Virus record (IMG/VR): IMGVR_UViG_3300031836_000398
DNA from: an uncultured virus (IMG/VR IMGVR_UViG_3300031836_000398)
Lineage: Duplodnaviria > Heunggongvirae > Uroviricota > Caudoviricetes > Herelleviridae
Reading direction: 5' to 3' (one strand)
Length of the DNA stretch: 64,000 nt
Shown piece after piece: positions 1 to 64,000 of the stretch (within the stretch, counting starts at the first letter, position 1; every line of letters begins with the position of its first letter). The notes beneath the pieces are model-generated. The model searched no databases. It was given only the letters and a program-made list of their open reading frames with translations, and was not told where the DNA came from. The position numbers and the translations under genes were made by a program.

Positions 1-663
1 TTACTCGCGGTCGCCGGTGTACCCAGCGAAGACGCTGGCCAGATCAGCTTCAGAGAAGTTCGGCCCCTTGAGGGTCTTGCCCTCAGGCTTGCCGTCGAGC
101 TCGTAGCCACGGGAGTGGATCGGCTTGCCGTCGGTGCCGAGCTTGCTCATGTTGGAGCGCTGGACTTCGTCCCAGAACGGCTGCACGTCGAGGCCGGCCT
201 TGATCAGAGGTGTGATCGCGTTGCCGGTGATGTAGGTCAGGCACTGAGCCTGCTCGAGGAAGAGGTGCGACCTCCCGAAGAGGTCGGCAAGCTGAACGAT
301 GTAGACCCGATTGCGTTCCAGAGCAGTTTGGGCTTCGTCGAAGAGGATCTCGATGTCCACGCTCGAACGCTGCGCCTCCAGCTTGGGTAGCTCGTCGGAA
401 TAGACGGAGATGCCCATCTCAACCAGAGTGCCGAGGGTGACGTACATCGTGTCGATGAGTGCGTCGATGGTCATGACGGGATTGCGGTTGGCAAGCTCGG
501 CTGACAGCTCGTCGACACCTTCCTCTTGCATGAGGGCTAGGCGCAACTCTCTGCGGCCAGTGGGTAGCGCACCAGGCGTAAGGCTGCGGTTGGGCATCTG
601 GAACGCATCGTGGAGCGCGGCAACGTCTTGCTGCAGCGCGTGCGGGTACGTGGTGCTAGTCAT
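1..663 (-). CDS. MazG-like (DR2231-type) nucleoside triphosphate pyrophosphohydrolase
   Basis: Motifs EEGVDEL, DALIDTMYV, WDEVQRSNMSK and GKTLKGPNF are typical of DR2231/MazG-like all-alpha NTP-PPases. Confidence 0.75.
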   Translation of the reverse strand: MTSTTYPHALQQDVAALHDAFQMPNRSLTPGALPTGRRELRLALMQEEGVDELSAELANRNPVMTIDALIDTMYVTLGTLVEMGISVYSDELPKLEAQRSSVDIEILFDEAQTALERNRVYIVQLADLFGRSHLFLEQAQCLTYITGNAITPLIKAGLDVQPFWDEVQRSNMSKLGTDGKPIHSRGYELDGKPEGKTLKGPNFSEADLASVFAGYTGDRE

Positions 664-778
664 AGTTGGTCAACTTTCTTTTTGGAAGTACCGGGGGCGG
701 CGTAGGTGAGAGGTCTCGAGGCAAGGCATACAGGGGGTAGCCCTGCCCCGAGAGGTCGATGGTGTTGCTCGCCACTGA

Positions 779-880
779 TTAGTTGTCAGGGGTGGGTTCA
801 GAACGAACTCTGCAGCCGTGGTTGCCGCGGTCGCTGACTCGTTCAAAGCCCCGGCCGCAGCCGTCGCAGGTGATGTGCAT
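779..880 (-). CDS. 33-aa zinc-finger-like microprotein (not in ORF track)
   Basis: GGAGA RBS then ATG; MHITCDGCGRGFERVSDRGNHGCRVRSEPTPDN. Confidence 0.45.
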   Translation of the reverse strand: MHITCDGCGRGFERVSDRGNHGCRVRSEPTPDN

Positions 881-1080
881 GGTTTCTCCGTTCATCGAGA
901 GGTTGGTTCTTTGACGTAAGCCAAAGGCGATCGGTTTCGCTCAGATGGTGGTGTCCGTGTAGACATGGTCTTCAGGCATCACCCGGGCCCCGAGACATTC
1001 GGGGCATGTTTTTTTCGCGGGGTGTATGCACCAAGGCCCGGTCGCAATGCGACCGGACCCCAGACAAAGGCGGCACGTTG

Positions 1081-2076
1081 TCATACAGCACCGACGGTGC
1101 TGCTCAGGCGAACTTGTTCGCGCAGCTCAAGAGCGAGAACGTCATCGGGAGCACCGTAGGTGCGGATGAAGTTAGCGGTCGAAGCGAGCGTGCTTCCTAG
1201 ATCCTCAGAAGCTTCTGGATGAGCGATGATGCGCTCGTAGAGATCGAGAGCCTCGTGCGCATCCTTGCCGCCTGGGGAGTCAGCATCCAGAACATCGAGG
1301 TCGAACACCGGCAGCGCCGGATTGTTCTGCACGAGGCCGCCTTCGACCAGCACGTAGCCGTCGCCGCGGTGGCGGTGCGCGCGAGCTTCTTCGGAAGCCT
1401 CGTATTCACGCCACAGACGCACTGACAGCTCGATTGCGTAGCAAGCACGAACGAAGTGAGGATCGAAGTCGGTGAGGTCGTGATCCCAGGGATCTGAGCC
1501 GACGAGTTCCTCGTGCTCTACGAAAAATTGGTAGGCATCCTCGTAGCTTTCTCCAACGTGCTCGAGTTCTTCGAGGATCTCTTCGCGCTTCTTGGTGAGC
1601 ACGACTGCTGTATCCGGGTCGTCCGCGTTGATCTCGGCGATGGCTACGAGCGATAGCTCGTCATGCTCAAGAAGGCTGTCCTTGACAATGCCAAGGAAAG
1701 TGCTGTGGGAGTAGATGCGAACGCTCAGCGAGCGACCGCCCGACAGCTTCTCCGCCCAGTAGCGGAAGTCGATGCTGGGGGCTCCATCGGAGTAGTACTC
1801 CTGGTGACGCTTGTCGCTGCGATCGAAAAACTCGATCATGTCGGCTATACGCGTGAAGGTGTAGCCGTCAGCGATGTCACCAACCGTGGTGAGGTATCCA
1901 GGCCAGGTGATGAGGTTCCACGACCAGATGATGGTGCCGGGAGTTCCGACGCGCATACGACGATTGATGTCGTCGTCGACCTCGACGGTCAGGACGTGAT
2001 CGCGAGTCTGTTCGCAGAAGCTCTTGTAGACGTCTGCGTAACGATTGGTGGGCGTTTGAGTGGGGTCATAGACCAT
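1081..2076 (-). CDS. hypothetical phage/plasmid protein
   Basis: 331-aa ORF with AAAGGA RBS; WPGYL..VGD and YWAEKL motifs. Confidence 0.7.
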   Translation of the reverse strand: MVYDPTQTPTNRYADVYKSFCEQTRDHVLTVEVDDDINRRMRVGTPGTIIWSWNLITWPGYLTTVGDIADGYTFTRIADMIEFFDRSDKRHQEYYSDGAPSIDFRYWAEKLSGGRSLSVRIYSHSTFLGIVKDSLLEHDELSLVAIAEINADDPDTAVVLTKKREEILEELEHVGESYEDAYQFFVEHEELVGSDPWDHDLTDFDPHFVRACYAIELSVRLWREYEASEEARAHRHRGDGYVLVEGGLVQNNPALPVFDLDVLDADSPGGKDAHEALDLYERIIAHPEASEDLGSTLASTANFIRTYGAPDDVLALELREQVRLSSTVGAV

Positions 2077-2119
2077 GATGATTTTCCTTTTGTGTCGGCG
2101 TTGCTGGGTGTGATTGCGC

Positions 2120-2166
2120 GAAAAAGGGGCAGCCGCTGCTCACTTTCGTGAGAGAGACTGCCCCGT
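2120..2166 (-). terminator. intrinsic terminator downstream of dprA
   Basis: GGGGCAG...CTGCCCC stem followed by a T-run on the minus strand. Confidence 0.6.
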
Positions 2167-2180
2167 TATCCGCTTCGTGT

Positions 2181-3101
2181 TTAGAGCAACTCAAGGACGT
2201 CGGCGGCGTCCATGAGCAGGCGAGCCTGCTTGCTGCGGATGAGGCCGTTGGAGCCCTGCGACGCTGCGCTGGTGATCGGCCCTGGGAGAGCTCCGATCGG
2301 GGTGCCGATCTTGTCTGCCCAGTACGCGGTGTTCAGCGAGCCAGAGCGAGCGCCGGCTTCAGGGATAACAAGCGCCTCACCCAGTGCGGCAATGATGCGG
2401 TTGCGCTGAAGGAAACGGTGCTTGGTCGGTGGCATCCCTGGTGCCATTTCGCTCAGGACGAGTCCGGCTGTCCCGATGAGCTGAAGGAGCGAAGCATTCC
2501 CCGCGGGGTAGAGGCGGTCGAGACCACCAGCAACGACTGCGATCGTGCTGCCGTTGCTCGCCAGGGCTGCGCGATGCACCATGCCGTCGATGCCGTAGGC
2601 GGCACCTGAGATGAGGGTGACACCCTTGTCGCACAGGTTCTGTGCCAGCTCCATGGTGATGTTCTCGCCGTACGCGGTTGCGGCGCGGGCGCCGACGATG
2701 GAAACGCGTGGGCGCGGGGAAGTGATGAGTCCGGTATTTCCCAGAGCAAACAGGACGCGGGGCGCTTCGAGCTGCAGACGGTCGAGGCCGGCGGGCCAGT
2801 CTGGTTCGCCAGGAAGAATGACGGTCATTCGACTGGAAATCATGAGCTGATCGCCGTGGTTCATCACGGTGATCGAGAGACGTTGTTTCCACATCGTCAC
2901 GGTGTCTTGGTCGTTGATGTCGCTACCGCGAGGTAGCGCGACACTGTCGCTCTGAAGGTCAGCAAGGAACGCTGTGTAGGCGTCGATACGGTCTCCGGGG
3001 TAGCTCTGAAGAACTTGCAGCAGAAGCTTGTCGCCAGGCTCAGCAATCTGAGCGATAGCGACGGCGATCATGTTGCGGGTAAGTGAGATTGTTGTGGACA
3101 T
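2181..3101 (-). CDS. dprA: DNA-processing protein DprA/Smf
   Basis: IVGARAATAYG, SGAAYGIDG, RFLQRNRIIAAL and EAGARSGSLNTA motifs; start moved to the ATG after an AAAGGA RBS. Confidence 0.92.
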   Translation of the reverse strand: MSTTISLTRNMIAVAIAQIAEPGDKLLLQVLQSYPGDRIDAYTAFLADLQSDSVALPRGSDINDQDTVTMWKQRLSITVMNHGDQLMISSRMTVILPGEPDWPAGLDRLQLEAPRVLFALGNTGLITSPRPRVSIVGARAATAYGENITMELAQNLCDKGVTLISGAAYGIDGMVHRAALASNGSTIAVVAGGLDRLYPAGNASLLQLIGTAGLVLSEMAPGMPPTKHRFLQRNRIIAALGEALVIPEAGARSGSLNTAYWADKIGTPIGALPGPITSAASQGSNGLIRSKQARLLMDAADVLELL

Positions 3102-3227
3102 GAGAATTTTCCTTTGTTCAGGGTGGGTTGATAAATAGGCTTTGCGGCCGTTGAGGCGCGCGGACGCAGAAACAGCCACCGACACTTTCGTGAGGGTGGC
3201 TGTTCCTGTTATTGCGGGTGTTACTGG

Positions 3228-5897
3228 TTACTCAGATATGAGCTCTGATTCCTCCGACGCAAGTCTCTTGCGTGAACGAATCATGAACGAGATGCCGAGA
3301 GCCAACAGGACGGCTACTGCGATGCCAGCCGTGAAGGGTGCAGCGCTACCGGTTCTCGCCAGCATCTCAGGCACTGAAGCGAGAACTGTCGGCTCCGTGA
3401 CCGGTTCTGCCGGTTCCATCGGTTCTGCCGGTTCGACGTATGGTGCGCTGAGCCGTTGCATCATCAAATCAGTCCGGACGGTGCCGCCGTCAGGCGTCAT
3501 TGCGCTTGCGTGCATTCGGAGTTCAACAGAGCCTCCAACAACGTCTTCATCCGTAACTGTGTAGGTTGCAGTGCAACTGACGCTGTCGCCCGGGTTGAGA
3601 GTCGCAACGTCGGTGCATTCCGGTGTGCTCAGCACGCCTGTGCCGTTGGTGGTGATCGGAGCGAATGCCGCAGAGCTCAACGTGGTGTTTCCATCGTTGG
3701 CGAAGTCAAAAGCCAGATCGACTACTTCGCCGGAGACGAGTTCCTCTGTGGAGGCGGTTGCGTTTTCACTGAGCGACTTGGCCGGGTTCAACGAGAGGAC
3801 AGTGTTGACCGTGGTGACCATTTCCGTCTGGTCGGTCAGAATCGGATCAGTTGTTGATCGACTTGCTCTCGAGCTTGGGTCTACCGTTTGTGACGTCACG
3901 TTGAGGCCATCCCAAATCAAGACATACGAGCGATCGAGATCGCCCTTGGTGAGAACGTAGTCATAACCGCAGATGGCTGTCTCGCCAGCCGCAAGCGTGG
4001 TTACGTCGCAGCTTGGTGCGGTACGCGGGTTGTCGCCCGTGAAAACGAAGTAACTCGAATAGATAGTTCCCAACGGAACTATGTCGACCAGGGGCAATAC
4101 CCCCGCATTGCGCAAGGAGTAAACCAAGCGAAGCGTGTCGCCGGCCTGAGCGCCTTCTAGCCCCTCGAAATAGGGCTGTCCGAGTTGTATGGTCGGCCCT
4201 CGTCTAAGGGCGGCAGCGGTGAGCTGCTGGATCGCGTCGTTCGCGACACTCGCGCCGGTATGGCTAGTGGCCGTAGCCCCGGGAGCGGACATGACGTTTC
4301 CGTAGAGAACATCGTCAAGATCGCCAGTGGCGGTAGCCGAGCACTTCACTGTTTCGTTCGGTACGAGAATTCCGTCCCAATCAGTGGGGCACGAAATGGC
4401 GCTGGCGCCACCTCCGCCGCTGACCATATCGGCAGCCTGGCTGAACTCGAAGTTGCTGAGTTTGGTATCACCGGTGTTTTGAAGCTCGTAGACGAATGTC
4501 TGTTCTTCTCCAACGCGGTTGTCCACGCGGTATGCCTCAATCGTGGTCCGTGGCCGGGGCAAGAACTCCATAGACGAAGCTGCTCTGGGGGCCACTCTTG
4601 CGTTTAACGGCTGGTAGGCCGTGATCACCGCGCCATTGACCGTGCCGTGAACGTTTGATGAGAATGACATCGAACCTCGGTCAACGTCAGCTTGAACGAT
4701 CGTGTACGTCGAGCTGCAAACCCCGCGAGAATCAGGTTCCATACTTGTAGGGCAGTCAGTGATGACGGGGGTAACGCCGTTGGCGCTTCCGTCGGTAAGT
4801 CCGTTGACAGAAACAATGTCGACGCCTACGTCAGTCATTCGCAGATGGCTCAGAAACTGGAATGTCCAGTACAGTTCGATCTGCTCACCAACAACGAGAG
4901 TGTCGTTCGCGACAATGCCTGACGGCTCGAAAAACAACTCTGACACCTGGTTGCTCCATTCGTCTGAGGTTGAACACTCCCTACCGGGGGAGGTGATTTC
5001 TCCAGGCATACACGCGGTAATGTCGGCGCTCCCGTCACCTGTCGCTTTCATTGTGAATTTGATCGTCATCACTACTTCTTTGTTTACAGCAAGGGGTCCT
5101 GACCAAGTGAGGAAGTTCCCATCGCGGACGACCTCGTCAAAGTTTTCAACATAACTAAAGTCACCCTTCTTCGTTAGATCGAAGGCTACTTCGGCGCTGT
5201 CGAAGACACCGTCGTCCAGCATCTCCGTCAAGTCAACCGTGACCGACATCGGGTACTCTTCTGTGAAATCCGACTTGCCGTGGTTGGCCATCTCCACATA
5301 GAGTTCGCCTTGTTGGTCGATGTTGATTCCAGAGACAACAGGCGCCGCGAGGGCGAGGATGCTTCCTTCGACCCCACCTCGAAAGACAAAGAGTGCGCAG
5401 TCAGCGTCGAGCCGAACTCCAACAAGCTCGCTGAAGTTCTCGCCACAGTTCTTGTACACAACCAGGGGTTCCCAATTCTCAAGATGTGACTTGGTAGTTA
5501 CGTCCACCGAGAATGTACATTCTTCGTCGGATGCACCAGACAGCGAGATGCTGTTACCGCCGCTATCGGCAGATATGGTCGATGTCGCACAAGAGGCTTC
5601 AGCGTTAGCCGGGCTTGCGACAATCAGCCCTTCGGCGAGGGTGTTGGTCAATGACCATGTGTTACCAGCGATTCCGGTTCCATCCACGGTGTAGGTGGTT
5701 CGGATGTGACCCGTTGCAAGGTCTTGATCGTCGGTGGTTACAGAAACCTGAGGATCGGAGAATGGGACTGACGTCGGCAGGGGTGCGGCGGTTACCGCAC
5801 CGGCAGGAACTGCAATAAGCAGAGCTCCCACCACAGCGAACGAGAGTCCGCGCATACGCCTACCCGAAGGGGACGTGTCGCGAATTGATGATGTCAA
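3228..5897 (-). CDS. sortase-anchored surface protein with repeated Ig-like (DUF11/DUF7507-like) domains, copy 1
   Basis: Signal peptide; repeated NxGxxxL...C..L.PGE...C..TY modules; C-terminal LARTG + TM + basic tail; TTG start after AAAGGA. Confidence 0.85.
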   Translation of the reverse strand: MTSSIRDTSPSGRRMRGLSFAVVGALLIAVPAGAVTAAPLPTSVPFSDPQVSVTTDDQDLATGHIRTTYTVDGTGIAGNTWSLTNTLAEGLIVASPANAEASCATSTISADSGGNSISLSGASDEECTFSVDVTTKSHLENWEPLVVYKNCGENFSELVGVRLDADCALFVFRGGVEGSILALAAPVVSGINIDQQGELYVEMANHGKSDFTEEYPMSVTVDLTEMLDDGVFDSAEVAFDLTKKGDFSYVENFDEVVRDGNFLTWSGPLAVNKEVVMTIKFTMKATGDGSADITACMPGEITSPGRECSTSDEWSNQVSELFFEPSGIVANDTLVVGEQIELYWTFQFLSHLRMTDVGVDIVSVNGLTDGSANGVTPVITDCPTSMEPDSRGVCSSTYTIVQADVDRGSMSFSSNVHGTVNGAVITAYQPLNARVAPRAASSMEFLPRPRTTIEAYRVDNRVGEEQTFVYELQNTGDTKLSNFEFSQAADMVSGGGGASAISCPTDWDGILVPNETVKCSATATGDLDDVLYGNVMSAPGATATSHTGASVANDAIQQLTAAALRRGPTIQLGQPYFEGLEGAQAGDTLRLVYSLRNAGVLPLVDIVPLGTIYSSYFVFTGDNPRTAPSCDVTTLAAGETAICGYDYVLTKGDLDRSYVLIWDGLNVTSQTVDPSSRASRSTTDPILTDQTEMVTTVNTVLSLNPAKSLSENATASTEELVSGEVVDLAFDFANDGNTTLSSAAFAPITTNGTGVLSTPECTDVATLNPGDSVSCTATYTVTDEDVVGGSVELRMHASAMTPDGGTVRTDLMMQRLSAPYVEPAEPMEPAEPVTEPTVLASVPEMLARTGSAAPFTAGIAVAVLLALGISFMIRSRKRLASEESELISE

Positions 5898-6110
5898 GGT
5901 TGCTTCCTTTGTTCGTTTATCAGGATATTTGCCACTGCAAAGCAGGTGGACCGGTGTGTCTATAGTAGAACAGACCACGGGTAAAAGACATGTTTTATGC
6001 TCGTATTCAAGCGTTTTGCTGCTTTATGGGTCGCTTTATCGTGCGGACACAGAAACAGCCACCAACACTTTCGTGAGGGTGGCTGTTTCTGTTCTTGCGG
6101 GCGTTGCGGG

Positions 6111-8804
6111 CTACTCAGAAATGAGCGCTGATTCCTCCGACGCAAGTGCCTTGCGTGAACGAATCAGGAACGAAATGCCGATAGCCAACAAGACCGCGAT
6201 TGCGAGGCCCGCCGTGAAGGGGGCTGCGCTACCGGTTCTCGCCAGCATCGCAGGCACGTCAGCGGCGTCCGCGTTAGCGGAATCGCCTTCAGCGGCGTTT
6301 CCTTCAGTGGGATCTCCGTCAGTGGAGTCGCCTTCAGTGGGGTCTCCGTCGGTGGGGGCCTCGGGTTCCGTGACCGGTTCCTCTGGCTCAACGTACGGCG
6401 GGCTGAGTCGTAGCATCGTCAAACCGCTCAGAACGGTGTCGCCCTCAACCGTCACTGCGGTTGCGTGCGTTTGGAACTCAACAGAGTCTTCGACAATATC
6501 TTCATCGGTGACTGTGTATGTCGCAGTGCAGTTGGTGCTATCGCCAGGAGCGAGAGTCGCAACGTCGGTGCATTCCGGTGTGCTCAGCACGCCGGTGCCG
6601 CTGGTGGTGACCGAAGCAAAAGACGGTTCGTTCAACGTGGTGTTTCCATCGTTGGTGAAGTCAAAAGTAAGATCGACTACCTCGCCGGAGACTAACTCTT
6701 CGACAGACGCTGTTGCGTTTCCGCTCAGGGACTTGACCGTGTTCAGCGAGAGGACAGCGTTAACTGAGTTGCCGAACATTGAGTACGAATCGCTCAGTAT
6801 TGGATCAGTCGTTGACCGGTCGTGTACCGAGTCAGCGGGTGACACCCATTGCCCCTCTGGTCTCATTTGCTCAAATATCAAGAAATACGAACCATCGAGG
6901 TCACCCTGGGTGAGAACATAGTCATAGCCGCAGACGGTTGTCTCACCAACCGCAAGTTCGCCTACGAGATCGCAGCTTTGCTCTCCACGCGGGTTTTCAC
7001 CCGAGAAAAGGAACCAATCAGGTTCTGAAGATCCCAACAGATTGACGCCGAGCAAGGGCACTCTCCCCACATTGCGAGCAGAGTAAGACAGGCGAATCGT
7101 GTCGCCGGCCTGAGCGCCTTCTAGGCCCTCGGCATAGGGCTGTCCGATAAGAGCCTGGCCACTCCTGTTAAGGCTGACGTAGGTGAGTGGGGACTCGGCG
7201 TTCAGCGAATCACCGGTATGACTGGTGGCAGTAGCGGCGGCAATCGTCGCGATGTTTCCGTAGTAAACGTCTTCAAGATCGCCAGTGCCGGTAGCCGAGC
7301 ACTTCACTGTTTCGTTCGGTACGAGAATTCCGTCCCAATCAGTGGGGCACGAAATGGCGCTGGCGCCACCTCCGCCGCTGACCATATCGGCAGCCTGGCT
7401 GAACTCGAAGTTGCTGAGTTTGGTATCACCGGTGTTTTGCAGCTCGTAGACGAATGTCTGTTCTTCTCCAGCTCGGATGTCATCGTCGTAGTGCCACGGT
7501 GCGCTGAAGAACGCCATCGACGACGCTGCGCCTGGGGCCACCGAAGTGTCCAGCGGATTGTTGCCTGTGATCAGCTGGTCTACGGCTGTGCCGTGAAGGT
7601 TTGATGAGAATGACATCGAACCACGGTCAACGTCAGCTTGAACGATCGTGTACGTCGAGCTGCAAACCCCGCGAGAATTGGGTTCCATACTTGTGGGGCA
7701 GTCAGTGATGACGGGGGTGACGCCGTTGGCGCTTCCGTCGCTGAGTCCGTTGACAGAAACAATGTCGACGCCGAGGTCAGTCATTCGTTTGCTGCTGCGA
7801 TTCTGGAACGCCCAGTACAACTCGATTTGCTCACCAACAACGAGAATGTCGTTATTGATAATTCCTGACGTGTCGAAGTGGATGGCTGGGTAACCCATTG
7901 CATAAATAGTGCGGTCGTCACACTCGTCGCCTGGGTAGGTTATTCCTTCAGGCATACAGGCGGAGAGGGTTAGACGTCCGTCACCAGTCGACTTCATCGT
8001 GAATTTGACTGTCATTGTTGCTGTACCCTCTGCTGCGATGGGCCCTGACCAAGTCAGGAAGTTTCCATCACGGGTGACGTCGCCAGCGGTCGACACATAG
8101 GCGCTGTCGAAAACACCGTCGTCCAGCAACTCCGTCAAGTCAACTGTGACCGACGCCGGGTAGTCCTCTGTGAAAGCCGAGCTTCCGCGGGCGCGTAGGG
8201 CTACTTCGTACTGCCCTTGTTGGTCGGTTCCAAGATTAGACGGGGTGCCTGACGCGCTCACGCGAACGCTTCCTTCGACCCCACCCGCAAAGGTAAGGAT
8301 TCCGCAGTCAGTGTCGAGCAGCACTCCAACAAGCTCGGGGAAGTTCTCGCCACAATTCTTGAATGCAACCAGGCGATCCCAGTCCTCAAGAGGTATCTCG
8401 AGAGCTATGTCTACCGAGAACGTACATTCTTCGTCGGATGCACCGGACAGCGAGATGCTGTTACTGCCGTTCTCGGCGACGATGGTCGATGAAGTGCAAG
8501 ATGCCTCGGCGTTCGCCGGGCTTGCAACAATCAGCCCTTCGGTGAGGATGTTGGTCAATGACCATGTCTCACCAGCGATCCCAGTTCCATCCACGGTGTA
8601 GGTGGCTCGGACGAAACCCGTCGCAGGGTCTTGGTCGTCGTAGGTTACTGAAGCCTGGGGATCGGTGAACGGGACTGACGTCGGCAGGGGTGCGGCGGTT
8701 ACCGCACCGGCAGGAACTGCAATAAGCAGAGCTCCCACCACAGCGAACGAGAGTCCGCGCATACGCCTACCCGAAGGGGACGTGTCGCGAATTGATGATG
8801 TCAA
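6111..8804 (-). CDS. sortase-anchored surface protein with Ig-like repeats, copy 2
   Basis: Paralog of 3228..5897 with an identical N-terminus and LARTG anchor; extra PTEGD-type repeats. Confidence 0.85.
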   Translation of the reverse strand: MTSSIRDTSPSGRRMRGLSFAVVGALLIAVPAGAVTAAPLPTSVPFTDPQASVTYDDQDPATGFVRATYTVDGTGIAGETWSLTNILTEGLIVASPANAEASCTSSTIVAENGSNSISLSGASDEECTFSVDIALEIPLEDWDRLVAFKNCGENFPELVGVLLDTDCGILTFAGGVEGSVRVSASGTPSNLGTDQQGQYEVALRARGSSAFTEDYPASVTVDLTELLDDGVFDSAYVSTAGDVTRDGNFLTWSGPIAAEGTATMTVKFTMKSTGDGRLTLSACMPEGITYPGDECDDRTIYAMGYPAIHFDTSGIINNDILVVGEQIELYWAFQNRSSKRMTDLGVDIVSVNGLSDGSANGVTPVITDCPTSMEPNSRGVCSSTYTIVQADVDRGSMSFSSNLHGTAVDQLITGNNPLDTSVAPGAASSMAFFSAPWHYDDDIRAGEEQTFVYELQNTGDTKLSNFEFSQAADMVSGGGGASAISCPTDWDGILVPNETVKCSATGTGDLEDVYYGNIATIAAATATSHTGDSLNAESPLTYVSLNRSGQALIGQPYAEGLEGAQAGDTIRLSYSARNVGRVPLLGVNLLGSSEPDWFLFSGENPRGEQSCDLVGELAVGETTVCGYDYVLTQGDLDGSYFLIFEQMRPEGQWVSPADSVHDRSTTDPILSDSYSMFGNSVNAVLSLNTVKSLSGNATASVEELVSGEVVDLTFDFTNDGNTTLNEPSFASVTTSGTGVLSTPECTDVATLAPGDSTNCTATYTVTDEDIVEDSVEFQTHATAVTVEGDTVLSGLTMLRLSPPYVEPEEPVTEPEAPTDGDPTEGDSTDGDPTEGNAAEGDSANADAADVPAMLARTGSAAPFTAGLAIAVLLAIGISFLIRSRKALASEESALISE

Positions 8805-9067
8805 GGTTGCTTCCTTTGTTCGTTTATCAGGATATTTGCCACTGCAAAGCAGGTGAACAGGTGTGTCTATAGTAGGGCAAAACGTGGGTGTAAGACGAGC
8901 TTTACGCTCGTATTCAAGCGCTTTCTTGCTTTATAGACGGCTATAGCAAACGGGCGCAGCCTCCGGCCATTTTCGTGACGGTGACTGCGCCCGTGGGTAG
9001 CTTTTGCCGAGTAAGAACGGCGACGCCGCTGGTAGCGGGTTGACTTGGATTTGAAGTCTTTAATGGT

Positions 9068-9382
9068 CTATTCAGCGTCGTTGGATGCTCGGAAATTGAG
9101 GTCGTGACCGACAAGGCCAGCGACGATTTCCAGGACGGTGACCGGCTTCGAGTCCGTGTCCCATTCACGAATGTTGAGTTCGCCGGACACGATTATCCGG
9201 TCACCCTTACTGACAGCCTCAGTGACGTTTACGGCAAGGTCGCCGAAGGCCGTCACGGTGAACCAGTTGGAGGTGGTCGTGGTGGGAACCGACAATCGGA
9301 AGGCCACAATCTTGAGACCCTCGGATGTAGTGAGAAAGCGGGGCTCGGTGGCTACGAGACCTGCCGTGGTGAATGTACTCAT
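9068..9382 (-). CDS. ssb: single-stranded DNA-binding protein (short, OB fold only)
   Basis: TNWFTVTAFG-like strand, LAVNV...KGDRIIVSGEL...EW and VGHDL match actinobacterial SSB; lacks the acidic tail. Confidence 0.85.
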   Translation of the reverse strand: MSTFTTAGLVATEPRFLTTSEGLKIVAFRLSVPTTTTSNWFTVTAFGDLAVNVTEAVSKGDRIIVSGELNIREWDTDSKPVTVLEIVAGLVGHDLNFRASNDAE

Positions 9383-9430
9383 GGCGCTCCTATCAAGTGG
9401 GCGTGAGGTTGTTAGCGGTTGCGCGACCGA

Positions 9431-9757
9431 TCAGCTGATCAGGTCGACGAGTTCTTGTGGCAGCTCGGCGTAACCGCTGAAGCGGTTCTGACCACCGGTG
9501 TAGTCGCGGGTGTGCTTTGCAGAGCGAAGCAGCGCGTTGTTGCGGCTAGTGCCGTGGTTTGTGTCAGTGCTGACATAGGCGATCTTCTGGGTCGCTGGGT
9601 TCGTGACGAAGCCCGAGCAGCCCTGGAGCTGACCATTGATGCGGATGTTCTTGAGTTCGACCTTCAGGTCGGGATCGACCTGGAGAATCATGTTCTTCAG
9701 CTTGGTCATCGCCAAGGTTCCGCCAAGTTTGGGCAGGTTGTAGTCACTGGTGGCCAT
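9431..9757 (-). CDS. hypothetical protein
   Basis: AGGAG RBS; 108 aa; typical codon usage. Confidence 0.7.
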   Translation of the reverse strand: MATSDYNLPKLGGTLAMTKLKNMILQVDPDLKVELKNIRINGQLQGCSGFVTNPATQKIAYVSTDTNHGTSRNNALLRSAKHTRDYTGGQNRFSGYAELPQELVDLIS

Positions 9758-9771
9758 GGGGTACTCCTGTT

Positions 9772-10236
9772 CTATTTCGGTTGTTTGGTGGTGAAGACGG
9801 GGAAGGTGAAAGGATTCGCCTTCAGCGCGGCGGCTTTACGGATAAGCGCTTCGGCCTGGTCAGCAAAACGGCTGCTGATCTGGTTCTCGAGCGTGCCGAG
9901 ACCATCAGGGGCAATGTCGGCTTGCTCTGCGGCAAACACGATGAGACCGGCGTGCTGCTCGTCGAGCGAGTCAGTCAGCACAACGAAGTCGCGGATCGCG
10001 GCGTAGTCATACGCGTGCTCGAATGCGTCCGGGGTGTTCATGCCGGGGTCGTGCTCGCGGACAACTTCTGCGCTGAGCAGAAGGTGGTTGGGTGGGCACA
10101 GTTCAGCTAGTGTCTCGTCGATGCCCGCCTGGACTGCCTCGGTGTAGCGGGCGTAGCCGCGACTGGTGAGCGTGTCGAGCGGGAACTTCTTGACGATGCT
10201 CTGGGCAATTGTTGCGGGAGTGCGTGGGGTAATCAC
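9772..10236 (-). CDS. hypothetical protein
   Basis: GTG start after AGGA. Confidence 0.6.
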   Translation of the reverse strand: MITPRTPATIAQSIVKKFPLDTLTSRGYARYTEAVQAGIDETLAELCPPNHLLLSAEVVREHDPGMNTPDAFEHAYDYAAIRDFVVLTDSLDEQHAGLIVFAAEQADIAPDGLGTLENQISSRFADQAEALIRKAAALKANPFTFPVFTTKQPK

Positions 10237-10327
10237 AGGGTTCCTGCTTTCTGGCGTATTTGGATACAACAAACGCGCGACAGGCATCCTGTCGCGCGTT
10301 TGTGTGTGTGGTTGTGAGAGATGCTGC

Positions 10328-10921
10328 TTAGAGCAGGTTCTCGCCCTCGACGGTTTCGATGAGGGTGCGAGCTACGGACAGCACGGCTGGCCATCCGGCA
10401 AGATCCCGGTCGCCAATGAGTCGACGGGAGTCACGCCCAACAGAGCGGTACGTGCCGGTTGCCGAGTCATACATCTCGACCATGGCGAAGTCGGTGTAGC
10501 CCTCGGGGTTTGCGATCGGCGAAATGCTCAGACCGGGCACGAGACCTGATTCATCGAGTGCCTCAGCGATTTTCAGAACGGTTTGTTCAAAATTCTCGGT
10601 GAGGTGAAGCGCTCCGTCGTCGACGTGGAACTCGTCACGATCTAGCGCCAAGCCCTCAGGTGCGTCTTTGCAAAGCGCCTTGGTGAGGCGCTTGTCGGTG
10701 AAGTTTGTGCAGCCCTTGGGGAACATCTCTTCGACGGTGACAATACGAGCAGTAGCTCGTGGGCCGCCCTTGTGCAGCTCGTTCAGCTCAATCAAAGCGT
10801 CGGCAATGCCCTCGGCTTCGAGAGTGACGGTTTCGGCCCGGTGGCCCTCGTGCGAGCGCATGTTGCGCGACGCAGACTTAGCAGTGAGGTCGCTCTGAAA
10901 CGTGATTCGGAATTCGGGCAT
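10328..10921 (-). CDS. hypothetical protein
   Basis: AAAGGAG RBS; 197 aa. Confidence 0.7.
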   Translation of the reverse strand: MPEFRITFQSDLTAKSASRNMRSHEGHRAETVTLEAEGIADALIELNELHKGGPRATARIVTVEEMFPKGCTNFTDKRLTKALCKDAPEGLALDRDEFHVDDGALHLTENFEQTVLKIAEALDESGLVPGLSISPIANPEGYTDFAMVEMYDSATGTYRSVGRDSRRLIGDRDLAGWPAVLSVARTLIETVEGENLL

Positions 10922-11040
10922 GATGGTGCTCCTTTAGGGGCGTGATTATTTATGGTGGGCGCAGCCGATTTCAGCTGCGCCCGTGGGTAGAACTCTCTGG
11001 CCCCGGACTTGGTACATGTACCCGGCGGTGGTCGCCCTGC

Positions 11041-11841
11041 TTAGCTCCCAGAGAGTTGTTCTTGTGTTTGCTGGGTCGCGTTAGACGCGTCCTGTTCCTC
11101 TTCCAGCTCGGTGATCTGGGCCGCAGCCTCTTTGTTTTGTGTGTGCTCGGCGACGTCGCGAAGTGCCGCCGGCAACTCTTGGCTGGCCTCGTAGAGGCTG
11201 CGGTAGGAGTCGCGTTCTTTACTGGTCAGAGCGAGGGCCCGAGTGAGAGCTTCGACGCGCTGATCGGTGGTGTGTCCGGCCAACGCTTGGATCTCAGCGG
11301 CCATCTCAATGCCATGAAGCTGGATGTAGCTTTCCCACTTCTTGAAGATTGACGAAGTGTTCGGGTTACGTCCCAGCGACAGCGACAGGGCTACCGCCTG
11401 GTCGATGTCACGCATCTTGCTTGGGTTGACTTCGCCCAATCGACGACCCAAACGGGAAACGTCCACAGTGTGGATTTGCTCGCACAGAGCGATTGTTTCC
11501 CTGGCACCAGGTTTGTCGTTGGGTCGCAGGTCAGGAATGAGAATGTGGGTTGGGCCCGAGCGCTTGCGTGCGGAGGTTGTCAGGTAGACAACTTGCACAA
11601 AGCCGGAGTGATTTCCGATGACGTTGTTGGAGAGGATGACCGCAGGGCGGTTGCTCCACATTTCAGTTCCAACAGGCGGCTGTTCGGGGTGGTCTTTGAC
11701 CATCCAGACATCTCCGCGCTCGTAGTGCTGAGCGAGAGACGACGCTGTGGTCGGTTTGTTGGTTGGTTTGTTGACAGCGTGCAGGATCGTTCGAGGTGTG
11801 GGCTTGGTATCAGTTGGAGCAGAGGTGAGTGTGGAAGACAT
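11041..11841 (-). CDS. PemK/MazF-family endoribonuclease domain with C-terminal coiled-coil extension
   Basis: RGDVWMV, GTE...RPAVILSNN, VVYLTT and ALCEQIHTVDVSRL motifs. Confidence 0.85.
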   Translation of the reverse strand: MSSTLTSAPTDTKPTPRTILHAVNKPTNKPTTASSLAQHYERGDVWMVKDHPEQPPVGTEMWSNRPAVILSNNVIGNHSGFVQVVYLTTSARKRSGPTHILIPDLRPNDKPGARETIALCEQIHTVDVSRLGRRLGEVNPSKMRDIDQAVALSLSLGRNPNTSSIFKKWESYIQLHGIEMAAEIQALAGHTTDQRVEALTRALALTSKERDSYRSLYEASQELPAALRDVAEHTQNKEAAAQITELEEEQDASNATQQTQEQLSGS

Positions 11842-11949
11842 GAGACATCAATGTCCTTTCGGCGGCTGGGGGATGGATGGCCGCGTTGCTATATCAGGCC
11901 GGGCTGTGGTTAGCAGCCCGGTCTGATTCGGTGGGCGGTGGTGACGTAG

Positions 11950-12537
11950 TTAGATCTCGGAAAGGTAGACACCGTCTGATTGACGGAGAGTCTCGAACAA
12001 GATCACGCGACCATTGGTGGACGCGAGCTGCGATTCAATGAACTTCTGACAGGAAGTTTCGGTGGCGGTAGCCGTGATTTCTTCAGCCGTGTCGAAGCCT
12101 GTAATCAGGCCAGCAACGCGGTCTCGAAGTTCCTGCAGACGATCTTCTTTGGTGGAGTGGTGCTCGACAAAGGACGTTCCGTCGCCGTATTCGGTGAATG
12201 TCGAATAGAGGCGTGCGGGGCCCGCGTCGATGGCATGGCTGCCGAGGTAGACATCAATATCGACACCGGCTTCGATGTACAGCTCGATGACGTTCTCGAG
12301 AGCTACATCCGCCTGGGCGCCGCCGAAGGGAGCAAGGATCTCTTCAACATCGGTGGCAGAGACTTCGTCGTGGTTGGCCATCAGTAATTCGATGATCGCG
12401 TCACGACGCATGTGCGGCTCCGCAAAGAGCTCGTTGAGAACAGTTTCACTGGAGTCGACTACAACGGCGGTGTACATGTTCCCGAGGGCGCGCTGAGTTA
12501 CTTCGCAGACAAGGCTTTCGGTGATTTGCGTGGACAT
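11950..12537 (-). CDS. hypothetical acidic protein
   Basis: ATG after GAAAGGG RBS. Confidence 0.65.
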   Translation of the reverse strand: MSTQITESLVCEVTQRALGNMYTAVVVDSSETVLNELFAEPHMRRDAIIELLMANHDEVSATDVEEILAPFGGAQADVALENVIELYIEAGVDIDVYLGSHAIDAGPARLYSTFTEYGDGTSFVEHHSTKEDRLQELRDRVAGLITGFDTAEEITATATETSCQKFIESQLASTNGRVILFETLRQSDGVYLSEI

Positions 12538-12632
12538 GGCAGTCCCTTTCTGATTTATGTGGCCGATTTTGGGCGCGGGTGTAGACCACAAGGGGGGGCT
12601 CTTTGGGAACCTCCCCTTGTGGCGGTGATCGG

Positions 12633-15482
12633 TTAGACCGAAGCGCCGGTGAGGGCGTCTTCGTCTTCGTCGATCGAGTCAGCGTCGACGTTGTCATCGT
12701 CGCTGCTCGTGTTGCTGTCGGTCAGACCAGCCAGAGGCACAGTCGGGCCAACTGCAGCAAGGCTTTGCCGTGCTGCGTTTGCTGCGTCGCGTTCCTCCAG
12801 AGCGGTAACCATGAGCGTGTAATCGCTTTCGATTCGCGCATTCTTCACGGTTCCGTAGGAAAGGACGTACTCGGTGTTCATTGCCCGAGTGAAGGCCACG
12901 TAGTACAGCCGCTTGGCTTCCTCGCCCATGGCGTTGTCGTACTTGTGTACGATCACGACATTGTCGAACTCGAGACCCTTGCAGCCGTGAATGGTGCTCA
13001 CGACTAGATCGGACTTCGAGGCGAGGTTCTTTTCCTTGCGCTCTTTGTTCTTCTGGTTCATCAAGGACTGCTTGATGGCGTTGTGACGGATCTCGTAGTC
13101 GAGCAGACCCTGGCGCAGCTTGTCGAAGAACTCCGCATCGGTGAGCTGACCGTGGCCCACGAGGGCAACCCAGCCATTGATGGCGGCACTGTTGGTCAAC
13201 CACCAGTCCTGCATCATCTTGGTGACAGCTTTTTCCGCAGCAGGTGCGTTGCGGGTGAGCTGGTCAAGATTCTTGATGATCTCCTGGGTGATCATGAACG
13301 CCGCGCTTGCCGGGGCAACCTGGCAGACATCGTTCCAGAACCGCTTGATGTACTCGCTGAACACAGTCGACGAGTAGCTCCGTGCGGAGACGAGGTTGGC
13401 AACCTCGCGACCTGGGTACATTGCCGTGAGCTGTTCCTCCATCGCAGTGACTTCGCGACGGCTGTACGCGATGAACGCGACCTTCTCTTTACGAGCGAGG
13501 CACGCGTCGATGTACTCCTTGACCGTGTTACGCAGGATGCCGGGCAAATCGCCAGCGAACTGAGTGACGCGAGGGTACACGCGGTAGTCGAGCGCGACCT
13601 TCTCCTTGAACGACGCCGCTGTTGGCAACGCAAGAGCGTTGGCTTGCAGCTGGATGTTGGCGTACTGGTTAGCTTCGATGTCAGCAAGCGACACGTTGGC
13701 AAAGTCCAGGATCTCCTGGTTGGAGCGGTAGTTGGTCGTCAACCGGTACGTCTGGAATACACCAGAGCCTTCAAGCGCGTTCAGCGCCTTCGGGTTTGCC
13801 GAGCGGAACTCGAACAGCGTCTGGGATGAGTCCCCGACGATGTAGAGGTTTTCCTTGTGCTTGGCAACGTACTTGAGCAGGTAGATGAACTCGAAGATCG
13901 AGTTATCTTGCACCTCGTCGATGATGAGGTAACGCGAAGAGACATGCTTCGGCTCGATCATGGATTCGATCTGCTGGTAGCAGATGATGATCTCAAGCTC
14001 CAGCGAGGTCTGACCGAGGGTGTCCATGACAGCCATCACGTCGTCAAAGTGCGACTCAATGAAGGTGTTCATCGCAGTAAAGGCACCGTTGGCGTTCTTG
14101 TTTACGTCGATTAGACGCTTACGGAAAGCCGCAGCCAAGGCGTTCTTCGGGTAGAAGATGTCCAGGCTGTTGATGATGGTGTCGATGCTCGACAGCTCGT
14201 GCTTCGTGTGGTTCGCGGTGTAGATGTCGTGGATCATTCGCGAAATGGTCATCGAACCAACGGCAGGGTTCTTCGCCGTGATGTTGTCTGCAGCCGCGTT
14301 CGTGAAGCTCAACACGGTGATGTCTGCAGGATCTACACCCGAGGATACGAGGTGTTCGATTCGTCCAAGGATGACGGTCGACTTTCCTGTACCTGCACCG
14401 GCTTGCACCAGCACGAGTGGCTGATCAGTCGTGACAGCACCTAACTGCTGGTTGGAGAACTGAGTTGCGGAAGCCGGGGCGTTAGCCGGGGCGGTGGGCG
14501 CCGAAGTGAGCTGCGGCTTCATCTGATCCAAGTGACCCAGCGTGTGGCTCAGCAGCAGTGACAGGTTCTGCTTAGCCAGGACCAAAGCGACGTCGGGCGG
14601 GCAGGTGCTCGAAAGAGTCGCGTGGATGTTGCGGTACGCCTCGAGAGAGACGTTGTAGTTCTCCAGGTAACGCAGCTGGTAAGCAATCCCGTCAAGGGTG
14701 CTGCTGTCGGGTGCGCCGTTGGCGTAGAGCTGGGTGATGTGCTTGGAGATGGTTTCTTCCATCTCGTCGCTGGCCCAGTAGTTCGCCAGGCGTCCGATGC
14801 GCTCGTGGACGTCGTACTCAGCCATCCATTCAGCCAGTTCGTCTACGTGAACGAAGACGCTCTTTCCGGAGATACCGAGACCCAGTGTGGCTTTCTCGAT
14901 CATTTCCTCGACGTTGTCGAGAGGTGTGTAGCTCCAGTCAACAAGTACGAGTTCCGTTTGCTGCGAACGAGCACTGAGGCTGACCACAGGGAGTTCTTCA
15001 GATGCCGGGGTGGTGGCACGCTGAACAATGTAAAGCTCCATGCGGTACTGAACGTTCATCTCCTTGACGATCGTGTCGCCAGCGCCGTCTTCGTAGAAGA
15101 CGATGCCCTGAGGCGTCAGGTCGAGGTAGACGTCAACGCTCAAGTTAGGCGCGTGCGCCGTGACGTGGAAGCGGTCGTCGACGTGAGGAACCGGCAACGT
15201 CAGACCCTTGTTGCGGTTGTCGCGAAGCGAACGAACCAGCAACGGAGCCATCGGGATGAGGTGCGTGGTGATGGAGCCCGAGGTGGACTTCGTCTTGCGA
15301 GAAAGTTCATCGTGGGGCGAGGTGAAAGCGCTGGCGGTAGCCATGGCGCGGCCGGGGCGAACGCCCTGGTTCAGCAGACCTACGGTCTTGCCGTTGCCGG
15401 TGAGGGCTTTGCTGAAGAATTTGTGGTCGAGCGCTTTGACCGCGGTGATGTTTGTGTCAATTTTGTCGAGTTCAATGGGCAT
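12633..15482 (-). CDS. UvrD/Rep-family SF1 helicase with long unknown N-terminal region
   Basis: AGAGTGKS, LSFTNAAA, IIDEVQD, VGDSSQ, NYRS, STIHGCKGLEFD and YYVAFTRA motifs. Confidence 0.92.
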   Translation of the reverse strand: MPIELDKIDTNITAVKALDHKFFSKALTGNGKTVGLLNQGVRPGRAMATASAFTSPHDELSRKTKSTSGSITTHLIPMAPLLVRSLRDNRNKGLTLPVPHVDDRFHVTAHAPNLSVDVYLDLTPQGIVFYEDGAGDTIVKEMNVQYRMELYIVQRATTPASEELPVVSLSARSQQTELVLVDWSYTPLDNVEEMIEKATLGLGISGKSVFVHVDELAEWMAEYDVHERIGRLANYWASDEMEETISKHITQLYANGAPDSSTLDGIAYQLRYLENYNVSLEAYRNIHATLSSTCPPDVALVLAKQNLSLLLSHTLGHLDQMKPQLTSAPTAPANAPASATQFSNQQLGAVTTDQPLVLVQAGAGTGKSTVILGRIEHLVSSGVDPADITVLSFTNAAADNITAKNPAVGSMTISRMIHDIYTANHTKHELSSIDTIINSLDIFYPKNALAAAFRKRLIDVNKNANGAFTAMNTFIESHFDDVMAVMDTLGQTSLELEIIICYQQIESMIEPKHVSSRYLIIDEVQDNSIFEFIYLLKYVAKHKENLYIVGDSSQTLFEFRSANPKALNALEGSGVFQTYRLTTNYRSNQEILDFANVSLADIEANQYANIQLQANALALPTAASFKEKVALDYRVYPRVTQFAGDLPGILRNTVKEYIDACLARKEKVAFIAYSRREVTAMEEQLTAMYPGREVANLVSARSYSSTVFSEYIKRFWNDVCQVAPASAAFMITQEIIKNLDQLTRNAPAAEKAVTKMMQDWWLTNSAAINGWVALVGHGQLTDAEFFDKLRQGLLDYEIRHNAIKQSLMNQKNKERKEKNLASKSDLVVSTIHGCKGLEFDNVVIVHKYDNAMGEEAKRLYYVAFTRAMNTEYVLSYGTVKNARIESDYTLMVTALEERDAANAARQSLAAVGPTVPLAGLTDSNTSSDDDNVDADSIDEDEDALTGASV

Positions 15483-15533
15483 TGGTTGTCCTTAGATTTT
15501 CGCGGAATGCGGGTGGATTTATTGGGGTAGGCA

Positions 15534-15571
15534 GCAGAAAAGGGGCAACGCGAAGTGCGTTGCCCCTTTTC
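15534..15571. terminator. bidirectional intrinsic terminator
   Basis: AAAAGGGGCAACGC-GAAGT-GCGTTGCCCCTTTT. Confidence 0.7.
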
Positions 15572-15595
15572 GACAGGAGAGTGATCAGCGGTGTG

Positions 15596-17551
15596 TTATC
15601 CCTCTGTGCTGAGTCCCTCTGTGGGTTCGACGTTGTCGATGTCAGCCACTGATTGGGCTGGACTTGACGTCGCTATCGGTTGTGCGGTGCGACCTGCGGT
15701 TGCTGCGAGCAGCAACGCGTCTTCGATGTAGCGGCGCGCAGCGCGTTCGGCTGGTCGGGCGCCCTGAGATTCCAGGTACGTCTTCTCTGCCAGAGCGCTG
15801 AGCTCGTCATCGGGGATGACAACCGGCAACGCCGCGACCTTGCGCGGCTGGTTCTGAGCGATGAGTTCTCGCTCTGCCTTGTAGCGGCCATGCAGAATCT
15901 CGCGGTAAATCGAGATGTCCAGGCTGTTGAAGCCAAGGATCTCGCTGAACCGTGCAAGGAACTCCGGATCGAAGCTCTGCTCGAGGTCGCGCACCAGGTT
16001 GCGGTGCGTTGGCGCTGCTTGTTCGCCGAAGCCGACAGGCTTCTTGTTCATCGTGTCGCGAGCCGCGTTCGTCGTGGCGATTACGATCGCCTTCGAGAAG
16101 TCGATCGCTTTGCCCTGGCTGGTGCGGATGGAACCCTCATCGAAGGCCGAAAGGAACAGCCGTTGTACGGCTTTGTCGCTCTTTTCGATCTCATCGAGCA
16201 GAATCACTCGATACGGGTTGGACTCCAACACGTCGAAGGGCAGCTCAGCGTTTGATGTCGATCCGACGTAGCCGGCCGGTGAGCCGATTAGTCGGTTGAT
16301 GGACGCAGCCGAGTGGTACTCGGTCATGTTCACGATGATCGGAGGCTGTCCGGTCAACTCATCAGCGATGATCTTGGCGACTTCAGTTTTGCCGGTGCCA
16401 GAGGCGCCAGCGAAAAGCCAAACCAGCGGCACCGTACGCGGAAAGATACCCAGGTCGTCACGGTGGAGAATGTCCACCAGATTCGACGTGATGTTGTCTT
16501 GACCCTTGATGCGAGTCAGCGTCTGCGTGAGTGCGGTGACGTCGAGGTTTTCCTTTTGGGCTTGACCTGTCATCAGACGCATTGCAACTTGTCGCACGCG
16601 ACGCTCGGTGACCGGAATGGTCGTTACCGCGTTGAGCGCAGCGACCGCAACAGTGTCGTTGTCGGCTGTTGCTTGGGCGAGACGCTGGCTGAAATCCAGA
16701 ACAGTGTCTGCCATTACGCGGTCGAGCAGCGTGAGTGCGTTGTCGGGACGGTGGTGACCGGCCTTGGCGTACTCATCGGCTACGACAGTCACTGCTTCCA
16801 GGACATCGTCAGAGACGGTGATCTGGTTCTTGTAGTGAGTGCTGAAACCGCCGCGGGCCCCATGCAGGATCTGCAGGGTTTGTTCGCGGTTGAGTTCGTC
16901 GACGATCAGTCGTGAGAACCGACGGTTGAAAGCCGGGTCGTCATCGAAAGAGCGTGACTCTTGCAGAGTGGTGGCACCGATTACGTGCATGTCACCACGA
17001 GCAAGCGCTGGCTTGATGATTTGAGCGATCTTCTCGTAGGTCGAGCTGTTGTCGCTGGTGAGCTGGTGAATCTCGTCGATGAAGAGGATCGCCTTGTTCT
17101 TGGGATTGCTGACGAAGTCAACAAGCGCCGTGACGCGTTCCTCGAGCTGACCGACAATGCCTGCGCCAGCTACGAGCGACGACAACGGAAGCTCGTAGAT
17201 CGTGTGATCCTTGAGCCCCTTGGGGATCAGGAGATCATCGTTGGCGATGCGACGAGCGATGTCTTCGACGATGCGGGTCTTACCCACACCAGCAGCACCG
17301 ACCAGCAGGGCGTTCGGCTTGTTCTTGCCGATCATGACCGAGATTGTCTGAGTGATGATCTCGTCACGAAAGAGCGTTTGGCTTGAGGCTTTGAAGCGCT
17401 CGTTGTAGTTGATGAGGATTTCAGTGATGTCGCCGATGGATCCGGTCATGCTGGACATCGGAGGCAGCGGTGGTGCGCCTGCACCGGGGCCAGAGCCGCC
17501 GGGTGGGGGTGGTGTTCCGGCTCCGCCGGTGGTGAAGTTGTTGAGGCCCAT
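15596..17551 (-). CDS. ClpA/ClpB-like double AAA+ ATPase lacking the canonical N-domain
   Basis: GAAGVGKT, LFIDEIH, IGATT, GASGTGKTE, RLIGSPAGYVG and LLDEIEK motifs; Pro/Gly-rich N-terminus. Confidence 0.88.
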   Translation of the reverse strand: MGLNNFTTGGAGTPPPPGGSGPGAGAPPLPPMSSMTGSIGDITEILINYNERFKASSQTLFRDEIITQTISVMIGKNKPNALLVGAAGVGKTRIVEDIARRIANDDLLIPKGLKDHTIYELPLSSLVAGAGIVGQLEERVTALVDFVSNPKNKAILFIDEIHQLTSDNSSTYEKIAQIIKPALARGDMHVIGATTLQESRSFDDDPAFNRRFSRLIVDELNREQTLQILHGARGGFSTHYKNQITVSDDVLEAVTVVADEYAKAGHHRPDNALTLLDRVMADTVLDFSQRLAQATADNDTVAVAALNAVTTIPVTERRVRQVAMRLMTGQAQKENLDVTALTQTLTRIKGQDNITSNLVDILHRDDLGIFPRTVPLVWLFAGASGTGKTEVAKIIADELTGQPPIIVNMTEYHSAASINRLIGSPAGYVGSTSNAELPFDVLESNPYRVILLDEIEKSDKAVQRLFLSAFDEGSIRTSQGKAIDFSKAIVIATTNAARDTMNKKPVGFGEQAAPTHRNLVRDLEQSFDPEFLARFSEILGFNSLDISIYREILHGRYKAERELIAQNQPRKVAALPVVIPDDELSALAEKTYLESQGARPAERAARRYIEDALLLAATAGRTAQPIATSSPAQSVADIDNVEPTEGLSTEG

Positions 17552-17733
17552 GACAGGACTCCCTTCTGCTGATTTATGGTTCTGCAGCGGAGATGCCGCA
17601 GAGGGGTGGTGAGACGTCAATGGGGCGACCGGCTAGTGCCAATCGCCCCATTGAGCTCTGTGTCCGGGGCGGGTGAGTTGTGCTCACGCGATCCGTGTAC
17701 TGTTTCGGAACATGTCCGATCAGCTGGTGTGAC

Positions 17734-19437
17734 CTACTTGATTAGCCCCAGCATTCGCTGGGCGATCGTAGGTTCGATGTGTCGCATCTGCTTGGTGTAG
17801 TTCTCCGCGTAGTGGGTGATGGTTTTCCAATCCATCGCCGAACAGGGCGCGTAGTACAGGTTCTTCGGGTGATCGGTTCGCTTTGTTGGCGGCGACCACT
17901 CGAAGTCTGTGATCATCAAGCTGAGCCGACGCCTTCGCGTCGGAGACTCACAGATGTAATCCCAGACCTGCTTGAACTCGGTGCCGCCAGTTACCTTGGG
18001 CATCTTGGTGAATTCTTGCCAGATCTGAGTCACTGACTTGTTGGCCGTTCGCAACATGCGCTCTTGTGAGAGCACAGATGAGAACGAATTGAAGTAGAGG
18101 TTTACGTTCAACTTCTTGGCCATCGAGATCAGCATGATCATCGACTCTTGGTAGTTCGCCTCGCTGATGGAACCTGAGGTGTCCACGAAGACGTGGATGT
18201 CAGGCATGTACTGCGTCGAGGTGATCTTGCCTGGCTTGTTCCAGTCATCCGGATCGCGCCGGTTGGCGCGAGCGAAACTGGACTTGACCTGGCGGAAGAC
18301 GTTCTGTGAGCGATTGACTTGACCCATGCGTTTGAGCACACGGCTGATGTCGCTAGCCAAGTCCACCTTGGTGGGCGGCTGCTTGCGGAACACGACTTTG
18401 CCTGAGCGACCAGGGGTGTTGTTCTTGCCCATTTGGGCAATACTCTGGGCCTTGGCTGCGGCACGATTCATCGCGGTGAGCTTTGTCAGTGCCTTGTTGG
18501 AAACGATCTTCAGCGGTGAGCTGATGGATTTTTCAATCAGTTTCCATTCAGACGAGACTTTGCCTCCGGTGGATCGAGCGTGAGCTTCGACGTTGACGAG
18601 CACAATGGTGCGCGGTGAGTACAGTTCCGAAAGCAGGAACGGCATCACGCCGGCCTCTGGTGCAACCGGAGGCTGCGCGTGAGTGGCAACGCTCTCCATC
18701 TGACGGGCGTAGTCCATCAGCATGTGGATGATGACTCGAGCGAACGAGTATTCTTCGTTCTCTTCGGTGTCATCAGCTCGAAGCCGCAGCGACTCTGTCA
18801 AACCTTTCAGCGAAAGACCCGCGAACTGCGTGAGCAGCTTCGTTGTGTCTGGTGGCAAAGCCGAGCTGATGTTTGAGGTTGTTGCTACTAGCCATGCCTT
18901 GAAGTCATCGAAGGCGGCGCTGGACTGGAACCAAAAGCCGAGCGTCTCCGGGTGGAAGGCATAGGCGATCGACGCGAACATTTCGCTGGCGTCGTTAGTC
19001 TGGCCTGCCAACAGCTTCTTAGCTGCCGGAATGATGTCGCTCTGCGCGGTGTAGATCACCGTCGGTGTCGGGCTCACGAACTTGTTCTGCACGCCCGCTT
19101 GGACAGCAAAGAGTTCGTTGACCAGCAGTGGGGACTTCGGGTCGTAGTAGATCGAGCCTTGATCCAGCAACGCCTTGGCACCGGTTTCTCCGATGGCGTT
19201 GACGTTGTCGCCGAGACAATTCAGGAATAGCTCGGTGACAGCATCCTGATCCAGGGCTGTTGACGGGTTTGTCGAGGTGTCACGCACTTCGACAGCATGG
19301 TTCTGGTTCAGCGGGGTGAAGAGAGGCTCGACGATCGTTGCCGTAATACCGGCGACGGGGTCGTAGTCACCTGTGATGGGCAGCGTGTGGACGGATGTGA
19401 ATTGCGCCGGCCGCTGGTTGATGATGGTCAAAGTCAT
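17734..19437 (-). CDS. VWA (MIDAS) domain protein
   Basis: C-terminal VFVDTSGS...GGT...MITD MIDAS motif. Confidence 0.8.
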   Translation of the reverse strand: MTLTIINQRPAQFTSVHTLPITGDYDPVAGITATIVEPLFTPLNQNHAVEVRDTSTNPSTALDQDAVTELFLNCLGDNVNAIGETGAKALLDQGSIYYDPKSPLLVNELFAVQAGVQNKFVSPTPTVIYTAQSDIIPAAKKLLAGQTNDASEMFASIAYAFHPETLGFWFQSSAAFDDFKAWLVATTSNISSALPPDTTKLLTQFAGLSLKGLTESLRLRADDTEENEEYSFARVIIHMLMDYARQMESVATHAQPPVAPEAGVMPFLLSELYSPRTIVLVNVEAHARSTGGKVSSEWKLIEKSISSPLKIVSNKALTKLTAMNRAAAKAQSIAQMGKNNTPGRSGKVVFRKQPPTKVDLASDISRVLKRMGQVNRSQNVFRQVKSSFARANRRDPDDWNKPGKITSTQYMPDIHVFVDTSGSISEANYQESMIMLISMAKKLNVNLYFNSFSSVLSQERMLRTANKSVTQIWQEFTKMPKVTGGTEFKQVWDYICESPTRRRRLSLMITDFEWSPPTKRTDHPKNLYYAPCSAMDWKTITHYAENYTKQMRHIEPTIAQRMLGLIK

Positions 19438-19521
19438 GGTGACCTAGCCTTCTTTCTGATTTAGGGGTAACCCCGGGTGGGCGGTACTGAAAAGCACCAC
19501 CCACCGGGTGTTAGGTGCGGT

Positions 19522-20757
19522 CTAGAAGATGCCCAAGATCATGCGCATGGACTCAGCGATGGGCTCGCCGGTATTCAGGAACGCTTCAACGTTGCCCTCG
19601 TCGAGCTGCAACGTGGAGGCAAGCTTCACGAGATCCTGAGTGTGTTCGGTCTCCAGGCGTACGGTGACGCTTGCGAGCTCGGCAAGGAGGCGAGTGTTGT
19701 CTGCCTTCTCGTAGAGCGCGTAGAGCAGCGAACCGCTCTTTTCGCGGTCAGTGAGGCCGTTGATGATGTCGATCATCTCGGACGCCGTCGGCGCACCCTT
19801 CAGGTCGTCGTAGATGCTCGGCTTGGGCGCGGTGTACGCAGCAGGCGCACTGTTGCCACCGTTTGCCAGAGAATCAGCAATGTTTGCAACGAGGTGAGTT
19901 GCAAAGTCGGTGTTACCGATGTGACCTTCGATGACCTCGTTTAGAAGCGTGGTGCTTCGACCCTCGATGTCTGTCGGAGTCTGAAGCAACTCCTGCAGCT
20001 TGCCCATGTCGACCTTGTTGAGCCAGCGGCTCATTGCGTCGATGGTTCGAGGCGTGGTCAGCTGGCGCATCTCATCACCAGAATCGAACAGGTCAGCCAT
20101 GGTGGCCGTCGTGTCGTCATCGTCGTCGCTGCCGTCTGAAACCAACGCGTTGGGCGCAGACTTCTGAAAGACCAGGTTCGGGTACTGAGTGAGCACCTTG
20201 GCAACCCAAGGGTTGAGGGTGTCGCCGAGGATCTCGATGAGCGTTGCAGCGTCAGGTTCAACGTTGTAGATCGAGAAGCGAGACAGGCTTGCCTCATCGA
20301 GCGTGGTGACGTTGCCCTTGTTGTTGCCCGCGATCATCAGACGCAGGTTCGTCGGCAGATCCGACGAACCGATGCGACGCAAGGTCGGCATCGAAAGAGC
20401 CGCCGAGGTTACATCCGCAGTGGTGCGGTTGATCTCGTCAAGCAGCAAGAGCGGAGTCTCGCGAGGGTTGTCGTTGGCGTAGTCGATCGCGTCTTGGATG
20501 ACCTGGTGGGGGAAGAAGTGCTGTTTGAAGCCTTCTTCACCGTTGGTCATCTTGTACGGCAGCAGTCGAGGTGCCGTCAGGTCGGCCTTGTCGGCGACCT
20601 GGTTGACGGGCAAGACGAAGCACTTGGTGTTCATCCGGCGGGCGAGGTCTTCTGCGAACGAAGACTTGCCAATACCGGGTTCGCCCATCAGGGCGGGGAC
20701 GATGTTCATCTCGAGGTCGATTGCGACGACGTCGAGGAGAGCGCTACTGAATTTCAT
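19522..20757 (-). CDS. MoxR-like AAA+ ATPase
   Basis: GEPGIGKS, LLLDEINR, AGN, LDEASLSRF and TPRT motifs; adjacent to the VWA gene. Confidence 0.82.
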   Translation of the reverse strand: MKFSSALLDVVAIDLEMNIVPALMGEPGIGKSSFAEDLARRMNTKCFVLPVNQVADKADLTAPRLLPYKMTNGEEGFKQHFFPHQVIQDAIDYANDNPRETPLLLLDEINRTTADVTSAALSMPTLRRIGSSDLPTNLRLMIAGNNKGNVTTLDEASLSRFSIYNVEPDAATLIEILGDTLNPWVAKVLTQYPNLVFQKSAPNALVSDGSDDDDDTTATMADLFDSGDEMRQLTTPRTIDAMSRWLNKVDMGKLQELLQTPTDIEGRSTTLLNEVIEGHIGNTDFATHLVANIADSLANGGNSAPAAYTAPKPSIYDDLKGAPTASEMIDIINGLTDREKSGSLLYALYEKADNTRLLAELASVTVRLETEHTQDLVKLASTLQLDEGNVEAFLNTGEPIAESMRMILGIF

Positions 20758-20802
20758 TGGATTTCCTTTGCGGATTAGTGATGTGGAGTGGTGAAGGTGG
20801 TG

Positions 20803-21084
20803 CTACGGCGTAACTTTCAGAACGGCGGTGAAGCCGCCGATATGGGTCTCGTCGCAGAACAGGCACTGGAAGTAGCCGTGTCCGGTGTCTTCCTCATCGG
20901 CGATATTGCTGGCCTTGACGGATTCGGCGAACGCTTCAGCGCTGGTGCTGAATGTGGATGAGGTTTCGGGGTCTAGCCCGGTCTCTTGTGCGTCGAAACC
21001 ACCGACCCAGACGAGTCGGCAGTCATTGCAAATGCGGCCGTGGATCTCGTCGAGATTTGTTTCGGGACTCTCGAGTTTTTCCAT
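20803..21084 (-). CDS. small CxxC...CxxC protein
   Basis: CNDC and CLFC pairs. Confidence 0.55.
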   Translation of the reverse strand: MEKLESPETNLDEIHGRICNDCRLVWVGGFDAQETGLDPETSSTFSTSAEAFAESVKASNIADEEDTGHGYFQCLFCDETHIGGFTAVLKVTP

Positions 21085-21321
21085 GGGTTTCTTCTTTCTC
21101 GTCGGAGGGGATTTCAATAAGTGCGCGTGTGCGCACCAGAACGACAAAGAACAGCCCTGTAGGGCACACCAGCCACCACGAAGTGCGGCGTCGGTGTGTC
21201 CCCAGAAACTGTTCTTATTGGCAGGCGAGGCGCCATTCAGCGCCCGCCTGGCATGATCCCTCCCGGCTACGCAACGCGTAGCTTGTTTTGCTTGCGCTGT
21301 GGCTGACTGCTCACGCAGTGG

Positions 21322-21786
21322 CTAGGCGCAGCCGAGGGTGAAGCTGTGACCGGTCTTGGCCTGAACGTCTGGCGAGCAGAGATCCAGCACCAAGGTGTTG
21401 ATGATCCATTCCTCGCGATTGCTGGCGATCCAGTCGGAGATGCGCGGGTCATCTTCGTAGTCGGAGGCGTCGAGGGCTGAGGTCATATCATTGCCCTGGG
21501 CGTCAAAGAAGACAGGGAAGTCCAACAGGTGCGACGGGTCTTCGTAGTCCACGTCGTTGATGACGAAGGCGCAGTAGGTAGCGTCGTTCTCGCGGCCGAA
21601 CTCAGCGACACCCTTGATCGTTCCGAGGGTGTACTGGGCTTCGCTGAACAGGTAGAGCTTCTCTACGGTTCCCAGTGCGAAGACCGCTAGGTCGGTGCCA
21701 GCAGGGCAGTGTTTTTCGAGGCTGTCGGCCAGGTCGCTGTGAACAGCGTCGAACGCTGCGTCGGTCGTGATGTTGATGTCAGACAT
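21322..21786 (-). CDS. hypothetical acidic protein
   Basis: GGAG RBS; 154 aa. Confidence 0.65.
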   Translation of the reverse strand: MSDINITTDAAFDAVHSDLADSLEKHCPAGTDLAVFALGTVEKLYLFSEAQYTLGTIKGVAEFGRENDATYCAFVINDVDYEDPSHLLDFPVFFDAQGNDMTSALDASDYEDDPRISDWIASNREEWIINTLVLDLCSPDVQAKTGHSFTLGCA

Positions 21787-21816
21787 GGGAGTCTCCGGTC
21801 TATGGGTTCGGGTCGG

Positions 21817-22053
21817 TCAGCTGGGGTCGTAGTCCTGTATGTCTATGTCGCGCTCAGTGACGGCGTAATCACCGTCGAAGTGTTCTTCGAGAGCAAGGGC
21901 GATCTCGTCGCAGTCCTCCATGCCGTTCTCGAAGGCATCGGCTGTTCCAGGCAGCTCCAGGTCAGCGAGCTCCGTAGCAGTGAGGGAGTAAGTCCGCTCG
22001 ATCGACTCGGTGATCGTGATGGTCAGTTGAGGTTCTTCAATGGTGTTGGTCAT
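21817..22053 (-). CDS. hypothetical acidic protein
   Basis: 78-aa ORF co-oriented with neighbours. Confidence 0.6.
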   Translation of the reverse strand: MTNTIEEPQLTITITESIERTYSLTATELADLELPGTADAFENGMEDCDEIALALEEHFDGDYAVTERDIDIQDYDPS

Positions 22054-22181
22054 ATTCTCGATTTCTGATTGGTTTATGAGTGCTTTTGTCTGAAACAGAC
22101 ACAGGTATAGTAAGTAAAACCTTGTTATTATTGCCGAATACGCAGGTAAACGAGCAAAAACGGTAACGAGGTGTTATAGAC

Positions 22182-22877
22182 ATGATGGGAAAGAGCCACC
22201 TTCTGGTGGGCACGGTGGTAGCAGCGTCTGGCGTGGTGGTGCTGAAGGCGCTAGGTGACGGCAGTTCAGCGGCAGCGATCACAAGCAACAACACTGTTTC
22301 GGCATGGCTTCACGCCTGGCCTCAAGCGTTGGGCGGGATAGACCCCCAGGCATCGCCGGGATGGTCAACGTCTCCTTTGAGCGTCGGAGCTGAGGTGGCT
22401 TCCAGTTGGTTGGGGATCCCCGAAACGATGCTGAGTGTGTGGGGCATCGCCTTCGCGGTCATAGCCGCAGCGCTGGTGTGGTTGGGCAGCCTACTTCCCG
22501 ACATCGACTCGAAGAATTCGTTGCTCGGTCGCCACGTTCCGTTTCCGGGGCCACACCACGGCTTCATGCACACCGACTGGTTCTTGGCGGTGTTGTTTAT
22601 GGCATCACTGTCAGAACCGACACGTTTACTCTTCTGGCTGTGGCTAGGCGCAGCGCTGCACTGCTGGATGGACGGTCTCTCGCAGGCAGGCCGCGTTCGG
22701 TTCTATCCTTTGGCCCGATACAAGATCATTTCTCTACCCGGCGGTAGCGGGGCCTGTGTGGCGCCGGCCGGCAACCACACAGCCTTGTATCGGGTCGGTC
22801 AGCTCAGCGAGGTCGTTGTTCTGGCTGCTGCTGCTGGACTGAGTGTTGCCGCAGCATGGGTATTGCTGGGGCCGTGA
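22182..22877 (+). CDS. YdjM-like membrane metal-dependent hydrolase
   Basis: MMGKSH, GSLLPDID, HHGFMHT and LHCWMD motifs plus TM segments. Confidence 0.85.
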   Translation: MMGKSHLLVGTVVAASGVVVLKALGDGSSAAAITSNNTVSAWLHAWPQALGGIDPQASPGWSTSPLSVGAEVASSWLGIPETMLSVWGIAFAVIAAALVWLGSLLPDIDSKNSLLGRHVPFPGPHHGFMHTDWFLAVLFMASLSEPTRLLFWLWLGAALHCWMDGLSQAGRVRFYPLARYKIISLPGGSGACVAPAGNHTALYRVGQLSEVVVLAAAAGLSVAAAWVLLGP

Positions 22878-22915
22878 CGTTTCAACCGGCCAGCCCCAGG
22901 GAACTAACTGGCCGG

Positions 22916-23884
22916 TTACTCGTCTTCGTCGTCGGCGCTGCGCCTAGCGATGAGGGAGATCGCTGCACTCATCATCAGAGGAATGCCGCTGCGGTGAGTG
23001 TTGTGCTTGTCGCGGTGGGGGATTACCTCTTGGGCAGCCATGTAGAGCAGCCACGCTTGATCGCTGTGATCGTACGCATGTCCTGTGTTGTGGCGGAAGG
23101 CAATCAACACAGTGTTGAGCCTGTTGTAGAGAACGCCGAGCACGGCGAACTCCCACCGGGAGATGTCGCCCTGGTAGGCATCGAGGTTGCGCTTGTGCGG
23201 CTGTCGAGTGACCAGATCGAGGATAGATTCCTCGCGGGGAATGTCAGGCTTATCGTCCTCGACGGAGATCTCCTGGGTCGCAACAACAACGGCGTCTTTA
23301 GCCAGGCTGGCGTAGAGGTCGTTCCAGCTGGGTGACTCGGGGATTACCCCTGTGCTGGGATCGGCGAAGCGATCTGCGGGGATCTGTTCACGAGTGAACG
23401 TGACCCAGTGTTCAAGCAGGATCTCGTACCAGCCGTGTTCTTCCTGCAGCACGGTCTTTCCCGCAGCGATGGGGTAGTCCCAAAAGTTGTCGGGCAAGGG
23501 CAGAACAAGGTGATAGCCGCGACCTGACATTGATAGCTCGCTGTATTGGGTCTCGGGGATACCCAGAAGCTTGGCCGCAATCTCAGGTGGGCAGGTTTTC
23601 TCGATGTCGAGTACCAACATCTCGTCGGCCTGGGCCCGAAGATGGAACGCGCAGTTCGCGGCGGTGGGCAGGAACTGGGTGAGCTCGTTGAGCGTCGTCA
23701 AGCAGGTCTCGTCAATTCGGCTTGCGCCGTAGACGAGCCCGGTGCGCATCAACTCTCTAATGTCGATCGGCATTTTTGTGTTGTCAGAGACCGTCCAGCG
23801 CGAGCGTGAAGCGATGCTCTTTATGTGGGGGTTGGTGTAAAAGTCCGGGAAAAGATCAGCCGGATCAGGCTGTGTAAGTGTCAT
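22916..23884 (-). CDS. putative AEP-family primase (prim-pol-like)
   Basis: LVLDIE (DxE motif I) and YSELSMSGRGYH (SxSGxGxH motif II); helical C-terminus with D.S..EF resembling PriCT-type domains. Confidence 0.65.
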   Translation of the reverse strand: MTLTQPDPADLFPDFYTNPHIKSIASRSRWTVSDNTKMPIDIRELMRTGLVYGASRIDETCLTTLNELTQFLPTAANCAFHLRAQADEMLVLDIEKTCPPEIAAKLLGIPETQYSELSMSGRGYHLVLPLPDNFWDYPIAAGKTVLQEEHGWYEILLEHWVTFTREQIPADRFADPSTGVIPESPSWNDLYASLAKDAVVVATQEISVEDDKPDIPREESILDLVTRQPHKRNLDAYQGDISRWEFAVLGVLYNRLNTVLIAFRHNTGHAYDHSDQAWLLYMAAQEVIPHRDKHNTHRSGIPLMMSAAISLIARRSADDEDE

Positions 23885-24013
23885 GGGCTGTTGCTTTCCT
23901 GGGTAGCGAATGGCGATGGGTGGGTGTGACTGTGAAACGGGAAAGAAAAGACCCGGAGCGCAAGGCGAGTTGTTGCTCGTTACGCTCCGGGTCTTTGTTG
24001 TTGCTGTGGCTAC

Positions 24014-24934
24014 TTAGCCGCTGAAGGCGATGCCTTTGGCAGCAGCTACACCCTCGGGAGTGTTCTCCCACGGGGTCTCGAAGGCGGATTCGCCGCCGGA
24101 GGCCGCTTCAGCGTTGTCTCGCGCAGCGAGCGTCGCGCGCAAGCGAGCGATTTCCTCGTCCTGCGACTCGACCGAAGCTGCAGCAGGTGCCTGCGCCTGG
24201 ACGGGCGCAGGGGTAGGTGCCTGTGCCTGAGCGGGAGCTGCAGGTGCAGCCGCGCCCGGTGCTGACGGAAGACCTGTGGACAGGTCGGTGTTAGCCGGAA
24301 GCACAGCGGTTTCTGCCTGCTCGTACTCTTCGGTTGCGCTTGTGGCACCCGAAGCAGCTGCCTCAGCGCCGGTGACTACTCGCGGTGGAGTCGCGAACAC
24401 GATGCCTCGAGCGCTGAGCTCGGAGGTGTTGACCGCCGTGTTGTAGTAGCGAATCGGCTCGTGAACGATCACGAGATCAATAGCGAGACCGTGCTGTGCA
24501 TAGTTCGCCGGCTTGTAGGTGCGAAGCACCAACGTGACGTCGAGACCTGCAGCGAGGTCGCCCGTGAGCACAACCTGTTCGACCTGACCGGCGTCGTTGA
24601 GCACACCCACGATGGGCAGGTTCGGCGACTTGTTGTCGATCGAGTAGGAGAGACCCTGTTCAGGCTTCTTCGCGGAGGTGTAGCGACGCTCTTGAACGAA
24701 CTTTTCTTCGAGAGACGGGTTGGCAGCGTCAGCGAAGACAACCTCAGCGTGGGCGAGGTTTGCCGTCGTGTGCGCACGACCAACGGGGCTCATGCCGTTC
24801 TTGGTGCGGCGTGCGTCCACCTGGGCGAGTTCGTCGCCCTCAATGAGCTTGGCGAGGCGCGAGTACGTGAGCTTGCCACGAACGTGAACGGTCTTGTCGG
24901 CGGCGATCTGTGTTGCGGTGATCTGGTTACTCAT
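24014..24934 (-). CDS. putative phage-type ssDNA-binding or replication accessory protein
   Basis: Beta-rich N-terminal domain plus Ala/Pro low-complexity tail; directly upstream of the primase. Confidence 0.4.
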   Translation of the reverse strand: MSNQITATQIAADKTVHVRGKLTYSRLAKLIEGDELAQVDARRTKNGMSPVGRAHTTANLAHAEVVFADAANPSLEEKFVQERRYTSAKKPEQGLSYSIDNKSPNLPIVGVLNDAGQVEQVVLTGDLAAGLDVTLVLRTYKPANYAQHGLAIDLVIVHEPIRYYNTAVNTSELSARGIVFATPPRVVTGAEAAASGATSATEEYEQAETAVLPANTDLSTGLPSAPGAAAPAAPAQAQAPTPAPVQAQAPAAASVESQDEEIARLRATLAARDNAEAASGGESAFETPWENTPEGVAAAKGIAFSG

Positions 24935-25033
24935 ATAGAGCCTTTCATTATGCGATCTGAAGATCGGGTTGTGCGGTTGGGGGAGACGGCAGACCTGGTG
25001 TCTGCCGATGAAAGCGGTGTTGCTGGTGGAGGG

Positions 25034-25540
25034 TTAGCTGTAAACCAGCTCGCCGAAGGTCGCCCACTGGGTGAGCAGGTCGGTGGTGTCGGCATCGCCG
25101 TCGGCATCGTCGGGCTGGTGAATGAGGTCGGTCGCTGCCGCAATCTGGTAGCGGTCACGGCTCACCTTGCCGTCAGCCATGGCGTGAAGCGCATCGGTGA
25201 GCTGACGGTAGGTGAGGCTCACTTCGTGATAGGTCACGATCATCGGCTCAAGCTCTCCACGCGAGAAGCTGATCTCGCGTGCTGATGGGTGGTCGGTGGC
25301 GGGCGCTGGGTGCTGCTCGCCGTCGTCCCAGTAGCCGAACTCCAACAGCACGGTGTTGCCGGGGTCGAGGTCGTGGAGGGCATCTTCGCGCTTGCCCTCT
25401 TCGGGTTCGTTGAAGCGGATGGCGCTGTTGATGGTCAGCGAGTTTCCGGCGAGCCAGTCCCAGCGGCATCCGTAGCCGTCGATCGCATCGGCCAGCGCCT
25501 TGAGGTTCACCAGTGGGTGAAGCGGGGTGGTGTCAGTCAT
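25034..25540 (-). CDS. hypothetical phage-like protein
   Basis: 168 aa ending DADTTDLLTQWATFGELVY. Confidence 0.65.
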   Translation of the reverse strand: MTDTTPLHPLVNLKALADAIDGYGCRWDWLAGNSLTINSAIRFNEPEEGKREDALHDLDPGNTVLLEFGYWDDGEQHPAPATDHPSAREISFSRGELEPMIVTYHEVSLTYRQLTDALHAMADGKVSRDRYQIAAATDLIHQPDDADGDADTTDLLTQWATFGELVYS

Positions 25541-25582
25541 GGTGCGCCTGCTTTCGTTAGATGAAGACTTTGCGTTGCGTAC

Positions 25583-25708
25583 TCATGCCGGCGTGTGGTC
25601 GGTTTCGCCACAAGCCATGCAGTAGAACGGGCCATAATTGCCGGGACGATGGGTGGAGGCGACATCCTTGGTGAAAGTGCAGAGCACTTCAGGGCCGTAG
25701 GTTTTCAT
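25583..25708 (-). CDS. 41-aa Cys/His microprotein (not in ORF track)
   Basis: ATGA overlap with the upstream stop; MKTYGPEVLCTFTKDVASTHRPGNYGPFYCMACGETDHTPA. Confidence 0.45.
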   Translation of the reverse strand: MKTYGPEVLCTFTKDVASTHRPGNYGPFYCMACGETDHTPA

Positions 25709-26013
25709 TGCTGAGCCTCAGAATCGTGTGGTTCGCCGAAGATCTCCGATGTTGGGATAGTGGTTCTCAGCGCGTGCTCGCTGTGGTCTTCCCACAGCAG
25801 AGTCAGGGGGCCGAGGCGCGTGAAGCGCACAGCGGTGTCTTTGCCCTGATAGAGCGCAGATGCCAGCCGACGAGACGTTGTGCGTCCCGTGGCGCGTTCT
25901 GGCTTGCGTGTGCGCCAGATGCTGTAGATCAGCACAGAGACCAAAGCGACCACGACGACGATCAGTACTAGCAGCAGAAGTGTCTTGCTCAATGCGATGA
26001 ATGTGATGTCCAT
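25705..26013 (-). CDS. small membrane protein
   Basis: GGAGG RBS; N-terminal TM helix. Confidence 0.6.
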   Translation of the reverse strand: MDITFIALSKTLLLLVLIVVVVALVSVLIYSIWRTRKPERATGRTTSRRLASALYQGKDTAVRFTRLGPLTLLWEDHSEHALRTTIPTSEIFGEPHDSEAQQ

Positions 26014-26180
26014 TTCAGACCTCCGGTCTGTGTATTTGTTTGTGTAAACCGGGTGAAGAAAATGTTCAGAGTCATCCCGGTCCGATCCACACCACCCCCG
26101 GAGCGCGACAGCGCTCTACGGCTATACAGCCGTACTGCCTTTTGCGGGAGGTGACATGGATCGAACATCGAGTGATAGCC

Positions 26181-27689
26181 CTAGAAGATGACCTCGTCGA
26201 GGTCACTGAACTCGTCAATCAACGAGTCGAGATCGAGATCGTCGAAATCGTCGATTGCCGCGATGGCTACTGCGTCCAAGAGATTCGTCATGGTGCGTGC
26301 TTTCCGCGCCAGGGAGACGGGCAAGCGAGCATCGTGAGTGCCCTTGGTGATCAGCCGATGGATGGTCACCGGGAACTTCTGACCCATTCGAGCAAGACGT
26401 CCGTTTGTCTGGATGTAGTGCTCAAGCGAGTAGGGCAGGGTGTACCAGATCAACGTGTTGCCACCGTCTTGGAAGTTCAGGCCGTGGCCTGCACTTGCCG
26501 GGTGGATCAACAGCACGCCGATCTTGCCTTCGTTCCATTCCTGGAGCATTGATCGTGAACCATCGAAGGCCTGCACGTCGTGGCCGAGAGCTGCCAACTT
26601 GCTCAGCAGCTCGGCTCTATCCGAGCGGAACATGTGCGCGATCAAGACCGATCCAGGTGTGTTGCGGATGAGGTAATCCGCCATCTGGATCTTGTTGTCG
26701 TGGAGAACGCGATAGTTCTTCTTGTCGTCGATGTAGAGCGTTCCGGAAGCAAACTGCACCAACTTGTTCGTAAGAACAGCCTGATTCAACGCCACGATGG
26801 TGTGGACGGGTTGGCCCGGATTCTCGGCGACAAGGTCGAGTACAAGTTCCTTTTTGAACTTCTTGTACGCGTCCATGAGGCTCTTATCCAGCGTCACGTT
26901 GACGTCTTCGATCGAGACATCGGGCATGGACACCGCTGTGTTCTCGGTGCTCATGACCAAATGCTGAACTCGGGCGTAAATCTCTTCAGCTGCGCCGTAC
27001 TTCAGCTCCCAAGCGATCGGCCGGTTGTTCGCGTACCTCGTGACAATGAAGTACTTCGCTTTGTAGGCCGAGAACGACGTACCCAGAGCAAGTCCCTGGT
27101 CGAGCAGATACACCTGCGCCCAGAGGTCAAGAAGACCGTTGGGTGTGGGTGTGCCGGTGAGCTCGATGAGCCGGATGATTGCTGGTCGGGCTTGCTTCAT
27201 CGCCTTGAAGCGGTTCGCCGAGGGGTCTTTGAACCCCTGCGACTCGTCGATGATCACCGTGGGAAACGGCCACTGGAATTGCTCCTTGCCGTTGACTCTG
27301 GTGGTGGGCATGTTTTCGACCAGATCCTTGACCAGATCCTGGTTGATGAAGTACATCGTCGGCGGCGCAGCGAACGCCTCGGCGTATGCCTCCAAACGCT
27401 TGGCGCGACTGAGTTTCTTGTCGTTGTCGTTGACGATGAGCGACTTCGTGCGAAGTGGGATGCCCCACTTCTCAATCTCGTTGATCCAAGTGGAACGAGC
27501 GATATTGATCGGTGCGACGACCAAGATGTGGCCTGCAGGTCGGATCGTTGCGAGTGCGATGAGAACCGTCAGGGTCTTACCGCCGCCGACGCCAAGGAAA
27601 ACTCCTGCGTGGGGTTGACCGATGATGAAGCTCTTGACGATCTCTTGGTGCTCGAGCAGCTCGGGCATTGCTGTTGTCGTTGTTGACAT
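26181..27689 (-). CDS. SNF2-family (phage-type) helicase
   Basis: GVGGGKT, IIDESQ, LTGTP, HPASAGHGLN and QTNGRLARMGQ motifs. Confidence 0.9.
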   Translation of the reverse strand: MSTTTTAMPELLEHQEIVKSFIIGQPHAGVFLGVGGGKTLTVLIALATIRPAGHILVVAPINIARSTWINEIEKWGIPLRTKSLIVNDNDKKLSRAKRLEAYAEAFAAPPTMYFINQDLVKDLVENMPTTRVNGKEQFQWPFPTVIIDESQGFKDPSANRFKAMKQARPAIIRLIELTGTPTPNGLLDLWAQVYLLDQGLALGTSFSAYKAKYFIVTRYANNRPIAWELKYGAAEEIYARVQHLVMSTENTAVSMPDVSIEDVNVTLDKSLMDAYKKFKKELVLDLVAENPGQPVHTIVALNQAVLTNKLVQFASGTLYIDDKKNYRVLHDNKIQMADYLIRNTPGSVLIAHMFRSDRAELLSKLAALGHDVQAFDGSRSMLQEWNEGKIGVLLIHPASAGHGLNFQDGGNTLIWYTLPYSLEHYIQTNGRLARMGQKFPVTIHRLITKGTHDARLPVSLARKARTMTNLLDAVAIAAIDDFDDLDLDSLIDEFSDLDEVIF

Positions 27690-27722
27690 GGCGCTCCCTT
27701 CCGGTTGCTTGAGTTGGGCTGG

Positions 27723-28157
27723 TTATGCAGCCGATTCGTGGTGGACGCACAGCGGATCGCACGTCAGATGAGTGCCGAGACCCATGCGACATTCAGGGCA
27801 TCGGTGGCGGCATGTGACCAAGCAGTCGTGTGTGCTTGGTGGTGCCTTGGGTTTCTTTGGTCGCGCCGGCTTGGTTGCACTGGTCAGCTCAGTCAGCAGC
27901 TCGTCGACGAGATCCTGGCTGTCGATGACATCGACACGGGCGCTGTAGTCCCGCATTTCCTGGATGATGACTTCCTGCAGTCGCCGCGGTGTTTCTCCAG
28001 GAGCTTTCAGCTCCACGAAGATGGTGTGACCGTGACCGATGAGAACCCGATCGGGCACTCCGCTTCGACCCGGCGAGGTGAATTTGAAGCAGAGGAAGCC
28101 CTGCTTTTTTGCTTGGGCAACGAGATGTTTCTCGATGATTGATTCAGGGGTGGCCAT
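27723..28157 (-). CDS. VRR-NUC domain nuclease
   Basis: ESIIE, KFTSPGRSGVPDR and FVELKAPG...LQ motifs; adjacent to SNF2. Confidence 0.88.
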   Translation of the reverse strand: MATPESIIEKHLVAQAKKQGFLCFKFTSPGRSGVPDRVLIGHGHTIFVELKAPGETPRRLQEVIIQEMRDYSARVDVIDSQDLVDELLTELTSATKPARPKKPKAPPSTHDCLVTCRHRCPECRMGLGTHLTCDPLCVHHESAA

Positions 28158-28268
28158 AGGCTCGACTCCTTTGGTTGGGCGGCTGGTGTGAGGGTGTGGG
28201 CGCACAGCAAAGGGCGACGACCCGGATGTGAAATCCAGATCGCCGCCCTTGTGGCTGCTGTGTTGCGG

Positions 28269-28739
28269 CTAGTTAGCCGGCGCTTTCACCAATAGCGAAA
28301 AGCCCTCGTCGTGTCTCCACTTTTCAGTGATGTTGAAACCGGCATCGGTGATGAGCGTTTCAAAGGCGCTGAGATCCTCAGCAGTGAAAGACCAACGCCG
28401 TGCTCCGCGGCTTGCTGAATACGGCGCACCGTGTTGAACGGAAATCAAGCCCTGCTTGCCATTGACAAGGACGGTGTTGTTTCCCGTCGGTTCAAGCGCG
28501 CGGTGGCCGGGGCCTATGCGGTCTCGGATGCGCTTTAGCGCAACTTCGATGCCGTCTATCTGGGCCCGCGTGGGGAACTCTGGGCGAAGGGTTAGCTGCA
28601 ACTCTTCGACCTCGTCGGCCATTTCGCGTTGCTGGGCTCGAGTTTGCGCGACGATGCTGTCCAGTCGACGACTCTTATCCTCCAGCTCCGCGATCCTCTC
28701 GCGGGTTTCTTTCGGTGTGACGGTGGTGGTGGTTGACAC
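28269..28739 (-). CDS. hypothetical protein (N-terminal coiled coil)
   Basis: AAAGGAG RBS, GTG start. Confidence 0.6.
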   Translation of the reverse strand: MSTTTTVTPKETRERIAELEDKSRRLDSIVAQTRAQQREMADEVEELQLTLRPEFPTRAQIDGIEVALKRIRDRIGPGHRALEPTGNNTVLVNGKQGLISVQHGAPYSASRGARRWSFTAEDLSAFETLITDAGFNITEKWRHDEGFSLLVKAPAN

Positions 28740-28787
28740 TGGGTGGCTCCTTTCAGGGCTCGTTGGTCTGGCCAGCGGTAGGCGGAG

Positions 28788-29042
28788 CTACTTGTCGCTT
28801 GCGGTGTTGAGAGCTTCTTCGACGCGATCGGCAAGATCTTCGATGTTGCTAAGAACGTCCGACCATTCCCAGTCCTCGAATGGACGCCAGACAGAGACGT
28901 AATCGGGGCACTTTTGAGCGCCGAATACATCAGCCGGGTCGCCCTCCCACTCGGAGAGGTAGTCGTTCAGAGCGATTGTCTGAGCGATCTGCTTGTTGGT
29001 GGTTGCTACGAATGGAGCGGGTGCGATTGCCATACTGGTCAT
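28788..29042 (-). CDS. hypothetical protein
   Basis: Overlaps the rarA stop (ATGA). Confidence 0.6.
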   Translation of the reverse strand: MTSMAIAPAPFVATTNKQIAQTIALNDYLSEWEGDPADVFGAQKCPDYVSVWRPFEDWEWSDVLSNIEDLADRVEEALNTASDK

Positions 29043-30337
29043 GGTTTCTTCTCCTGTGGGGAATTGATGCGGTCGATGCCGCTCATGCGGTTTTGGATGG
29101 TTTGCTCGAATCCGTTCTGGGTCGGCTGGTAATACTTCGTGCCGAGTGCTTCATCGGGCAGATACTGCTGCGCGACGACGTTGAACGGGAAGTCGTGCGG
29201 GAACAGATAGCCGGTGCCGTGGCCTAGTGACTTGGCTCCGGGGTAGTGCGCATCACGAAGGTGCATGGGCACCTCGCCGGTTTTACCGGCGCGAACGTCA
29301 GCCAACGCCTGGTCGATGCCCTGGATTACTCCAGGCGACTTGGGCGCCGTGGCGATAGCGATGACAGCCTGGGCGAGATTGATCCGAGCCTCAGGCATAC
29401 CGATCAGCTGCACGGCTTGTGCAGCAGCTACAGCGACGCCCAGCACGCTGGGGTCAGCCATACCGACGTCCTCGCTGGCGTGGACGACGATTCTGCGGGC
29501 GATGAAGCGAGGATCTTCTCCGGCTTCGATCATGCGAGCAAGCCAATGCAACGCGGCTTGAGGGTCGCTGCCACGCATGGACTTGATGAACGCAGAGATC
29601 ACGTCATAGTGCTGGTCGCCGTTCTTGTCGTAGCGAGCAACAGCCCTGTCCACAGCCGAAGCAATGATCTCGACGGTGATTGTGTCGAGGCTCTGGGCAA
29701 GAGCCGACGCTGCGGCTTCCTCGAGGTAGGTGAGCGCCCTACGAGCGTCGCCGCTGGCCAAGTCGGCCAGAAGCTCTACGGTGCCTTCAGCGGCCTTTAC
29801 AGAGCCGTTGAGACCGTTCCGGTGACTCAGTGCTCGGGTGAGCACTTCGGCGATGTCTGCGTCCGTGAGGGGGCGCAGAACTAGCAGCAGAGAGCGTGAC
29901 AGCAACGCCGCGTTGACCGAGAAGCTCGGGTTCTCCGTGGTGGCGCCGATCAGCGTAACTGTGCGGTTCTCTACAGCGGGTAGAAGCACGTCTTGCTGTG
30001 CCTTCGAGAAGCGGTGTACCTCGTCGATGAACAGCACAGTTTCGTGGCCATCGGTGTCGCGAGCTTTCTTGGCAGCCGTGATTGCATCACGGACGTCCTT
30101 GACGCCGGCCGACGTAGCCGAGAGCTCAACGAAGCGTTGCTTCGTGCTCAGGGCTACGACGTTGGCAATCGTTGACTTGCCGGTTCCAGGAGGCCCCCAG
30201 AGGATCACCGATGTGGTGTCTGCACTTTCGGCGAGACGGCGCAGCGCCGAGCCGGGGCCCAGCAAATGTTGCTGGCCGACGACTTCGTCTAATAGTGCGG
30301 GTCGCATACGAGCGGCCAGAGGTTGATTGGTAACCAC
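29039..30337 (-). CDS. rarA: replication-associated recombination protein A (RarA/MgsA)
   Basis: PLAARMRP, GPPGTGKS, FIDEVHRF, GATTENPSF, HYDVISAFIKSMRGSD and HLRDAHY motifs. Confidence 0.95.
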   Translation of the reverse strand: MVTNQPLAARMRPALLDEVVGQQHLLGPGSALRRLAESADTTSVILWGPPGTGKSTIANVVALSTKQRFVELSATSAGVKDVRDAITAAKKARDTDGHETVLFIDEVHRFSKAQQDVLLPAVENRTVTLIGATTENPSFSVNAALLSRSLLLVLRPLTDADIAEVLTRALSHRNGLNGSVKAAEGTVELLADLASGDARRALTYLEEAAASALAQSLDTITVEIIASAVDRAVARYDKNGDQHYDVISAFIKSMRGSDPQAALHWLARMIEAGEDPRFIARRIVVHASEDVGMADPSVLGVAVAAAQAVQLIGMPEARINLAQAVIAIATAPKSPGVIQGIDQALADVRAGKTGEVPMHLRDAHYPGAKSLGHGTGYLFPHDFPFNVVAQQYLPDEALGTKYYQPTQNGFEQTIQNRMSGIDRINSPQEKKP

Positions 30338-30371
30338 GGGGGCTCCTGTTCTGTTGGTTGATTGCGCGGGA

Positions 30372-30998
30372 TTAGTCCTGCTGAGGCGGTTGCTGATGCA
30401 GCGTGAAGTCACCGCAGTCGTTGCCGTGAGCGGTACAGAATCCACCCTCGTCGACGACGGCTTCGGACTCTGTGGGGCAGGGTGTGGTGTCTTCTTTGGC
30501 CTCGGCTATCGCCAGGAGCTTGTCAAAGACGCCGATGAGTCCTTCGAGCTCATTGACTTGCTCCTGCAAGACCTGACGCGAGTACTTGTTCTGGTTGAAC
30601 CGGGCCTCATGAAACTCGCAGCAGAGGTCGGAGGCCGCAGGTTCTCCGGCTGCCCCGGCGTAGCTGCTGACGTAGCGCTTGGTGTCCAACAGCTTTTCGT
30701 GGAGAGCACTCAGAATGAGGCTGTGCTGCTCCTTGCTGAATCCGAGCTGCTTATTCGTCAGCTCATCCGTCAGCTCATTGCACACGGCTTGGCGCAATGC
30801 CGCGTCGTTTGCCGGGCCGGCGTGTGAAGTAAACGTCTGGTTCTGTTGGGGGAAGTAATGCTTTCCCCTCGAGAACCAGGCGCCGTCCGCGTCTTTGACC
30901 GCGCGGTCACCGCTGGGCGAGAAGTACCCGCTGGATCCGTTAGGTATCTCATCCGGATTCGGGAAGACGATCGCGCGATGTCGTGGCTCTTTGTTCAC
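30372..30998 (-). CDS. hypothetical protein
   Basis: GTGA overlap with the upstream frame; 208 aa. Confidence 0.55.
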   Translation of the reverse strand: MNKEPRHRAIVFPNPDEIPNGSSGYFSPSGDRAVKDADGAWFSRGKHYFPQQNQTFTSHAGPANDAALRQAVCNELTDELTNKQLGFSKEQHSLILSALHEKLLDTKRYVSSYAGAAGEPAASDLCCEFHEARFNQNKYSRQVLQEQVNELEGLIGVFDKLLAIAEAKEDTTPCPTESEAVVDEGGFCTAHGNDCGDFTLHQQPPQQD

Positions 30999-31672
30999 GG
31001 GGTCTCCGTTTCGTTGGGCGTAGCGCCGTCGCTGAGATCGACCTCGACGGTGTCGCCGGTCTCGGAGTCAGTGACGGTGAACACGCAGGCGTCATCCGGG
31101 CCGACCGTGCTGCGACCGAACTGGTCGCGCCAGACGGTCTAAGCTGCCTCAAGAGGCGTCGCTGAGTCGTCGGTGTCGTCGATCTCCCAGGAAATCTTCC
31201 AGGGGCCATCACGCTTTGTCGTCGGGGTGAGAACCTCGGACTCATTGACGACGCCTCGGATGAGATCAGCCACGCTGTGGGTGAGTTCATTGAGCTTGTC
31301 GTCGTCCTCGTCGCCTTCGGCGTTCCAGCCGAAGCACTCAGCTAGGAGCCCGGTGAGGTGGCCGTTGATGAGGACGCGAGCTTCTGAGTCCTCGACGCCA
31401 CCAATGCGGTCTTCGTTGTCGGATGACAAGAACCAGACAGCCTCGGTCTCCTGAGTCCAGGATTCCTCTGTGAGCATGTAACCCAGGCGGTTGACGAAGT
31501 GCCAACCGGTCTGGAGGTATACATTTCCGTCGATGTCCAGAACAGTCCAGAGCTGCTTGGAGTCACGATCTCCGAGGTACTCGCCGGGGCGAACCTGCTC
31601 GCCAGAAGCGCTAACGATGGGTGTGTACTGAGCGTCGAATTCGTCTTCGGTCAGTGAGATTATTTTGTCCAT
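30995..31672 (-). pseudogene. hypothetical protein interrupted by an in-frame TAG at 31139-31141
   Basis: Frame stays open for 47 more codons (TVWRDQFGR...DDACVFTV...VDLS) to a TGA overlapping the next start. Confidence 0.6.
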
Positions 31673-31720
31673 GGTGCCGAAGCACCTCCTTGTCGAGTTG
31701 GGTGAAGTTGGGTGTGAGGG

Positions 31721-32086
31721 CTAGAGCCCTGAGAGGGCATCGCCGCGGTGGACGTCGCCCTCGGTGTAGGTGAAGGTCTCGCCGGTGTTCCGGTTGAAGA
31801 CCACGTAGTGGTACGACGCCTCGTAGAAACGGATGTACCAGTTGGCTTTGTCGAGAGCGCCGTAGAGCGTCTTGTCGCCGCCGGAACCGGCAAAGAACGC
31901 AGTGTCGTTGGTGAACTGACGCTCGCCGTTGCGGTTGGTCTCTGCGGTGATGCTGTCGTAGGTCGGATCGGTGAGAATCGCACGCACAGCGTCGAATGTC
32001 TCGGGCTTCTCGGCAGCAATGCGCGCGAGCTGGTGGTCAATCTGAGCCCAGAACCCTTGGGGTGCTGAGAGTGTGGGTGAAGCCAT
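31721..32086 (-). CDS. hypothetical protein
   Basis: AAAGGA RBS. Confidence 0.65.
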   Translation of the reverse strand: MASPTLSAPQGFWAQIDHQLARIAAEKPETFDAVRAILTDPTYDSITAETNRNGERQFTNDTAFFAGSGGDKTLYGALDKANWYIRFYEASYHYVVFNRNTGETFTYTEGDVHRGDALSGL

Positions 32087-32130
32087 AATGTGCAACATCC
32101 TTTCGGGAAGTTGTTGGTGGGTTGGGGTGG

Positions 32131-32625
32131 TTACCAGCTGACGAGGCTGATTGTGGCGTCAGCAGGAACGAGTTCCTTAGCTGCGTCGTAAATGCTGTTG
32201 AGGTTGATCGTGCGGGTCTCGCCGGAGGCGTTGACTGCTACAGCGATGCCATTCAGCTCGCGCATCTTCTCGAAGCCAACCTCCATGAAGACCGCTAGAT
32301 CGTGGTCGACCAGATGGGTCGCAACCAGGCTGACCAGGTCGGCGTGCTCGGCGGGAACCGGTACATCGTCGTGGTCACCGTCATCGAGACCGAGACGGCA
32401 CGCTGTTGCGTCTTCGTCAAGCGAAGGCCAGCCGTCAAAGCCGAACAGAGCAATCGAGCCATACGGGTTGTTGCCAACGCTGTCGTCAATGACGAACTCA
32501 ACGCCGCGAGGGTCTTCGTCCCAGTTGGCAGGATTGATGCCGTATTTCTGGAGGTCGAGCTTGAGAGCGTCGAGATCCTTGACACGGAAGTAGTTGGTGC
32601 GGGCGCGAACGATGTATGAGGGCAT
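32131..32625 (-). CDS. hypothetical phage/plasmid protein
   Basis: AGGAG RBS; ARTNYFRVKD and MEVGFEKMR motifs. Confidence 0.7.
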   Translation of the reverse strand: MPSYIVRARTNYFRVKDLDALKLDLQKYGINPANWDEDPRGVEFVIDDSVGNNPYGSIALFGFDGWPSLDEDATACRLGLDDGDHDDVPVPAEHADLVSLVATHLVDHDLAVFMEVGFEKMRELNGIAVAVNASGETRTINLNSIYDAAKELVPADATISLVSW

Positions 32626-32742
32626 GGGGTACTCCTGGTGTCTGCGCTGAGGCGCGATGGTTGATTTGAGGTGTGGGCACACAACAAAGGGCGACGAGCC
32701 AGATGGGTTCATCCAGATCGCCGCCCCTGTTGGGTGGTGGTG

Positions 32743-35700
32743 CTATGCCGAGACGAGATCCTCAGGCGTTTTCTCCTGGGTCGTTTCGACGGGTGTTGTT
32801 GTGAGCTCTGTTGAGGCAGAGCCGACGGTGTTCATCCAGTTGCCGTTGAACGATTCGGCAAGCATCTGGTTGTAGATCTCAAGATCCAGGTTTCCCAGCA
32901 GCTCAACCAGCCGTTCTTCCGAGAAGCAGTGCAGATCATCGTTGATGATCAACACCGGCCACAGAGGGTCGATGCCGGAGAGCTTGCGCAGAGCAAGATC
33001 CTTGTCGGTCGGCAGCAGGGTGAAACCACCCTGTTCGACTTGCTTTTCGGAACGTGTGAGCCCCTGGGCGAGAAGAATCTTGCGAGCAACCCCGGTTTCG
33101 TCGTCGATAGTCGCCGACATGGTGGGGGTGTTCGCTCGTTTCAACTTTGATGCCGCGGTGATTGCGTAGGCGCCGGCAACTCGAATGTTGACTGCCCCAG
33201 GCGTTCCTGGCTTCACAATGAACATGCGGTTGTAGTGCTGAAGCGATCGAGGGTTCTTGAGAACTTCAGGGTCGTCACCTTCCACCCACGCGTCGGACGC
33301 GAAGGGGTAAGTGATTGATCCGGAGCTTGCTGCGATCACGTTCTGAAAGAGCTGCGCTGCGTGGACAGGTGTGTCATTGGTTATGACGCCTGCCAAGATC
33401 TCCATGCCGACTACTTGATCTAACGGTTCAGACAGCGAAAGCGGGATGGTGCGGTGCTTGGGCTGATACTCGCCGATGATCGACTTGAGATACTGCGCGA
33501 GTCCGAAGTCCAGAGCTGCCGGGTGGGCCAGGCTCTTTGTCGGATGCGGCCCTTCATGACAGGACAGCGATCCACCGGAGGCCGAAATGATCTCGGTTTC
33601 CCACTTTCGGTTCGGATCTTCAGGCAGCTCGAGCTCCAATCGGTTGTTCGAGTCTTTGCTCACCAGAAGCAGTGGCTCAGGCTCGATGTCAACGTGGATG
33701 GCTGCAGCTTGCTCAGCCAGTACACGGTTGTTGATCTCTTCATCCAGTACCGAGTAGAGACCGTCGGTGTTGGTGGAGATGATCCGTGCGCCGACTAGCG
33801 TCTGGGCCTGGCCGATTCGCCACGAGAAGAGTTGACCGATGATTCTCATCGAGATGATCTTGTTGTTCATCCGAATCGAGTTCTTGAAGGTCGTGTCTCC
33901 AGCGCCGGAAGCGGTGTTGAGAATCAACTTCGTTCCGTTTCGTAGAGCGCTCAAACGTGTCTTCTCGTCCTCGGTGATGCCCGGGGCTTTCATCTGGTCG
34001 CCATAGCGCTCCTTGTCGAAGAAGATCTTCGCGTAGCGATCTTCGCCCAACTCTTCGTTATGGAAGGCGCTCATGTTTCGGAGCATGTTGGGGTAGTAAC
34101 TCGTGAAGTCTTCGTGAGTTGCTTGAGCGGCCGAGGTGAAGGTGTACTTCGTGTTCAGTTTGTTGGCACCGTCACTCTTCTGGACGAAGAGTTCGGGTGT
34201 CTTTTTCTGAGGCTCGGTGCGGTAGGCAGCGCTTTTGACGGTGATGTTGGACAACACCTTGCGGTAGTCGATGACTCGACCATTGGGCAGGGTGAGGATG
34301 TGCGGGTGATCGCTGAGGCACGCCAAGAGATCAGCCGGATCTGGGTAGTGGATCTGAGATTGAAGGCTCAGGATCTCTATCTCGGGTGCGGTGTTCTTGG
34401 TGATCTTGCGGTAGCGCACGGTTTCCGCCGTGCTGCCCAGCAGAACATCTTTGGTATTGATCTCAATGCCGTTAGGCAAGGTGACCAGAGCCGCGCGGCG
34501 CTTAGCCTCGGTGACCAGATCAGAAGCAACGGGGTATGCCAGTTGGGCTTCCAGAATGGCAATCTGGGCGTCCCGATATTCGACGAGGTCGAATTGGTAA
34601 CTGTCGATGTTGGCTTCAGCTCCGTGGATACCTCCCGTTGAGAACGTTGCAAAGCAGCTGGTGGGTTTACCGTCTGCCGCGAAGTACGGCAGGTTGTTGG
34701 ACACCTTGGTGACATCCGCTAGGAACGCCACTTCCCCTTGCTTCGGGAATACCTTCTTGTACTCGTCTGAGTCGTTGAAGTTCTTGCCTTCGATCCGCTT
34801 GTAGTAGTGGTAAATGTCCATGAACTGAGCGCGAGCGCCCGGGTCACTGACGGACTCGAGGAAGAAGTCTTTCGACGCCTCCAAGACGTTCACCTGGGGA
34901 ATACCCCGATCTCTCGCGACCGACTCCGAGGGATAGTCAAAACTGACCGTCTCGATGTCATCCAAGTTGCCGTACGGGCACAAGATCAATGCCACAAACT
35001 TTGCCGAGGTGGAGTCAGGGCTTAGCCGGCCATTGCGACGCACACGATGTGGCTGAACGTCTGGTGCATAGGCACCAGGCTTCTTGTCGTAGATGGTCTC
35101 GGGGTACTCATCGAGCAGAGCCTTCTTGAGATCAAATGCGTTGGCATACGTCGAGTGCTGGAACAGCTTTTCCAGACCGACGACGTCAGAGACGTTGTAG
35201 GCCAGCAAGTCCATGAAATCCTCCATCGTGGAGATGGACGCGTTGTGGCCGCCCAGCTTGTCCGATTCGAGAATCTGACGACCGAGCATTCCCAGCAGAC
35301 GCTTGATGGCTACTCGTTGCTGCGCTTCGTTGAAGCGAGCGATGTCGATGTGTCGACCTGAGTTCATCATGGCGTTGCGGATCTTGTTCGGCGGTGAGTT
35401 CCAGCCGTCGGTGCCAGCGACTGAGCCTTTGGTGAGGTAGCGCGGCATGTAGGTGCGGAACTCGTTGCTGAATAGCTGGTCGTTGTGCGCTCTCATCGTG
35501 GTTGCGCTGACGGGGGCCCAGTTGCTGGTCTTAGTCGGATCCATCGCTTCCATGAGGTACAGCGAAAGCATGACGGTGTCATAGTTGGCCGAGTTGTAGC
35601 CAGCAAGGTAGGGATGCTTGTTCAGCAGGTCGTACCCGGGATCGGTGTCGCATACCAGGCGAAACTTCTGTGGGTAATCCGACTCTGCTCGTGGGTTGTT

Positions 35701-36051
35701 GACCAGGTCGGCGTTTGACAGCCCGAAGATGGTCGCCAAGCGCTCGTTGGCCGAGTAGGTCGCGAGGTTCCACGTCGTGATCTCGGACTTGCCTGGCGTC
35801 TGAACCCATGCCGGGTTCTTCTTGGCGATGCGTTGCTGCATCGCTGTTGAATCAAAGGCAGGGTCAGCCAGTGTGTTGGCTAGAGCAAGGCTCTGACCTT
35901 CGGCGTCGACGAGATAAAATACCTCGATCTCGTTGGTGTGTGGGCTGAAGGTGGCCAGCGTGAAGACGTTGTTGAGCGACTCGATGTCGTAGAACGTGAA
36001 CAGCGCGTTGTGCGATGTGATGGGTGTTTTTGGCGTGCTGGTTGTTGACAT
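32743..36051 (-). CDS. divergent family-B-like DNA polymerase with 3'-5' exonuclease
   Basis: Exo FYDIES, GYNSANYD, YNVSDV; polymerase DFTSYYPN (A), KLILNTASG (B), NTDG (C). Confidence 0.8.
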   Translation of the reverse strand: MSTTSTPKTPITSHNALFTFYDIESLNNVFTLATFSPHTNEIEVFYLVDAEGQSLALANTLADPAFDSTAMQQRIAKKNPAWVQTPGKSEITTWNLATYSANERLATIFGLSNADLVNNPRAESDYPQKFRLVCDTDPGYDLLNKHPYLAGYNSANYDTVMLSLYLMEAMDPTKTSNWAPVSATTMRAHNDQLFSNEFRTYMPRYLTKGSVAGTDGWNSPPNKIRNAMMNSGRHIDIARFNEAQQRVAIKRLLGMLGRQILESDKLGGHNASISTMEDFMDLLAYNVSDVVGLEKLFQHSTYANAFDLKKALLDEYPETIYDKKPGAYAPDVQPHRVRRNGRLSPDSTSAKFVALILCPYGNLDDIETVSFDYPSESVARDRGIPQVNVLEASKDFFLESVSDPGARAQFMDIYHYYKRIEGKNFNDSDEYKKVFPKQGEVAFLADVTKVSNNLPYFAADGKPTSCFATFSTGGIHGAEANIDSYQFDLVEYRDAQIAILEAQLAYPVASDLVTEAKRRAALVTLPNGIEINTKDVLLGSTAETVRYRKITKNTAPEIEILSLQSQIHYPDPADLLACLSDHPHILTLPNGRVIDYRKVLSNITVKSAAYRTEPQKKTPELFVQKSDGANKLNTKYTFTSAAQATHEDFTSYYPNMLRNMSAFHNEELGEDRYAKIFFDKERYGDQMKAPGITEDEKTRLSALRNGTKLILNTASGAGDTTFKNSIRMNNKIISMRIIGQLFSWRIGQAQTLVGARIISTNTDGLYSVLDEEINNRVLAEQAAAIHVDIEPEPLLLVSKDSNNRLELELPEDPNRKWETEIISASGGSLSCHEGPHPTKSLAHPAALDFGLAQYLKSIIGEYQPKHRTIPLSLSEPLDQVVGMEILAGVITNDTPVHAAQLFQNVIAASSGSITYPFASDAWVEGDDPEVLKNPRSLQHYNRMFIVKPGTPGAVNIRVAGAYAITAASKLKRANTPTMSATIDDETGVARKILLAQGLTRSEKQVEQGGFTLLPTDKDLALRKLSGIDPLWPVLIINDDLHCFSEERLVELLGNLDLEIYNQMLAESFNGNWMNTVGSASTELTTTPVETTQEKTPEDLVSA

Positions 36052-36079
36052 GCTGAGTCCTTGTCTGGCAGTCGACCCG

Positions 36080-36505
36080 TTACGGGTTGGAGTTGTCTTT
36101 GTCGAAGCGGTTGAACCACTGCCAATGATTGGAATCGAGGCGCGCACCGCCCTGACGAATTCCGTCGGCGAGGTCGATGCGAGTGGTGGTGACGGCTTCG
36201 TTGAGCAGGTGGAGGTAGAGGATTACCTCGACCCACGATGTGCCGTAGCTGAAGAAGGCTTTGACGTTGTCGTCTTCATCAGCAATGCTTCCGACACCCT
36301 CGTTGTTGACGACACAACCGTTGCCGCGGTCAACGGCAAAGATCATCTGGGGCACGGGCCCTTCGCGCAGCAAAGAAGGGTCTGAATTAGGAAACTGTTT
36401 GCCGAACGGCTCACGAGCGAGCTCAAGCAATATGTCGCTGTCAAGGACGGCGGCGGTTGCCCCGGTGGGGCGGCTGGGCTGGCTGGTGGTGTGGCTGTGG
36501 TCCAT
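36080..36505 (-). CDS. hypothetical protein between helicase and polymerase
   Basis: AAGGG RBS; 141 aa; operon position. Confidence 0.55.
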   Translation of the reverse strand: MDHSHTTSQPSRPTGATAAVLDSDILLELAREPFGKQFPNSDPSLLREGPVPQMIFAVDRGNGCVVNNEGVGSIADEDDNVKAFFSYGTSWVEVILYLHLLNEAVTTTRIDLADGIRQGGARLDSNHWQWFNRFDKDNSNP

Positions 36506-36540
36506 GATTCAGACCCTTCTGTGTAGTGGTGGATGGATAG

Positions 36541-38340
36541 TTACGTGACAGGCTCTGCCGTTGGTTCTGCAGTTGGCGCGTCGGATTCATCGTCAGGATT
36601 GCTTCCGACGACCGTGGTTGGAGCGATTCGCTGCAAGCCTCGGTAGTGCGGATCCAAGGGGAACGGCACCGCTCTCTGGGAGACGGTGTTGCCGGTGTAT
36701 GCCTTGTTCATCCAGCCCTTGAGGTCGTAAGTGATGATCAATGGCTCAGGTGTCGATAGCCTGCTGCCGGGGCGAATCTGGCGGCGCGTGTCATCGCAGA
36801 ACCAGATGTTGGACTTCTTGGCAATAACGGCGACTTCCTTGATGAAACCGTTGCGACCAATAGGTGATCCCGACGGGGAGTTCAACGTGAACCAGGCTCG
36901 GTACAGGTCGTACAGAAACTGGAACGGAAGCAAGTCCCAGACGAAGTGATCCTCGAACTCGCCGAAGAACGCCCGAATCGGGTCGTTGGTCAGCTTGTAT
37001 TCCTCGAGCACATCTTTGGTGGCTTCGGGCTCTGAGAGCTCGTAGTAGTTCATGTGGAGAACACGTTGGAGCACGTATTCGAGAACATCCTGGCGACCGA
37101 GATATTCCTCCTTGATGTACTTGCGCTCAGCGCCGGTGAAGGACTTCGAGAAGGGCACGAACAGCTGTCGCCGATAGAAACTCTCGGACTTGTCCTTAGC
37201 GCGGGGATACCCGTTCAGGCACTGAACCATGAAGCCCCAGAACTGGAACGCGATCGGCGGCTTGTTCTTGCGGTTCATGGAAATGACGTCATTGGTGATG
37301 ATGGCTTTGAGGTTTGCCGCCTTGTCAATAAACGTTCCGACGTCGTTCTCATCGACGATGATTGCCGAGGCCCGAATCAGGGGCTCAAGCAAGAAATCCT
37401 TGCCAAAGTCGGGGATCTGAATGGACGCAAACGAGGACGGCCCGGTGAGTTCTCGCATGAGCTCGCACAGGGTTCCTTTACCGTTGTTTCCGGTCTCGGA
37501 GTAGAACCACGCCGCCTTTCCCCATCGCACATGGGGTCGGATGATCGCGCCGAGGATTTCCCAGAGCAATTCACCGATCTCAGGGTCGTCGGTCAGTTCG
37601 AGCATCCACGTTTCGACGTCCCACTCGGTCTTGTCGATCGGGTGGGTGATGGTGACGTTTTGTGCTTGCGAGTTGTATGCAACTTGGGACTTCGAGGTGA
37701 ACACTGTTGCCGGAGTGAAATCGCGTAGCGTCTTGGTGTGGTAATCAAAAATACCGTTCTGGACGGCAATCAAGTCGCGGTCAGTGTTGCAGTGGGCGCG
37801 AGGAGCACCGTCGGCCATGGCGGCTTGTATTTCCTTGAAGTCATTGGTTGACAGGTCGTAGTTGTAGCTACGAGCGACGGATCGAAAACTGTCCTCGCTG
37901 GTCTGATAGATACCTTTGTCAGACCCCTGGTCGCTGTAGATTCCTAGCAGGTCGTAGTCCCGGTTGGTGTTCTTTCCCGAGGGTGCAATGCGCACGACGT
38001 GGTGAAGGCGAAGCAGGATCTGGGCGACTTGGCTGCAGCTGAGTTTCTTCAGGAGGAAGATCTTGTTGTTCGTGGCTCGGCCGATGTTCTCGGCATCGAA
38101 CTCGAAGTTGACCTGGTTGATCAGGTCGGTCTCGATCGCTTCAGCCGATGGTAGGTCTGCGAGGTCAAGGTCAGCGAGATATTTCTCGGTAACCGACCGG
38201 ATGATTTTGTTCTGAGGAACAGTCAGCCCACCGGTGCCGGCGCTACTGCGAGACTTCTTCGCGGGCGTCTTTGTATCTTGTCCAGTGGTGTCAGCCGCGT
38301 CGCCGTCAGGAGTGCTAATTGAGTTTTGCGTAATAGCCAT
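36541..38340 (-). CDS. D5/P4-family SF3 helicase without its own primase domain
   Basis: D5_N-like IAVQNGIFD...FTP..FTSK; Walker A GNNGKGT; IIVDEN; RKNK; FYRR. Confidence 0.88.
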   Translation of the reverse strand: MAITQNSISTPDGDAADTTGQDTKTPAKKSRSSAGTGGLTVPQNKIIRSVTEKYLADLDLADLPSAEAIETDLINQVNFEFDAENIGRATNNKIFLLKKLSCSQVAQILLRLHHVVRIAPSGKNTNRDYDLLGIYSDQGSDKGIYQTSEDSFRSVARSYNYDLSTNDFKEIQAAMADGAPRAHCNTDRDLIAVQNGIFDYHTKTLRDFTPATVFTSKSQVAYNSQAQNVTITHPIDKTEWDVETWMLELTDDPEIGELLWEILGAIIRPHVRWGKAAWFYSETGNNGKGTLCELMRELTGPSSFASIQIPDFGKDFLLEPLIRASAIIVDENDVGTFIDKAANLKAIITNDVISMNRKNKPPIAFQFWGFMVQCLNGYPRAKDKSESFYRRQLFVPFSKSFTGAERKYIKEEYLGRQDVLEYVLQRVLHMNYYELSEPEATKDVLEEYKLTNDPIRAFFGEFEDHFVWDLLPFQFLYDLYRAWFTLNSPSGSPIGRNGFIKEVAVIAKKSNIWFCDDTRRQIRPGSRLSTPEPLIITYDLKGWMNKAYTGNTVSQRAVPFPLDPHYRGLQRIAPTTVVGSNPDDESDAPTAEPTAEPVT

Positions 38341-38855
38341 GGGTTGACCTTTCGTGTGGGAGGACTGCGTTAGTGCCGAAAAGAGTTACGTTGAAGAATC
38401 AACGAATATGCTCGTTTAACAGGCAAATAACATGAGTAAGCATATGTTCAAGTTGCTATAGGTGCAACCCATTTGAGACAGGGCAACGCAAATTTGATCG
38501 TGCTCGACTGCGAGATTGCCTTGTTTATGAGGATTTTCAGATCAAGATCACCACAACTGGGGTGACGCTTTGTCTATACCTGCACAGCAGGGATAGACGT
38601 ATCTGGGTGCGTGATCTGCAATCACGCCCCCGAGCGCGCATCGCGCGCTGTGGGCACCAGGGCACACGAAGTGTGCCCAGTGGTGACCACCGTTGAGGTC
38701 GGTAGCTGACGCTCAACCAGTGGGTTTTTTGATGAAAGCCACTGAGCAGCTGCTCAGTCGAGGGAGATTGTGATGGGCAACCCATCACGCCGCTGAGTAC
38801 AGCCGCAGCTCAACCAGGAATTCACTTGGGTTGCTCGTGCAGGGAGAGTTGCACT

Positions 38856-39302
38856 TGTACCCTTTGTACCCTTTTTCATTTTCAAGAAAGGGTACAGCCC
38901 TGAAAGGCTCTACTTCCCTGCGATTGCAGGGATCTAAAGGGGTGTGTACCCTTTTTTCTAAATTAAATTTAAAAAAAAAGGGTACACACCAAACACGCCT
39001 CTCATCAGGCATTTCCGATGCTGTGCAGTGATTTGTACCCTTTGTACCCGCTAATTACAGGTTCATGTACATGTGCGCATGCGCATGCGCACACACGCAC
39101 AGAGACCGTTCAAAAAAACGGGTACAACGGGTACAGGGGTACCAAATGGGGTCGCTCGGCCAGCGTTCACGCGGGTTTTGGCTGTACCCAATCGCTAGAT
39201 CGGAATGGGTACACGTCGCGCCGAGCTCTGCTGCTCGTTGAAGAAAATGCAGGTCAGCGATGGTTTATGAGGGTGTACCCACTTTTAGCCAAAACGGGTA
39301 CA
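38856..39302. repeat. iteron array and candidate replication origin
   Basis: 13 perfect TGTACCC/GGGTACA copies in inverted pairs, with an AT-rich palindrome at 38941-38990. Confidence 0.75.
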
Positions 39303-39513
39303 CCCGGCTTCGGGCTCCCGAATTCGCTGATTAGCACGCCAATTCCACCGCTGTGCAGGGAATTGCGGCGTTGGAACGCCGTCTGCGGCTACTGCTGTGT
39401 GGCGTTCTGCGGCCTTTTCCCGTCGCGGAGACACATCGACCGAACGCGACGAGAAAGAAACGCCCAGAGGCCGTGGTGGCCTCTGGGCGTAGTGCGGTGC
39501 ATTGACCGCGTAG

Positions 39514-39681
39514 TTAGTAGTTGTAGCTGGGCGCAATCATGACGAGCGCGAGCAGCATTCCGGCCGTGATGACCGTCATGATGAGCAAGCTGACCAGGAT
39601 GATTGCGATAACGCTTCCGCGGCGGATGGCCATTACAAGCCATACGATCAGGAAGCCGCCGATGAACGGGACGAGTGCCAT
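39514..39681 (-). CDS. small two-TM membrane protein
   Basis: 55 aa, hydrophobic; AGG RBS. Confidence 0.55.
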   Translation of the reverse strand: MALVPFIGGFLIVWLVMAIRRGSVIAIILVSLLIMTVITAGMLLALVMIAPSYNY

Positions 39682-39847
39682 TGGGTGCCTACTTTCTGTA
39701 TTTGGCTGTGCAGGATGCACGGGCGTAGCGAATAAGTGTGTGGTGTTATTGGTGCGAAACAGTGGTTTCAGCTGATATTTCAGCAAATGTTGCTGTTTGG
39801 TGTTGCGCAGTAAATCCCGAATGGGGTATTGTATGTTCTACGCGTTA

Positions 39848-40199
39848 GTGATGCGGAGTGAGGGTTCTAAAACCTCGTAAGGCCGGAGAGTTCCTGTGGG
39901 AGGGAGCTTCTCCGGTCTTTTTGCGTCTCCCTGGCAGATTTGAATATGAGCTGTCGCAGCTTCGCTGCCGATGCAGTCAAGAAGTCCACGACAGCCCATT
40001 GCGGTAACCGCAGTCTCACTCAGTGAGGCTCGGGAGTCTTTGGCAGTTTCTGGTGACGCCTCGGGTTTCACCCAAGTCATCCCATCAGAACTGTTCATCC
40101 CCACCCCCGGTGACCTGCACCAGGTCACCAAGCCAGAGTGCCCATAACCGCTGTGCTGCTCGCGTAAGCGATTCAGCACTAGCAAACTCTGTAAAACAC
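39848..40199 (+). other. large multibranched folding element (ncRNA or ssDNA structure)
   Basis: Closing stem TGCGGAGT/ACTCTGTA and many internal hairpins with + strand G.T pairs. Confidence 0.55.
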
Positions 40200-40213
40200 C
40201 TTCTCGGACGAAG

Positions 40214-40960
40214 TCACGAGAAGTCCGTCTTTTTGCCGTAGAGCTGCGCCAGCAGCAGCCCGAATAGGGCTAGGCCCGCAATGACGAACGGTAGTGATGT
40301 CAGCGACGTAATTACGCTCGCCGGCATGGTCACCGAGAGTGCATTGAAAAGAGCGTGGGCCACGATCACACTCACAAGATTCTTGGTGCGCTCATAGATG
40401 GCCGCCAAGAGCAACCCCAGGGGAAGCGTGAGCACAATCTGCACGAGATTCATGTGCAGAAGCGCGAATATCAGCGCACTGAACAGTGCAGCCCAAATGG
40501 GCGCAACGTGGTTGCGCAGCTCGGCGTAGAGCAAGCCACGCATGAGCATCTCTTCGCCCACAGGTGCAAACATCAACACGAGCAGTAGCGTCAACGACGC
40601 CGGTGTCTCGGTGATTGCCTGGACCTGTGTATCAAAGCTGGGCGAACCGACGTAGCTGTAGAGCAGCGCGGCGGTCGTTTGAGCCACAAACCAGGTCGCG
40701 GGAACTGCCGCGAAAATCAGCAACCAGATCGTCGGGTTCGTTGTGGATGACGATCGCACTGGTGGACCTTGAGAAGTGACCCTCGAGCGGATCCAGATCA
40801 GACCCGCAACGAAAACTGTTGCGTTAGCCCAGAGGGCCCCCATCACCGCGGAATTGGTGATGGAGGCCACGATGAGGGTTGTTGCTAGGTAGAGCGCGAG
40901 CGCCCCACCCATGACCATGGCCGTAGCTAGTACTCGATGGTGAGATGTGGTTGTGGCCAT
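40214..40960 (-). CDS. CPBP (CAAX/Abi) intramembrane metalloprotease
   Basis: APVGEEMLMRG, FALLH and HALFN motifs; multiple TMs. Confidence 0.9.
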   Translation of the reverse strand: MATTTSHHRVLATAMVMGGALALYLATTLIVASITNSAVMGALWANATVFVAGLIWIRSRVTSQGPPVRSSSTTNPTIWLLIFAAVPATWFVAQTTAALLYSYVGSPSFDTQVQAITETPASLTLLLVLMFAPVGEEMLMRGLLYAELRNHVAPIWAALFSALIFALLHMNLVQIVLTLPLGLLLAAIYERTKNLVSVIVAHALFNALSVTMPASVITSLTSLPFVIAGLALFGLLLAQLYGKKTDFS

Positions 40961-40999
40961 GGTTGACCCTCCTTCTGGATTGTTGTTGTTGTGCGAGAC

Positions 41000-42841
41000 C
41001 TAAAGGGCGCGCACGACTGTTGCTTGGACTGAGCGGTGATCGCGGAAAACGTTGATCGAGAACTGGACGCGAAGGCGCAGCTCTCTTTCGCTGTGCATCA
41101 ACGACGCGGCGCGTTCCTTGAGTTCCATGAACTGATCGGCCGAGTTCCACCAGAGACACTTGAGTCCGCTTCGCGTGACGAGTCGGATGTGAGTCTTCTC
41201 ACTTCCCAGCAGACTGATGTGGCACTGGCTCAGATCAAGTACGAGCTCAAACTCAGGTCGCAGGAATCCCTGACCGAATGGCATGAGCCGTTCGATCTGC
41301 TCGGTCATCGTCAGAATGGCCTCGATGTCGCTTAGCGGCACATCGGAATCATCCGTTGGGCCGAATCGAAGATCGGGCGCGGTGATCTCAGCCATCTGAC
41401 CACTGGTTTCGAGGTCATCCAGCATCTGCTGAGAGGTTTCGCTCATCACTTTGTGGAAGCGAATGATCTCGTCGCCATTCTTGACGCGAATGCCACAGGC
41501 GTTCTCGTGACCGACGGCGGTAAAGCCGGCGGGTGTCATGGTTTCAATCACGCTGAACCAGAACGGAGAACGTGCTGAACCGGAGGTAGGTTCGTCGTCA
41601 GCATCGGGCGTGTGGAACACGACCGTGGGAACACCTGATCGCTGCATCAGGTGGTTGGCGATGAGTCCCAACATGCCTGCGGGGGCACCCGAAAGATACA
41701 CGTACGGTGCCAAGGGCTGATCGGTCTTTTCGAGTTCCTCGAGGTAGACCTTCAGCAGCTCCTTGCGCAACTCGTTGCCAGCAAGCACTCGCACCATGCG
41801 TTCGGTTTGTTCATCGGACGTAGGCGCCGTGAACACACCGAAACAATCAGCCATCGAGCCGTTGATTCGACGAGCGGCGTTGAACGCAGGGGCCAAGTAG
41901 AAGCCGTAGAAACCCTCGTTGATGTCGAGGATGCTGCGCAGTTTGCCTGCCCGGGTGTACTCGGCAAGAGCAACGCTCATTCCGCGGAACGCAGAGACGA
42001 ACACCGGGTGGTGTCCGCCATTGTTCAGCAGCGTCATCAGCGTGGTGCTGGTGACATCAATCTCGTCGTCAGGGTCTGCTGGGGGTGTGACGTAGAGCAG
42101 TCGAGCCAGTGAGAGGGAATCTCGCACGAGCTGGCGATTCTCGAACACCAGGGGCATGACGTCGGAGACGGTGCCGATACCCGCAAAGAGCTTCAGCATG
42201 TGGATGCTGTTGATCTGACGGGACTGGTAGCGCATCGTCCATGCTTCGATGACCTGGTAGAGCACATGGGCTCCGCAGATCCCAGTGTTGCGATACGTTT
42301 CGTCGATACGTGACGGGTCAACGGCAACGTCAGCGTTAGAGCCAGGCTCAAGCTCGACGTGGTGGTCGGTGACCAGGGTGATCATGCCCAGCTGGCGTGC
42401 TTGTTCGATGCCCTCGTGCGAGTTGACGCCACCATCGCAGGTGATGATTGCTTTGACATCGGGGTATTGCTGCTTGATCTCGATGATGTCTTCGACGGTG
42501 ACGTCGTGACCACGGTTGTAGTCAGGGACGTGCATGGCGACGTTGAAGCCGAGTTCGCTGAAGCCGGCATAGCCGAGCACACCGGACGTGATGCCATCCA
42601 TGTCGAAGTCGGGAACGATGACGATCAAGTCCTGGGACTCGTGAATGGTTTTGAGCTTTTCGAGCATCTCGTCCAGGCTCAAAAGCGTGTCGTGATCAAC
42701 GCTGTCGATGTGGGTGAGGAAGTCATCGCTCCAACCTCGGCGCTCACGAAGGAGCCCGAAGAGGTCAAGGGATTCTTCCCCGAAGGTGACTGGCAGAATG
42801 CCAGCCGGTGAAGCATGGGGAAGCTGTTGTAGCTTGCTCAT
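41000..42841 (-). CDS. RecJ-like DHH-family exonuclease/phosphoesterase
   Basis: PDFDMDG, TCDGG, TDHH, GTVSDVMPL, GSARS and GHENACG motifs. Confidence 0.88.
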   Translation of the reverse strand: MSKLQQLPHASPAGILPVTFGEESLDLFGLLRERRGWSDDFLTHIDSVDHDTLLSLDEMLEKLKTIHESQDLIVIVPDFDMDGITSGVLGYAGFSELGFNVAMHVPDYNRGHDVTVEDIIEIKQQYPDVKAIITCDGGVNSHEGIEQARQLGMITLVTDHHVELEPGSNADVAVDPSRIDETYRNTGICGAHVLYQVIEAWTMRYQSRQINSIHMLKLFAGIGTVSDVMPLVFENRQLVRDSLSLARLLYVTPPADPDDEIDVTSTTLMTLLNNGGHHPVFVSAFRGMSVALAEYTRAGKLRSILDINEGFYGFYLAPAFNAARRINGSMADCFGVFTAPTSDEQTERMVRVLAGNELRKELLKVYLEELEKTDQPLAPYVYLSGAPAGMLGLIANHLMQRSGVPTVVFHTPDADDEPTSGSARSPFWFSVIETMTPAGFTAVGHENACGIRVKNGDEIIRFHKVMSETSQQMLDDLETSGQMAEITAPDLRFGPTDDSDVPLSDIEAILTMTEQIERLMPFGQGFLRPEFELVLDLSQCHISLLGSEKTHIRLVTRSGLKCLWWNSADQFMELKERAASLMHSERELRLRVQFSINVFRDHRSVQATVVRAL

Positions 42842-42884
42842 AGGGTTCTCCTGTGTGTAGAGGTTGTGGGGGGAATGATGGTGT

Positions 42885-43424
42885 TCAGTCCCGCAGTTGG
42901 AGCATTGCTCGGACGTAGGTTTCGTCGGCTTGGCGACGAAGGCCCAGTTCGGGCGGCAGGATCATCAGGACGCCTTTTTGGGCTTCCTGAAGTTGGGGAA
43001 CAAGGATTGATGTGATGGTTCCCTCAGAGGCATCAATTCCGGCGCCACCGTCAAGGGCGGCCATAGGAATCAACACGATTCCGGCGTCGATGTTGACGAT
43101 GCTGTCTGGCTCGAAAGCAAGGGTTTCTTCGGCACCTTCGAGAAGCTCGTCGATGTCGAACTTGAACTCTGGTGAGCTCACCAGGGGTTCGGTGTCAAAG
43201 ACGCTGTAGCTGAAGTTGATCCAATTCAGATGCCGGGCAAGGGTTATACCTGCTTTGGTGGACAAGTCGAGGATTGCCTTCTCGAGCTTCTGTTCTTCGA
43301 TCAAGGCGTCGATGGTGTCTGTGATCAAGAACGGGCTCACGCGACCGTCAGCAAGAAAGACCGCTGTGCGGTTGCCTTCGATCGAGATCGGTTCCGATTC
43401 TTGTTCGGGTGTGGGGTCAGTCAT
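42885..43424 (-). CDS. hypothetical protein
   Basis: AGGAG RBS. Confidence 0.65.
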   Translation of the reverse strand: MTDPTPEQESEPISIEGNRTAVFLADGRVSPFLITDTIDALIEEQKLEKAILDLSTKAGITLARHLNWINFSYSVFDTEPLVSSPEFKFDIDELLEGAEETLAFEPDSIVNIDAGIVLIPMAALDGGAGIDASEGTITSILVPQLQEAQKGVLMILPPELGLRRQADETYVRAMLQLRD

Positions 43425-43520
43425 GGAGAACTCCTGTTCTGGTCTGGAAATGACACAGCACCCGCCCCTCTGATGAGGAAGACAGGTGCTGTGTCGGTGT
43501 TGTTTGCGAAACCCGGAGGG

Positions 43521-43964
43521 TTACTCGGCGAGGTAGGTGCCAATACGTGTGGTGTAGCTCACGATGAAGCAATGACCGGAGACGCCAATAATCTCGGCGG
43601 AAGAGTCGTGGCTGAGACCAAAGTCGAATGCGACCTCGTGGGCGTAGTCCTCGGGGGTGCGAGGGTCGTCAGTGTCGGATGCCGACGTGATGATCGAGTC
43701 AAAGAACCGGTCTTTGTCCAGCAGCACGATGACGGTGATGAAGCCCTGGCTGCCCATGAGTTCGCGAGCTTGGTTAGCCTTGATGGAGCGTGCCTGAGAG
43801 GCGTTTGTGAAAACGTCTTGGTTCGCCTCGCTCGATGGGACTGCAAATGCCCACGGGCTGTTGCCCAGCGAGATTTCGTTGAGCGTGCGCACACCGGGGG
43901 AGTCAAGAAGAAGTTCCCGAGAGGTGTCGCTGTCGAGGGCAAGGGTGATGAGGCTAGTTGTCAT
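43521..43964 (-). CDS. hypothetical protein
   Basis: 147 aa; C-terminal DFGLSHD...FIVSYTT resembles the next gene's GFGLAHD...FVIEYTT. Confidence 0.6.
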   Translation of the reverse strand: MTTSLITLALDSDTSRELLLDSPGVRTLNEISLGNSPWAFAVPSSEANQDVFTNASQARSIKANQARELMGSQGFITVIVLLDKDRFFDSIITSASDTDDPRTPEDYAHEVAFDFGLSHDSSAEIIGVSGHCFIVSYTTRIGTYLAE

Positions 43965-44216
43965 GGTGGGATGATCTCTCTGACTGAAGTTTGCTCTGTA
44001 GAGCGTGGGAAAATTTTGTGCCCCGAACGTGTGTCACACGTTACTCACACATGTATGAAGCCTACGGGTAAACGTTTAGGCCAGGTCCGGGCTCACCCGG
44101 ACCACCTGCGGTGGTCACATTGAAAACCGCGGAATTATCAACTTGTACTGAGAGAAAAGGCCCCACCTGTGGGGGTTCCACACATGGGGCCTTTTCGCCG
44201 CGAAGCGGTGTTGGAG

Positions 44217-44705
44217 CTAGTCGGTATCCATCGCAATGGCTTCGATCACGCTGGTGGTGTACTCGATAACGAAGTTGTCGCCATCGACGGCGACCACATT
44301 TGTTGCGTAATCGTGAGCAAGGCCAAAGCCGAGAACCTTCTCGTGGACGAAATCGCCGATCACGAAGTCGTCGTCCTGGTTCTCGATTGCAAGGAGGTAC
44401 TCGGTCTTGTCGATGTGAACGACGAAGGTTGCCCTACCGAGATCATCCATTAGCGGCTTAGCCTGGTCGATCGTGAGTGGGTAGTTCTGTGCCGTTGTCG
44501 GGGTTGGAACGACGTGCTTGCCGAGGACGACAGCGCCGTTCTCGACCTCGTGGTTTTCACCCTGGGCGATGTACCACTCAGCGAGACCAAGCTTGGTATC
44601 GCCATTGCTAACTTGGTACATCCAGTCAGCCACGGCGTCGCCGGGTACTTCGATCATGTCTCCGTTGGACAGGAATGCGGGCGCGGGTAGTTCAGTTTTT
44701 GCCAT
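44217..44705 (-). CDS. hypothetical protein
   Basis: AAGGAG RBS; DWMYQVSNGDT motif. Confidence 0.65.
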   Translation of the reverse strand: MAKTELPAPAFLSNGDMIEVPGDAVADWMYQVSNGDTKLGLAEWYIAQGENHEVENGAVVLGKHVVPTPTTAQNYPLTIDQAKPLMDDLGRATFVVHIDKTEYLLAIENQDDDFVIGDFVHEKVLGFGLAHDYATNVVAVDGDNFVIEYTTSVIEAIAMDTD

Positions 44706-44722
44706 GGTTGGCTCCTTGTGGA

Positions 44723-46024
44723 TTAGACGCCCTTGGATGTACCGGCGTCGGCGAATTGCTCGATAGAGCAGTCGGCGGCAGCCTTGTCCTCGCGTCGACG
44801 AACGATGCGAGGTTGGAACATCCGTGGGTGTTCGGGATTGATGACGTAGAGGAAAGTAACGACCCAGACGTCGCCAATGCTGACGTCGCCTTTGCCGATC
44901 GTGGAAGCAGCTCCGACCTCAACGAGGTCGCCGTCTGCGGTGTAGACAGACAGCGTGGCTGACTGCTTTGTGCCGTGGAGGGCTGTAACGATCACGTCAG
45001 CGTCTTTGATGAACTTGTGCTTGATGAGCGTCGTCGAACGCCTCCCAGGCTCATAGAGACCCGCTGAGAGCCGCAGGATGATGCCTTCACGCTGATCTTT
45101 GATCGCGGTAGCGAGGAAATCAGCCTTTTGCTCCAGGGTTGATGCCACTGGCGCGAGAACTACCGCTTCAGGGACATCTGGCCGTGCGTGAGGGATACCG
45201 AGCACAGCTGAGAGCAGTGAAAGCACTTGGTAACGCTGGGTGAACGAGGTGTCCTCGTGAACCCAGACGTGGTTGCCATCACTTGCGGCTGCAATGTCGA
45301 AAAGCACGAGAGTGCGTCCGACAACTTCGCCGTCGAAAACCCAGCGACCGCTGTGCAGTGCCGTGAATGGCAGAAGGTGGTCACGACCGACGTTGCGGGT
45401 TTTCTCCTGCCCCTGGCGGTTCAGAACGCGGATCTCTCCGTTGCTGACTTCAATGACCACTCAATCACCGTCGTACTTGTACTGGGCAACCCACTGCTCG
45501 TCGAGCATGGTGTTGTCGACTGTGGTTTCAGGCTGCACAGAAGCCAACATTGGGCGGGGGGAGAGCTCAGGAGTCAGATCAACCGATCGAGGCGTGATGC
45601 TCGGAAGCGGTGACAGGGCTGTGCTGGCGACGATGGTTATGTTGCTTGCTTTGTCGGGGCCCAAGTCAACAGCGTTGATTGGCTCCGCGGTGATTGCCAC
45701 GGATTGTCCCTGGGGCAGAGATTGCGCGAGCGCGTCGAGGATCTCGAGAGTGTCCTCGGTGATTTCGGTCAGCGCTGTGGTTGAGACAGTGCCTGAACTG
45801 GTCGGGTTGTAACCCTTCTTGACCTTGGCGTCGAGCTTCGCGGTGGCGGCCTTCAGAGCAGCATCTGCCGAGGCAGCTTGCGTCGGCTTTGTGAACGTGC
45901 CGATCGTGCCGTTGCGGCCGTACTGGGTAACCCAGGCTGAGGCAACAACAAAAATTCGGTAGAACTTGTCGGTGTTGCTGCGGTCGTCGATGTACTCGGC
46001 ATGGTGAATTATGACGGTTTGCAT
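44723..46024 (-). pseudogene. WGR-domain ATP-dependent DNA ligase split by an in-frame TGA
   Basis: WGR-like DKFY...YGRNG; motif I KYDGD*; then FDGE, LFD, EGIIL, KHK and RxREDK in the same frame. Confidence 0.85.
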
Positions 46025-46067
46025 GGTTGTACCTCTTCTGAAATGTTAGATCGACCCCCGGATTTCT

Positions 46068-46745
46068 CTAGGTTCGAGACTCGGATAGTGCGATGTGGCG
46101 ACGTAGGCTGCGGCCGGCGCCACGGAGAGCGTCCGTTACCCAGTCGGGGAACGTGACGTATACGAAATCGAGTGACGAAATTGTGTCGAAAAGCATGAGC
46201 GCTGCATCGTTATGGGAAATACCCCGCGATTGCAGGAAGAACATTTGCTCTTGGTCGATCACGGGTTCGCCACCGAGGCTGTGCAGCTCCGATTCGGAAT
46301 CGGCAGCGAGTCCCAGAGGATCATTCGCGATCACGTACTCGTGAGGCCAGAGGTGTAGAGCTCCAGCGGGTGTGGAAATCACAGCCTGTTGGGGATACAC
46401 GACAGAACCGTTGGAAAGCGTCTGGCCGTAATCGAGCTGATGACGTCGTGCTCGCCACATGCTGAGCTCCGGAAGGCGAAACTGTTGTTTCATCGGGGTA
46501 TCGGGCTCCTCGAGAATCAGAATCCACGCGCCCTCATCTGGGATTGATTTACCTTCTTTTTCGGGAAAGTACATGCTCGGCTCGTAGCCAGATGCAGCTA
46601 CTTCGAGCCAGCCGTTTTCGCTTAGTGCGAAGCGTTGGCGTTCTTCCCAGGCGAGCCATTCATCGGTCGCTCGGGTACACGTCTCATCGACAAACCGCGT
46701 GGGCTCTGAGTCAGGGGTGCTCACTTCTTTTGTGGGGTTTTTCAT
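46068..46745 (-). CDS. hypothetical protein with SufB/SufD-like C-terminal helix motif
   Basis: IDQEQMFFLQSRGISHNDAALML. Confidence 0.6.
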   Translation of the reverse strand: MKNPTKEVSTPDSEPTRFVDETCTRATDEWLAWEERQRFALSENGWLEVAASGYEPSMYFPEKEGKSIPDEGAWILILEEPDTPMKQQFRLPELSMWRARRHQLDYGQTLSNGSVVYPQQAVISTPAGALHLWPHEYVIANDPLGLAADSESELHSLGGEPVIDQEQMFFLQSRGISHNDAALMLFDTISSLDFVYVTFPDWVTDALRGAGRSLRRHIALSESRT

Positions 46746-46778
46746 GACAATCCGCTCGTGTGGGTTTGGGCGCCAGGG

Positions 46779-46949
46779 CTAGTTGTCGTGGCGCTGTTCT
46801 TGAATTGCTTTATGAGCCTTGGTGGTTCGAGTGCCCTTCTGGGGCGCTGGAACGTGCGGCTGAGCTGCGTTGGATGATCGGAGGCCGTGCATAGCGCGGT
46901 TGCGCTCAGGATTCGGATCGTTGCGGTGTCGAGGTGTCTTGCCGGCCAT
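46779..46949 (-). CDS. 56-aa basic protein (not in ORF track)
   Basis: AAGGAGG RBS; MAGKTPRHRND...GLRSSNAAQPH... Confidence 0.6.
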   Translation of the reverse strand: MAGKTPRHRNDPNPERNRAMHGLRSSNAAQPHVPAPQKGTRTTKAHKAIQEQRHDN

Positions 46950-46983
46950 GACGGCCTCCTTTCAGATTGGTGTTGGTGAGGGG

Positions 46984-47460
46984 TCAGGACGCCTCTTGTT
47001 CGCGCTGCTTCTCAAACTGGTCGATCAGCCGGTAGGCAGCTCGTTCACCAACGCCGAGGGCGTGGGCGATGGAAGCGATCGGGCGTTTGGTGCGAAGCAT
47101 GTCGCGGATCACAGCGTCTCGTTCGAGTCGCTTCTGTTCGCGTTCCTGCTCTTTGGTCATGACAGTGGTGCCGTGCTTCTTCTTGTAGCGGTCACGTTGC
47201 CCAGTGGATTTCCCACCCCAGACGCCGAAGCGCTGGTTGGTCTCGATCGAGTACTCGAGGCACTCTGTTTGGACTTCGCATCGGGCGCAGATCTTTGTGG
47301 CGTCGGAGGCAGGCTGCCCCTTCTCAGGGAAGAAGATCTCGGAGCCGATCTGGCTGCAGAGAGAGTTGTCGCGCCAGTCCTGCTCGGGCTCACGAGGCAG
47401 GGGTGTGATGTCGATGACGTTTCCGTTGCTGGGCGACGAGTCGCCTGGTGTGTTTCTCAT
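46984..47460 (-). CDS. WhiB-family transcription factor with C-terminal HTH
   Basis: C..IFFP...ICARCEVQTECL...FGVWGG, then IAHALGVGERAAYR. Confidence 0.9.
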   Translation of the reverse strand: MRNTPGDSSPSNGNVIDITPLPREPEQDWRDNSLCSQIGSEIFFPEKGQPASDATKICARCEVQTECLEYSIETNQRFGVWGGKSTGQRDRYKKKHGTTVMTKEQEREQKRLERDAVIRDMLRTKRPIASIAHALGVGERAAYRLIDQFEKQREQEAS

Positions 47461-47702
47461 GATGTTGGCGACCTTTCTGCACTTGTGGGTGCGCTCTCAG
47501 AAGTTCTGAGAGCATCGCGAATGGCATCGGCAACTACCCAGGCGTACAGCTCGGGGTAGAGACGATTGGCGGCGGGTAGAGAGTCAATGACCCCCGAGAT
47601 GGTTTCATCCAGGGGGTCAGTAACGCGCTCAATTGGAGGGGAGATGCGCTGCCCAGGCTTGAGGTGGGACAGCTTTTGGGCGACGTAGTCGCGGAAGTTC
47701 AT
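47457..47702 (-). CDS. hypothetical protein
   Basis: Translationally coupled between DUF3039 and WhiB. Confidence 0.55.
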   Translation of the reverse strand: MNFRDYVAQKLSHLKPGQRISPPIERVTDPLDETISGVIDSLPAANRLYPELYAWVVADAIRDALRTSESAPTSAERSPTS

Positions 47703-47705
47703 GCC

Positions 47706-47984
47706 TTATTCGTTTCGCATCTGCATGAAGACGACTTCGCAGTCTGGGCAGACAGGGAACTTCGCTGGATTGCGCGTGGGCTTCCACTTCTTGCCGCACA
47801 AGGCGACGATTTTCACGCCTTGGGTTTCCGCGCGAACAATGGCCTCTTTCGAGGCATAGTGACTGAAGAGATCGTGCTCACCAGCACCGTCATCGGTCTG
47901 GTCGTTTGTGTCGGTGATGTCGCGGAACGCGGCATCGAGATCGGTGTCGGTGTCTGTACCGGGACGGTTGATTGTTGTAGTCAT
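47706..47984 (-). CDS. DUF3039-family protein
   Basis: HY..K..I......G..VALCGK.W.P..NP..FPVCPDC motif. Confidence 0.85.
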   Translation of the reverse strand: MTTTINRPGTDTDTDLDAAFRDITDTNDQTDDGAGEHDLFSHYASKEAIVRAETQGVKIVALCGKKWKPTRNPAKFPVCPDCEVVFMQMRNE

Positions 47985-48003
47985 GTGGTGCCTCCAAGGC
48001 ATT

Positions 48004-48065
48004 TTGGTCAGCACGAAGCTGGGTTTTAGGGACATTGGTCAGCACGAAGCTGGGTTTTAGGGACA
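48004..48065. repeat. perfect 31-bp tandem duplication
   Basis: TTGGTCAGCACGAAGCTGGGTTTTAGGGACA x2. Confidence 0.95.
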
Positions 48066-48122
48066 AAAGAAGGGGGCCGGCATAGCCGACCCCCTTCATG
48101 TGAAGCAATGTGCGTTGAGTGT

Positions 48123-49283
48123 TTACCAGTCGTCGTCCATGTCACAGCCCCAGCGAATCCACCAGCTGTCCTGGGCGTATCCGCTAGTTACGTTGATGGA
48201 GCCCGCGGGCACGCCAACACGGGTGGCGTAGCCGCCGCCGCTTGCAGAACCGCCGGTTCCACCGCAGGCGATGGAACCTTCAAACCAGCTCGGACCTCCT
48301 GACGGAATGGTGCTTAGGCCACCACCGGAGCTGCCTCCGCTGGAACCGCCGTTGTAGCTAGGCGTACGAACGGTTTGACCTGTCGAAGGGTCAACGTAGC
48401 TGCCGGCACCGCTGCGCTGTGCTGCGGCTGCAGCTTCTGCGGCTGCCTTCTTAGCTGCGGCCTTTACGGCTGCAGTGTGAGAGGTCTTCAGCGCTGCAAC
48501 AGCAGCGATGTATTCCGTGGCAGTCTCGAGAACGTCGTCACCTGCTTCTGTGGCTGCAACGAGCGCAGCGAGAGTCGTAGCGGCTGCTTCCTTCTGGCTT
48601 TTACCGGCGCTCTTAGCGCCCGTGAGGATCGCGTCCGAGAGCTCAGGTGCAGTGGCAACTGCAGCGAGAAGTGCTGTTTCAACCTTCTCCACTTCGGTGG
48701 TGACGGTCGCAGAAACAGCGGCACGCGTTGCGGTGTTCTCTTCGAGAGCATCGTTGACGGCGTTGATGCCGCTTGCGGTAGCACGCAGTTCGTCCGTGGT
48801 GACTGCCTTGCGAACAAGGAGGTCAGCCTCGGGAACCGACAGCGTTTCGATCTCGATAGCTGCTTCAGGGTCTACTTCGACACCCTCTTCAGGCTGAACG
48901 CTTGCGTTCACGATGGCTTCATCGAGAGCAGACAGTGCGGCTGTTACTTCAACGAGTTGTTCCTCGGTGAGGGTACTTGCGGCGGCCGTGGCGAGAGCTG
49001 CAACAGCAGCGCTGTAGTCACGCGCTTCGGTGACTGCACTCACGAGCGAAGCGTCGGCAGCGTAGCTGTCGCGAAGCGCTGTGTCGTACTCCTTGATGGA
49101 GGTGTGAGCAGTGTTGAAAGCGCTCTCGTGAGCGTTCTCTTCGGAGATTTTGACGACTCCGAAGATGCCTCCGGCGACAAGCGCGAGAGTGAGAACACTG
49201 GCTGTGATTGACGCGGCCTTGTGGTTTTTGATCCATCGCGAAGCGGCTACGCGGGGCTTCGCCTGGGGCGTAGTTGACGTCAT
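48123..49283 (-). CDS. membrane-anchored extracellular coiled-coil protein
   Basis: N-terminal TM, Ala-rich stalk, Gly/Ser linker and a small C-terminal domain with two Cys. Confidence 0.75.
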   Translation of the reverse strand: MTSTTPQAKPRVAASRWIKNHKAASITASVLTLALVAGGIFGVVKISEENAHESAFNTAHTSIKEYDTALRDSYAADASLVSAVTEARDYSAAVAALATAAASTLTEEQLVEVTAALSALDEAIVNASVQPEEGVEVDPEAAIEIETLSVPEADLLVRKAVTTDELRATASGINAVNDALEENTATRAAVSATVTTEVEKVETALLAAVATAPELSDAILTGAKSAGKSQKEAAATTLAALVAATEAGDDVLETATEYIAAVAALKTSHTAAVKAAAKKAAAEAAAAAQRSGAGSYVDPSTGQTVRTPSYNGGSSGGSSGGGLSTIPSGGPSWFEGSIACGGTGGSASGGGYATRVGVPAGSINVTSGYAQDSWWIRWGCDMDDDW

Positions 49284-49546
49284 GATTGATCCTTTTCTTG
49301 TAGTTGATATGTCTTGAGATCCCTCATAATTGAGAAGAAGTCTATGGGATACGGTGTATCCCCTTCAGCACCACACCCGGGTCAGCCTCAGCTGACCTGA
49401 TGGGCGCGGTGAGCGATGCAACGCATCGCCCACTCGGGCCACTTTTTGATTGTTTTTTGCCTGATTTTGCAGAAATCATTTATGCAAATGGTCGCAGAAT
49501 CATTGAGATAATGATTTATGTTCGGGAATTTATACCCGAACGGGGG

Positions 49547-49822
49547 TTAATTCACCTGGTCTGCGTGCTCCGCCAGGACGTGCCCATGGCACTTTTGAGG
49601 TGCGCAGAAACACGCAAGTGTTTTGCCTTTGAGGGTTGATAGCTGGCTCATTAACTCAGGGTTGCTGAGCAGCATCTGCGCGTACTTATCAACGACGTCG
49701 TCGCGGGTGCCATCGCGCCCGATGACGAACGGATTACCCCAAATGGATCCCCGACCGATGTAAACATCGAAGGGGACTTTGTGGTGCTTATTTACGACTC
49801 GGGTTGGACCTTGGTTCGAGAT
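49547..49822 (-). CDS. DUF4326-family protein with ATC at the start position (missed by ORF track)
   Basis: RVVNK...DVYIGRGSIWGNPF...LKGKTLACFCAPQKCHGHVL; GGGAG RBS 6 nt before an in-frame ATC. Confidence 0.8.
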   Translation of the reverse strand: MSNQGPTRVVNKHHKVPFDVYIGRGSIWGNPFVIGRDGTRDDVVDKYAQMLLSNPELMSQLSTLKGKTLACFCAPQKCHGHVLAEHADQVN

Positions 49823-51639
49823 GAGTTTCTCCCTTGTTTCGAGTTCGGAATCTCAAAGCGATCCGAAGGTTCGCGATGATTCAGATTTACTCCCGCGTCA
49901 GCGTCAGCTGACCGTGCCTGTGGATAACCACAGACACTCTCGGAGGTGCATTGCTCCGAGCAAACAGACGCAGCAACATCGTTGCGGGTACGCGTCTGAT
50001 TTCTCGCTCCGTAAGGCCGACAGGCCGCGACGGGTGGAACTGGAGTCAGCGCTGCAAGCGATGGCTCCAGAGGGCACCCCACGACGCGCCAGCGTTGGTG
50101 GGGCAAGGGAGCGAAGCGAGCGCAGTAACACCCCGGAGCGAAGCGATGGGTGACTGAGCGCAGCGAGGGAACGGTGTCGGCTGTGCCGACCGACGGACGT
50201 AGTCCGGCGTCACCGGGGCTTATGCCCTTTCTCTCTTTTCGTCGCATCTGTAGCGTTAGCGGAAGATCGGCGGTAAATCCGTTGCATTTGCTGGGCAAAG
50301 TGGTTACATCATGGTGCCTACATCAATACTCTTTTTGCCTACAACGTGTTGTAGGCGTGATGGAGGTGCCGCCACTTTGCTCGCATTGAAGGCTCTGTGG
50401 TGTTGTAAGGTTTTTGCGGCGCTTGACGCCGCTACAACACGATGATGCGCAGCATCGCTGAGGTGGATACAACGTGTTGTAGACGCCGTTCCAGAGCCTT
50501 CGCAGGCGACGCAGTCGCCGTGTTGTATCTGCTTACCAACGGGGGAGCGAAGGTGGCGTCTGAGGAACGAAGACGGTGCCGTAGCGTGTGAGCTCTGTGA
50601 TGGCTGTTGGGCATTCTCGAGGCAACAGCTGCACCTCTACTGTTCGCGTCAGCGAACGCCGGCGTTGCCTCTTGGCGCCAGCGCAGTTGGCACTGCTTCG
50701 CGGCGACAGCCGCGGTGACCCTTAGCCAGCGAAGCTGATCTTTCCACAGCAGTTTCCACATCCCCACCAGCTGCTCGTGCAACGAGCCCCCATCGTCGTT
50801 TCACTGACACACAGGCCCGGGGCGACGTCACCTGTAGGAGCGTCGTAACACCGTGTTTCAGTGTGCGAACTTGTTCGTGCGCTGAGGGCGTTTTCTGCCC
50901 TGGGTCTGGGCTGCATCCACCATCGTGCAACAGCATCATTCCCGTCTGGCTCCACCGCAAAGGTGGTGGCGGGCGGAGGCCCTACTGGCTTGATTTGCGG
51001 AAGTTGTGGAGCTGGAAACCCGGGTGCTTTTGCCGGGGGTCAGCTCCACAACTTGGTTGTGCCAATGTATCGCTTGTCACCACCGCCGCAGCCACACACT
51101 GTGCTGCGATCACGGCACCAAAATCGCACCGAAAAAGGTAAAAAAAAGGCAACCCGAAGGTTGCATTCTGCAGCAAAAGCTGCTCCGATTCAGGCTCAAA
51201 CAGGGCCCGCTTCTGGCCAGAAAGAGACCACGAGTGACCAGAAAAAGACCAATTCCGGGGCGCATCTGGAACAAAATGCCCGAAAACACCGTTTTGGGGC
51301 TATCTCGGCGATAAGCGCCCATTCTCGGCCCATAGTGCGCCCGTTGTCGGAACAGTTCTGTTCCGGCTACAGCCCAGTAATGGGCGGGATATTCAGCAGC
51401 CCATTTCAAGCCCAAAAGAGACCCGTTTTGCATCCATTACTGGAACATAAAACGCCCGGTAATGGTCAGGGACTTTTCAGGCCCGTTTCTGGCTCATAAC
51501 TGGAACAATCTTGTTCCACTGTTGGGCGTGATGGAACACCTGGTCAGGGATCGCGAATAGCGAGCACAGGAGAGCGCAGCAGCCCACTTTGCGCCCGTTT
51601 CTGGTTCAAGGTTGGGCTTTGCTGTCTTTGCCGCAGTGG

Positions 51640-52230
51640 CTACTGATCGTGCTGCTGTCGGTATGCCGAGCGCAATCCGTCGCGAGCACGCAGCCTCAAC
51701 ATGGAGGTCGCCTTGGGGCTAAGTTCCAAGATGATTCCGACCTGTGTTGGGGTCAGACCTTCGACGTCGATGTACCAGAGCACTGCTTGCCATCGTTCGG
51801 GCATCTGCCGAAAAGCTTGGATGATGACTTCGGTCTCAAAGCGCTCAACCACTGGATCAGGGATTGGGTTCTCAACGTGGAGTCGGGTGAAGGCCGCGGC
51901 TTCGAGAACCTCGAAGTTTTCGACAGTAAAGCTGTTGGACGCTTCGGCCTTCTTGGTCATTATCAAATTGCGCATCACGGTGAGCAGATAAGCGCGGAAG
52001 AATCTATCGGGGCCTTCGCCGCGCTTGAGCATCTTGAACACAAGCTCAAACGCATCGGCTACACAATCATCCGCGTCCACGCGGGAGCCGGCTGTCAATC
52101 TCGAGGCATGATTGAGAGCCGCTTTGTGATGGCGTTCATACAGAATCGCGAAAATAGCGAGGTGCCCTGATCGCACTTGGGCGATCACTTGGGCATCACT
52201 GCAATCGACGCTGGAACCTACTAGCAACAT
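51640..52230 (-). CDS. ECF-type sigma-70 factor
   Basis: LYERH, ADDCVADAF and FRAYLLTVMRN (region 2); MPERWQAVLWY...RARDGLR (region 4). Confidence 0.9.
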   Translation of the reverse strand: MLLVGSSVDCSDAQVIAQVRSGHLAIFAILYERHHKAALNHASRLTAGSRVDADDCVADAFELVFKMLKRGEGPDRFFRAYLLTVMRNLIMTKKAEASNSFTVENFEVLEAAAFTRLHVENPIPDPVVERFETEVIIQAFRQMPERWQAVLWYIDVEGLTPTQVGIILELSPKATSMLRLRARDGLRSAYRQQHDQ

Positions 52231-52475
52231 GTGTGCTTCTTGGTTTTTTGGTCGTCTGTGTCGAGGTTCAACTTGCAACAGATTGATCGCGGTGGACGTT
52301 TGGAAAAGATTAATCGTCCCCGATGGGCAAAGATTCTGACAAATAGTCGGCGATTCAACGTTACCCGATGCCCCCATTGGACTCTCTCTTTGTGACAACA
52401 AAAAAGGCTTGCGGTGTTTTGCAGTGTCTTGCGTACGCAGTGAGTCAGTCTTTATTTCGGGAATGGAAGATAATA

Positions 52476-52937
52476 ATGTTCGGGTGGGGAACCAAAATTC
52501 AATATGGAACGATAGGAATAGATGGGGGGCGAGGTCGACGCGGGGGCGTCAAGGATCTCGCTCGGGTTGACTCCGGCGATCCGCGTTTCGATACACAAGC
52601 TCGACAGCGTGAGCGAGAACTGGTACAGGTTCGGGAACTTGTTGCCGAGGCCAATCGCTTGCATTTGCCGCAGCGTGAACTTCGATTGGAACCAAGCGAA
52701 CACCTAGTTGGGCAAAGTGTGTGCGTGTTGCTCGTTTCACGAGCGGCTGACCGGAACGGTGTTGTAGTTGATGTGATTTATCACGCCCCGTTCGATGATG
52801 GGTCAGCAAAGCGACGTAGGTTCATCGCCGATGCGCTGCACCAGTTTGTGTTGGCCTGGGCCAACGAAGACAGGGCGCTGATCAGCAATGCGATCAGCTA
52901 CGACCATGTTTCGCGTGAGTGGCTGTGCGTGGCCTAG
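52476..52937 (+). CDS. hypothetical protein, possibly a degenerate ImmA/IrrE-like fold (start uncertain)
   Basis: DVIYH...RRFIADALHQF; upstream of the EspR-like gene. Confidence 0.4.
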   Translation: MFGWGTKIQYGTIGIDGGRGRRGGVKDLARVDSGDPRFDTQARQRERELVQVRELVAEANRLHLPQRELRLEPSEHLVGQSVCVLLVSRAADRNGVVVDVIYHAPFDDGSAKRRRFIADALHQFVLAWANEDRALISNAISYDHVSREWLCVA

Positions 52938-53000
52938 TAACGTAGTGCCGCACTAACATAGAGCCCTGGGGCATCGAAATTACATGGAGCAGAGAAGAGC

Positions 53001-53426
53001 ATGGACCTTCCGACAGATCGTGTGGCGACGTTACACCGCGCAGAGACTTTGTCGCGCAAGGTGAATCTTTTACTGGATGTCATCATGTCGCCCTCGGGCG
53101 AACCGTTCGAGTACACGATGGTGCGCGATATTGCGCAAGAGAAGACCGGCTATTTTCTGTCGCGGACGCGATGGTCGATGCTGAAGCAGGGCAGACCGCA
53201 GGTCGTAACCGAGGGCACGCTGCGAGCAGTCGCCGCAGTGTTCAGCGTCGATGCTGGTTACCTGCTCAATGAGAACGGTAACGTTCCCGAGCAGGTGCAA
53301 GCCGAGCTGGAGCTGCTTCGTAGTATGCGTCGCAGCGAGGTGCGCGACTTCGCGGTGAGAGCTTTGGGGCCAGTAGATCCCGAGGCAATGCGTGCGATTG
53401 CCAAGATTCTCGACGAGCAGCGGTAG
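53001..53426 (+). CDS. EspR-like HTH regulator or nucleoid-associated protein
   Basis: LSRKVNLLLD...GEPF.Y...LSRTRWSMLKQG...AVFSVDAGYL...ELELL..MR...VR..A.RA. Confidence 0.75.
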   Translation: MDLPTDRVATLHRAETLSRKVNLLLDVIMSPSGEPFEYTMVRDIAQEKTGYFLSRTRWSMLKQGRPQVVTEGTLRAVAAVFSVDAGYLLNENGNVPEQVQAELELLRSMRRSEVRDFAVRALGPVDPEAMRAIAKILDEQR

Positions 53427-53436
53427 CGCTTACGCA

Positions 53437-53479
53437 CAAAAAAGAAGCCCCACCCGGATAACCGGATGGGGCTCTTTGC
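53437..53479. terminator. bidirectional terminator between convergent genes
   Basis: AAAAAAGAAGCCCCA.CCGG...CCGG.TGGGGCTCTTT. Confidence 0.7.
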
Positions 53480-53491
53480 ATTGTTGGGCGG

Positions 53492-53869
53492 CTAGACAGC
53501 GACAGCGCCGCGCTTGCCTCGGCGAATCTCTGACTCGGACACGACAATGTCGTGGCCACCGACGGAGTAACTGTGGTGGTTGCTGTCGATGACGATGCAG
53601 CGCCAGAATCCATCGTGCTTTATCGGCGCGCGTAGCTCCGGATTCTCGACGTAATCAAACGGCTTCTCGTCGTTGTTGCGCGTCTCATACAGATACGGCA
53701 CAACGGTGATCTGATGACCTTGGTCGTTGGGCAGCGTGACAACGAGACCGCGAGCATCTTGCTTTATCGTCACAGCCAGCGTCGACAGGTAATGGCTCTT
53801 GGAGCCTTCGGGTGCCTCAGCCAGACGAGCAGCTTCAGCTTCTTCGGTTTCGAGAAGGGTCTTGAACAC
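53492..53869 (-). CDS. hypothetical protein, paralog of 54434..54814
   Basis: Shared ARL..P.GS..H.LS, GLVV, VVP, DG.W.CIVI.S and Y.VGG.D motifs. Confidence 0.75.
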   Translation of the reverse strand: MFKTLLETEEAEAARLAEAPEGSKSHYLSTLAVTIKQDARGLVVTLPNDQGHQITVVPYLYETRNNDEKPFDYVENPELRAPIKHDGFWRCIVIDSNHHSYSVGGHDIVVSESEIRRGKRGAVAV

Positions 53870-53896
53870 GATGTGCTCGCTTTCTATGTTGATTGG

Positions 53897-54283
53897 TTAC
53901 CAGGGCACCGGAATTGTCGGTGATGCTGTGCGCAGCACGGTGCGGCGAGTACGCCACGTAGCCGGCTCGAGATCTTTGGCAGTGTGGACACCAGAGATGA
54001 CACGAACGCCAGCATTGACGTGCGAGTGCTTGTGAAGGAAGTTATGCAGGTGAGCTGCAGCGTCTTCGTCCTTGAGGCGCGTGACGACGCGCACCGTTAC
54101 TGTGCGGGGCGAAGGATTGCGAGACTTGACCAGGTGAGCCTTGCGGCTAATGCGGGCCATCTTCAGCGCGAAGTTGACCTGCTTGCAATGTGACTCAGCG
54201 TCGAGCTTGAGCGCACGTTGGGGAGCATGGAACCCGACCATGATCGGCCGTTCGATGAGGACTGTGTATTTCTGTCGAAACAT
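53897..54283 (-). CDS. hypothetical basic protein
   Basis: AGG RBS; 128 aa. Confidence 0.5.
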   Translation of the reverse strand: MFRQKYTVLIERPIMVGFHAPQRALKLDAESHCKQVNFALKMARISRKAHLVKSRNPSPRTVTVRVVTRLKDEDAAAHLHNFLHKHSHVNAGVRVISGVHTAKDLEPATWRTRRTVLRTASPTIPVPW

Positions 54284-54433
54284 GATCGACCTACCTAGCT
54301 TTCGTGTTCTTTTGTTTGCTGGGTTCGGGAAGAAACCCGAGACCAGCGCGTAGAAGAAAAAAAGGGGCTGTCTGCTCAGCGTCAAAGGAGACACAGAGCA
54401 GACAGCCCGAGGGGGTGGTTTGGGTACAGCTCG

Positions 54434-54814
54434 TTAGAACGCGATGCGTTCGCCGCGAACGAGCTGAGATTCGGGGATCGACAGGTCGTATCCACCAACG
54501 ACGTAGGTCCGCATATCGCTGGCGATGACAATGCACTTCCAGTAACCGTCGTTGCGGCGACGGCGGATGCCATCGGCTGCGAAGTGACCTGATACGCAGT
54601 GCTCGACAGGTACAACGGTCAGCGAGCGACCTTCGTCGTCGGGCATCTGGATCTTGACCACGAGACCGTGGAGATCCTCGCGAATTGTGACCGGCATAGC
54701 CGAGAGGTCGTGGTTGAGCGAGCCAAGCGGGCTCCGAACCAGGCGAGCGGTTTCTTCGGCTTCAGTCTCGATGAGCGAGTCGAAGATGTTGGAGGTTTGT
54801 GTTGCAGCAGACAT
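54434..54814 (-). CDS. hypothetical protein, paralog of 53492..53869
   Basis: AAAGGA RBS; shared motifs. Confidence 0.75.
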   Translation of the reverse strand: MSAATQTSNIFDSLIETEAEETARLVRSPLGSLNHDLSAMPVTIREDLHGLVVKIQMPDDEGRSLTVVPVEHCVSGHFAADGIRRRRNDGYWKCIVIASDMRTYVVGGYDLSIPESQLVRGERIAF

Positions 54815-54891
54815 GGCAGATTTCCTTTGTTTGAGTAGCGGGATTGCCGCTGTTGTTGTTGCTGTGGATGAAGACAGTGAAGACAGTGATG

Positions 54892-54973
54892 TAGTCCCTC
54901 TCTCGGGAGTCAAACCCGAGACCTTCTGTTTCTTGCGAAGAAGACAGATGCTCAGCCATCGAGCTCAGAGGGT
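54892..54973 (-). ncRNA. tRNA-like element with an extended anticodon arm
   Basis: Acceptor CCCTCT/AGAGGG; D-arm GCTC..TGG..GAGC; T-arm TCGGG-TTTGACT-CCCGA; 14 nt in place of the 7-nt anticodon loop. Confidence 0.65.
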
Positions 54974-55271
54974 TGCGTGATCGCGCTGCCCAGGGGTGGG
55001 CAGTAGCGGCACACGGTGATCAGTCATGCGTGCGATTACGCAGTCGTGCTGGTGACGTGTCACGAGCAGGAGCAGGAGCAGTTGTGGGGCCAGGAGTGCA
55101 ACTCCTGGTTCGGCTGCTCAGCCACACGTAGCACTGATATTGGTGATGGTGGAAGACACCACCAAGATCAGCACTACCGCTTTGGGCCTAAGTTCTGTTT
55201 AGCGTCGCCCAAACGACGGTGAGTTCCCTTGTGATCACGCTCAATCCCGAATCGCCTTTGGCGATTGCTTG

Positions 55272-55772
55272 TTATCTGCGCGTCTGGTGAACCCATCCGG
55301 GTACAACCACAGTGGGAATATCAAGGGAGCGCCACAGCGCAGTCACGATCGGATTGTCGTCGATCGCCAAGACGGGGTCGAAGCCCAGGCGCCGTGCTCG
55401 GATGAACAGCTCGCGCTTGACGTCGTCGTCGCGACGAGTGTCGAGATCAGCTCTCATGCCCAGGGCCTCGAAAGGCACGTTGTGCTTGCGGAGCCAGACC
55501 TTGGTTCTGTATCGCCATTGCTCTTTGCGTGAGGTCAGGATCAACACAGCGAAGCCATGAGCGTGCAGCGCTTGTACGAGCTCGACAACGCCGGGCATCG
55601 GATCTGCGTACGACGACGCAGCGTGGAACGCAGTGAAGTCCTTGTGGCCTCGCGGCTTCAGGACGTAGTGCCTGATGCGCGAGACATCGACGAGCGTGCC
55701 ATCGACATCGACGATGATGGTGGGTCGTGTTGCTGTTGCTGTTGCTGTTGCTGTTGGTGTTGGTGCGGGCAT
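55272..55772 (-). CDS. HAD-family phosphatase (polynucleotide kinase 3'-phosphatase-like)
   Basis: DVDGT, LTSR, MR..D.R.D..VK and IDD motifs; N-terminal TA repeat. Confidence 0.85.
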   Translation of the reverse strand: MPAPTPTATATATATRPTIIVDVDGTLVDVSRIRHYVLKPRGHKDFTAFHAASSYADPMPGVVELVQALHAHGFAVLILTSRKEQWRYRTKVWLRKHNVPFEALGMRADLDTRRDDDVKRELFIRARRLGFDPVLAIDDNPIVTALWRSLDIPTVVVPGWVHQTRR

Positions 55773-55852
55773 TCAAGGCACCTCCGTTCGGGGTTGTGTC
55801 ATACGCAGCGAGAAACAACAACGGCGCAGGATTACCTGCGCCGTCGCGTGTC

Positions 55853-56122
55853 TTATTGGTTGTCTGGGCGGAACTCAGCGATCGTGCCCTGGTAGGAGCA
55901 CGCTGCCCATCCGCGTGCAAAGCACTGGATGGGATCTTGGTCGCGTAGACCCTCTTCGGGATCCACCGGCTTGGCCTCAAAGAGGTCATCGCTGGGCTGC
56001 GAGCCCATGACGTCAAGTCCGGTGTCTTCCATGACGACGTTGAGCGTCATCTGGAGAGCGAAGCGCTGTGTTTGCAGGCACTCCGGGCAACGGATGTCTT
56101 TGAGCTTCTCTTGGTTTGGCAT
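55853..56122 (-). CDS. small Cys-motif protein
   Basis: L..IRCPEC...IQC...CSYQG. Confidence 0.6.
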   Translation of the reverse strand: MPNQEKLKDIRCPECLQTQRFALQMTLNVVMEDTGLDVMGSQPSDDLFEAKPVDPEEGLRDQDPIQCFARGWAACSYQGTIAEFRPDNQ

Positions 56123-56323
56123 GGTGTTGCGCCTTCCATCGGCAGTATTTGATTGTGAGACAGCGAATGGCCCCGGCTTCGCGGTGAACCTCTGTCAACG
56201 AATCTCCCGGCGTGGCTCTGCCACGAGCGCGCTGGCCACCAGGCAGCAGGCGCAAAAAAAGAAAAGCCCCCAGTCCGTAAGGACCAGAGGCTTTTCGTGT
56301 TAATCAGATTCGGCGTGAACTAT

Positions 56324-56458
56324 TTAGCAGCCAGGCGACGCTGACGATCGCGACGAACTTTGTCGCAGTGAGACACACGCCAGCAAAGCGGTGACAGCGA
56401 AGAAGGCAAGGATGCTGCCGATCTCGCTGATGGTCTGGTTGAACATTTCAGGAGACAT
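56324..56458 (-). CDS. 44-aa single-TM peptide
   Basis: ATG just after the upstream stop; hydrophobic core. Confidence 0.35.
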   Translation of the reverse strand: MSPEMFNQTISEIGSILAFFAVTALLACVSLRQSSSRSSASPGC

Positions 56459-56461
56459 TGG

Positions 56462-56959
56462 TTACGCCTTCCAGCCGCAGTCTTCGCTGTTGAGGCAGCG
56501 AATGTGCTTGGCTTCGTTCTGCACAACGCCGATCGGGTTGATGCCACAGTTCGGGCAACCTTTACCGGTAAGCATCAGGATCTGGTCGTTGTCGACGATG
56601 CGCTGGCCAGGGAACCAGCCAGTGACGCGGATGCGGTGGCCGAAGACGCCGGTGAGCGTGTTGTGGATGGTGTTGGTGATGTCGAGCAGTTCGTCATCAG
56701 CTTCGGGCACTTCCTCGACAGCGTCGTGGATTTGCTTGGCGATCTCTTCGTGCGATGCACGAGATGCGTCACCCGACGGGCAGACGACGTCGAACGCAGT
56801 CATGACCCAAACAACGCTGTCAGCGACAGAGTGGTTCTGGTATTCGTTGATGACGAGGTTGGCCAGGAACGCCGACAGCGCAACAGTGCTGATGGGGTGG
56901 CTTGCATCCCGGTGAATCAGGGTGCGAACGTTGTTGCGAGTTTGTGTGGTCGAGCTCAT
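56462..56959 (-). CDS. hypothetical protein with C-terminal zinc ribbon
   Basis: GGAG RBS; CPNCG...CLNSEDCGW. Confidence 0.65.
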   Translation of the reverse strand: MSSTTQTRNNVRTLIHRDASHPISTVALSAFLANLVINEYQNHSVADSVVWVMTAFDVVCPSGDASRASHEEIAKQIHDAVEEVPEADDELLDITNTIHNTLTGVFGHRIRVTGWFPGQRIVDNDQILMLTGKGCPNCGINPIGVVQNEAKHIRCLNSEDCGWKA

Positions 56960-57162
56960 GGGATTACTCCGGTCTTCTAGTTAGTAAAAGTTCCGAGAAA
57001 ATCCCGAATAGCCTCTGGCTATTGGATAGCTGTGTGCTGCTGCAGGCAGCAAAAAAAGGAACCTCTCCGGATGAGATCCGGAGAGGTTCCTACAAGCTGT
57101 CTTCTTGGTTAGCGGGTGACCTCGACAGCGACGAAGAGATCTTCTATCTCGACCCGCCTGGG

Positions 57163-57561
57163 TTAGAACGGCACAACGATGTCCAGCTCGCGAGAGGCAG
57201 CGGCAACATCCCAGCCAGCCTTGCTCTGGCTTTCGATCAGTGTCACGAAACCTTCGACGGTGCCGTTGGCAAGAACCGTAGCCAGATCAGATGCTTCATC
57301 GACGTACTCGGTGACAACATCGTTGATGAACATTTCGTGCCAGACGTGATCGTCTCCGCAGGGGAAGCTGGGCCGGTTCCGGTCAAGATGCGGCTGACTC
57401 AGCTGCGTGGGGATGAAGTAGAGGCTCTCGTCGAGAGCCACCCTGATGCGATCCTTTTGTGCCTGGGTAATCGCACCCTTGAGGAAGATGTCGCCGTTGG
57501 CCTTCCAGTTGGCAGCATCCCGGTACATGACCGGGATCGTCGTGATGGGCACAGTAGCCAT
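57163..57561 (-). CDS. hypothetical phage/plasmid protein
   Basis: YRDAANWK, YFIP.Q and DDHVWHE motifs. Confidence 0.7.
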   Translation of the reverse strand: MATVPITTIPVMYRDAANWKANGDIFLKGAITQAQKDRIRVALDESLYFIPTQLSQPHLDRNRPSFPCGDDHVWHEMFINDVVTEYVDEASDLATVLANGTVEGFVTLIESQSKAGWDVAAASRELDIVVPF

Positions 57562-57563
57562 GG

Positions 57564-57782
57564 CTATTTCTCTTTTCTCTTGTTGACGCGCTGGGATTCT
57601 TTGTGTTCGCGCGCTGCTTGCTGTGCATGCTGCAGCGCTGTTCCGGGGGTGTCTGGGTTGGGCCACGCCCAAACGATCCAGTTGCAACGCTCTGCTTCGC
57701 ATTGCAGTCGCACATGACCCGGCGCCACAGGGCGGCGAAGCCAGGAGCGCATGCGCTTCATGGTGTGGTCAGTCATGGCCAT
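57564..57782 (-). CDS. small C2H-type zinc-binding protein
   Basis: CEAERC...AREH; coupled to neighbours. Confidence 0.5.
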   Translation of the reverse strand: MAMTDHTMKRMRSWLRRPVAPGHVRLQCEAERCNWIVWAWPNPDTPGTALQHAQQAAREHKESQRVNKRKEK

Positions 57783-57784
57783 GG

Positions 57785-58219
57785 TTACTTCGCTTTCTTT
57801 GCGGGCTCGTTGAGCAGGAAGATGGTGTGCTGAGCAAAGAGGTCAGCCTCTTCGCACAGGTCGCGTACGTCGCTACCGATGCTGCCGATTACGGGAATCA
57901 GCGTGAACTCATCCACGCGGTAGTCGCTGTCGATGACAACGACCAGGGTGCTGCCGTGGCCGTTGGGGGCGGGAAGCTGGATCTGCGTGTCAGCAACGTG
58001 CGCTCCACGGATGCTGTAGAAAGCGTTGACAACGGTTTCGTTGCTGGGCATCGCAGCCATGACATCGGGCGTAGTCAATACCGCTGTGATCGCAGCGCGA
58101 GCATCGCTGTATTCGCTGGCGCGAACCACGACGTCTTCGCCGGTGTTGTAGCCGCGGCGCAGAGCACTGCTGATGCACACGACGTCCTGAAGCAGGGTGG
58201 TGGATTCTAAAGTAGACAT
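57785..58219 (-). CDS. hypothetical protein
   Basis: AAGGGG RBS; 144 aa. Confidence 0.65.
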   Translation of the reverse strand: MSTLESTTLLQDVVCISSALRRGYNTGEDVVVRASEYSDARAAITAVLTTPDVMAAMPSNETVVNAFYSIRGAHVADTQIQLPAPNGHGSTLVVVIDSDYRVDEFTLIPVIGSIGSDVRDLCEEADLFAQHTIFLLNEPAKKAK

Positions 58220-58465
58220 GCTTTACCCCCTTCAGGGCGATGATGAATGAGTAAGTGGTCAACAGCGACCGGATGTTCGTTGTTCACGGCTACACCCGGG
58301 CCGCCGCTGGCGGCCAAGCGTGTGAGCGTGAAAAAGAAGCCCCAGAGGATTGATTCCTCTGGGGCATTCACGGTGAGACTCATCTCGGATCGGAGACATC
58401 TCTCCCGGCCGCGAAGCGGCGTGACCGGACATTACCGCCGTGCGCGATAAATCTGTGGTGATTTG

Positions 58466-58538
58466 CTCCCCGACCTGGACTCGAACCAGGAACCTACGCA
58501 TTAACAGTGCGTTGCTCTGCCAATTGAGCTATCGAGGA
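58466..58538 (-). tRNA. tRNA-Asn(GTT), CCA not encoded
   Basis: TCCTCGATAGCTCAATTGGCAGAGCAACGCACTGTTAATGCGTAGGTTCCTGGTTCGAGTCCAGGTCGGGGAG forms a full cloverleaf. Confidence 0.95.
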
Positions 58539-58587
58539 TTGGCGATGGAAGATGAGAGCCCGCTCCACGTCCAGTGGTGAGTGTGCG

Positions 58588-58651
58588 TGCAGCACACGAG
58601 AGGATTGAACTCTCAGCGGGAATTTCACGAAGCGCTTCCGTGCTCGTGCTG
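58588..58651 (-). pseudogene. degenerate tRNA-like element (acceptor stem plus T-arm)
   Basis: CAGCACG/TGTGCTG stem and GAGAG-TTCAATC-CTCTC T-arm; no normal D or anticodon arms. Confidence 0.45.
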
Positions 58652-58659
58652 GCCGGTAG

Positions 58660-58774
58660 ACCAGCACTCCGGACTCGAACCGGACTTCGTGAGTATGGGA
58701 AAAGGATGACTTGGGGAGCCTTTCACTCCAGCCTCCGGGGTATGAGCCCCGGCGTTCTTCTCGACCTATGTTGC
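58660..58774 (-). pseudogene. tRNA-Met(CAT)-like element with a ~45-nt variable-region insertion
   Basis: CCGGGG-CTCATA-CCCCGG-AGG anticodon arm and TCCGG-TTCGAGT-CCGGA T-arm; imperfect acceptor stem. Confidence 0.55.
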
Positions 58775-58989
58775 GTGCAAGCAACAGTGAGGTTCGGCCA
58801 CATCGTTTCCGGCGAGTTTGCACGCTCGTCCTTCTGCGATGTAGTTGAACTACCGCGTCAAATCCCATCCCGATCACAGCTTTGCTGGGATCCACGCCCC
58901 TTTGTGGTTAGTGACGGGTGATTGTGGGTGACAACAACGGGCCCAGTCACCGTGATGGTGACCAGGCCCGCTGTGTTGTCTTGCCGGGC

Positions 58990-59688
58990 TTACTTGACCC
59001 AGTCGTCGAGAGCGTCGTCGAAGTACGCCACGCGACGGAAGTCCGGCGCTTGCTGGTTGATCAGCGGGTCGGCTACAGTGCGGTCAGTCTCGTACTGGGT
59101 GTGCTTTCTCTTGTTGCCAAGACTAGGCGCATCGGTGAACACGATGGTGTGACCCATCTGCGATGGATCATTCTCGCGAGGCCACACGGACAGTGAGACT
59201 CGGGTCGAGAGGTGTTGGCGTGGCTTGCCTGTGTAACTCCAGTTGAGAGCATCGAACTCGAGCTTGCGCAGCATCTGCAGCGGCATCCCGGTGTCAGATT
59301 TGGCGAGGAAGCGTTTCAGAGCGTCGTACCCGCAGAGATCCAACGAGTACGCGGCATTCCAACCGTTGCGTAGCCCGGTGGCGAATATCTCGAGTGTTTC
59401 CTCGATCGGTTCGTGTTGCGCTGTTTGATCGCGCAGGCGCTCAGGTAACTGGAAGTCAGCGTTGTCAGCTTCGAGCTGCCAGCTGAGCATCGTTGCCCCA
59501 GTGTCGGGCAGACCCTCGGCGTTGATGTACCGAATCCATACAACCCACTCGATCGGCATTCCGTCGATGGAACCAACCCCGACGCTGACGTGGGCAGCAC
59601 CGGCGCGAATTGCTTGGATGGCTGTGGTGATGATCTGTTCTGGGATCGCCCGTGAAGCATCGGTGGACATATCTGTATGTTCGCTCAC
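58990..59688 (-). CDS. hypothetical protein
   Basis: GAGG RBS; ~230 aa. Confidence 0.6.
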   Translation of the reverse strand: MSEHTDMSTDASRAIPEQIITTAIQAIRAGAAHVSVGVGSIDGMPIEWVVWIRYINAEGLPDTGATMLSWQLEADNADFQLPERLRDQTAQHEPIEETLEIFATGLRNGWNAAYSLDLCGYDALKRFLAKSDTGMPLQMLRKLEFDALNWSYTGKPRQHLSTRVSLSVWPRENDPSQMGHTIVFTDAPSLGNKRKHTQYETDRTVADPLINQQAPDFRRVAYFDDALDDWVK

Positions 59689-59738
59689 GGGGAGCCTCGT
59701 TTCTTGTAGGAAGTAAAGAATGAATGGTGGGGTGAGTC

Positions 59739-59777
59739 GCCGGCGGCCGGCCACCAATTTGGTGGCCGGCCGCCGGC
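59739..59777. terminator. long perfect GC-rich hairpin
   Basis: GCCGGCGGCCGGCCACCAA-T-TTGGTGGCCGGCCGCCGGC downstream of the SLOG gene. Confidence 0.55.
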
Positions 59778-59791
59778 TAGAGGGTTAGCCC

Positions 59792-60349
59792 TTAGAGTCC
59801 GAGCTCAGAAAGCGGAAGACCGCCTTGATTGTCGAGGCTGATATTGCGTTGCTGTGTTGTGTGCTGCATCAGCGCGATACCGGCGTCGCCGAAAGGGAAC
59901 ACACGTCGGCCCCAGATCACGAAGGTCGGAACTCCGGCCTTGCTTGCTTCTGCCACGCAGTGCCACGTTCCGCGCGAGCTCTCCTTCCGGTCTTGACCGG
60001 GGGCGAGTGCTTGCGGATGCGTGGGGAACGCCAGGCACAGATCAACGTTGCTGTTGATCATGCGCGTGTTGCGATGGAAGCCTGCCAGCTTGCAGCGGTC
60101 ACCCTTCTTGTCCCAGTCGGGGCAAGAGTCGCTGTGTTGATTCCACTGGGCTGGATGTGGCTCGGTGGGCATTCCCAGCAGCATTGCTTCACCAGCGAGC
60201 ATCAGGTCAGCACCACGAGCAGCGCCATGGATCAACGTGGTCGTGGGAGCTTGCGTGTCCAGCAGCAACATGCCTGCCTTCAACGCAGCCGACGCCAGCT
60301 CGGTGTTGTTCCAACCACGGCTACCAGTCATCAGGATGCGGGCGCTCAT
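59792..60349 (-). CDS. SLOG-superfamily protein (DUF2493/YspA-like)
   Basis: ILMTGSR.W, IHGAARGAD, AG..RN..M, LAF and SRGT motifs. Confidence 0.85.
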   Translation of the reverse strand: MSARILMTGSRGWNNTELASAALKAGMLLLDTQAPTTTLIHGAARGADLMLAGEAMLLGMPTEPHPAQWNQHSDSCPDWDKKGDRCKLAGFHRNTRMINSNVDLCLAFPTHPQALAPGQDRKESSRGTWHCVAEASKAGVPTFVIWGRRVFPFGDAGIALMQHTTQQRNISLDNQGGLPLSELGL

Positions 60350-61011
60350 GAACGAACCCCGTCACTGATCGAGGCGTCTTCGTGCCAGTCCAGCTCAGGC
60401 GCTTGACCCATCGGAGAGCTGTCCTCCAGGCAGCGCAGCACCAGACGTTGCTCACGAGCTTCGTAGAGAGATTCACGAATGTCCTCCATAGCTCGGTGAG
60501 CAACACAAGAGCTAGGCGCCACGGTGGGAATCAGCACGGGTGCCCAGCGGGCTAGTGCTTCACGAATACCCGAGATGTCGATGAGACGGTAGTGGAGCAC
60601 TGCGGCTACCAGCGGCATCTGAGCTTCGATGAAGTTCAGATCGAGACGCACGCTGGAACCAATGATGATGCCGCGGGTATCTATGGACGGATGAGCTTCA
60701 ACACCAACACCGTGCTGGATGAGCCACTGCGATGCGTCGAAGTCCACGGTCGCCAGGGAGACGGTCGAGTTCTTGACTTCTTCGAGCAGACCCGAGCGGG
60801 TGTGCATGTTGGTGACGTACTCGTTCATTCGCTCAAGCTGAGCTGGCTCAGCGTGGATGACGCGGCTACCGAATTCGGCGATGACGTCGAGGTTGTCATC
60901 AACCAACAACATGGCGAACTCGAGAATGGTGTCCTTGACGGGATCGAGACCGGTGGTCTCCAGGTCAATGGGCACGCCCAGACCGAGAGGTGTGGAGGTG
61001 GGTGCAGACAT
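60346..61011 (-). CDS. orn: oligoribonuclease (DEDDh)
   Basis: IDLETTGLD, MHTRSGL, LHYRLIDIS and HRAMEDIRES motifs. Confidence 0.9.
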   Translation of the reverse strand: MSAPTSTPLGLGVPIDLETTGLDPVKDTILEFAMLLVDDNLDVIAEFGSRVIHAEPAQLERMNEYVTNMHTRSGLLEEVKNSTVSLATVDFDASQWLIQHGVGVEAHPSIDTRGIIIGSSVRLDLNFIEAQMPLVAAVLHYRLIDISGIREALARWAPVLIPTVAPSSCVAHRAMEDIRESLYEAREQRLVLRCLEDSSPMGQAPELDWHEDASISDGVRS

Positions 61012-61127
61012 GTGGGCCTTCTTTCAATAGATGAGATGCAGAGATGCAGAGATGCAGAAAAAGAGGCCGTGGGCTGAAGTGATTCACTTCTAGCGCACGG
61101 CCTCGGTAGACCCAGAGGGTCAAAGAT

Positions 61128-61247
61128 TTAGATGATGGTGACGCGACCGTTGGAGTAACGCAGCATGTAGCGTCCACCAGCGGTAATTGTGACGTTGACC
61201 ATTTCGCCGGTCTTGGTGCGGTGTAGTCCGGGTGCCATTGTCACCAC
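61128..61247 (-). CDS. 39-aa microprotein (not in ORF track)
   Basis: GAAGGG RBS; MVTMAPGLHRTKTGEMVNVTITAGGRYMLRYSNGRVTII. Confidence 0.45.
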   Translation of the reverse strand: MVTMAPGLHRTKTGEMVNVTITAGGRYMLRYSNGRVTII

Positions 61248-61423
61248 GTCCCTTCTCTTTGCTGATCGTCAGCGGATTTTGATACAAGGCGTTTCCTCGT
61301 CACAGAGAATCCCGAGACAGCTCTGCTGGCTTCGTGTTCTTTCCGCACTTCAGCTTTTGCTGTTCACGTCTGGGCTGGAAGCCGGGGCGACTCCGGCCCA
61401 GACGTTCAGGAACCTGCGGTTTA

Positions 61424-61774
61424 TCAGGGCACGCGCTGCACAGGTGTCAGGAGTAGTTCGAGTGACTCGCGCATGTTTGCCAACTCGATCTTGAGTGTCG
61501 CAATCTCGATGTCGCGTGGGTCAGCTACCCCAGCACTTGCTTGCTGCGAGCCTGTGCGAGTGATGCGATCAACAGCGCCGTACTTTGCAGCCTCTTCGAG
61601 GATGAGCAGGCGCACTGATGGTGATGGCGAGACTTGCGCGTCCCACCATTCGAGACTGACGTGATCGTCTTCCGGAATTAGCAGGCGTTTACGTCCGGGG
61701 GTCGCTTGCGATGCTGCCGACGCTGTGACGTCGATGTTGATACGAGCAGTGATGTTGGTTCGTGTTGAACTCAT
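61424..61774 (-). CDS. RHH-like DNA-binding protein, paralog of 62253..62678
   Basis: EWWDAQ...SVRLLI.E...G.VD.I.R. Confidence 0.6.
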   Translation of the reverse strand: MSSTRTNITARINIDVTASAASQATPGRKRLLIPEDDHVSLEWWDAQVSPSPSVRLLILEEAAKYGAVDRITRTGSQQASAGVADPRDIEIATLKIELANMRESLELLLTPVQRVP

Positions 61775-62252
61775 TGATTTGTCCTTTGTGGGAGGGATGT
61801 TGAGAAGCCGGGGCTTTCTCCTGGTTCTGTGTGGCGACTAACTCCGGGTGCAGGAATCACCAAACAGAGAGTCCTGCCACACCCGATCCCGCTCTGCGGG
61901 ATCACCACAGTGGCGCAGATGTGCGCAACAACCCCTGCCCCACCCATCGTTGCCTCATCGAGCTCGTGTTGCGGGCGGCAACGCATCCCTGAGGCCACGA
62001 ATCTGCGCAATCCGCAGAAGTGGCCCTTTCCTGCCCGTTAGCAGACCGGAACGCGCCCAGACATGGGCGGTGTTGCCGGGTTCGCTGCACTTTTACTGCT
62101 CCCTGACCAGAAGTGGAACAAAAGAATCCCAAGATTGACCAAGATTGGGTCGCAACTGGCGCGTTATGTACATAATGTCGGGATATGCTTAGAAACGAGT
62201 AGAAAACACTCGGTAAGTACTTATATAATACTGATCACAGAAAGGATGCGTC

Positions 62253-62678
62253 ATGACCAACTCCCTGAGAAATGAAGATGCGAACGCTTCGGCGGCATCG
62301 TCTTCGAGCGCACCCACTTCAGTTGGCCCTCAGACCCAACGACTTCGATTTACGGTTCCCGCTGCCGATCTAGCGGTACAGGAATGGATCGACGCCCAGG
62401 ACAAGTGGAACTTGTCTGTTCGGGGGTTGATTCGTGAGTCCATCGAGCGCGACGGCTTTGTTGATTTCATCAACCGCCCCGTGCGCCAACAGCCCCGCCG
62501 TGGTCGCCCATCGGTTGCCGATGATGCCGACGAGCAGTTCGAGCAGCCCGAGGCACAGCGCGAAACGGCCCCGTTGGCACCAGCCCCTGTTGCTCACTCG
62601 CAGCCCGAGTTTGAGCCGGAGCAGTCAGCCGCAGAACAGGTCGAGGTCTCCGACCTCTTCGGTTCGCTTCGTAACTAG
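62253..62678 (+). CDS. putative ParR-like RHH adaptor
   Basis: Beta strand RLRFTVP, then EWIDAQ...SVRGLIRE; disordered tail; directly upstream of ParM. Confidence 0.65.
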   Translation: MTNSLRNEDANASAASSSSAPTSVGPQTQRLRFTVPAADLAVQEWIDAQDKWNLSVRGLIRESIERDGFVDFINRPVRQQPRRGRPSVADDADEQFEQPEAQRETAPLAPAPVAHSQPEFEPEQSAAEQVEVSDLFGSLRN

Positions 62679-62729
62679 CCCCACCCCTCCACTTCACACT
62701 TCAAAACTTTCCTGAAAGGAAACCCACAC

Positions 62730-64000
62730 ATGACTACTTCGATTTCTCTCACCGGCGGCGTTGACGTTGGCAATGGCTACGTCAAGGGCATCATCCGTGC
62801 TGCAGTCCAGTCGGTGTCTGTACCTGCTGACGAGGTCGACCTGCCCAGCGGTGTCGCACTGATCACTCGCTCCAACTCGCTGCCGATCGCTGACATTGAT
62901 GCACCGGCTGTCGTTCTCGGCGATTTCTTCAACGCGCTGGACATTAGCTTTGCTTCGCCGCTCATCGGCGACCAGTACCGTCGTCTCTTCGGGACTCGCG
63001 CTCTCACGGCACAGGGTGCCTTTGACGAGTTCGACGTTGTCGGACACCGCAGCAAGGCTCAGCAGGAGCTCAGCAAGGTTCTGGTCATGGGTACGTTCGC
63101 GGCCAAGGCTCTGCGTGACTACGTGCGCCTCAACGGTGCGCTTCCTCCCGCTGACGAGGCTCTGAGCGTTTCGGTGCGTGTTGCACTGGCTCTGCCGATC
63201 AACGAGTACCTGCAGCACCGTACGGCCTACGCCGCTGAGTTCATGACCGGTACGCACACCGCGACCATTCACAACTTCGAGACCTCGGTGTCGATCAAGC
63301 TTCGCTTCATCGACGTTCAGGTCATCCCCGAGGGTGCATCGGCACAGTACGCGATCACCGCCAAGGGTGAGCCTTTGATGGACGCCATGATTGCTGACGT
63401 GCGCAAGCGCGGTGTTGCTCTTGAGGGCATCACCTCAGCAGACGTGCTCGCGGCCAAGAACACCATCGGTATCGACATCGGTGAAGGCACCGTGAACTTC
63501 CCGGTCTTCACTGCTGGCAACTTCAACGCTGATGCGTCGACGACGTACGCCAAGGGCTACGGCTCGGTTCTCACTGATGCTCTCAAGGCAATGGAAGACC
63601 GTGGCTTCGCTTCGGGCTTCACGTCGCGCAAGCAGCTCGCAGACTACCTCCAAGCTGGCCCCTCGCCACTGAAGAAGAACTTCTACGACAAGGTTGCGAG
63701 CTTCGTTGAGGAAGAAATGCGCTTCTTCGCCAAGGAGGTCGCTGAGCAGTTCGGTCGTGTGCTGGCTGTAGTCGGTGCCACCACTGAGGTTGCCTACGTT
63801 TACGGCGGCGGCTCTGGCCCGATCAAGCAGTACCTGTACCCGGCGCTGCTGGCAAAGGCCACCGAGATGAACTCGGTTGATGCGTTCCCGGTGCTGTACC
63901 TCGACTCGAGCTACTCGCGCCACCTCAACCGTGAAGGTCTCTACCTCGCGGTGGAGACCATCGAACGCAAGGCTCGCGCTGCGGCCTTGTCCAGTGAAAC
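62730..64000 (+). CDS. ParM/StbA-family actin-like partition ATPase (runs off the window; absent from ORF track)
   Basis: AAAGGA RBS; GGVDVGNGYVKG, VIPEG, IGIDIGEGTVN and VYGGG actin-fold motifs. Confidence 0.88.
   Translation, partial: MTTSISLTGGVDVGNGYVKGIIRAAVQSVSVPADEVDLPSGVALITRSNSLPIADIDAPAVVLGDFFNALDISFASPLIGDQYRRLFGTRALTAQGAFDEFDVVGHRSKAQQELSKVLVMGTFAAKALRDYVRLNGALPPADEALSVSVRVALALPINEYLQHRTAYAAEFMTGTHTATIHNFETSVSIKLRFIDVQVIPEGASAQYAITAKGEPLMDAMIADVRKRGVALEGITSADVLAAKNTIGIDIGEGTVNFPVFTAGNFNADASTTYAKGYGSVLTDALKAMEDRGFASGFTSRKQLADYLQAGPSPLKKNFYDKVASFVEEEMRFFAKEVAEQFGRVLAVVGATTEVAYVYGGGSGPIKQYLYPALLAKATEMNSVDAFPVLYLDSSYSRHLNREGLYLAVETIERKARAAALSSE

Follow-up and report, generated by a model that had tools for sequence, protein, structure and literature searches.

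Six hairpin-rich intergenic blocks of an actinobacterial plasmid are a mixed set that includes a conserved, strand-specific motif traveling with SF3 helicase genes

Why does a plasmid that encodes its own replication proteins carry intergenic blocks packed with hairpins, and are these blocks signals of a single kind? The DNA analyzed here (the window, 64,000 nt in full) belongs to a large actinobacterial plasmid with genes of its own for a PolB-like polymerase, an AEP-like primase, and a D5/SF3 helicase (Table 1). The relatives of this plasmid are MobL conjugative plasmids, with pGKT2 among the family. These plasmids, with their own PolB-like polymerase, have no mapped origin in the literature that we searched, and for D5/P4-type replicons without a fused primase, the start of DNA synthesis is not settled. 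No primase domain was detected in the helicase of the window. The atlas neighbors of the polymerase include PF00136, on 56% of members, and a PDB sequence search with it gave no match; the primase candidate had no Pfam match, and a megablast of 38 to 62.5 kb against plasmids gave none either. A sequence-only reading had proposed that all six blocks are + strand single-stranded DNA (ssDNA) promoters or priming sites of the Frpo/ssi kind, exposed on the transferred strand or as the lagging template beside an origin at 39 kb, and perhaps read by the plasmid's own AEP primase.

Table 1. Features of the window, with folding z-scores against 30 dinucleotide shuffles (+ strand/- strand)
Feature	Positions	Strand	z, RNA	z, DNA	Description
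AEP/Prim-Pol-like primase, putative	22916..23884	-			atlas lead only
PolB-like DNA polymerase gene	32743..36051	-			PHROG 1252, E 3e-21
D5/P4-type SF3 helicase gene	36541..38340	-			D5_N, DUF5906, Pox_D5 domains
Block 1, hairpin array	38548..38830	+	-7.6/-4.7	-8.0/-6.1	left of 38.8-kb cluster
Iteron-like cluster upstream of D5 gene	38830..39310				GGGTAC 14 times, AT-rich core
Candidate antisense RNA, ~85 nt	39803..39922	+			promoter-like site, hairpin, T run
Block 2, structured leader	39848..40199	-	-8.1/-7.3	-4.9/-5.1	covarying stems, possible GUGGG/CCCAC pseudoknot
Block 3	49905..50290		-3.3/-2.8	-6.0/-3.4
Block 3 core, multibranched ssDNA-like motif	50071..50231	+			conserved in homologs
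Iteron-like cluster directly 3' of motif	50290..50590				GTTGTA/TACAAC 7 times, direct and inverted
Block 4	50598..50938		-2.3/-1.9	-2.2/-1.9	weakly structured, z about -2
Third repeat cluster	51250..51620				GGAACA 7 times
Block 5	54975..55240		-4.8/-5.5	-3.7/-5.6
Pistol ribozyme (RF02679) in block 5	55123..55218	-			43.6 bits (gathering 34.5), E 1.2e-4
Block 6	61785..62131		-4.1/-3.3	-4.6/-3.9	structured 5' region of 116-aa ParR-like gene

Folding and strand statistics of the six blocks

All six blocks are intergenic, and both strands folded better than the dinucleotide shuffles under RNA and DNA parameters alike (z of -1.9 to -8.1 overall), which upholds their description as hairpin rich, with block 4 being weak. 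Strong local folding is frequent in the window, with z values of <-3 in 13% of 799 segments of 120 nt.

The strand asymmetry attributed to the blocks fared less well. A count of 1×1 non-Watson-Crick positions in their helices, made without any energy model, gave 14 G·T and 14 A·C (10.3 and 10.1 in shuffles), so that a general + strand wobble bias was not found. High-probability G·U pairs were in excess on the + strand with RNA parameters (33 versus 21) but on the - strand with DNA parameters (7 versus 2). GNA-triloop hairpins of at least 4 pairs lay on the + strand in blocks 1, 3, 4, and 5 (6 in total), but block 2 had two on the - strand and block 6 had none, and the whole window was already skewed (56 + versus 32 -). 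Nor did the presumed strand switch at 39 kb appear: at the 4-pair threshold, these hairpins favored the + strand on both sides (29+/16- to the left and 25+/13- to the right), with left and right counts of 10/10 and 11/5 at 5 pairs and 3/6 and 4/2 at 6 pairs. GC skew had the same sign on both sides (+0.107 left and +0.090 right) and did not change it until 62.2 kb, the point at which gene direction flips as well.

A common role of all six blocks as + strand ssDNA promoters or priming sites would agree with the folding of every block, with the + strand position of 6 of their 8 GNA hairpins, with the G·U excess under RNA parameters, and with the MobL conjugative plasmids among the relatives; Frpo-like elements are described as common in leading regions in an excerpt of PMC11541004. 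The blocks also resemble Frpo and the ssi of ColIb-P9 in size range, folding, and conjugative plasmid context. Unlike these, none of the six contained a paired -35/-10 arrangement rebuilt in a stem (sigma-70 consensus, MFE structure only), and outside block 2, the promoter scan gave only -10-like matches, which were unpaired. Moreover, the blocks do not repeat each other, no sequence similarity having been found between any of them, and block 3 is present in phages too. In two relatives, the strand that carries the block 3 motif is the coding strand of the MobL/T4SS genes; to judge from pLS20, this would not be the transferred strand. The EGeRS1 elements of pLS20-family (MOBL) plasmids are likewise long, GC rich, multibranched, and intergenic, but they are repeated copies of one sequence, whereas our six blocks are mutually unrelated; according to PMC8708921, their mechanism is unknown, and its authors judge an ssDNA promoter role unlikely. 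The six blocks are a mixture of different things, and we consider a shared ssDNA role very unlikely.

Blocks 2, 4, 5, and 6

The Rfam search identified a pistol ribozyme in block 5, which the sequence-only reading had overlooked. On the minus strand, it comprises P1 (55218-55203), a perfect 6-bp loop-loop pseudoknot, an AAA linker, a long P3 (55177-55128) with G·U pairs, and a G-U linker (55127-55126) as the predicted cleavage position. The pistol ribozyme of Gordonia phage GMA7 (44.1 bits) has the same long-P3 form and element order, but its P2 has three pairs, whereas the short P2 of block 5 (AAC with GUG) has two Watson-Crick pairs and one A·G mismatch. Block 5 is a minus-strand RNA with predicted ribozyme activity. 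Since this ribozyme can act only as minus-strand RNA, the + strand ssDNA account is wrong as a general one, and it does not suit block 2 either, where the wobbles are on the minus strand and the + strand has a conserved promoter followed by a terminator.

Block 2 is probably a minus-strand leader controlled by an antisense RNA. On its + strand, a promoter-like TTGCGC-N18-TATTGT (39803-39832; a 7/12 match read by eye and absent from the output of the greedy promoter scan) precedes a hairpin (39881-39917) and a T run, a layout also found in L011; in both L011 and L012, block 2 is interrupted by a 102-aa ORF. A block 2 pattern gave 11 loci in viral contigs, all of them chance on inspection, and distant blastn of 38.4 to 40.2 kb against plasmids or phages gave chance matches or none. 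No homolog of block 4 was found. In block 6, the minus strand folds lower, and searches against 5 and 301 genomes gave only chance matches of 23 to 53 nt, the best of which fell within a gene for an ABC transporter.

A motif in block 3 conserved by compensatory change

The core of block 3 is a single-copy motif with a three-way junction and a 2-nt bulge. Its closing stem pairs AGGGCA (50071-50076) with TGCCCT, with a GCAGTAA junction; GA-flanked GCGNAGC mini-hairpins lie at 50111, 50138, and 50158; a 6-bp hairpin (50176-50190) carries an invariant GC-TNT-GC tip; and the tail reads TTATGCCCTTT (50220-50230).

Among 23 distinct sequences, from which the structure string had itself been drawn, 288 of 298 cells (96.6%) were paired, a level reached by none of 500 shuffles, and slid controls were 28 to 54% paired. 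Of the 13 pairs, 11 had double changes; counted by cell, these numbered 55, against 2 one-sided G·U changes. Because a sequence was chosen only if all six pairs of its tip hairpin were Watson-Crick, pairing in that helix is inflated; a looser filter also gave all six pairs in 23/23. The closing stem covaries as well: GAGCA stands upstream in 7/7 elements with the tail TGCTC (GGGCA in 1/7), and GGGCA in 16/18 elements with the tail TGCCC. GCGNAGC occurred 36 times on the motif strand of the 23 elements and twice on the opposite strand, with about 3 expected per strand. The block 3 structure is conserved by compensatory change, strand specific, and single-copy.

Covariation of a multibranched structure would also be expected of a structured noncoding RNA or RNA cis-element, e.g., a primer or copy-control RNA, and a terminator scan weakly flagged the terminal pyrimidine run of the tail. 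Against RNA, only 2 of the 288 paired cells were G·U, the motif has no Rfam match, its orientation relative to neighboring genes is variable, and its GA-GCGNAGC-GA tips are typical of DNA mini-hairpins. We regard a role as RNA as rather unlikely; the few G·U pairs and the GNA tips favor DNA, RNA being compatible with them.

Association with SF3 helicase genes and short-repeat clusters

Carriers of the motif are conjugative plasmids, phages, and small integrated elements with an SF3 helicase. An initial, too strict pattern gave no matches in viral contigs; the scan reported here gave 37 loci, 28 of them with the structure, and 27 of these 28 lay on contigs with a DUF5906 helicase. They represent about 10 independent lineages, with the helicase in all 10. 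In G005 and G1012, the motif was found without using the helicase, and a DUF5906 gene lay on the same contig, ca. 1.3 kb and 9 kb away, respectively; in G1012, a GGGTAC cluster also follows the motif on its 3' side. The G005 element is small and comprises an integrase, an HTH protein, D5, the motif, and repeats. Two weak matches (G821 and G865, 24 bits) were treated as false because they lack a DUF5906 gene. The motif was not found in 11 of 15 D5-positive genomes (150 candidates scored per genome), none of which had PolB or AEP, nor in D5 phage loci from streptococci and lactococci. No match better than E 0.089 came from 100 further loci, most of which were D5 loci flanked by at most 10 kb, and when block 3 and two of its homologs were compared with plasmids or phages by distant blastn, only chance matches or none resulted. 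PolB as the primary link, suggested earlier by 3/3 PolB-positive genomes with the motif, was dropped because G005, G379, G788, and G793 to G796 carry the motif without a PolB or AEP match. The motif is tied more tightly to the helicase than to any primase.

Could the motif be an oriT or relaxase-binding site, used also by satellites mobilized in trans? A single-copy motif with a short invariant core and flanking inverted repeats would suit this role, and several carriers have MobL. Its carriers include, however, phages that encode terminase, capsid, or lysis proteins (L130, L132, L202, L204, and L208), as well as G005 and G379, which have no MobL (the one relaxase family searched across whole genomes); mobL is 69 kb (pGKT2) and 84 kb (G148:C6) from the motif; and the pLS20 nick context was not matched. 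We consider this role quite unlikely.

Of 25 elements, 11 had a repeat cluster (p≤0.05) within 330 nt downstream of the motif, and the other 14 had no significant one. The motif is directly 3' of the D5 gene in L117/L217, L132, and G005; in plasmids, it is 5 to 23 kb from the helicase gene, which a second cluster adjoins, and in this window, it is 11 to 12 kb from the D5-adjacent cluster. The position of the latter is conserved in L011, L012, and G148:C6, and we take it as a putative helicase-loading origin. The motif thus travels with SF3 helicase genes, often just 5' of a short-repeat cluster.

Function of the block 3 motif and of block 1

Origins of P4 and SaPI have iterons bound by a D5-type Rep helicase, and the window resembles them in that short repeats, both direct and inverted, cluster near a D5-type helicase gene. 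In the literature searched, no conserved folded signal for priming was found next to P4/SaPI origins. Separately, the searches gave no support for a link between the origins of streptococcal phages and the minus origins of plasmids.

The single-strand origins (sso's: ssoA, ssoU, and ssoW) of rolling-circle plasmids are, like block 3, orientation-specific folded ssDNA of ca. 160 nt. RS_B is matched in part, at only 7 to 8 of 15 nt, by the block 3 core TATGCCGA and by TTATGCC in the tail, and a CS-6-like TAGCGA tip is found in some homologs (L024 and L053) but not in the window's copy (RS_B and CS-6 letters from PMC6395029 and PMC4598088; role of RS_B from PMC8860593 and PMC5703833). Block 3 differs in being multibranched with a three-way junction, in having its RS_B-like letters in a hairpin tip and closing stem with the remaining RS_B absent, and in lying on SF3-helicase replicons rather than rolling-circle plasmids, no rolling-circle Rep having been found among the ORFs scanned, which cover part of each motif carrier. 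In pRN1 of Sulfolobus, whose Orf904 joins a primase-polymerase to an SF3 helicase, an essential stem-loop region with a primase motif in its loop lies 3' of the helicase gene, according to an excerpt of PMC3869888. The position of the motif directly 3' of D5 genes in several carriers resembles this arrangement in location, whereas pRN1 is archaeal and has a fused enzyme and one long stem-loop.

On balance, we lean toward a mixed set of blocks in which block 3 serves as a signal for single-strand initiation, formed by folded + strand DNA beside a D5/SF3 origin. The best reading of its function is an sso-like signal next to a P4/SaPI-type origin, neither Frpo nor oriT. SF3 helicases move 3' to 5'. 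The helicase would load at the repeat cluster and uncover the + strand leftwards; the exposed strand would fold into the block 3 structure; a priming enzyme would bind the invariant GC-TNT-GC hairpin and the TTATGC(C/T)C stem and make one primer; and DNA synthesis would proceed leftwards, in the same direction as the backbone genes. The enzyme would somewhat more probably be the RNA polymerase or primosome of the host, or the helicase itself; the element's AEP, as once suggested, is a possible though less probable reader, and it is not required, because no match to AEP was obtained in several carriers of the motif.

The tight helicase association and the 11 to 12 kb to the D5-adjacent cluster could also reflect an ssDNA structure for helicase loading or activation, for fork arrest, or for a late-exposed second-strand origin after strand displacement from the 38.8-kb origin. 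We hold this to be unlikely, and favor priming, because of the RS_B-like letters. A bolder proposal, which we regard as doubtful, is that block 3 founds an undescribed class of ssDNA initiation elements read by a self-contained PolB, AEP, and SF3 replisome and kept by compensatory change in high-GC and low-GC hosts, in phages, small integrated elements, and conjugative plasmids of 100 to 250 kb, the plasmid using two or three structure-plus-iteron units as separate strand origins.

As an initiation signal, the motif would offer a defined 160-nt origin candidate with invariant positions open to mutation, a covariance model for finding further copies, a path toward an actinobacterial replicon that does not depend on its host, and an unusually clear natural ssDNA structure under purifying selection.

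What survives of the + strand ssDNA proposal is thus block 3, on strong comparative evidence and with origin-like repeats adjoining, and plausibly block 1. The latter, a candidate second ssDNA signal that may serve the 38.8-kb cluster in the same way, shares a 24-nt core (38627-38650) with L011/L012 at the same place and has a position-equivalent cGNAg hairpin on the + strand.

Six folded blocks of unrelated sequence

The sequence-only reading took six intergenic blocks for + strand single-stranded DNA (ssDNA) promoters or priming signals, with G·T wobbles on + and a strand switch at a 39-kb origin; the observation was partly confirmed. The blocks do fold, and on either strand they beat shuffled sequences, though the margin is small for block 4. 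The wobble bias was not borne out, since mismatches in helices, counted without an energy model, were evenly divided (G·T, 14; A·C, 14), and confident G·U pairs favored + under RNA parameters (33 versus 21 on −) but showed the reverse under DNA parameters (2 versus 7). Nor did the strands switch at 39 kb, where GNA hairpins and GC skew continued unchanged. Because the six blocks have no sequence kinship to one another, each was analyzed separately. The ssDNA-signal reading was right for one or two of them. One block contains a ribozyme of a known class; another holds an ssDNA motif of SF3-helicase replicons that appears to be undescribed and whose function we infer.

Positions of the features discussed
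Feature	Position	Strand	Remarks
DUF7507 surface-protein gene plus leader, tandem copies	3157-6257; 6040-8934		77-89% identical
AEP-like primase	22916-23884	−	Likeness to Prim-Pol AEPs by atlas only
PolB-like polymerase	32743-36051	−	1102-aa ORF; phage DNA polymerase family match; atlas neighbours include PolB clusters
D5-type helicase gene	36541-38340	−	SF3 helicase
Block 1	38548-38830
Repeat cluster	38830-39310		GGGTAC
Block 2	39848-40199
Block 3	49905-50290
Block 3 core (motif)	50071-50231	+
Repeat cluster	50290-50590		GTTGTA/TACAAC
Block 4	50598-50938
Repeat cluster	51250-51620		GGAACA
Block 5	54975-55240
PNKP-type phosphatase gene	55272-55772	−
tRNA-Asn(GTT)	58465-58538	−
Structured 5' motif with 36-aa ORF (61238-61128)	61128-61340	−
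ParR-like paralog	61424-61774	−
Block 6	61785-62131
ParR-like paralog	62253-62678	+

A conserved motif in block 3

The block 3 core matched 21 loci at the first pass and, after iteration, comprised 34 sequences including the window. Their common plan opens with AGGGCA, hairpins, GCAGTAAG, and further hairpins, continues with a 5-bp helix that stacks on a 6-bp hairpin, the GC-TNT-GC tip of which is invariant, and closes with a variable hairpin, a 2-nt bulge, and TTATGC(C/T)CTT. Removing near-duplicates from 29 sequences, for which six pairs in the tip hairpin were required, left 23, in which 96.6% of cells were paired, with 55 double versus 2 one-sided changes; the closing stem covaries. The structure fits DNA better than RNA, because G·U is nearly absent and the GNA tips are flanked by GA. 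Such GA-flanked GNA mini-hairpins are stable in DNA. GCGNAGC occurred 36 times on the motif strand of block 3 elements versus twice on the other. The window holds a single copy (61.5 bits; next score, 16.8). Rfam gave no match in the window or six homolog loci, and the motif was not found in the openly accessible papers searched; supplementary lists of structured candidates could contain it.

Carriers of the motif

When 2.9 million viral contigs were scanned for the motif pattern, 37 loci matched, 9 of which were dropped because the helices were absent. Most of the 28 kept (25) lie on contigs already found by D5 alignment; one more (L202) has a D5 gene on its contig, another (L208) occurs with PolB and a VapE/DUF5906 helicase, and L207, a 71%-complete fragment, gave no match. 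One plasmid group accounts for 18 of these 28 loci, so the number of lineages is about 10. Some carriers are small elements with an integrase and a D5 gene; others are phages bearing terminase, capsid, or lysis genes. With 150 candidates scored per genome, 4 of 15 D5-positive genomes had the motif. Genome samples of 151, 151, 72, and 151 gave two new strong matches (G005 and G1012), both with a DUF5906 helicase on the motif contig. AEP and PolB are present in large motif-bearing plasmids and were not detected in the carriers G005, G379, G788, and G793 to G796; MobL was found in neither G005 nor G379. The low GC content of some carriers (29 to 46%) suggests Bacillota as possible hosts.

A short-repeat cluster lies within 330 nt 3' of the motif in 11 of 25 elements, the window among them; the G1012 cluster is built of GGGTAC, the repeat of the 38.8-kb cluster in the window. 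The GGAACA cluster resembles the GGGTAC and TACAAC clusters in form. In G005, a minimal integrated element (contig 2, G005:C2:1052000-1057500; L274 and L275) consists of a tyrosine integrase, an HTH gene, a primase-less D5 helicase, the motif, and GGGCCC repeats.

Possible role in priming

The pattern fits a priming signal that the SF3 helicase would expose by opening the adjoining repeats. Block 3 would work similarly to the single-strand origins (sso's) of rolling-circle plasmids (PMC8860593 and PMC5703833), but the replicon type differs, so it is not an sso; in action it would also resemble the pRN1 stem-loop (PMC3869888). Letters shared with RS_B of sso's (PMC6395029 and PMC4598088) provide a lead to host RNA polymerase. 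Two loci (L217 and L213) carry more TATGCCG copies just 3' of the motif, nearer to RS_B than its tail. The Frpo and oriT readings failed the tests run. The literature considered also included PMC11541004, PMC8708921, PMC5313138, PMC5862659, and PMC13575424.

Block 1 lies left of the 38.8-kb cluster as block 3 lies left of that at 50.3 kb. At this position, a 24-nt core is conserved in two retrieved loci, L011 and L012, which also keep a cGNAg hairpin on +, and the + strand folds lower in all three sequences. As a priming signal, block 1 is a weaker candidate than block 3.

The remaining blocks

Block 5 contains, on the minus strand, a pistol ribozyme above the Rfam gathering score, with perfect P1 and pseudoknot, one mismatch in P2, and a long P3 whose G·U pairs are on that strand; Gordonia phage GMA7 has the same form. 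Block 5 would act, if at all, as sense-strand RNA. Immediately upstream lies the PNKP-type phosphatase gene, whose product, speculatively, could act on the cleavage ends.

Homologs of block 2 were limited to L011 and L012, near-identical to each other. The stems covary, two wobbles are of the G·U type when read on the minus strand, and the homologs retain both the loop CCCAC and an upstream GUGGG; in both, a 102-aa ORF (L012:138-446) separates the two halves. The left end shows on +, in the window and L011, a promoter-like TTGC..-N18-TATT.T followed by a hairpin that contains G·U pairs and then by a T run. Consensus folding was lower on + (−73.9) than on − (−61.3). From two independent sequences, we tentatively propose that a short antisense RNA would run across a structured leader.

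Neither block 4 nor block 6 had a homolog in 169 loci, the long contigs, or the larger locus set, nor did block 6 in 301 genomes. Block 6 lies between two divergent ParR-like paralogs, as does the point at which the genes reverse direction and the GC skew flips.

Plasmid setting

The window encodes DprA, SSB, UvrD, SNF2, MgsA, a D5-type helicase, RecJ, a ligase domain, WhiB, a sigma factor, a PNKP-type phosphatase, an exonuclease, and ParM, with all backbone genes (1 to 62 kb) on the minus strand. The PolB-like polymerase had no match in Pfam and PDB sequence comparisons. The nearest named relatives of the helicase are Arthrobacter proteins (ca. 70% identical), and its own record is on a 156-kb contig. 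In Gordonia pGKT2, the closest complete plasmid, one strand carries the same backbone and the other carries mobL and T4SS genes. Given this backbone and relative, the window most likely belongs to a large conjugative plasmid of the MobL type that has its own replisome; judging from relatives, the transfer genes would lie outside it. Matching DNA came mostly from brine metagenomes.

The replisome set (AEP-like, PolB-like, SF3 helicase, SSB, RecJ, and ligase) is common to 97- to 250-kb gut elements and some phages. pGKT2 carries a DUF3800-IV RNA (L005:48038-48126). The window also has a tRNA-Asn(GTT) and a tandemly duplicated DUF7507 gene with its leader. The structured 5' motif of the 36-aa ORF, without a match in Rfam, is conserved and kept in G197 and on contig 6 of G148 (G148:C6).

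Follow-up and report, generated by a model that had tools for sequence, protein, structure and literature searches.

The stretch of about 350 nt that a sequence-only reading had flagged as one closed RNA structure is a composite whose functional portion, some 80 nt on the + strand, we read as a small RNA gene. We propose, at a probability of roughly 60%, that the product of this gene is a trans-encoded antisense RNA that would repress translation of a primase-helicase gene and serve replication or copy-number control, a proposal that draws on sequence comparison.

A predicted small RNA gene beside an iteron origin

The window, by which we mean the whole stretch of DNA analysed (64,000 nt; Table 1), is present in brine samples and represents the replication module of a large plasmid- or ICE-like element from actinobacteria. 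Alongside the gene for a D5/P4-type primase-helicase it has genes for a polymerase, RecJ and a ligase. The flagged stretch does lie beside an origin, as had been supposed, where TGTACCC/GGGTACA iterons are accompanied by an AT-rich tract (~38955-38980). The primase product matches DNA primase in PHROG (E 2.4e-72) and has 3210 homologues, the best at ~70% identity and named from Arthrobacter; the contigs that bear the primases of relatives are 150-260 kb long, with names from Arthrobacter, Microbacterium, Leifsonia and Plantibacter. At the equivalent place relatives carry TGTACCAC/GTGGTACA repeats, with the small RNA gene on one side and the primase gene on the other. Among the viral contigs searched there were no close relatives of either the CPBP protease or the primase, and blastn of 39700-40300 against phage records returned no match.

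Table 1. Positions of the features discussed, numbered along the window
Feature	Position	Strand	Details
D5/P4-family primase-helicase gene (presumed regulated gene)	36541-38340	-	Pfam DUF5906, D5_N, Pox_D5
Predicted target in primase mRNA leader	38351-38375	-	sites A and B
Iteron-type origin	38853-39305		at least 15 TGTACCC/GGGTACA copies, both orientations
Small RNA promoter	39803-39832	+	-35 TTGCGC 39803-39808, 18-nt spacer, -10 TATTGT 39827-39832
Predicted small RNA, ~80 nt	~39840-39922	+	covariance model R1: 54.9 bits, E 2.4e-11
Closing stem TGCGGAGT/ACTCTGTA	39852-39859 with 40186-40193	+	8 pairs, 2 G.U
Segments GGCCGGAGA/TCTCCGGTC	inside hairpin 39881-39917	+	
Small RNA site B' UUCCUGUGGGAGG, upper stem and loop	39891-39903	+	complementary to primase leader
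TGCGTC/GATGCA	39922-39927 with 39970-39975		segments present
Hairpin-rich spacer	39923-40050		long stem 39946-39956/39989-39999
TGCGG-TAA-CCGCA hairpin	40000-40012		within spacer
GTCTCAC-TCA-GTGAGGC hairpin	40013-40029		within spacer
Conserved palindrome CCCCACCCCC-GGTGACCTG-CAC-CAGGTCACC	40100-40135, arms 40109-40129		
Two further hairpins	40150-40236		at 3' end of CPBP/Rce1-like gene (40214-40960, -)
GTGCTG...CAGCAC hairpin	40153-40179		
CTTCTCG...CGAGAAG hairpin	~40200-40225		T-runs on both strands

The candidate + strand promoter that had been noticed just upstream, TTGCGC-N18-TATTGT, has fared well: both hexamers and their spacing are kept in 46 of 47 sequences, where TTGnnn-N17/18-TAnnnT stands at the aligned place and the spacer retains its length while diverging in sequence. 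A stricter sigma-70 scan did not call it. The predicted RNA opens with a 5' tail carrying the target-complementary GCGUUAGUG (39842-39850), followed by a small hairpin and then by a long one (39879-39919; GC core 39881-39917) with GUGGGA at its apex (39896-39901). This GC-rich hairpin runs into five T at 39918-39922, a U-tract that makes it an intrinsic terminator by the usual definition. Folded alone, the RNA reaches -38.3 kcal/mol (z -4.5). Taken together, these signals suggest that the RNA is transcribed, and where it would start and end; the predicted direction of transcription is away from the iteron origin.

Covariance model R1 matches the window and 46 of 162 related primase loci, always in the same orientation to the primase gene, and three R1-positive loci that lay outside the model-building set scored 107 bits (L042), 102 bits (L049) and 56 bits (L050). 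The conserved unit spans ~80 nt in the window and ~90-120 nt in relatives, which come from Pseudarthrobacter, Arthrobacter, Streptomyces, Kribbella, Promicromonospora, Nocardiopsis and Actinomadura; note that these loci share descent, and counts of loci are not counts of independent events. In all three host genomes the small RNA is single-copy, and it was found in none of 150 other sampled genomes of the class. With filters off, the best that R1 could find in seven loci, including the next-closest primase loci (L001-L003, L083-L085), was an unconvincing match of 18.3 bits far from the primase. Two annotated plasmid records, Gordonia pGKT2 and the Streptomyces NBC_01454 plasmid, had no R1 match. 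Reverse-strand R1 matches of ~20-38 bits are the same hairpins read backwards.

The predicted stem comprises 19 pairs, 8 of which have changes on both sides. Across 38 distinct sequences 97.8% of cells pair, compared to 93.8% after shuffling, keeping in mind that these pair counts come from an alignment fitted to the model itself. The covariation score is 0.219 against 0.136 when shuffled, with none of 500 shuffles as high, and when the 3' partners are moved by 1-3 columns as a control the paired fraction is 46-60%. Read on the + strand, G.U and U.G pairs occupy tens of cells and A.C three; with G.U common and A.C rare, the pairs point to the + strand as that of the small RNA. The hairpin is no coding sequence, because relatives differ by one-nucleotide indels inside it. 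Part of its conservation is explained by a second role, as the terminator of a convergent small ORF in relatives. Among the sequencing runs, a natural variant in X9 carries a single 1-nt deletion and not one substitution across 39848-40034, as against 2.4-5% in the flanks; runs X7 and X8 are identical to the window, and X10 consists mostly of short unrelated pieces.

The impression that the stretch resembles neither RNase P, tmRNA nor SRP is borne out. At gathering level Rfam has no match to 39600-40400, whether RNase P, tmRNA, SRP, 6S/Ms1, 6C, ctRNA_pGA1 or other ctRNAs, C4 antisense RNA, or OLE/GOLLD/ROOL/HEARO, and ARAGORN finds no tmRNA. At E up to 10 the sole Rfam match to the window locus was PVT1_2, a vertebrate lncRNA (16.9 bits, where the threshold is 47; E 2.9), and at E up to 1 the loci of four relatives gave none.

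Complementarity to the primase leader

What might such an RNA act on? Within the 64-kb window, the 13-mer of site B' has a single other match at up to two mismatches, namely 38351-38363 in the predicted leader of the primase mRNA, with one mismatch; contained in it is a perfect 9-mer (39895-39903 with 38355-38363). Leader site B (CCUCCCACACGAA, the complement of 38351-38363) lies at -23 to -11 from the AUG at 38340 and overlaps the GAA of the Shine-Dalgarno sequence GAAAGG (38348-38353), and site A (CACUAACGC, the complement of 38367-38375) lies at -35 to -27. Two perfect 9-mers between the window RNA and the leader are equalled in 1 of 5000 dinucleotide shuffles and in none of 1026 other 123-nt slices of the window. 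Both sites fall within a predicted 22-nt leader loop closed by UUUCG/CGAAA. The role in replication control that the sequence-only reading had suggested is consistent with this complementarity.

The complementary stretches are short (7-13 nt) and do not follow the order of one continuous antiparallel duplex. Plain RNAduplex energies are modest and, over whole sequences, fail to discriminate, with z -0.29 for the whole RNA (108 of 300 shuffles as good), z -1.4 for its 5' part (28 of 300) and z -2.3 for the loop region (7 of 300). Because the shared stretches occur in scrambled order, a simple duplication giving rise to both small RNA gene and leader can be rejected, and one-nucleotide indels among relatives likewise rule out the leader as coding sequence.

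Relatives have the same kind of complementarity in different letters. There, GUGGGAAG pairs with CUUCCCAC, the latter in a predicted leader hairpin loop, and (U/A)GGAACGUG pairs with C(A/G)CGUUCC(A/U). Individual lineages have pairings of their own: AUGGGAAG with CUUCCCAU plus a new 12-mer in L056, GGGAGG with CCUCCC in the window, GGAACGCG with CGCGUUCC in L036, and in L081 two 7-mers at -26 to -13, next to the Shine-Dalgarno sequence. At leader site A, all four variable positions change in the direction that wobble tolerates. When RNAs and leaders were swapped, the window RNA scored 18 with its own leader and 0-9 with 13 others, and the L056 RNA scored 20 with its own and 0-8 with the rest; between the L081 RNA and its leader, no exact stretch reaches 8 nt. 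Small RNA and leader motif occur together in 44 loci and are both absent from 113, the three exceptions being two loci with variant motifs (L081, L082) and one at a contig edge (L035). Two-part complementarity to the leader is present in every lineage and has been maintained through lineage-specific changes, including after sequence turnover. Direct repeats in DNA to which a single protein binds would be just as likely to change in concert.

We suggest the following scenario. The small RNA would act in trans on the primase-helicase mRNA, which starts 1.5 kb away across the origin, with the apical loop and upper stem (UUCCUGUGGGAGG) and the single-stranded 5' tail (GCGUUAGUG) pairing with leader sites at -35 to -11. 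Pairing there would cover the 5' half of the Shine-Dalgarno sequence and so keep ribosomes from binding. Since RNA levels would track gene dosage, the effect would be negative feedback on initiation at the adjacent origin, and the outcome might be copy-number control, incompatibility or replication immunity of integrated copies. It is from the sequences that we infer both pairing with the leader and translational repression. Note that the main-clade sites are farther from the start codon, 44-82 nt upstream of it (-51 to -44 and -82 to -73), and hence off the Shine-Dalgarno sequence; only in the window and L081 would pairing occlude it directly.

On a wider scale, we would put at even odds the proposition that an undescribed family of trans-encoded antisense RNAs is a copy-number and incompatibility (or replication-immunity) determinant of a widespread family of large plasmids and integrated elements in actinobacteria, ones that depend for replication on a D5/P4-type primase-helicase and an iteron origin, using a bipartite leader code of kissing loop and 5' tail that is rewired by lineage. 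If true, this would supply a replication-control circuit for a large and barely studied group of elements, and it would mean that antisense control of an initiator is possible without the regulator overlapping its target and that a short bipartite code across the origin, evolving by paired changes, suffices. Such a code might account for compatibility groups, with the private pairings of the window and L056 creating separate specificity groups, and the unit, being compact, would be a candidate device for setting the copy number of actinomycete vectors.

Alternative readings and the remainder of the stretch

The shared motifs could operate as DNA rather than RNA, that is, as direct repeats flanking the iterons (CTTCCCAC and CACGTTCC in relatives, CCTCCCACA and CACTAACGC in the window) to which an initiator or regulator binds, with no antisense RNA involved. 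Both motif sets do share a DNA strand, with the iterons between them, in an order that is not colinear for a simple RNA duplex, and their concerted change in L056 and in the window would also be expected from co-evolution with a binding protein. The arrangement can be likened to ori and crr of the phage-plasmid P4, which share repeats bound by the P4 primase. However, the apical loop of a covarying hairpin, itself equipped with a conserved promoter and U-tract, always holds one copy, and the predicted loop of a leader hairpin holds the other; where the copies differ, it is only by transitions, which in RNA yield G.U pairs; and the motifs are unlike the iterons, with an order and spacing that differ between the two places. 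We consider a purely DNA-level role unlikely.

A simpler possibility is that the hairpin is a mere bidirectional intrinsic terminator between convergent units and that the short transcript is functionless, or is not made. The hairpin comes directly after the stop codon of the small ORF in relatives, flanked by a T-run on either strand (as in L011), a terminator scan calls a site at 39898-39912, and terminator stems covary too. If termination were all there was to it, the near-invariance of the loop would be unusual: between genera with primases ~50% identical, the ~17-nt loop, like the upstream GGAACGUG, stays more than 90% conserved. Nor does termination explain the complementarity to the leader and its co-variation, and it sits poorly with the promoter retained in 46 of 47 sequences and with a window that lacks the small ORF and still keeps the unit. 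This makes termination as the sole function improbable in our view; should the antisense reading be wrong, the finding would be a conserved bidirectional terminator adjoining an origin.

There is also a poor chance that the small RNA is real and has its main target elsewhere, in the mRNA of the convergent small ORF (a 3' overlap akin to type I toxin-antitoxin systems) or in some gene other than the primase. RNA and small ORF converge on a common hairpin in 43 loci, and where U-tracts are weak, as in the Streptomyces copies, read-through would yield antisense to the ORF. Yet the RNA is strongly conserved in the window, where the ORF is absent, and the ORF of L081/L082 terminates at its own terminator ahead of the shared hairpin. 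Moreover, the ORF product is a protein of 105-136 aa and not a small hydrophobic peptide, and the leader complementarity would again go unexplained.

What, then, of the closed structure? Inspection of the sequence finds every complementary segment that had been listed at or near the place given for it, CTTTGGC/GCCAGAG included, and most of the hairpins, together with the closing stem, form in the minimum-free-energy fold of 39840-40240 (+). Of the supposed TGCGTC/GATGCA three-way junction the segments exist, but their pairing is missing from this fold. At -165.5 kcal/mol the fold is well below that of 100 shuffled sequences (-129.9 +/- 5.8; z -6.12; none as good). Because the - strand of the same stretch folds equally well (-168.6 kcal/mol, z -5.42), stability alone singles out neither a strand nor a single molecule. 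Relatives do not support a single closed RNA of 350 nt: conservation across the family is confined to the promoter and the first hairpin (~80 nt), and in 43 of 160 related loci a gene for a protein of ~105-136 aa occupies the middle. The two closest relatives, L081 and L082, have such a gene between the 5' part and the palindrome; both contigs end at the edge where the closing stem would lie. Nothing favours the alternative of a single-stranded DNA origin, given a replicon with a double-stranded iteron origin and a primase-helicase.

Outside the small RNA, 39923-40213 is an assemblage of leftover hairpins, a palindrome and a terminator region. The spacer at 39923-40050 aligns with the 3' UTR of the 105-aa ORF in L081/L082, its long stem showing compensatory changes. 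In L081 that stem is followed by T6 on the - strand and looks like a terminator; in the window the run has decayed, and an A.C mismatch on the + strand is a G.U pair on the - strand. We read the spacer hairpins as terminator-like remnants of a small ORF that relatives kept and the window lost. An exact-pattern scan of viral contigs for the core of 39923-40050 gave no match. The palindrome, GGTGACC(G/T)G-N3-7-C(C/A)GGTCACC with flanking CCCCC, recurs in many loci between the CPBP-protease gene and the small ORF, upstream of the latter. We infer that the hairpins at 40150-40236 are the terminator region of the upstream - strand CPBP-protease gene. A 115-aa ORF on the - strand (39838-40185) does not qualify as a gene: it matches nothing in Pfam or PHROG, is dissimilar to the small ORF of relatives and would traverse the terminator hairpin, and the homologous stretch of L081 falls after a stop codon.

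One + strand RNA of ~350-400 nt (39840 to ~40236), closed, multi-helix and acting as large ncRNA or primer RNA, could still appeal to the fold that includes a closing stem with two G.U pairs, to a + strand T-run after the last hairpin (~40230), to an invariance in X9 that reaches beyond the first terminator and to the compensatory changes at 39923-40050, but it is scarcely credible when a 17-bp GC-rich hairpin followed by U5 would terminate the transcript at ~39921, a protein gene sits within the supposed structure in relatives, the - strand folds equally well, the long internal stem prefers that strand, and conservation across the family stops after the first ~80 nt.

Comparison with known regulators of replication

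The unit resembles an intrinsic bidirectional terminator in having a GC-rich hairpin followed by a T-run, and in relatives T-runs on both strands between convergent genes; it differs in its invariant loop and upstream single-stranded motif, its conserved dedicated promoter and its complementarity to a distant leader. The literature available to us in part contained no specific described equivalent.

Countertranscript RNAs that govern plasmid copy number include RNAII of pMV158, CopA of R1 and the ctRNA of pGA1-type corynebacterial plasmids. RNAII is described as a 5' tail joined to one hairpin and a U-rich end; both its binding and its inhibition of repB translation depend critically on the tail (PMC4485353). 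Like such RNAs, the window RNA is predicted to be small and strongly folded, with its own promoter, a single-stranded 5' tail and a terminator hairpin with U-tract; it is complementary to the leader of an initiator mRNA, for which inhibition of translation would be expected, and its loop and tail match the leader near the ribosome-binding site over 9 + 9 nt (12 of 13 at site B). Unlike ctRNAs, which are encoded antisense to their target and fully complementary to it, the window RNA has no cis-antisense overlap: it is encoded 1-1.5 kb away (39840-39921 against a leader at ~38341-38432), with the origin in between, and shares with the leader only two short stretches (8-13 nt). The ctRNA families of Rfam did not match it at E up to 10. 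The regulated protein also differs, a D5/P4-type primase-helicase here and a Rep protein in ctRNA plasmids.

Phage-plasmid P4 offers a second comparison, through its CI RNA, to which the c4 RNA of P1/P7 is related. Between the window RNA and the CI/c4 RNAs there is no similarity in sequence or by Rfam. CI RNA is described as pairing with two separate short complementary target sequences and silencing the P4 replication genes (PMC4825925). The window RNA, as proposed here, would likewise be a small RNA that keeps the replication genes of its element off, a P4-family primase among them, and two-site pairing is predicted computationally in both window and relatives. P4 CI RNA is processed from the transcript it controls and causes premature transcription termination, whereas the window RNA would be read from a divergent promoter of its own, on the other strand, in place of the same-operon processing of P4 CI and P1 c4, and its complementarity, unlike that of P4 CI, falls on the ribosome-binding site.

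Hairpins at 39848..40199 and their counterparts in relatives

The sequence-only reading had put forward 39848..40199, a closed structure of about 350 nt, as a candidate large ncRNA. The complementary segments it listed are all present at or near the positions it gave them, and RNAfold places most of these pairings, together with an 8-bp closing stem (39852-39859/40186-40193) that contains two G.U pairs, inside the minimum-free-energy structure of 39840-40240 (+). At -165.5 kcal/mol this structure is far better than that of dinucleotide shuffles (-129.9 +/- 5.8; z -6.12; 0 of 100 as good), and the reverse strand is equally foldable (-168.6 kcal/mol, z -5.42), so the region is unusually rich in hairpins. 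Hairpin richness alone is uninformative as to strand and as to whether the region constitutes one molecule. Rfam gave no match to the structure at gathering level and, with E up to 10, nothing but a noise match to a vertebrate lncRNA model; ARAGORN found no tmRNA. Known families are excluded.

We compared the region with loci around primase homologues (80 from genomes, 80 from metagenomes), all oriented with the primase on the + strand, so that the + strand of the finding corresponds to their - strand. Read along the primase strand, 43 of the 160 have RecJ and then the CPBP protease, followed by a palindrome (GGTGACCGG-N6-CCGGTCACC), a small ORF and a hairpin; some 1 kb of non-coding sequence carrying TGTACCAC/GTGGTACA repeats then leads to the primase. 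The small ORF (~105-136 aa; for example 4403-4813 (+) in L011 and 111-428 (+) in L081) belongs to no Pfam family above threshold, and its L081 and L011 types share only ~24% identity. The window keeps this gene order minus the small ORF, for which the best tblastn match across the 64 kb has E 1.5.

The palindrome, which lies upstream of the small ORF, is retained in the window despite the loss of that ORF. It reads GGTGACC(G/T)G-N3-7-C(C/A)GGTCACC with a flanking C5/G5 run (40100-40135 in the window; 4318-4350 in L011, for example) and is nearly invariant between genera, its arms being fixed bar one symmetric change and its spacer measuring 3-7 nt; it could be either an operator or an RNA/ssDNA hairpin. 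In the window its core (40109-40129) is only ~65 nt from a stretch, 39923-40050, that can be aligned to the small-ORF 3' UTR of L081 and L082, the two closest relatives (primase identity 66% and 63%, respectively). In those two loci a T6 run comes after the long stem of this stretch on the primase strand, a terminator-like arrangement. Compensatory changes (GAGCTGTCG/CGACAGC versus GGGCCGC/GCGGCCC) are seen in the stem, and in the window an A.C mismatch on the + strand is a G.U pair on the - strand. The middle and 3' parts of the proposed structure are therefore remnants of adjacent - strand units and no domains of one + strand RNA. The observation is confirmed in part: the pairings stand, and the single closed 350-nt RNA does not.

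A conserved unit beside the origin, predicted to encode a small RNA

Common to the window and the 43 loci is a unit on the strand opposite the primase, situated directly after the small ORF in the loci. Its promoter part consists of -35 TTGnnn and -10 TAnnnT boxes separated by 17-18 nt whose sequence has diverged. Of 47 sequences, 46 carry this pattern at the aligned position (L051 reads TTA for TTG); the candidate promoter of the sequence-only reading, TTGCGC-N18-TATTGT (39803-39832), is the promoter of this unit. The transcript part, a predicted small RNA of ~80 nt (~39840-39921, +), has a length-variable 5' part, the near-invariant (U/A)GGAACGUGAAAAC, a hairpin of 15-17 bp with a near-invariant apical UCCC-CGUGGGAA-GGGA, and a T-rich tail.

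RNAalifold predicts 19 pairs, eight of them with changes on both sides. A covariance model of the small RNA, R1, seeded with 44 sequences, scores the window at 54.9 bits and detects the unit in 46 of 162 loci, including three outside the seed (L042, L049, L050); the loci are related by descent and such counts are not independent. In an alignment of 42 sequences (38 distinct), the fitting of which to the model biases the test towards structure, 97.8% of cells pair versus 93.8% after shuffling, and the covariation score is 0.219 versus 0.136, with 0 of 500 shuffles as high; displacing the 3' partners by 1-3 columns as a control leaves 46-60% of cells paired. G.U and U.G pairs are frequent (GU in 16 of 44 sequences at one pair) and A.C occurs in three cells in total, a bias that points to the promoter-bearing strand as that of the small RNA. 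A coding reading of the hairpin is ruled out by one-nucleotide indels inside it.

The unit is single-copy in three of three host genomes, not found in 150 sampled other genomes of the class, and without an Rfam match in the loci of four relatives. In X9, a run with a natural variant of the window, 39848-40034 shows no substitution and one 1-nt deletion while the flanks differ by 2.4-5%, in a single comparison. A second, weak R1 match in the window (23914-24013, +; 22 bits, E 0.013) may merely be another terminator-like hairpin. The same primase family also occurs, with RecJ and CPBP nearby on the opposite strand, on ~200 kb contigs of Lachnospiraceae, Blautia and Ruminococcus (L005-L009, L012, L023, L086-L160; Firmicutes, gut metagenomes), and R1 has no match in these loci.

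The finding does lie beside the origin, as had been claimed: iterons and an AT-rich tract are located between it and the primase gene, and relatives carry their TGTACCAC/GTGGTACA repeats at the same place. A perfect 13-bp hairpin followed by TTCTTTCT (39460-39490, -), just past a small membrane-protein ORF (39514-39682/39786, -), looks like a terminator dividing that gene from the origin. Promoter, novelty with respect to Rfam and a link to replication thus survive from the original interpretation, without the 350-nt closed RNA.

Complementarity to the primase leader

A repeat search found the loop TTCCTGTGGGAGG (39891-39903) again, with one mismatch, at 38351-38363, its sole other occurrence in the window at up to two mismatches. 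This site lies 11-23 nt upstream of the primase ATG (38340, - strand) and overlaps the 5' three bases (GAA) of the Shine-Dalgarno GAAAGG; the two copies share the + strand, which makes the small RNA complementary to the primase mRNA at 12 of 13 positions of the site. A further stretch of complementarity, a second perfect 9-mer, connects the 5' tail (39842-39850) to leader positions -35..-27. When the leader was dinucleotide-shuffled 5000 times, two matches of at least 9 nt arose once and a single 9-mer 116 times; of 1026 other 123-nt slices taken from the window, none had two such matches and 25 had a single 9-mer. The complementary stretches are short and not colinear, and duplex-energy shuffles are weak (z -0.29 for the whole RNA, -1.4 for the 5' part, -2.3 for the loop region).

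In relatives, the loop GUGGGAAG is complementary to CUUCCCAC, which occupies the loop of a leader hairpin predicted there (CGGC...GCCG), 44-51 nt before the ATG, and (U/A)GGAACGUG is complementary to C(A/G)CGUUCC(A/U), ~30 nt farther upstream. Several loci show matched changes: AUGGGAAG with CUUCCCAU in L056, where a new 12-mer stands in place of site A, one of the two predicted target sites; GGGAGG with CCUCCC in the window, where site A is entirely different; GUGGGAG with CUCCCAC in L081, plus two adjacent 7-mers at -26..-13 beside its Shine-Dalgarno; and GGAACGCG with CGCGUUCC in L036. Streptomyces loci have U-A as the flanking pair where Arthrobacter loci have A-U, and all four variable positions of leader site A change towards G.U. 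When RNAs and leaders were swapped, the window RNA reached a score of 18 with its own leader and of 0-9 with 13 others, and that of L056 scored 20 against its own and 0-8 against others; main-clade RNAs and leaders were mutually compatible. RNA and leader motif are both present in 44 loci and both missing from 113, the three exceptions being L081 and L082 (variant motifs) and L035 (contig edge). A coding reading of the leader is excluded by 1-nt indels in L049 and L016, and a conserved TAGGGT-like box suggests a primase leader of ~90 nt.

The motifs might alternatively be DNA repeats bound by a protein, and matched changes in both copies are foreseen under that explanation too. We favour a predicted small RNA acting on primase, with a probability of roughly 0.6. 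Such an RNA would be made constitutively, in an amount proportional to gene dosage. Contacts made by its loop and its 5' tail would attach it to the primase-helicase leader and lower primase translation. Repression would proceed by occlusion of the ribosome-binding site in the window and L081; in the main clade the sites lie farther upstream, so that remodelling or destabilisation of the leader would be required. Initiation at the neighbouring iteron origin would thereby come under negative feedback.

The surrounding replicon and known systems

The window corresponds to a large mobile replicon's replication module. Alongside the polymerase-like protein, primase-helicase, protease and RecJ, it encodes an ATP-dependent ligase, several helicases, MgsA, a ClpB-like ATPase, DprA, a sigma factor and a MazF-like protein; among the window ORFs searched, none was seen to code for a phage structural protein. 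Primase homologues number in the thousands, the best (~70% identical, named from Arthrobacter) lying on contigs of 155-260 kb, and the window's own contig is ~156 kb. The module is also present on annotated plasmids (Gordonia pGKT2 and a Streptomyces plasmid), and the public runs containing window DNA are brine, seawater and sediment metagenomes.

Features of the window, with coordinates
Feature	Coordinates	Strand	Remarks
DprA homologue	2181-3185		adjoins the two following paralogues
Two paralogous ~900-aa proteins	3228-5978 and 6111-8804	-	DUF7507 repeats and DUF7933; surface-protein-like
266-aa ORF	11041-11841	-	PemK/MazF-like toxin domain, E 7.7e-23
Polymerase-like protein, 1134 aa	32743-36147	-	
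D5/P4-family primase-helicase	36541-38340	-	
Iteron origin	38853-39305		TGTACCC/GGGTACA repeated at least 15 times in both orientations, forming inverted-repeat pairs
AT-rich tract within origin	~38955-38980		
CPBP/Rce1-like protease	40214-40960	-	
RecJ	41000-42841	-	
Pistol ribozyme match	55154-55218	-	Rfam 43.6 bits (gathering threshold 34.5), E 1.2e-4, spanning the full model; element plasmid- or ICE-like, actinobacterial
tRNA-Asn (GUU)	58465-58538	-	ARAGORN and Rfam

No description of the small RNA was found in literature search listings, and one may still have been published. Its proposed action is like that of plasmid countertranscript RNAs, among which RNAII of pMV158 is likewise built of a tail, a hairpin and a U-tract and inhibits translation of repB (PMC4485353). 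Unlike these, the small RNA is not cis-encoded, and no Rfam ctRNA model matched. P4 CI RNA derives by processing from the transcript of the operon it targets and works through transcription termination, in both respects unlike the proposed small RNA; yet it silences the P4 replication genes by two-site pairing (PMC4825925), which resembles the pairing predicted here.
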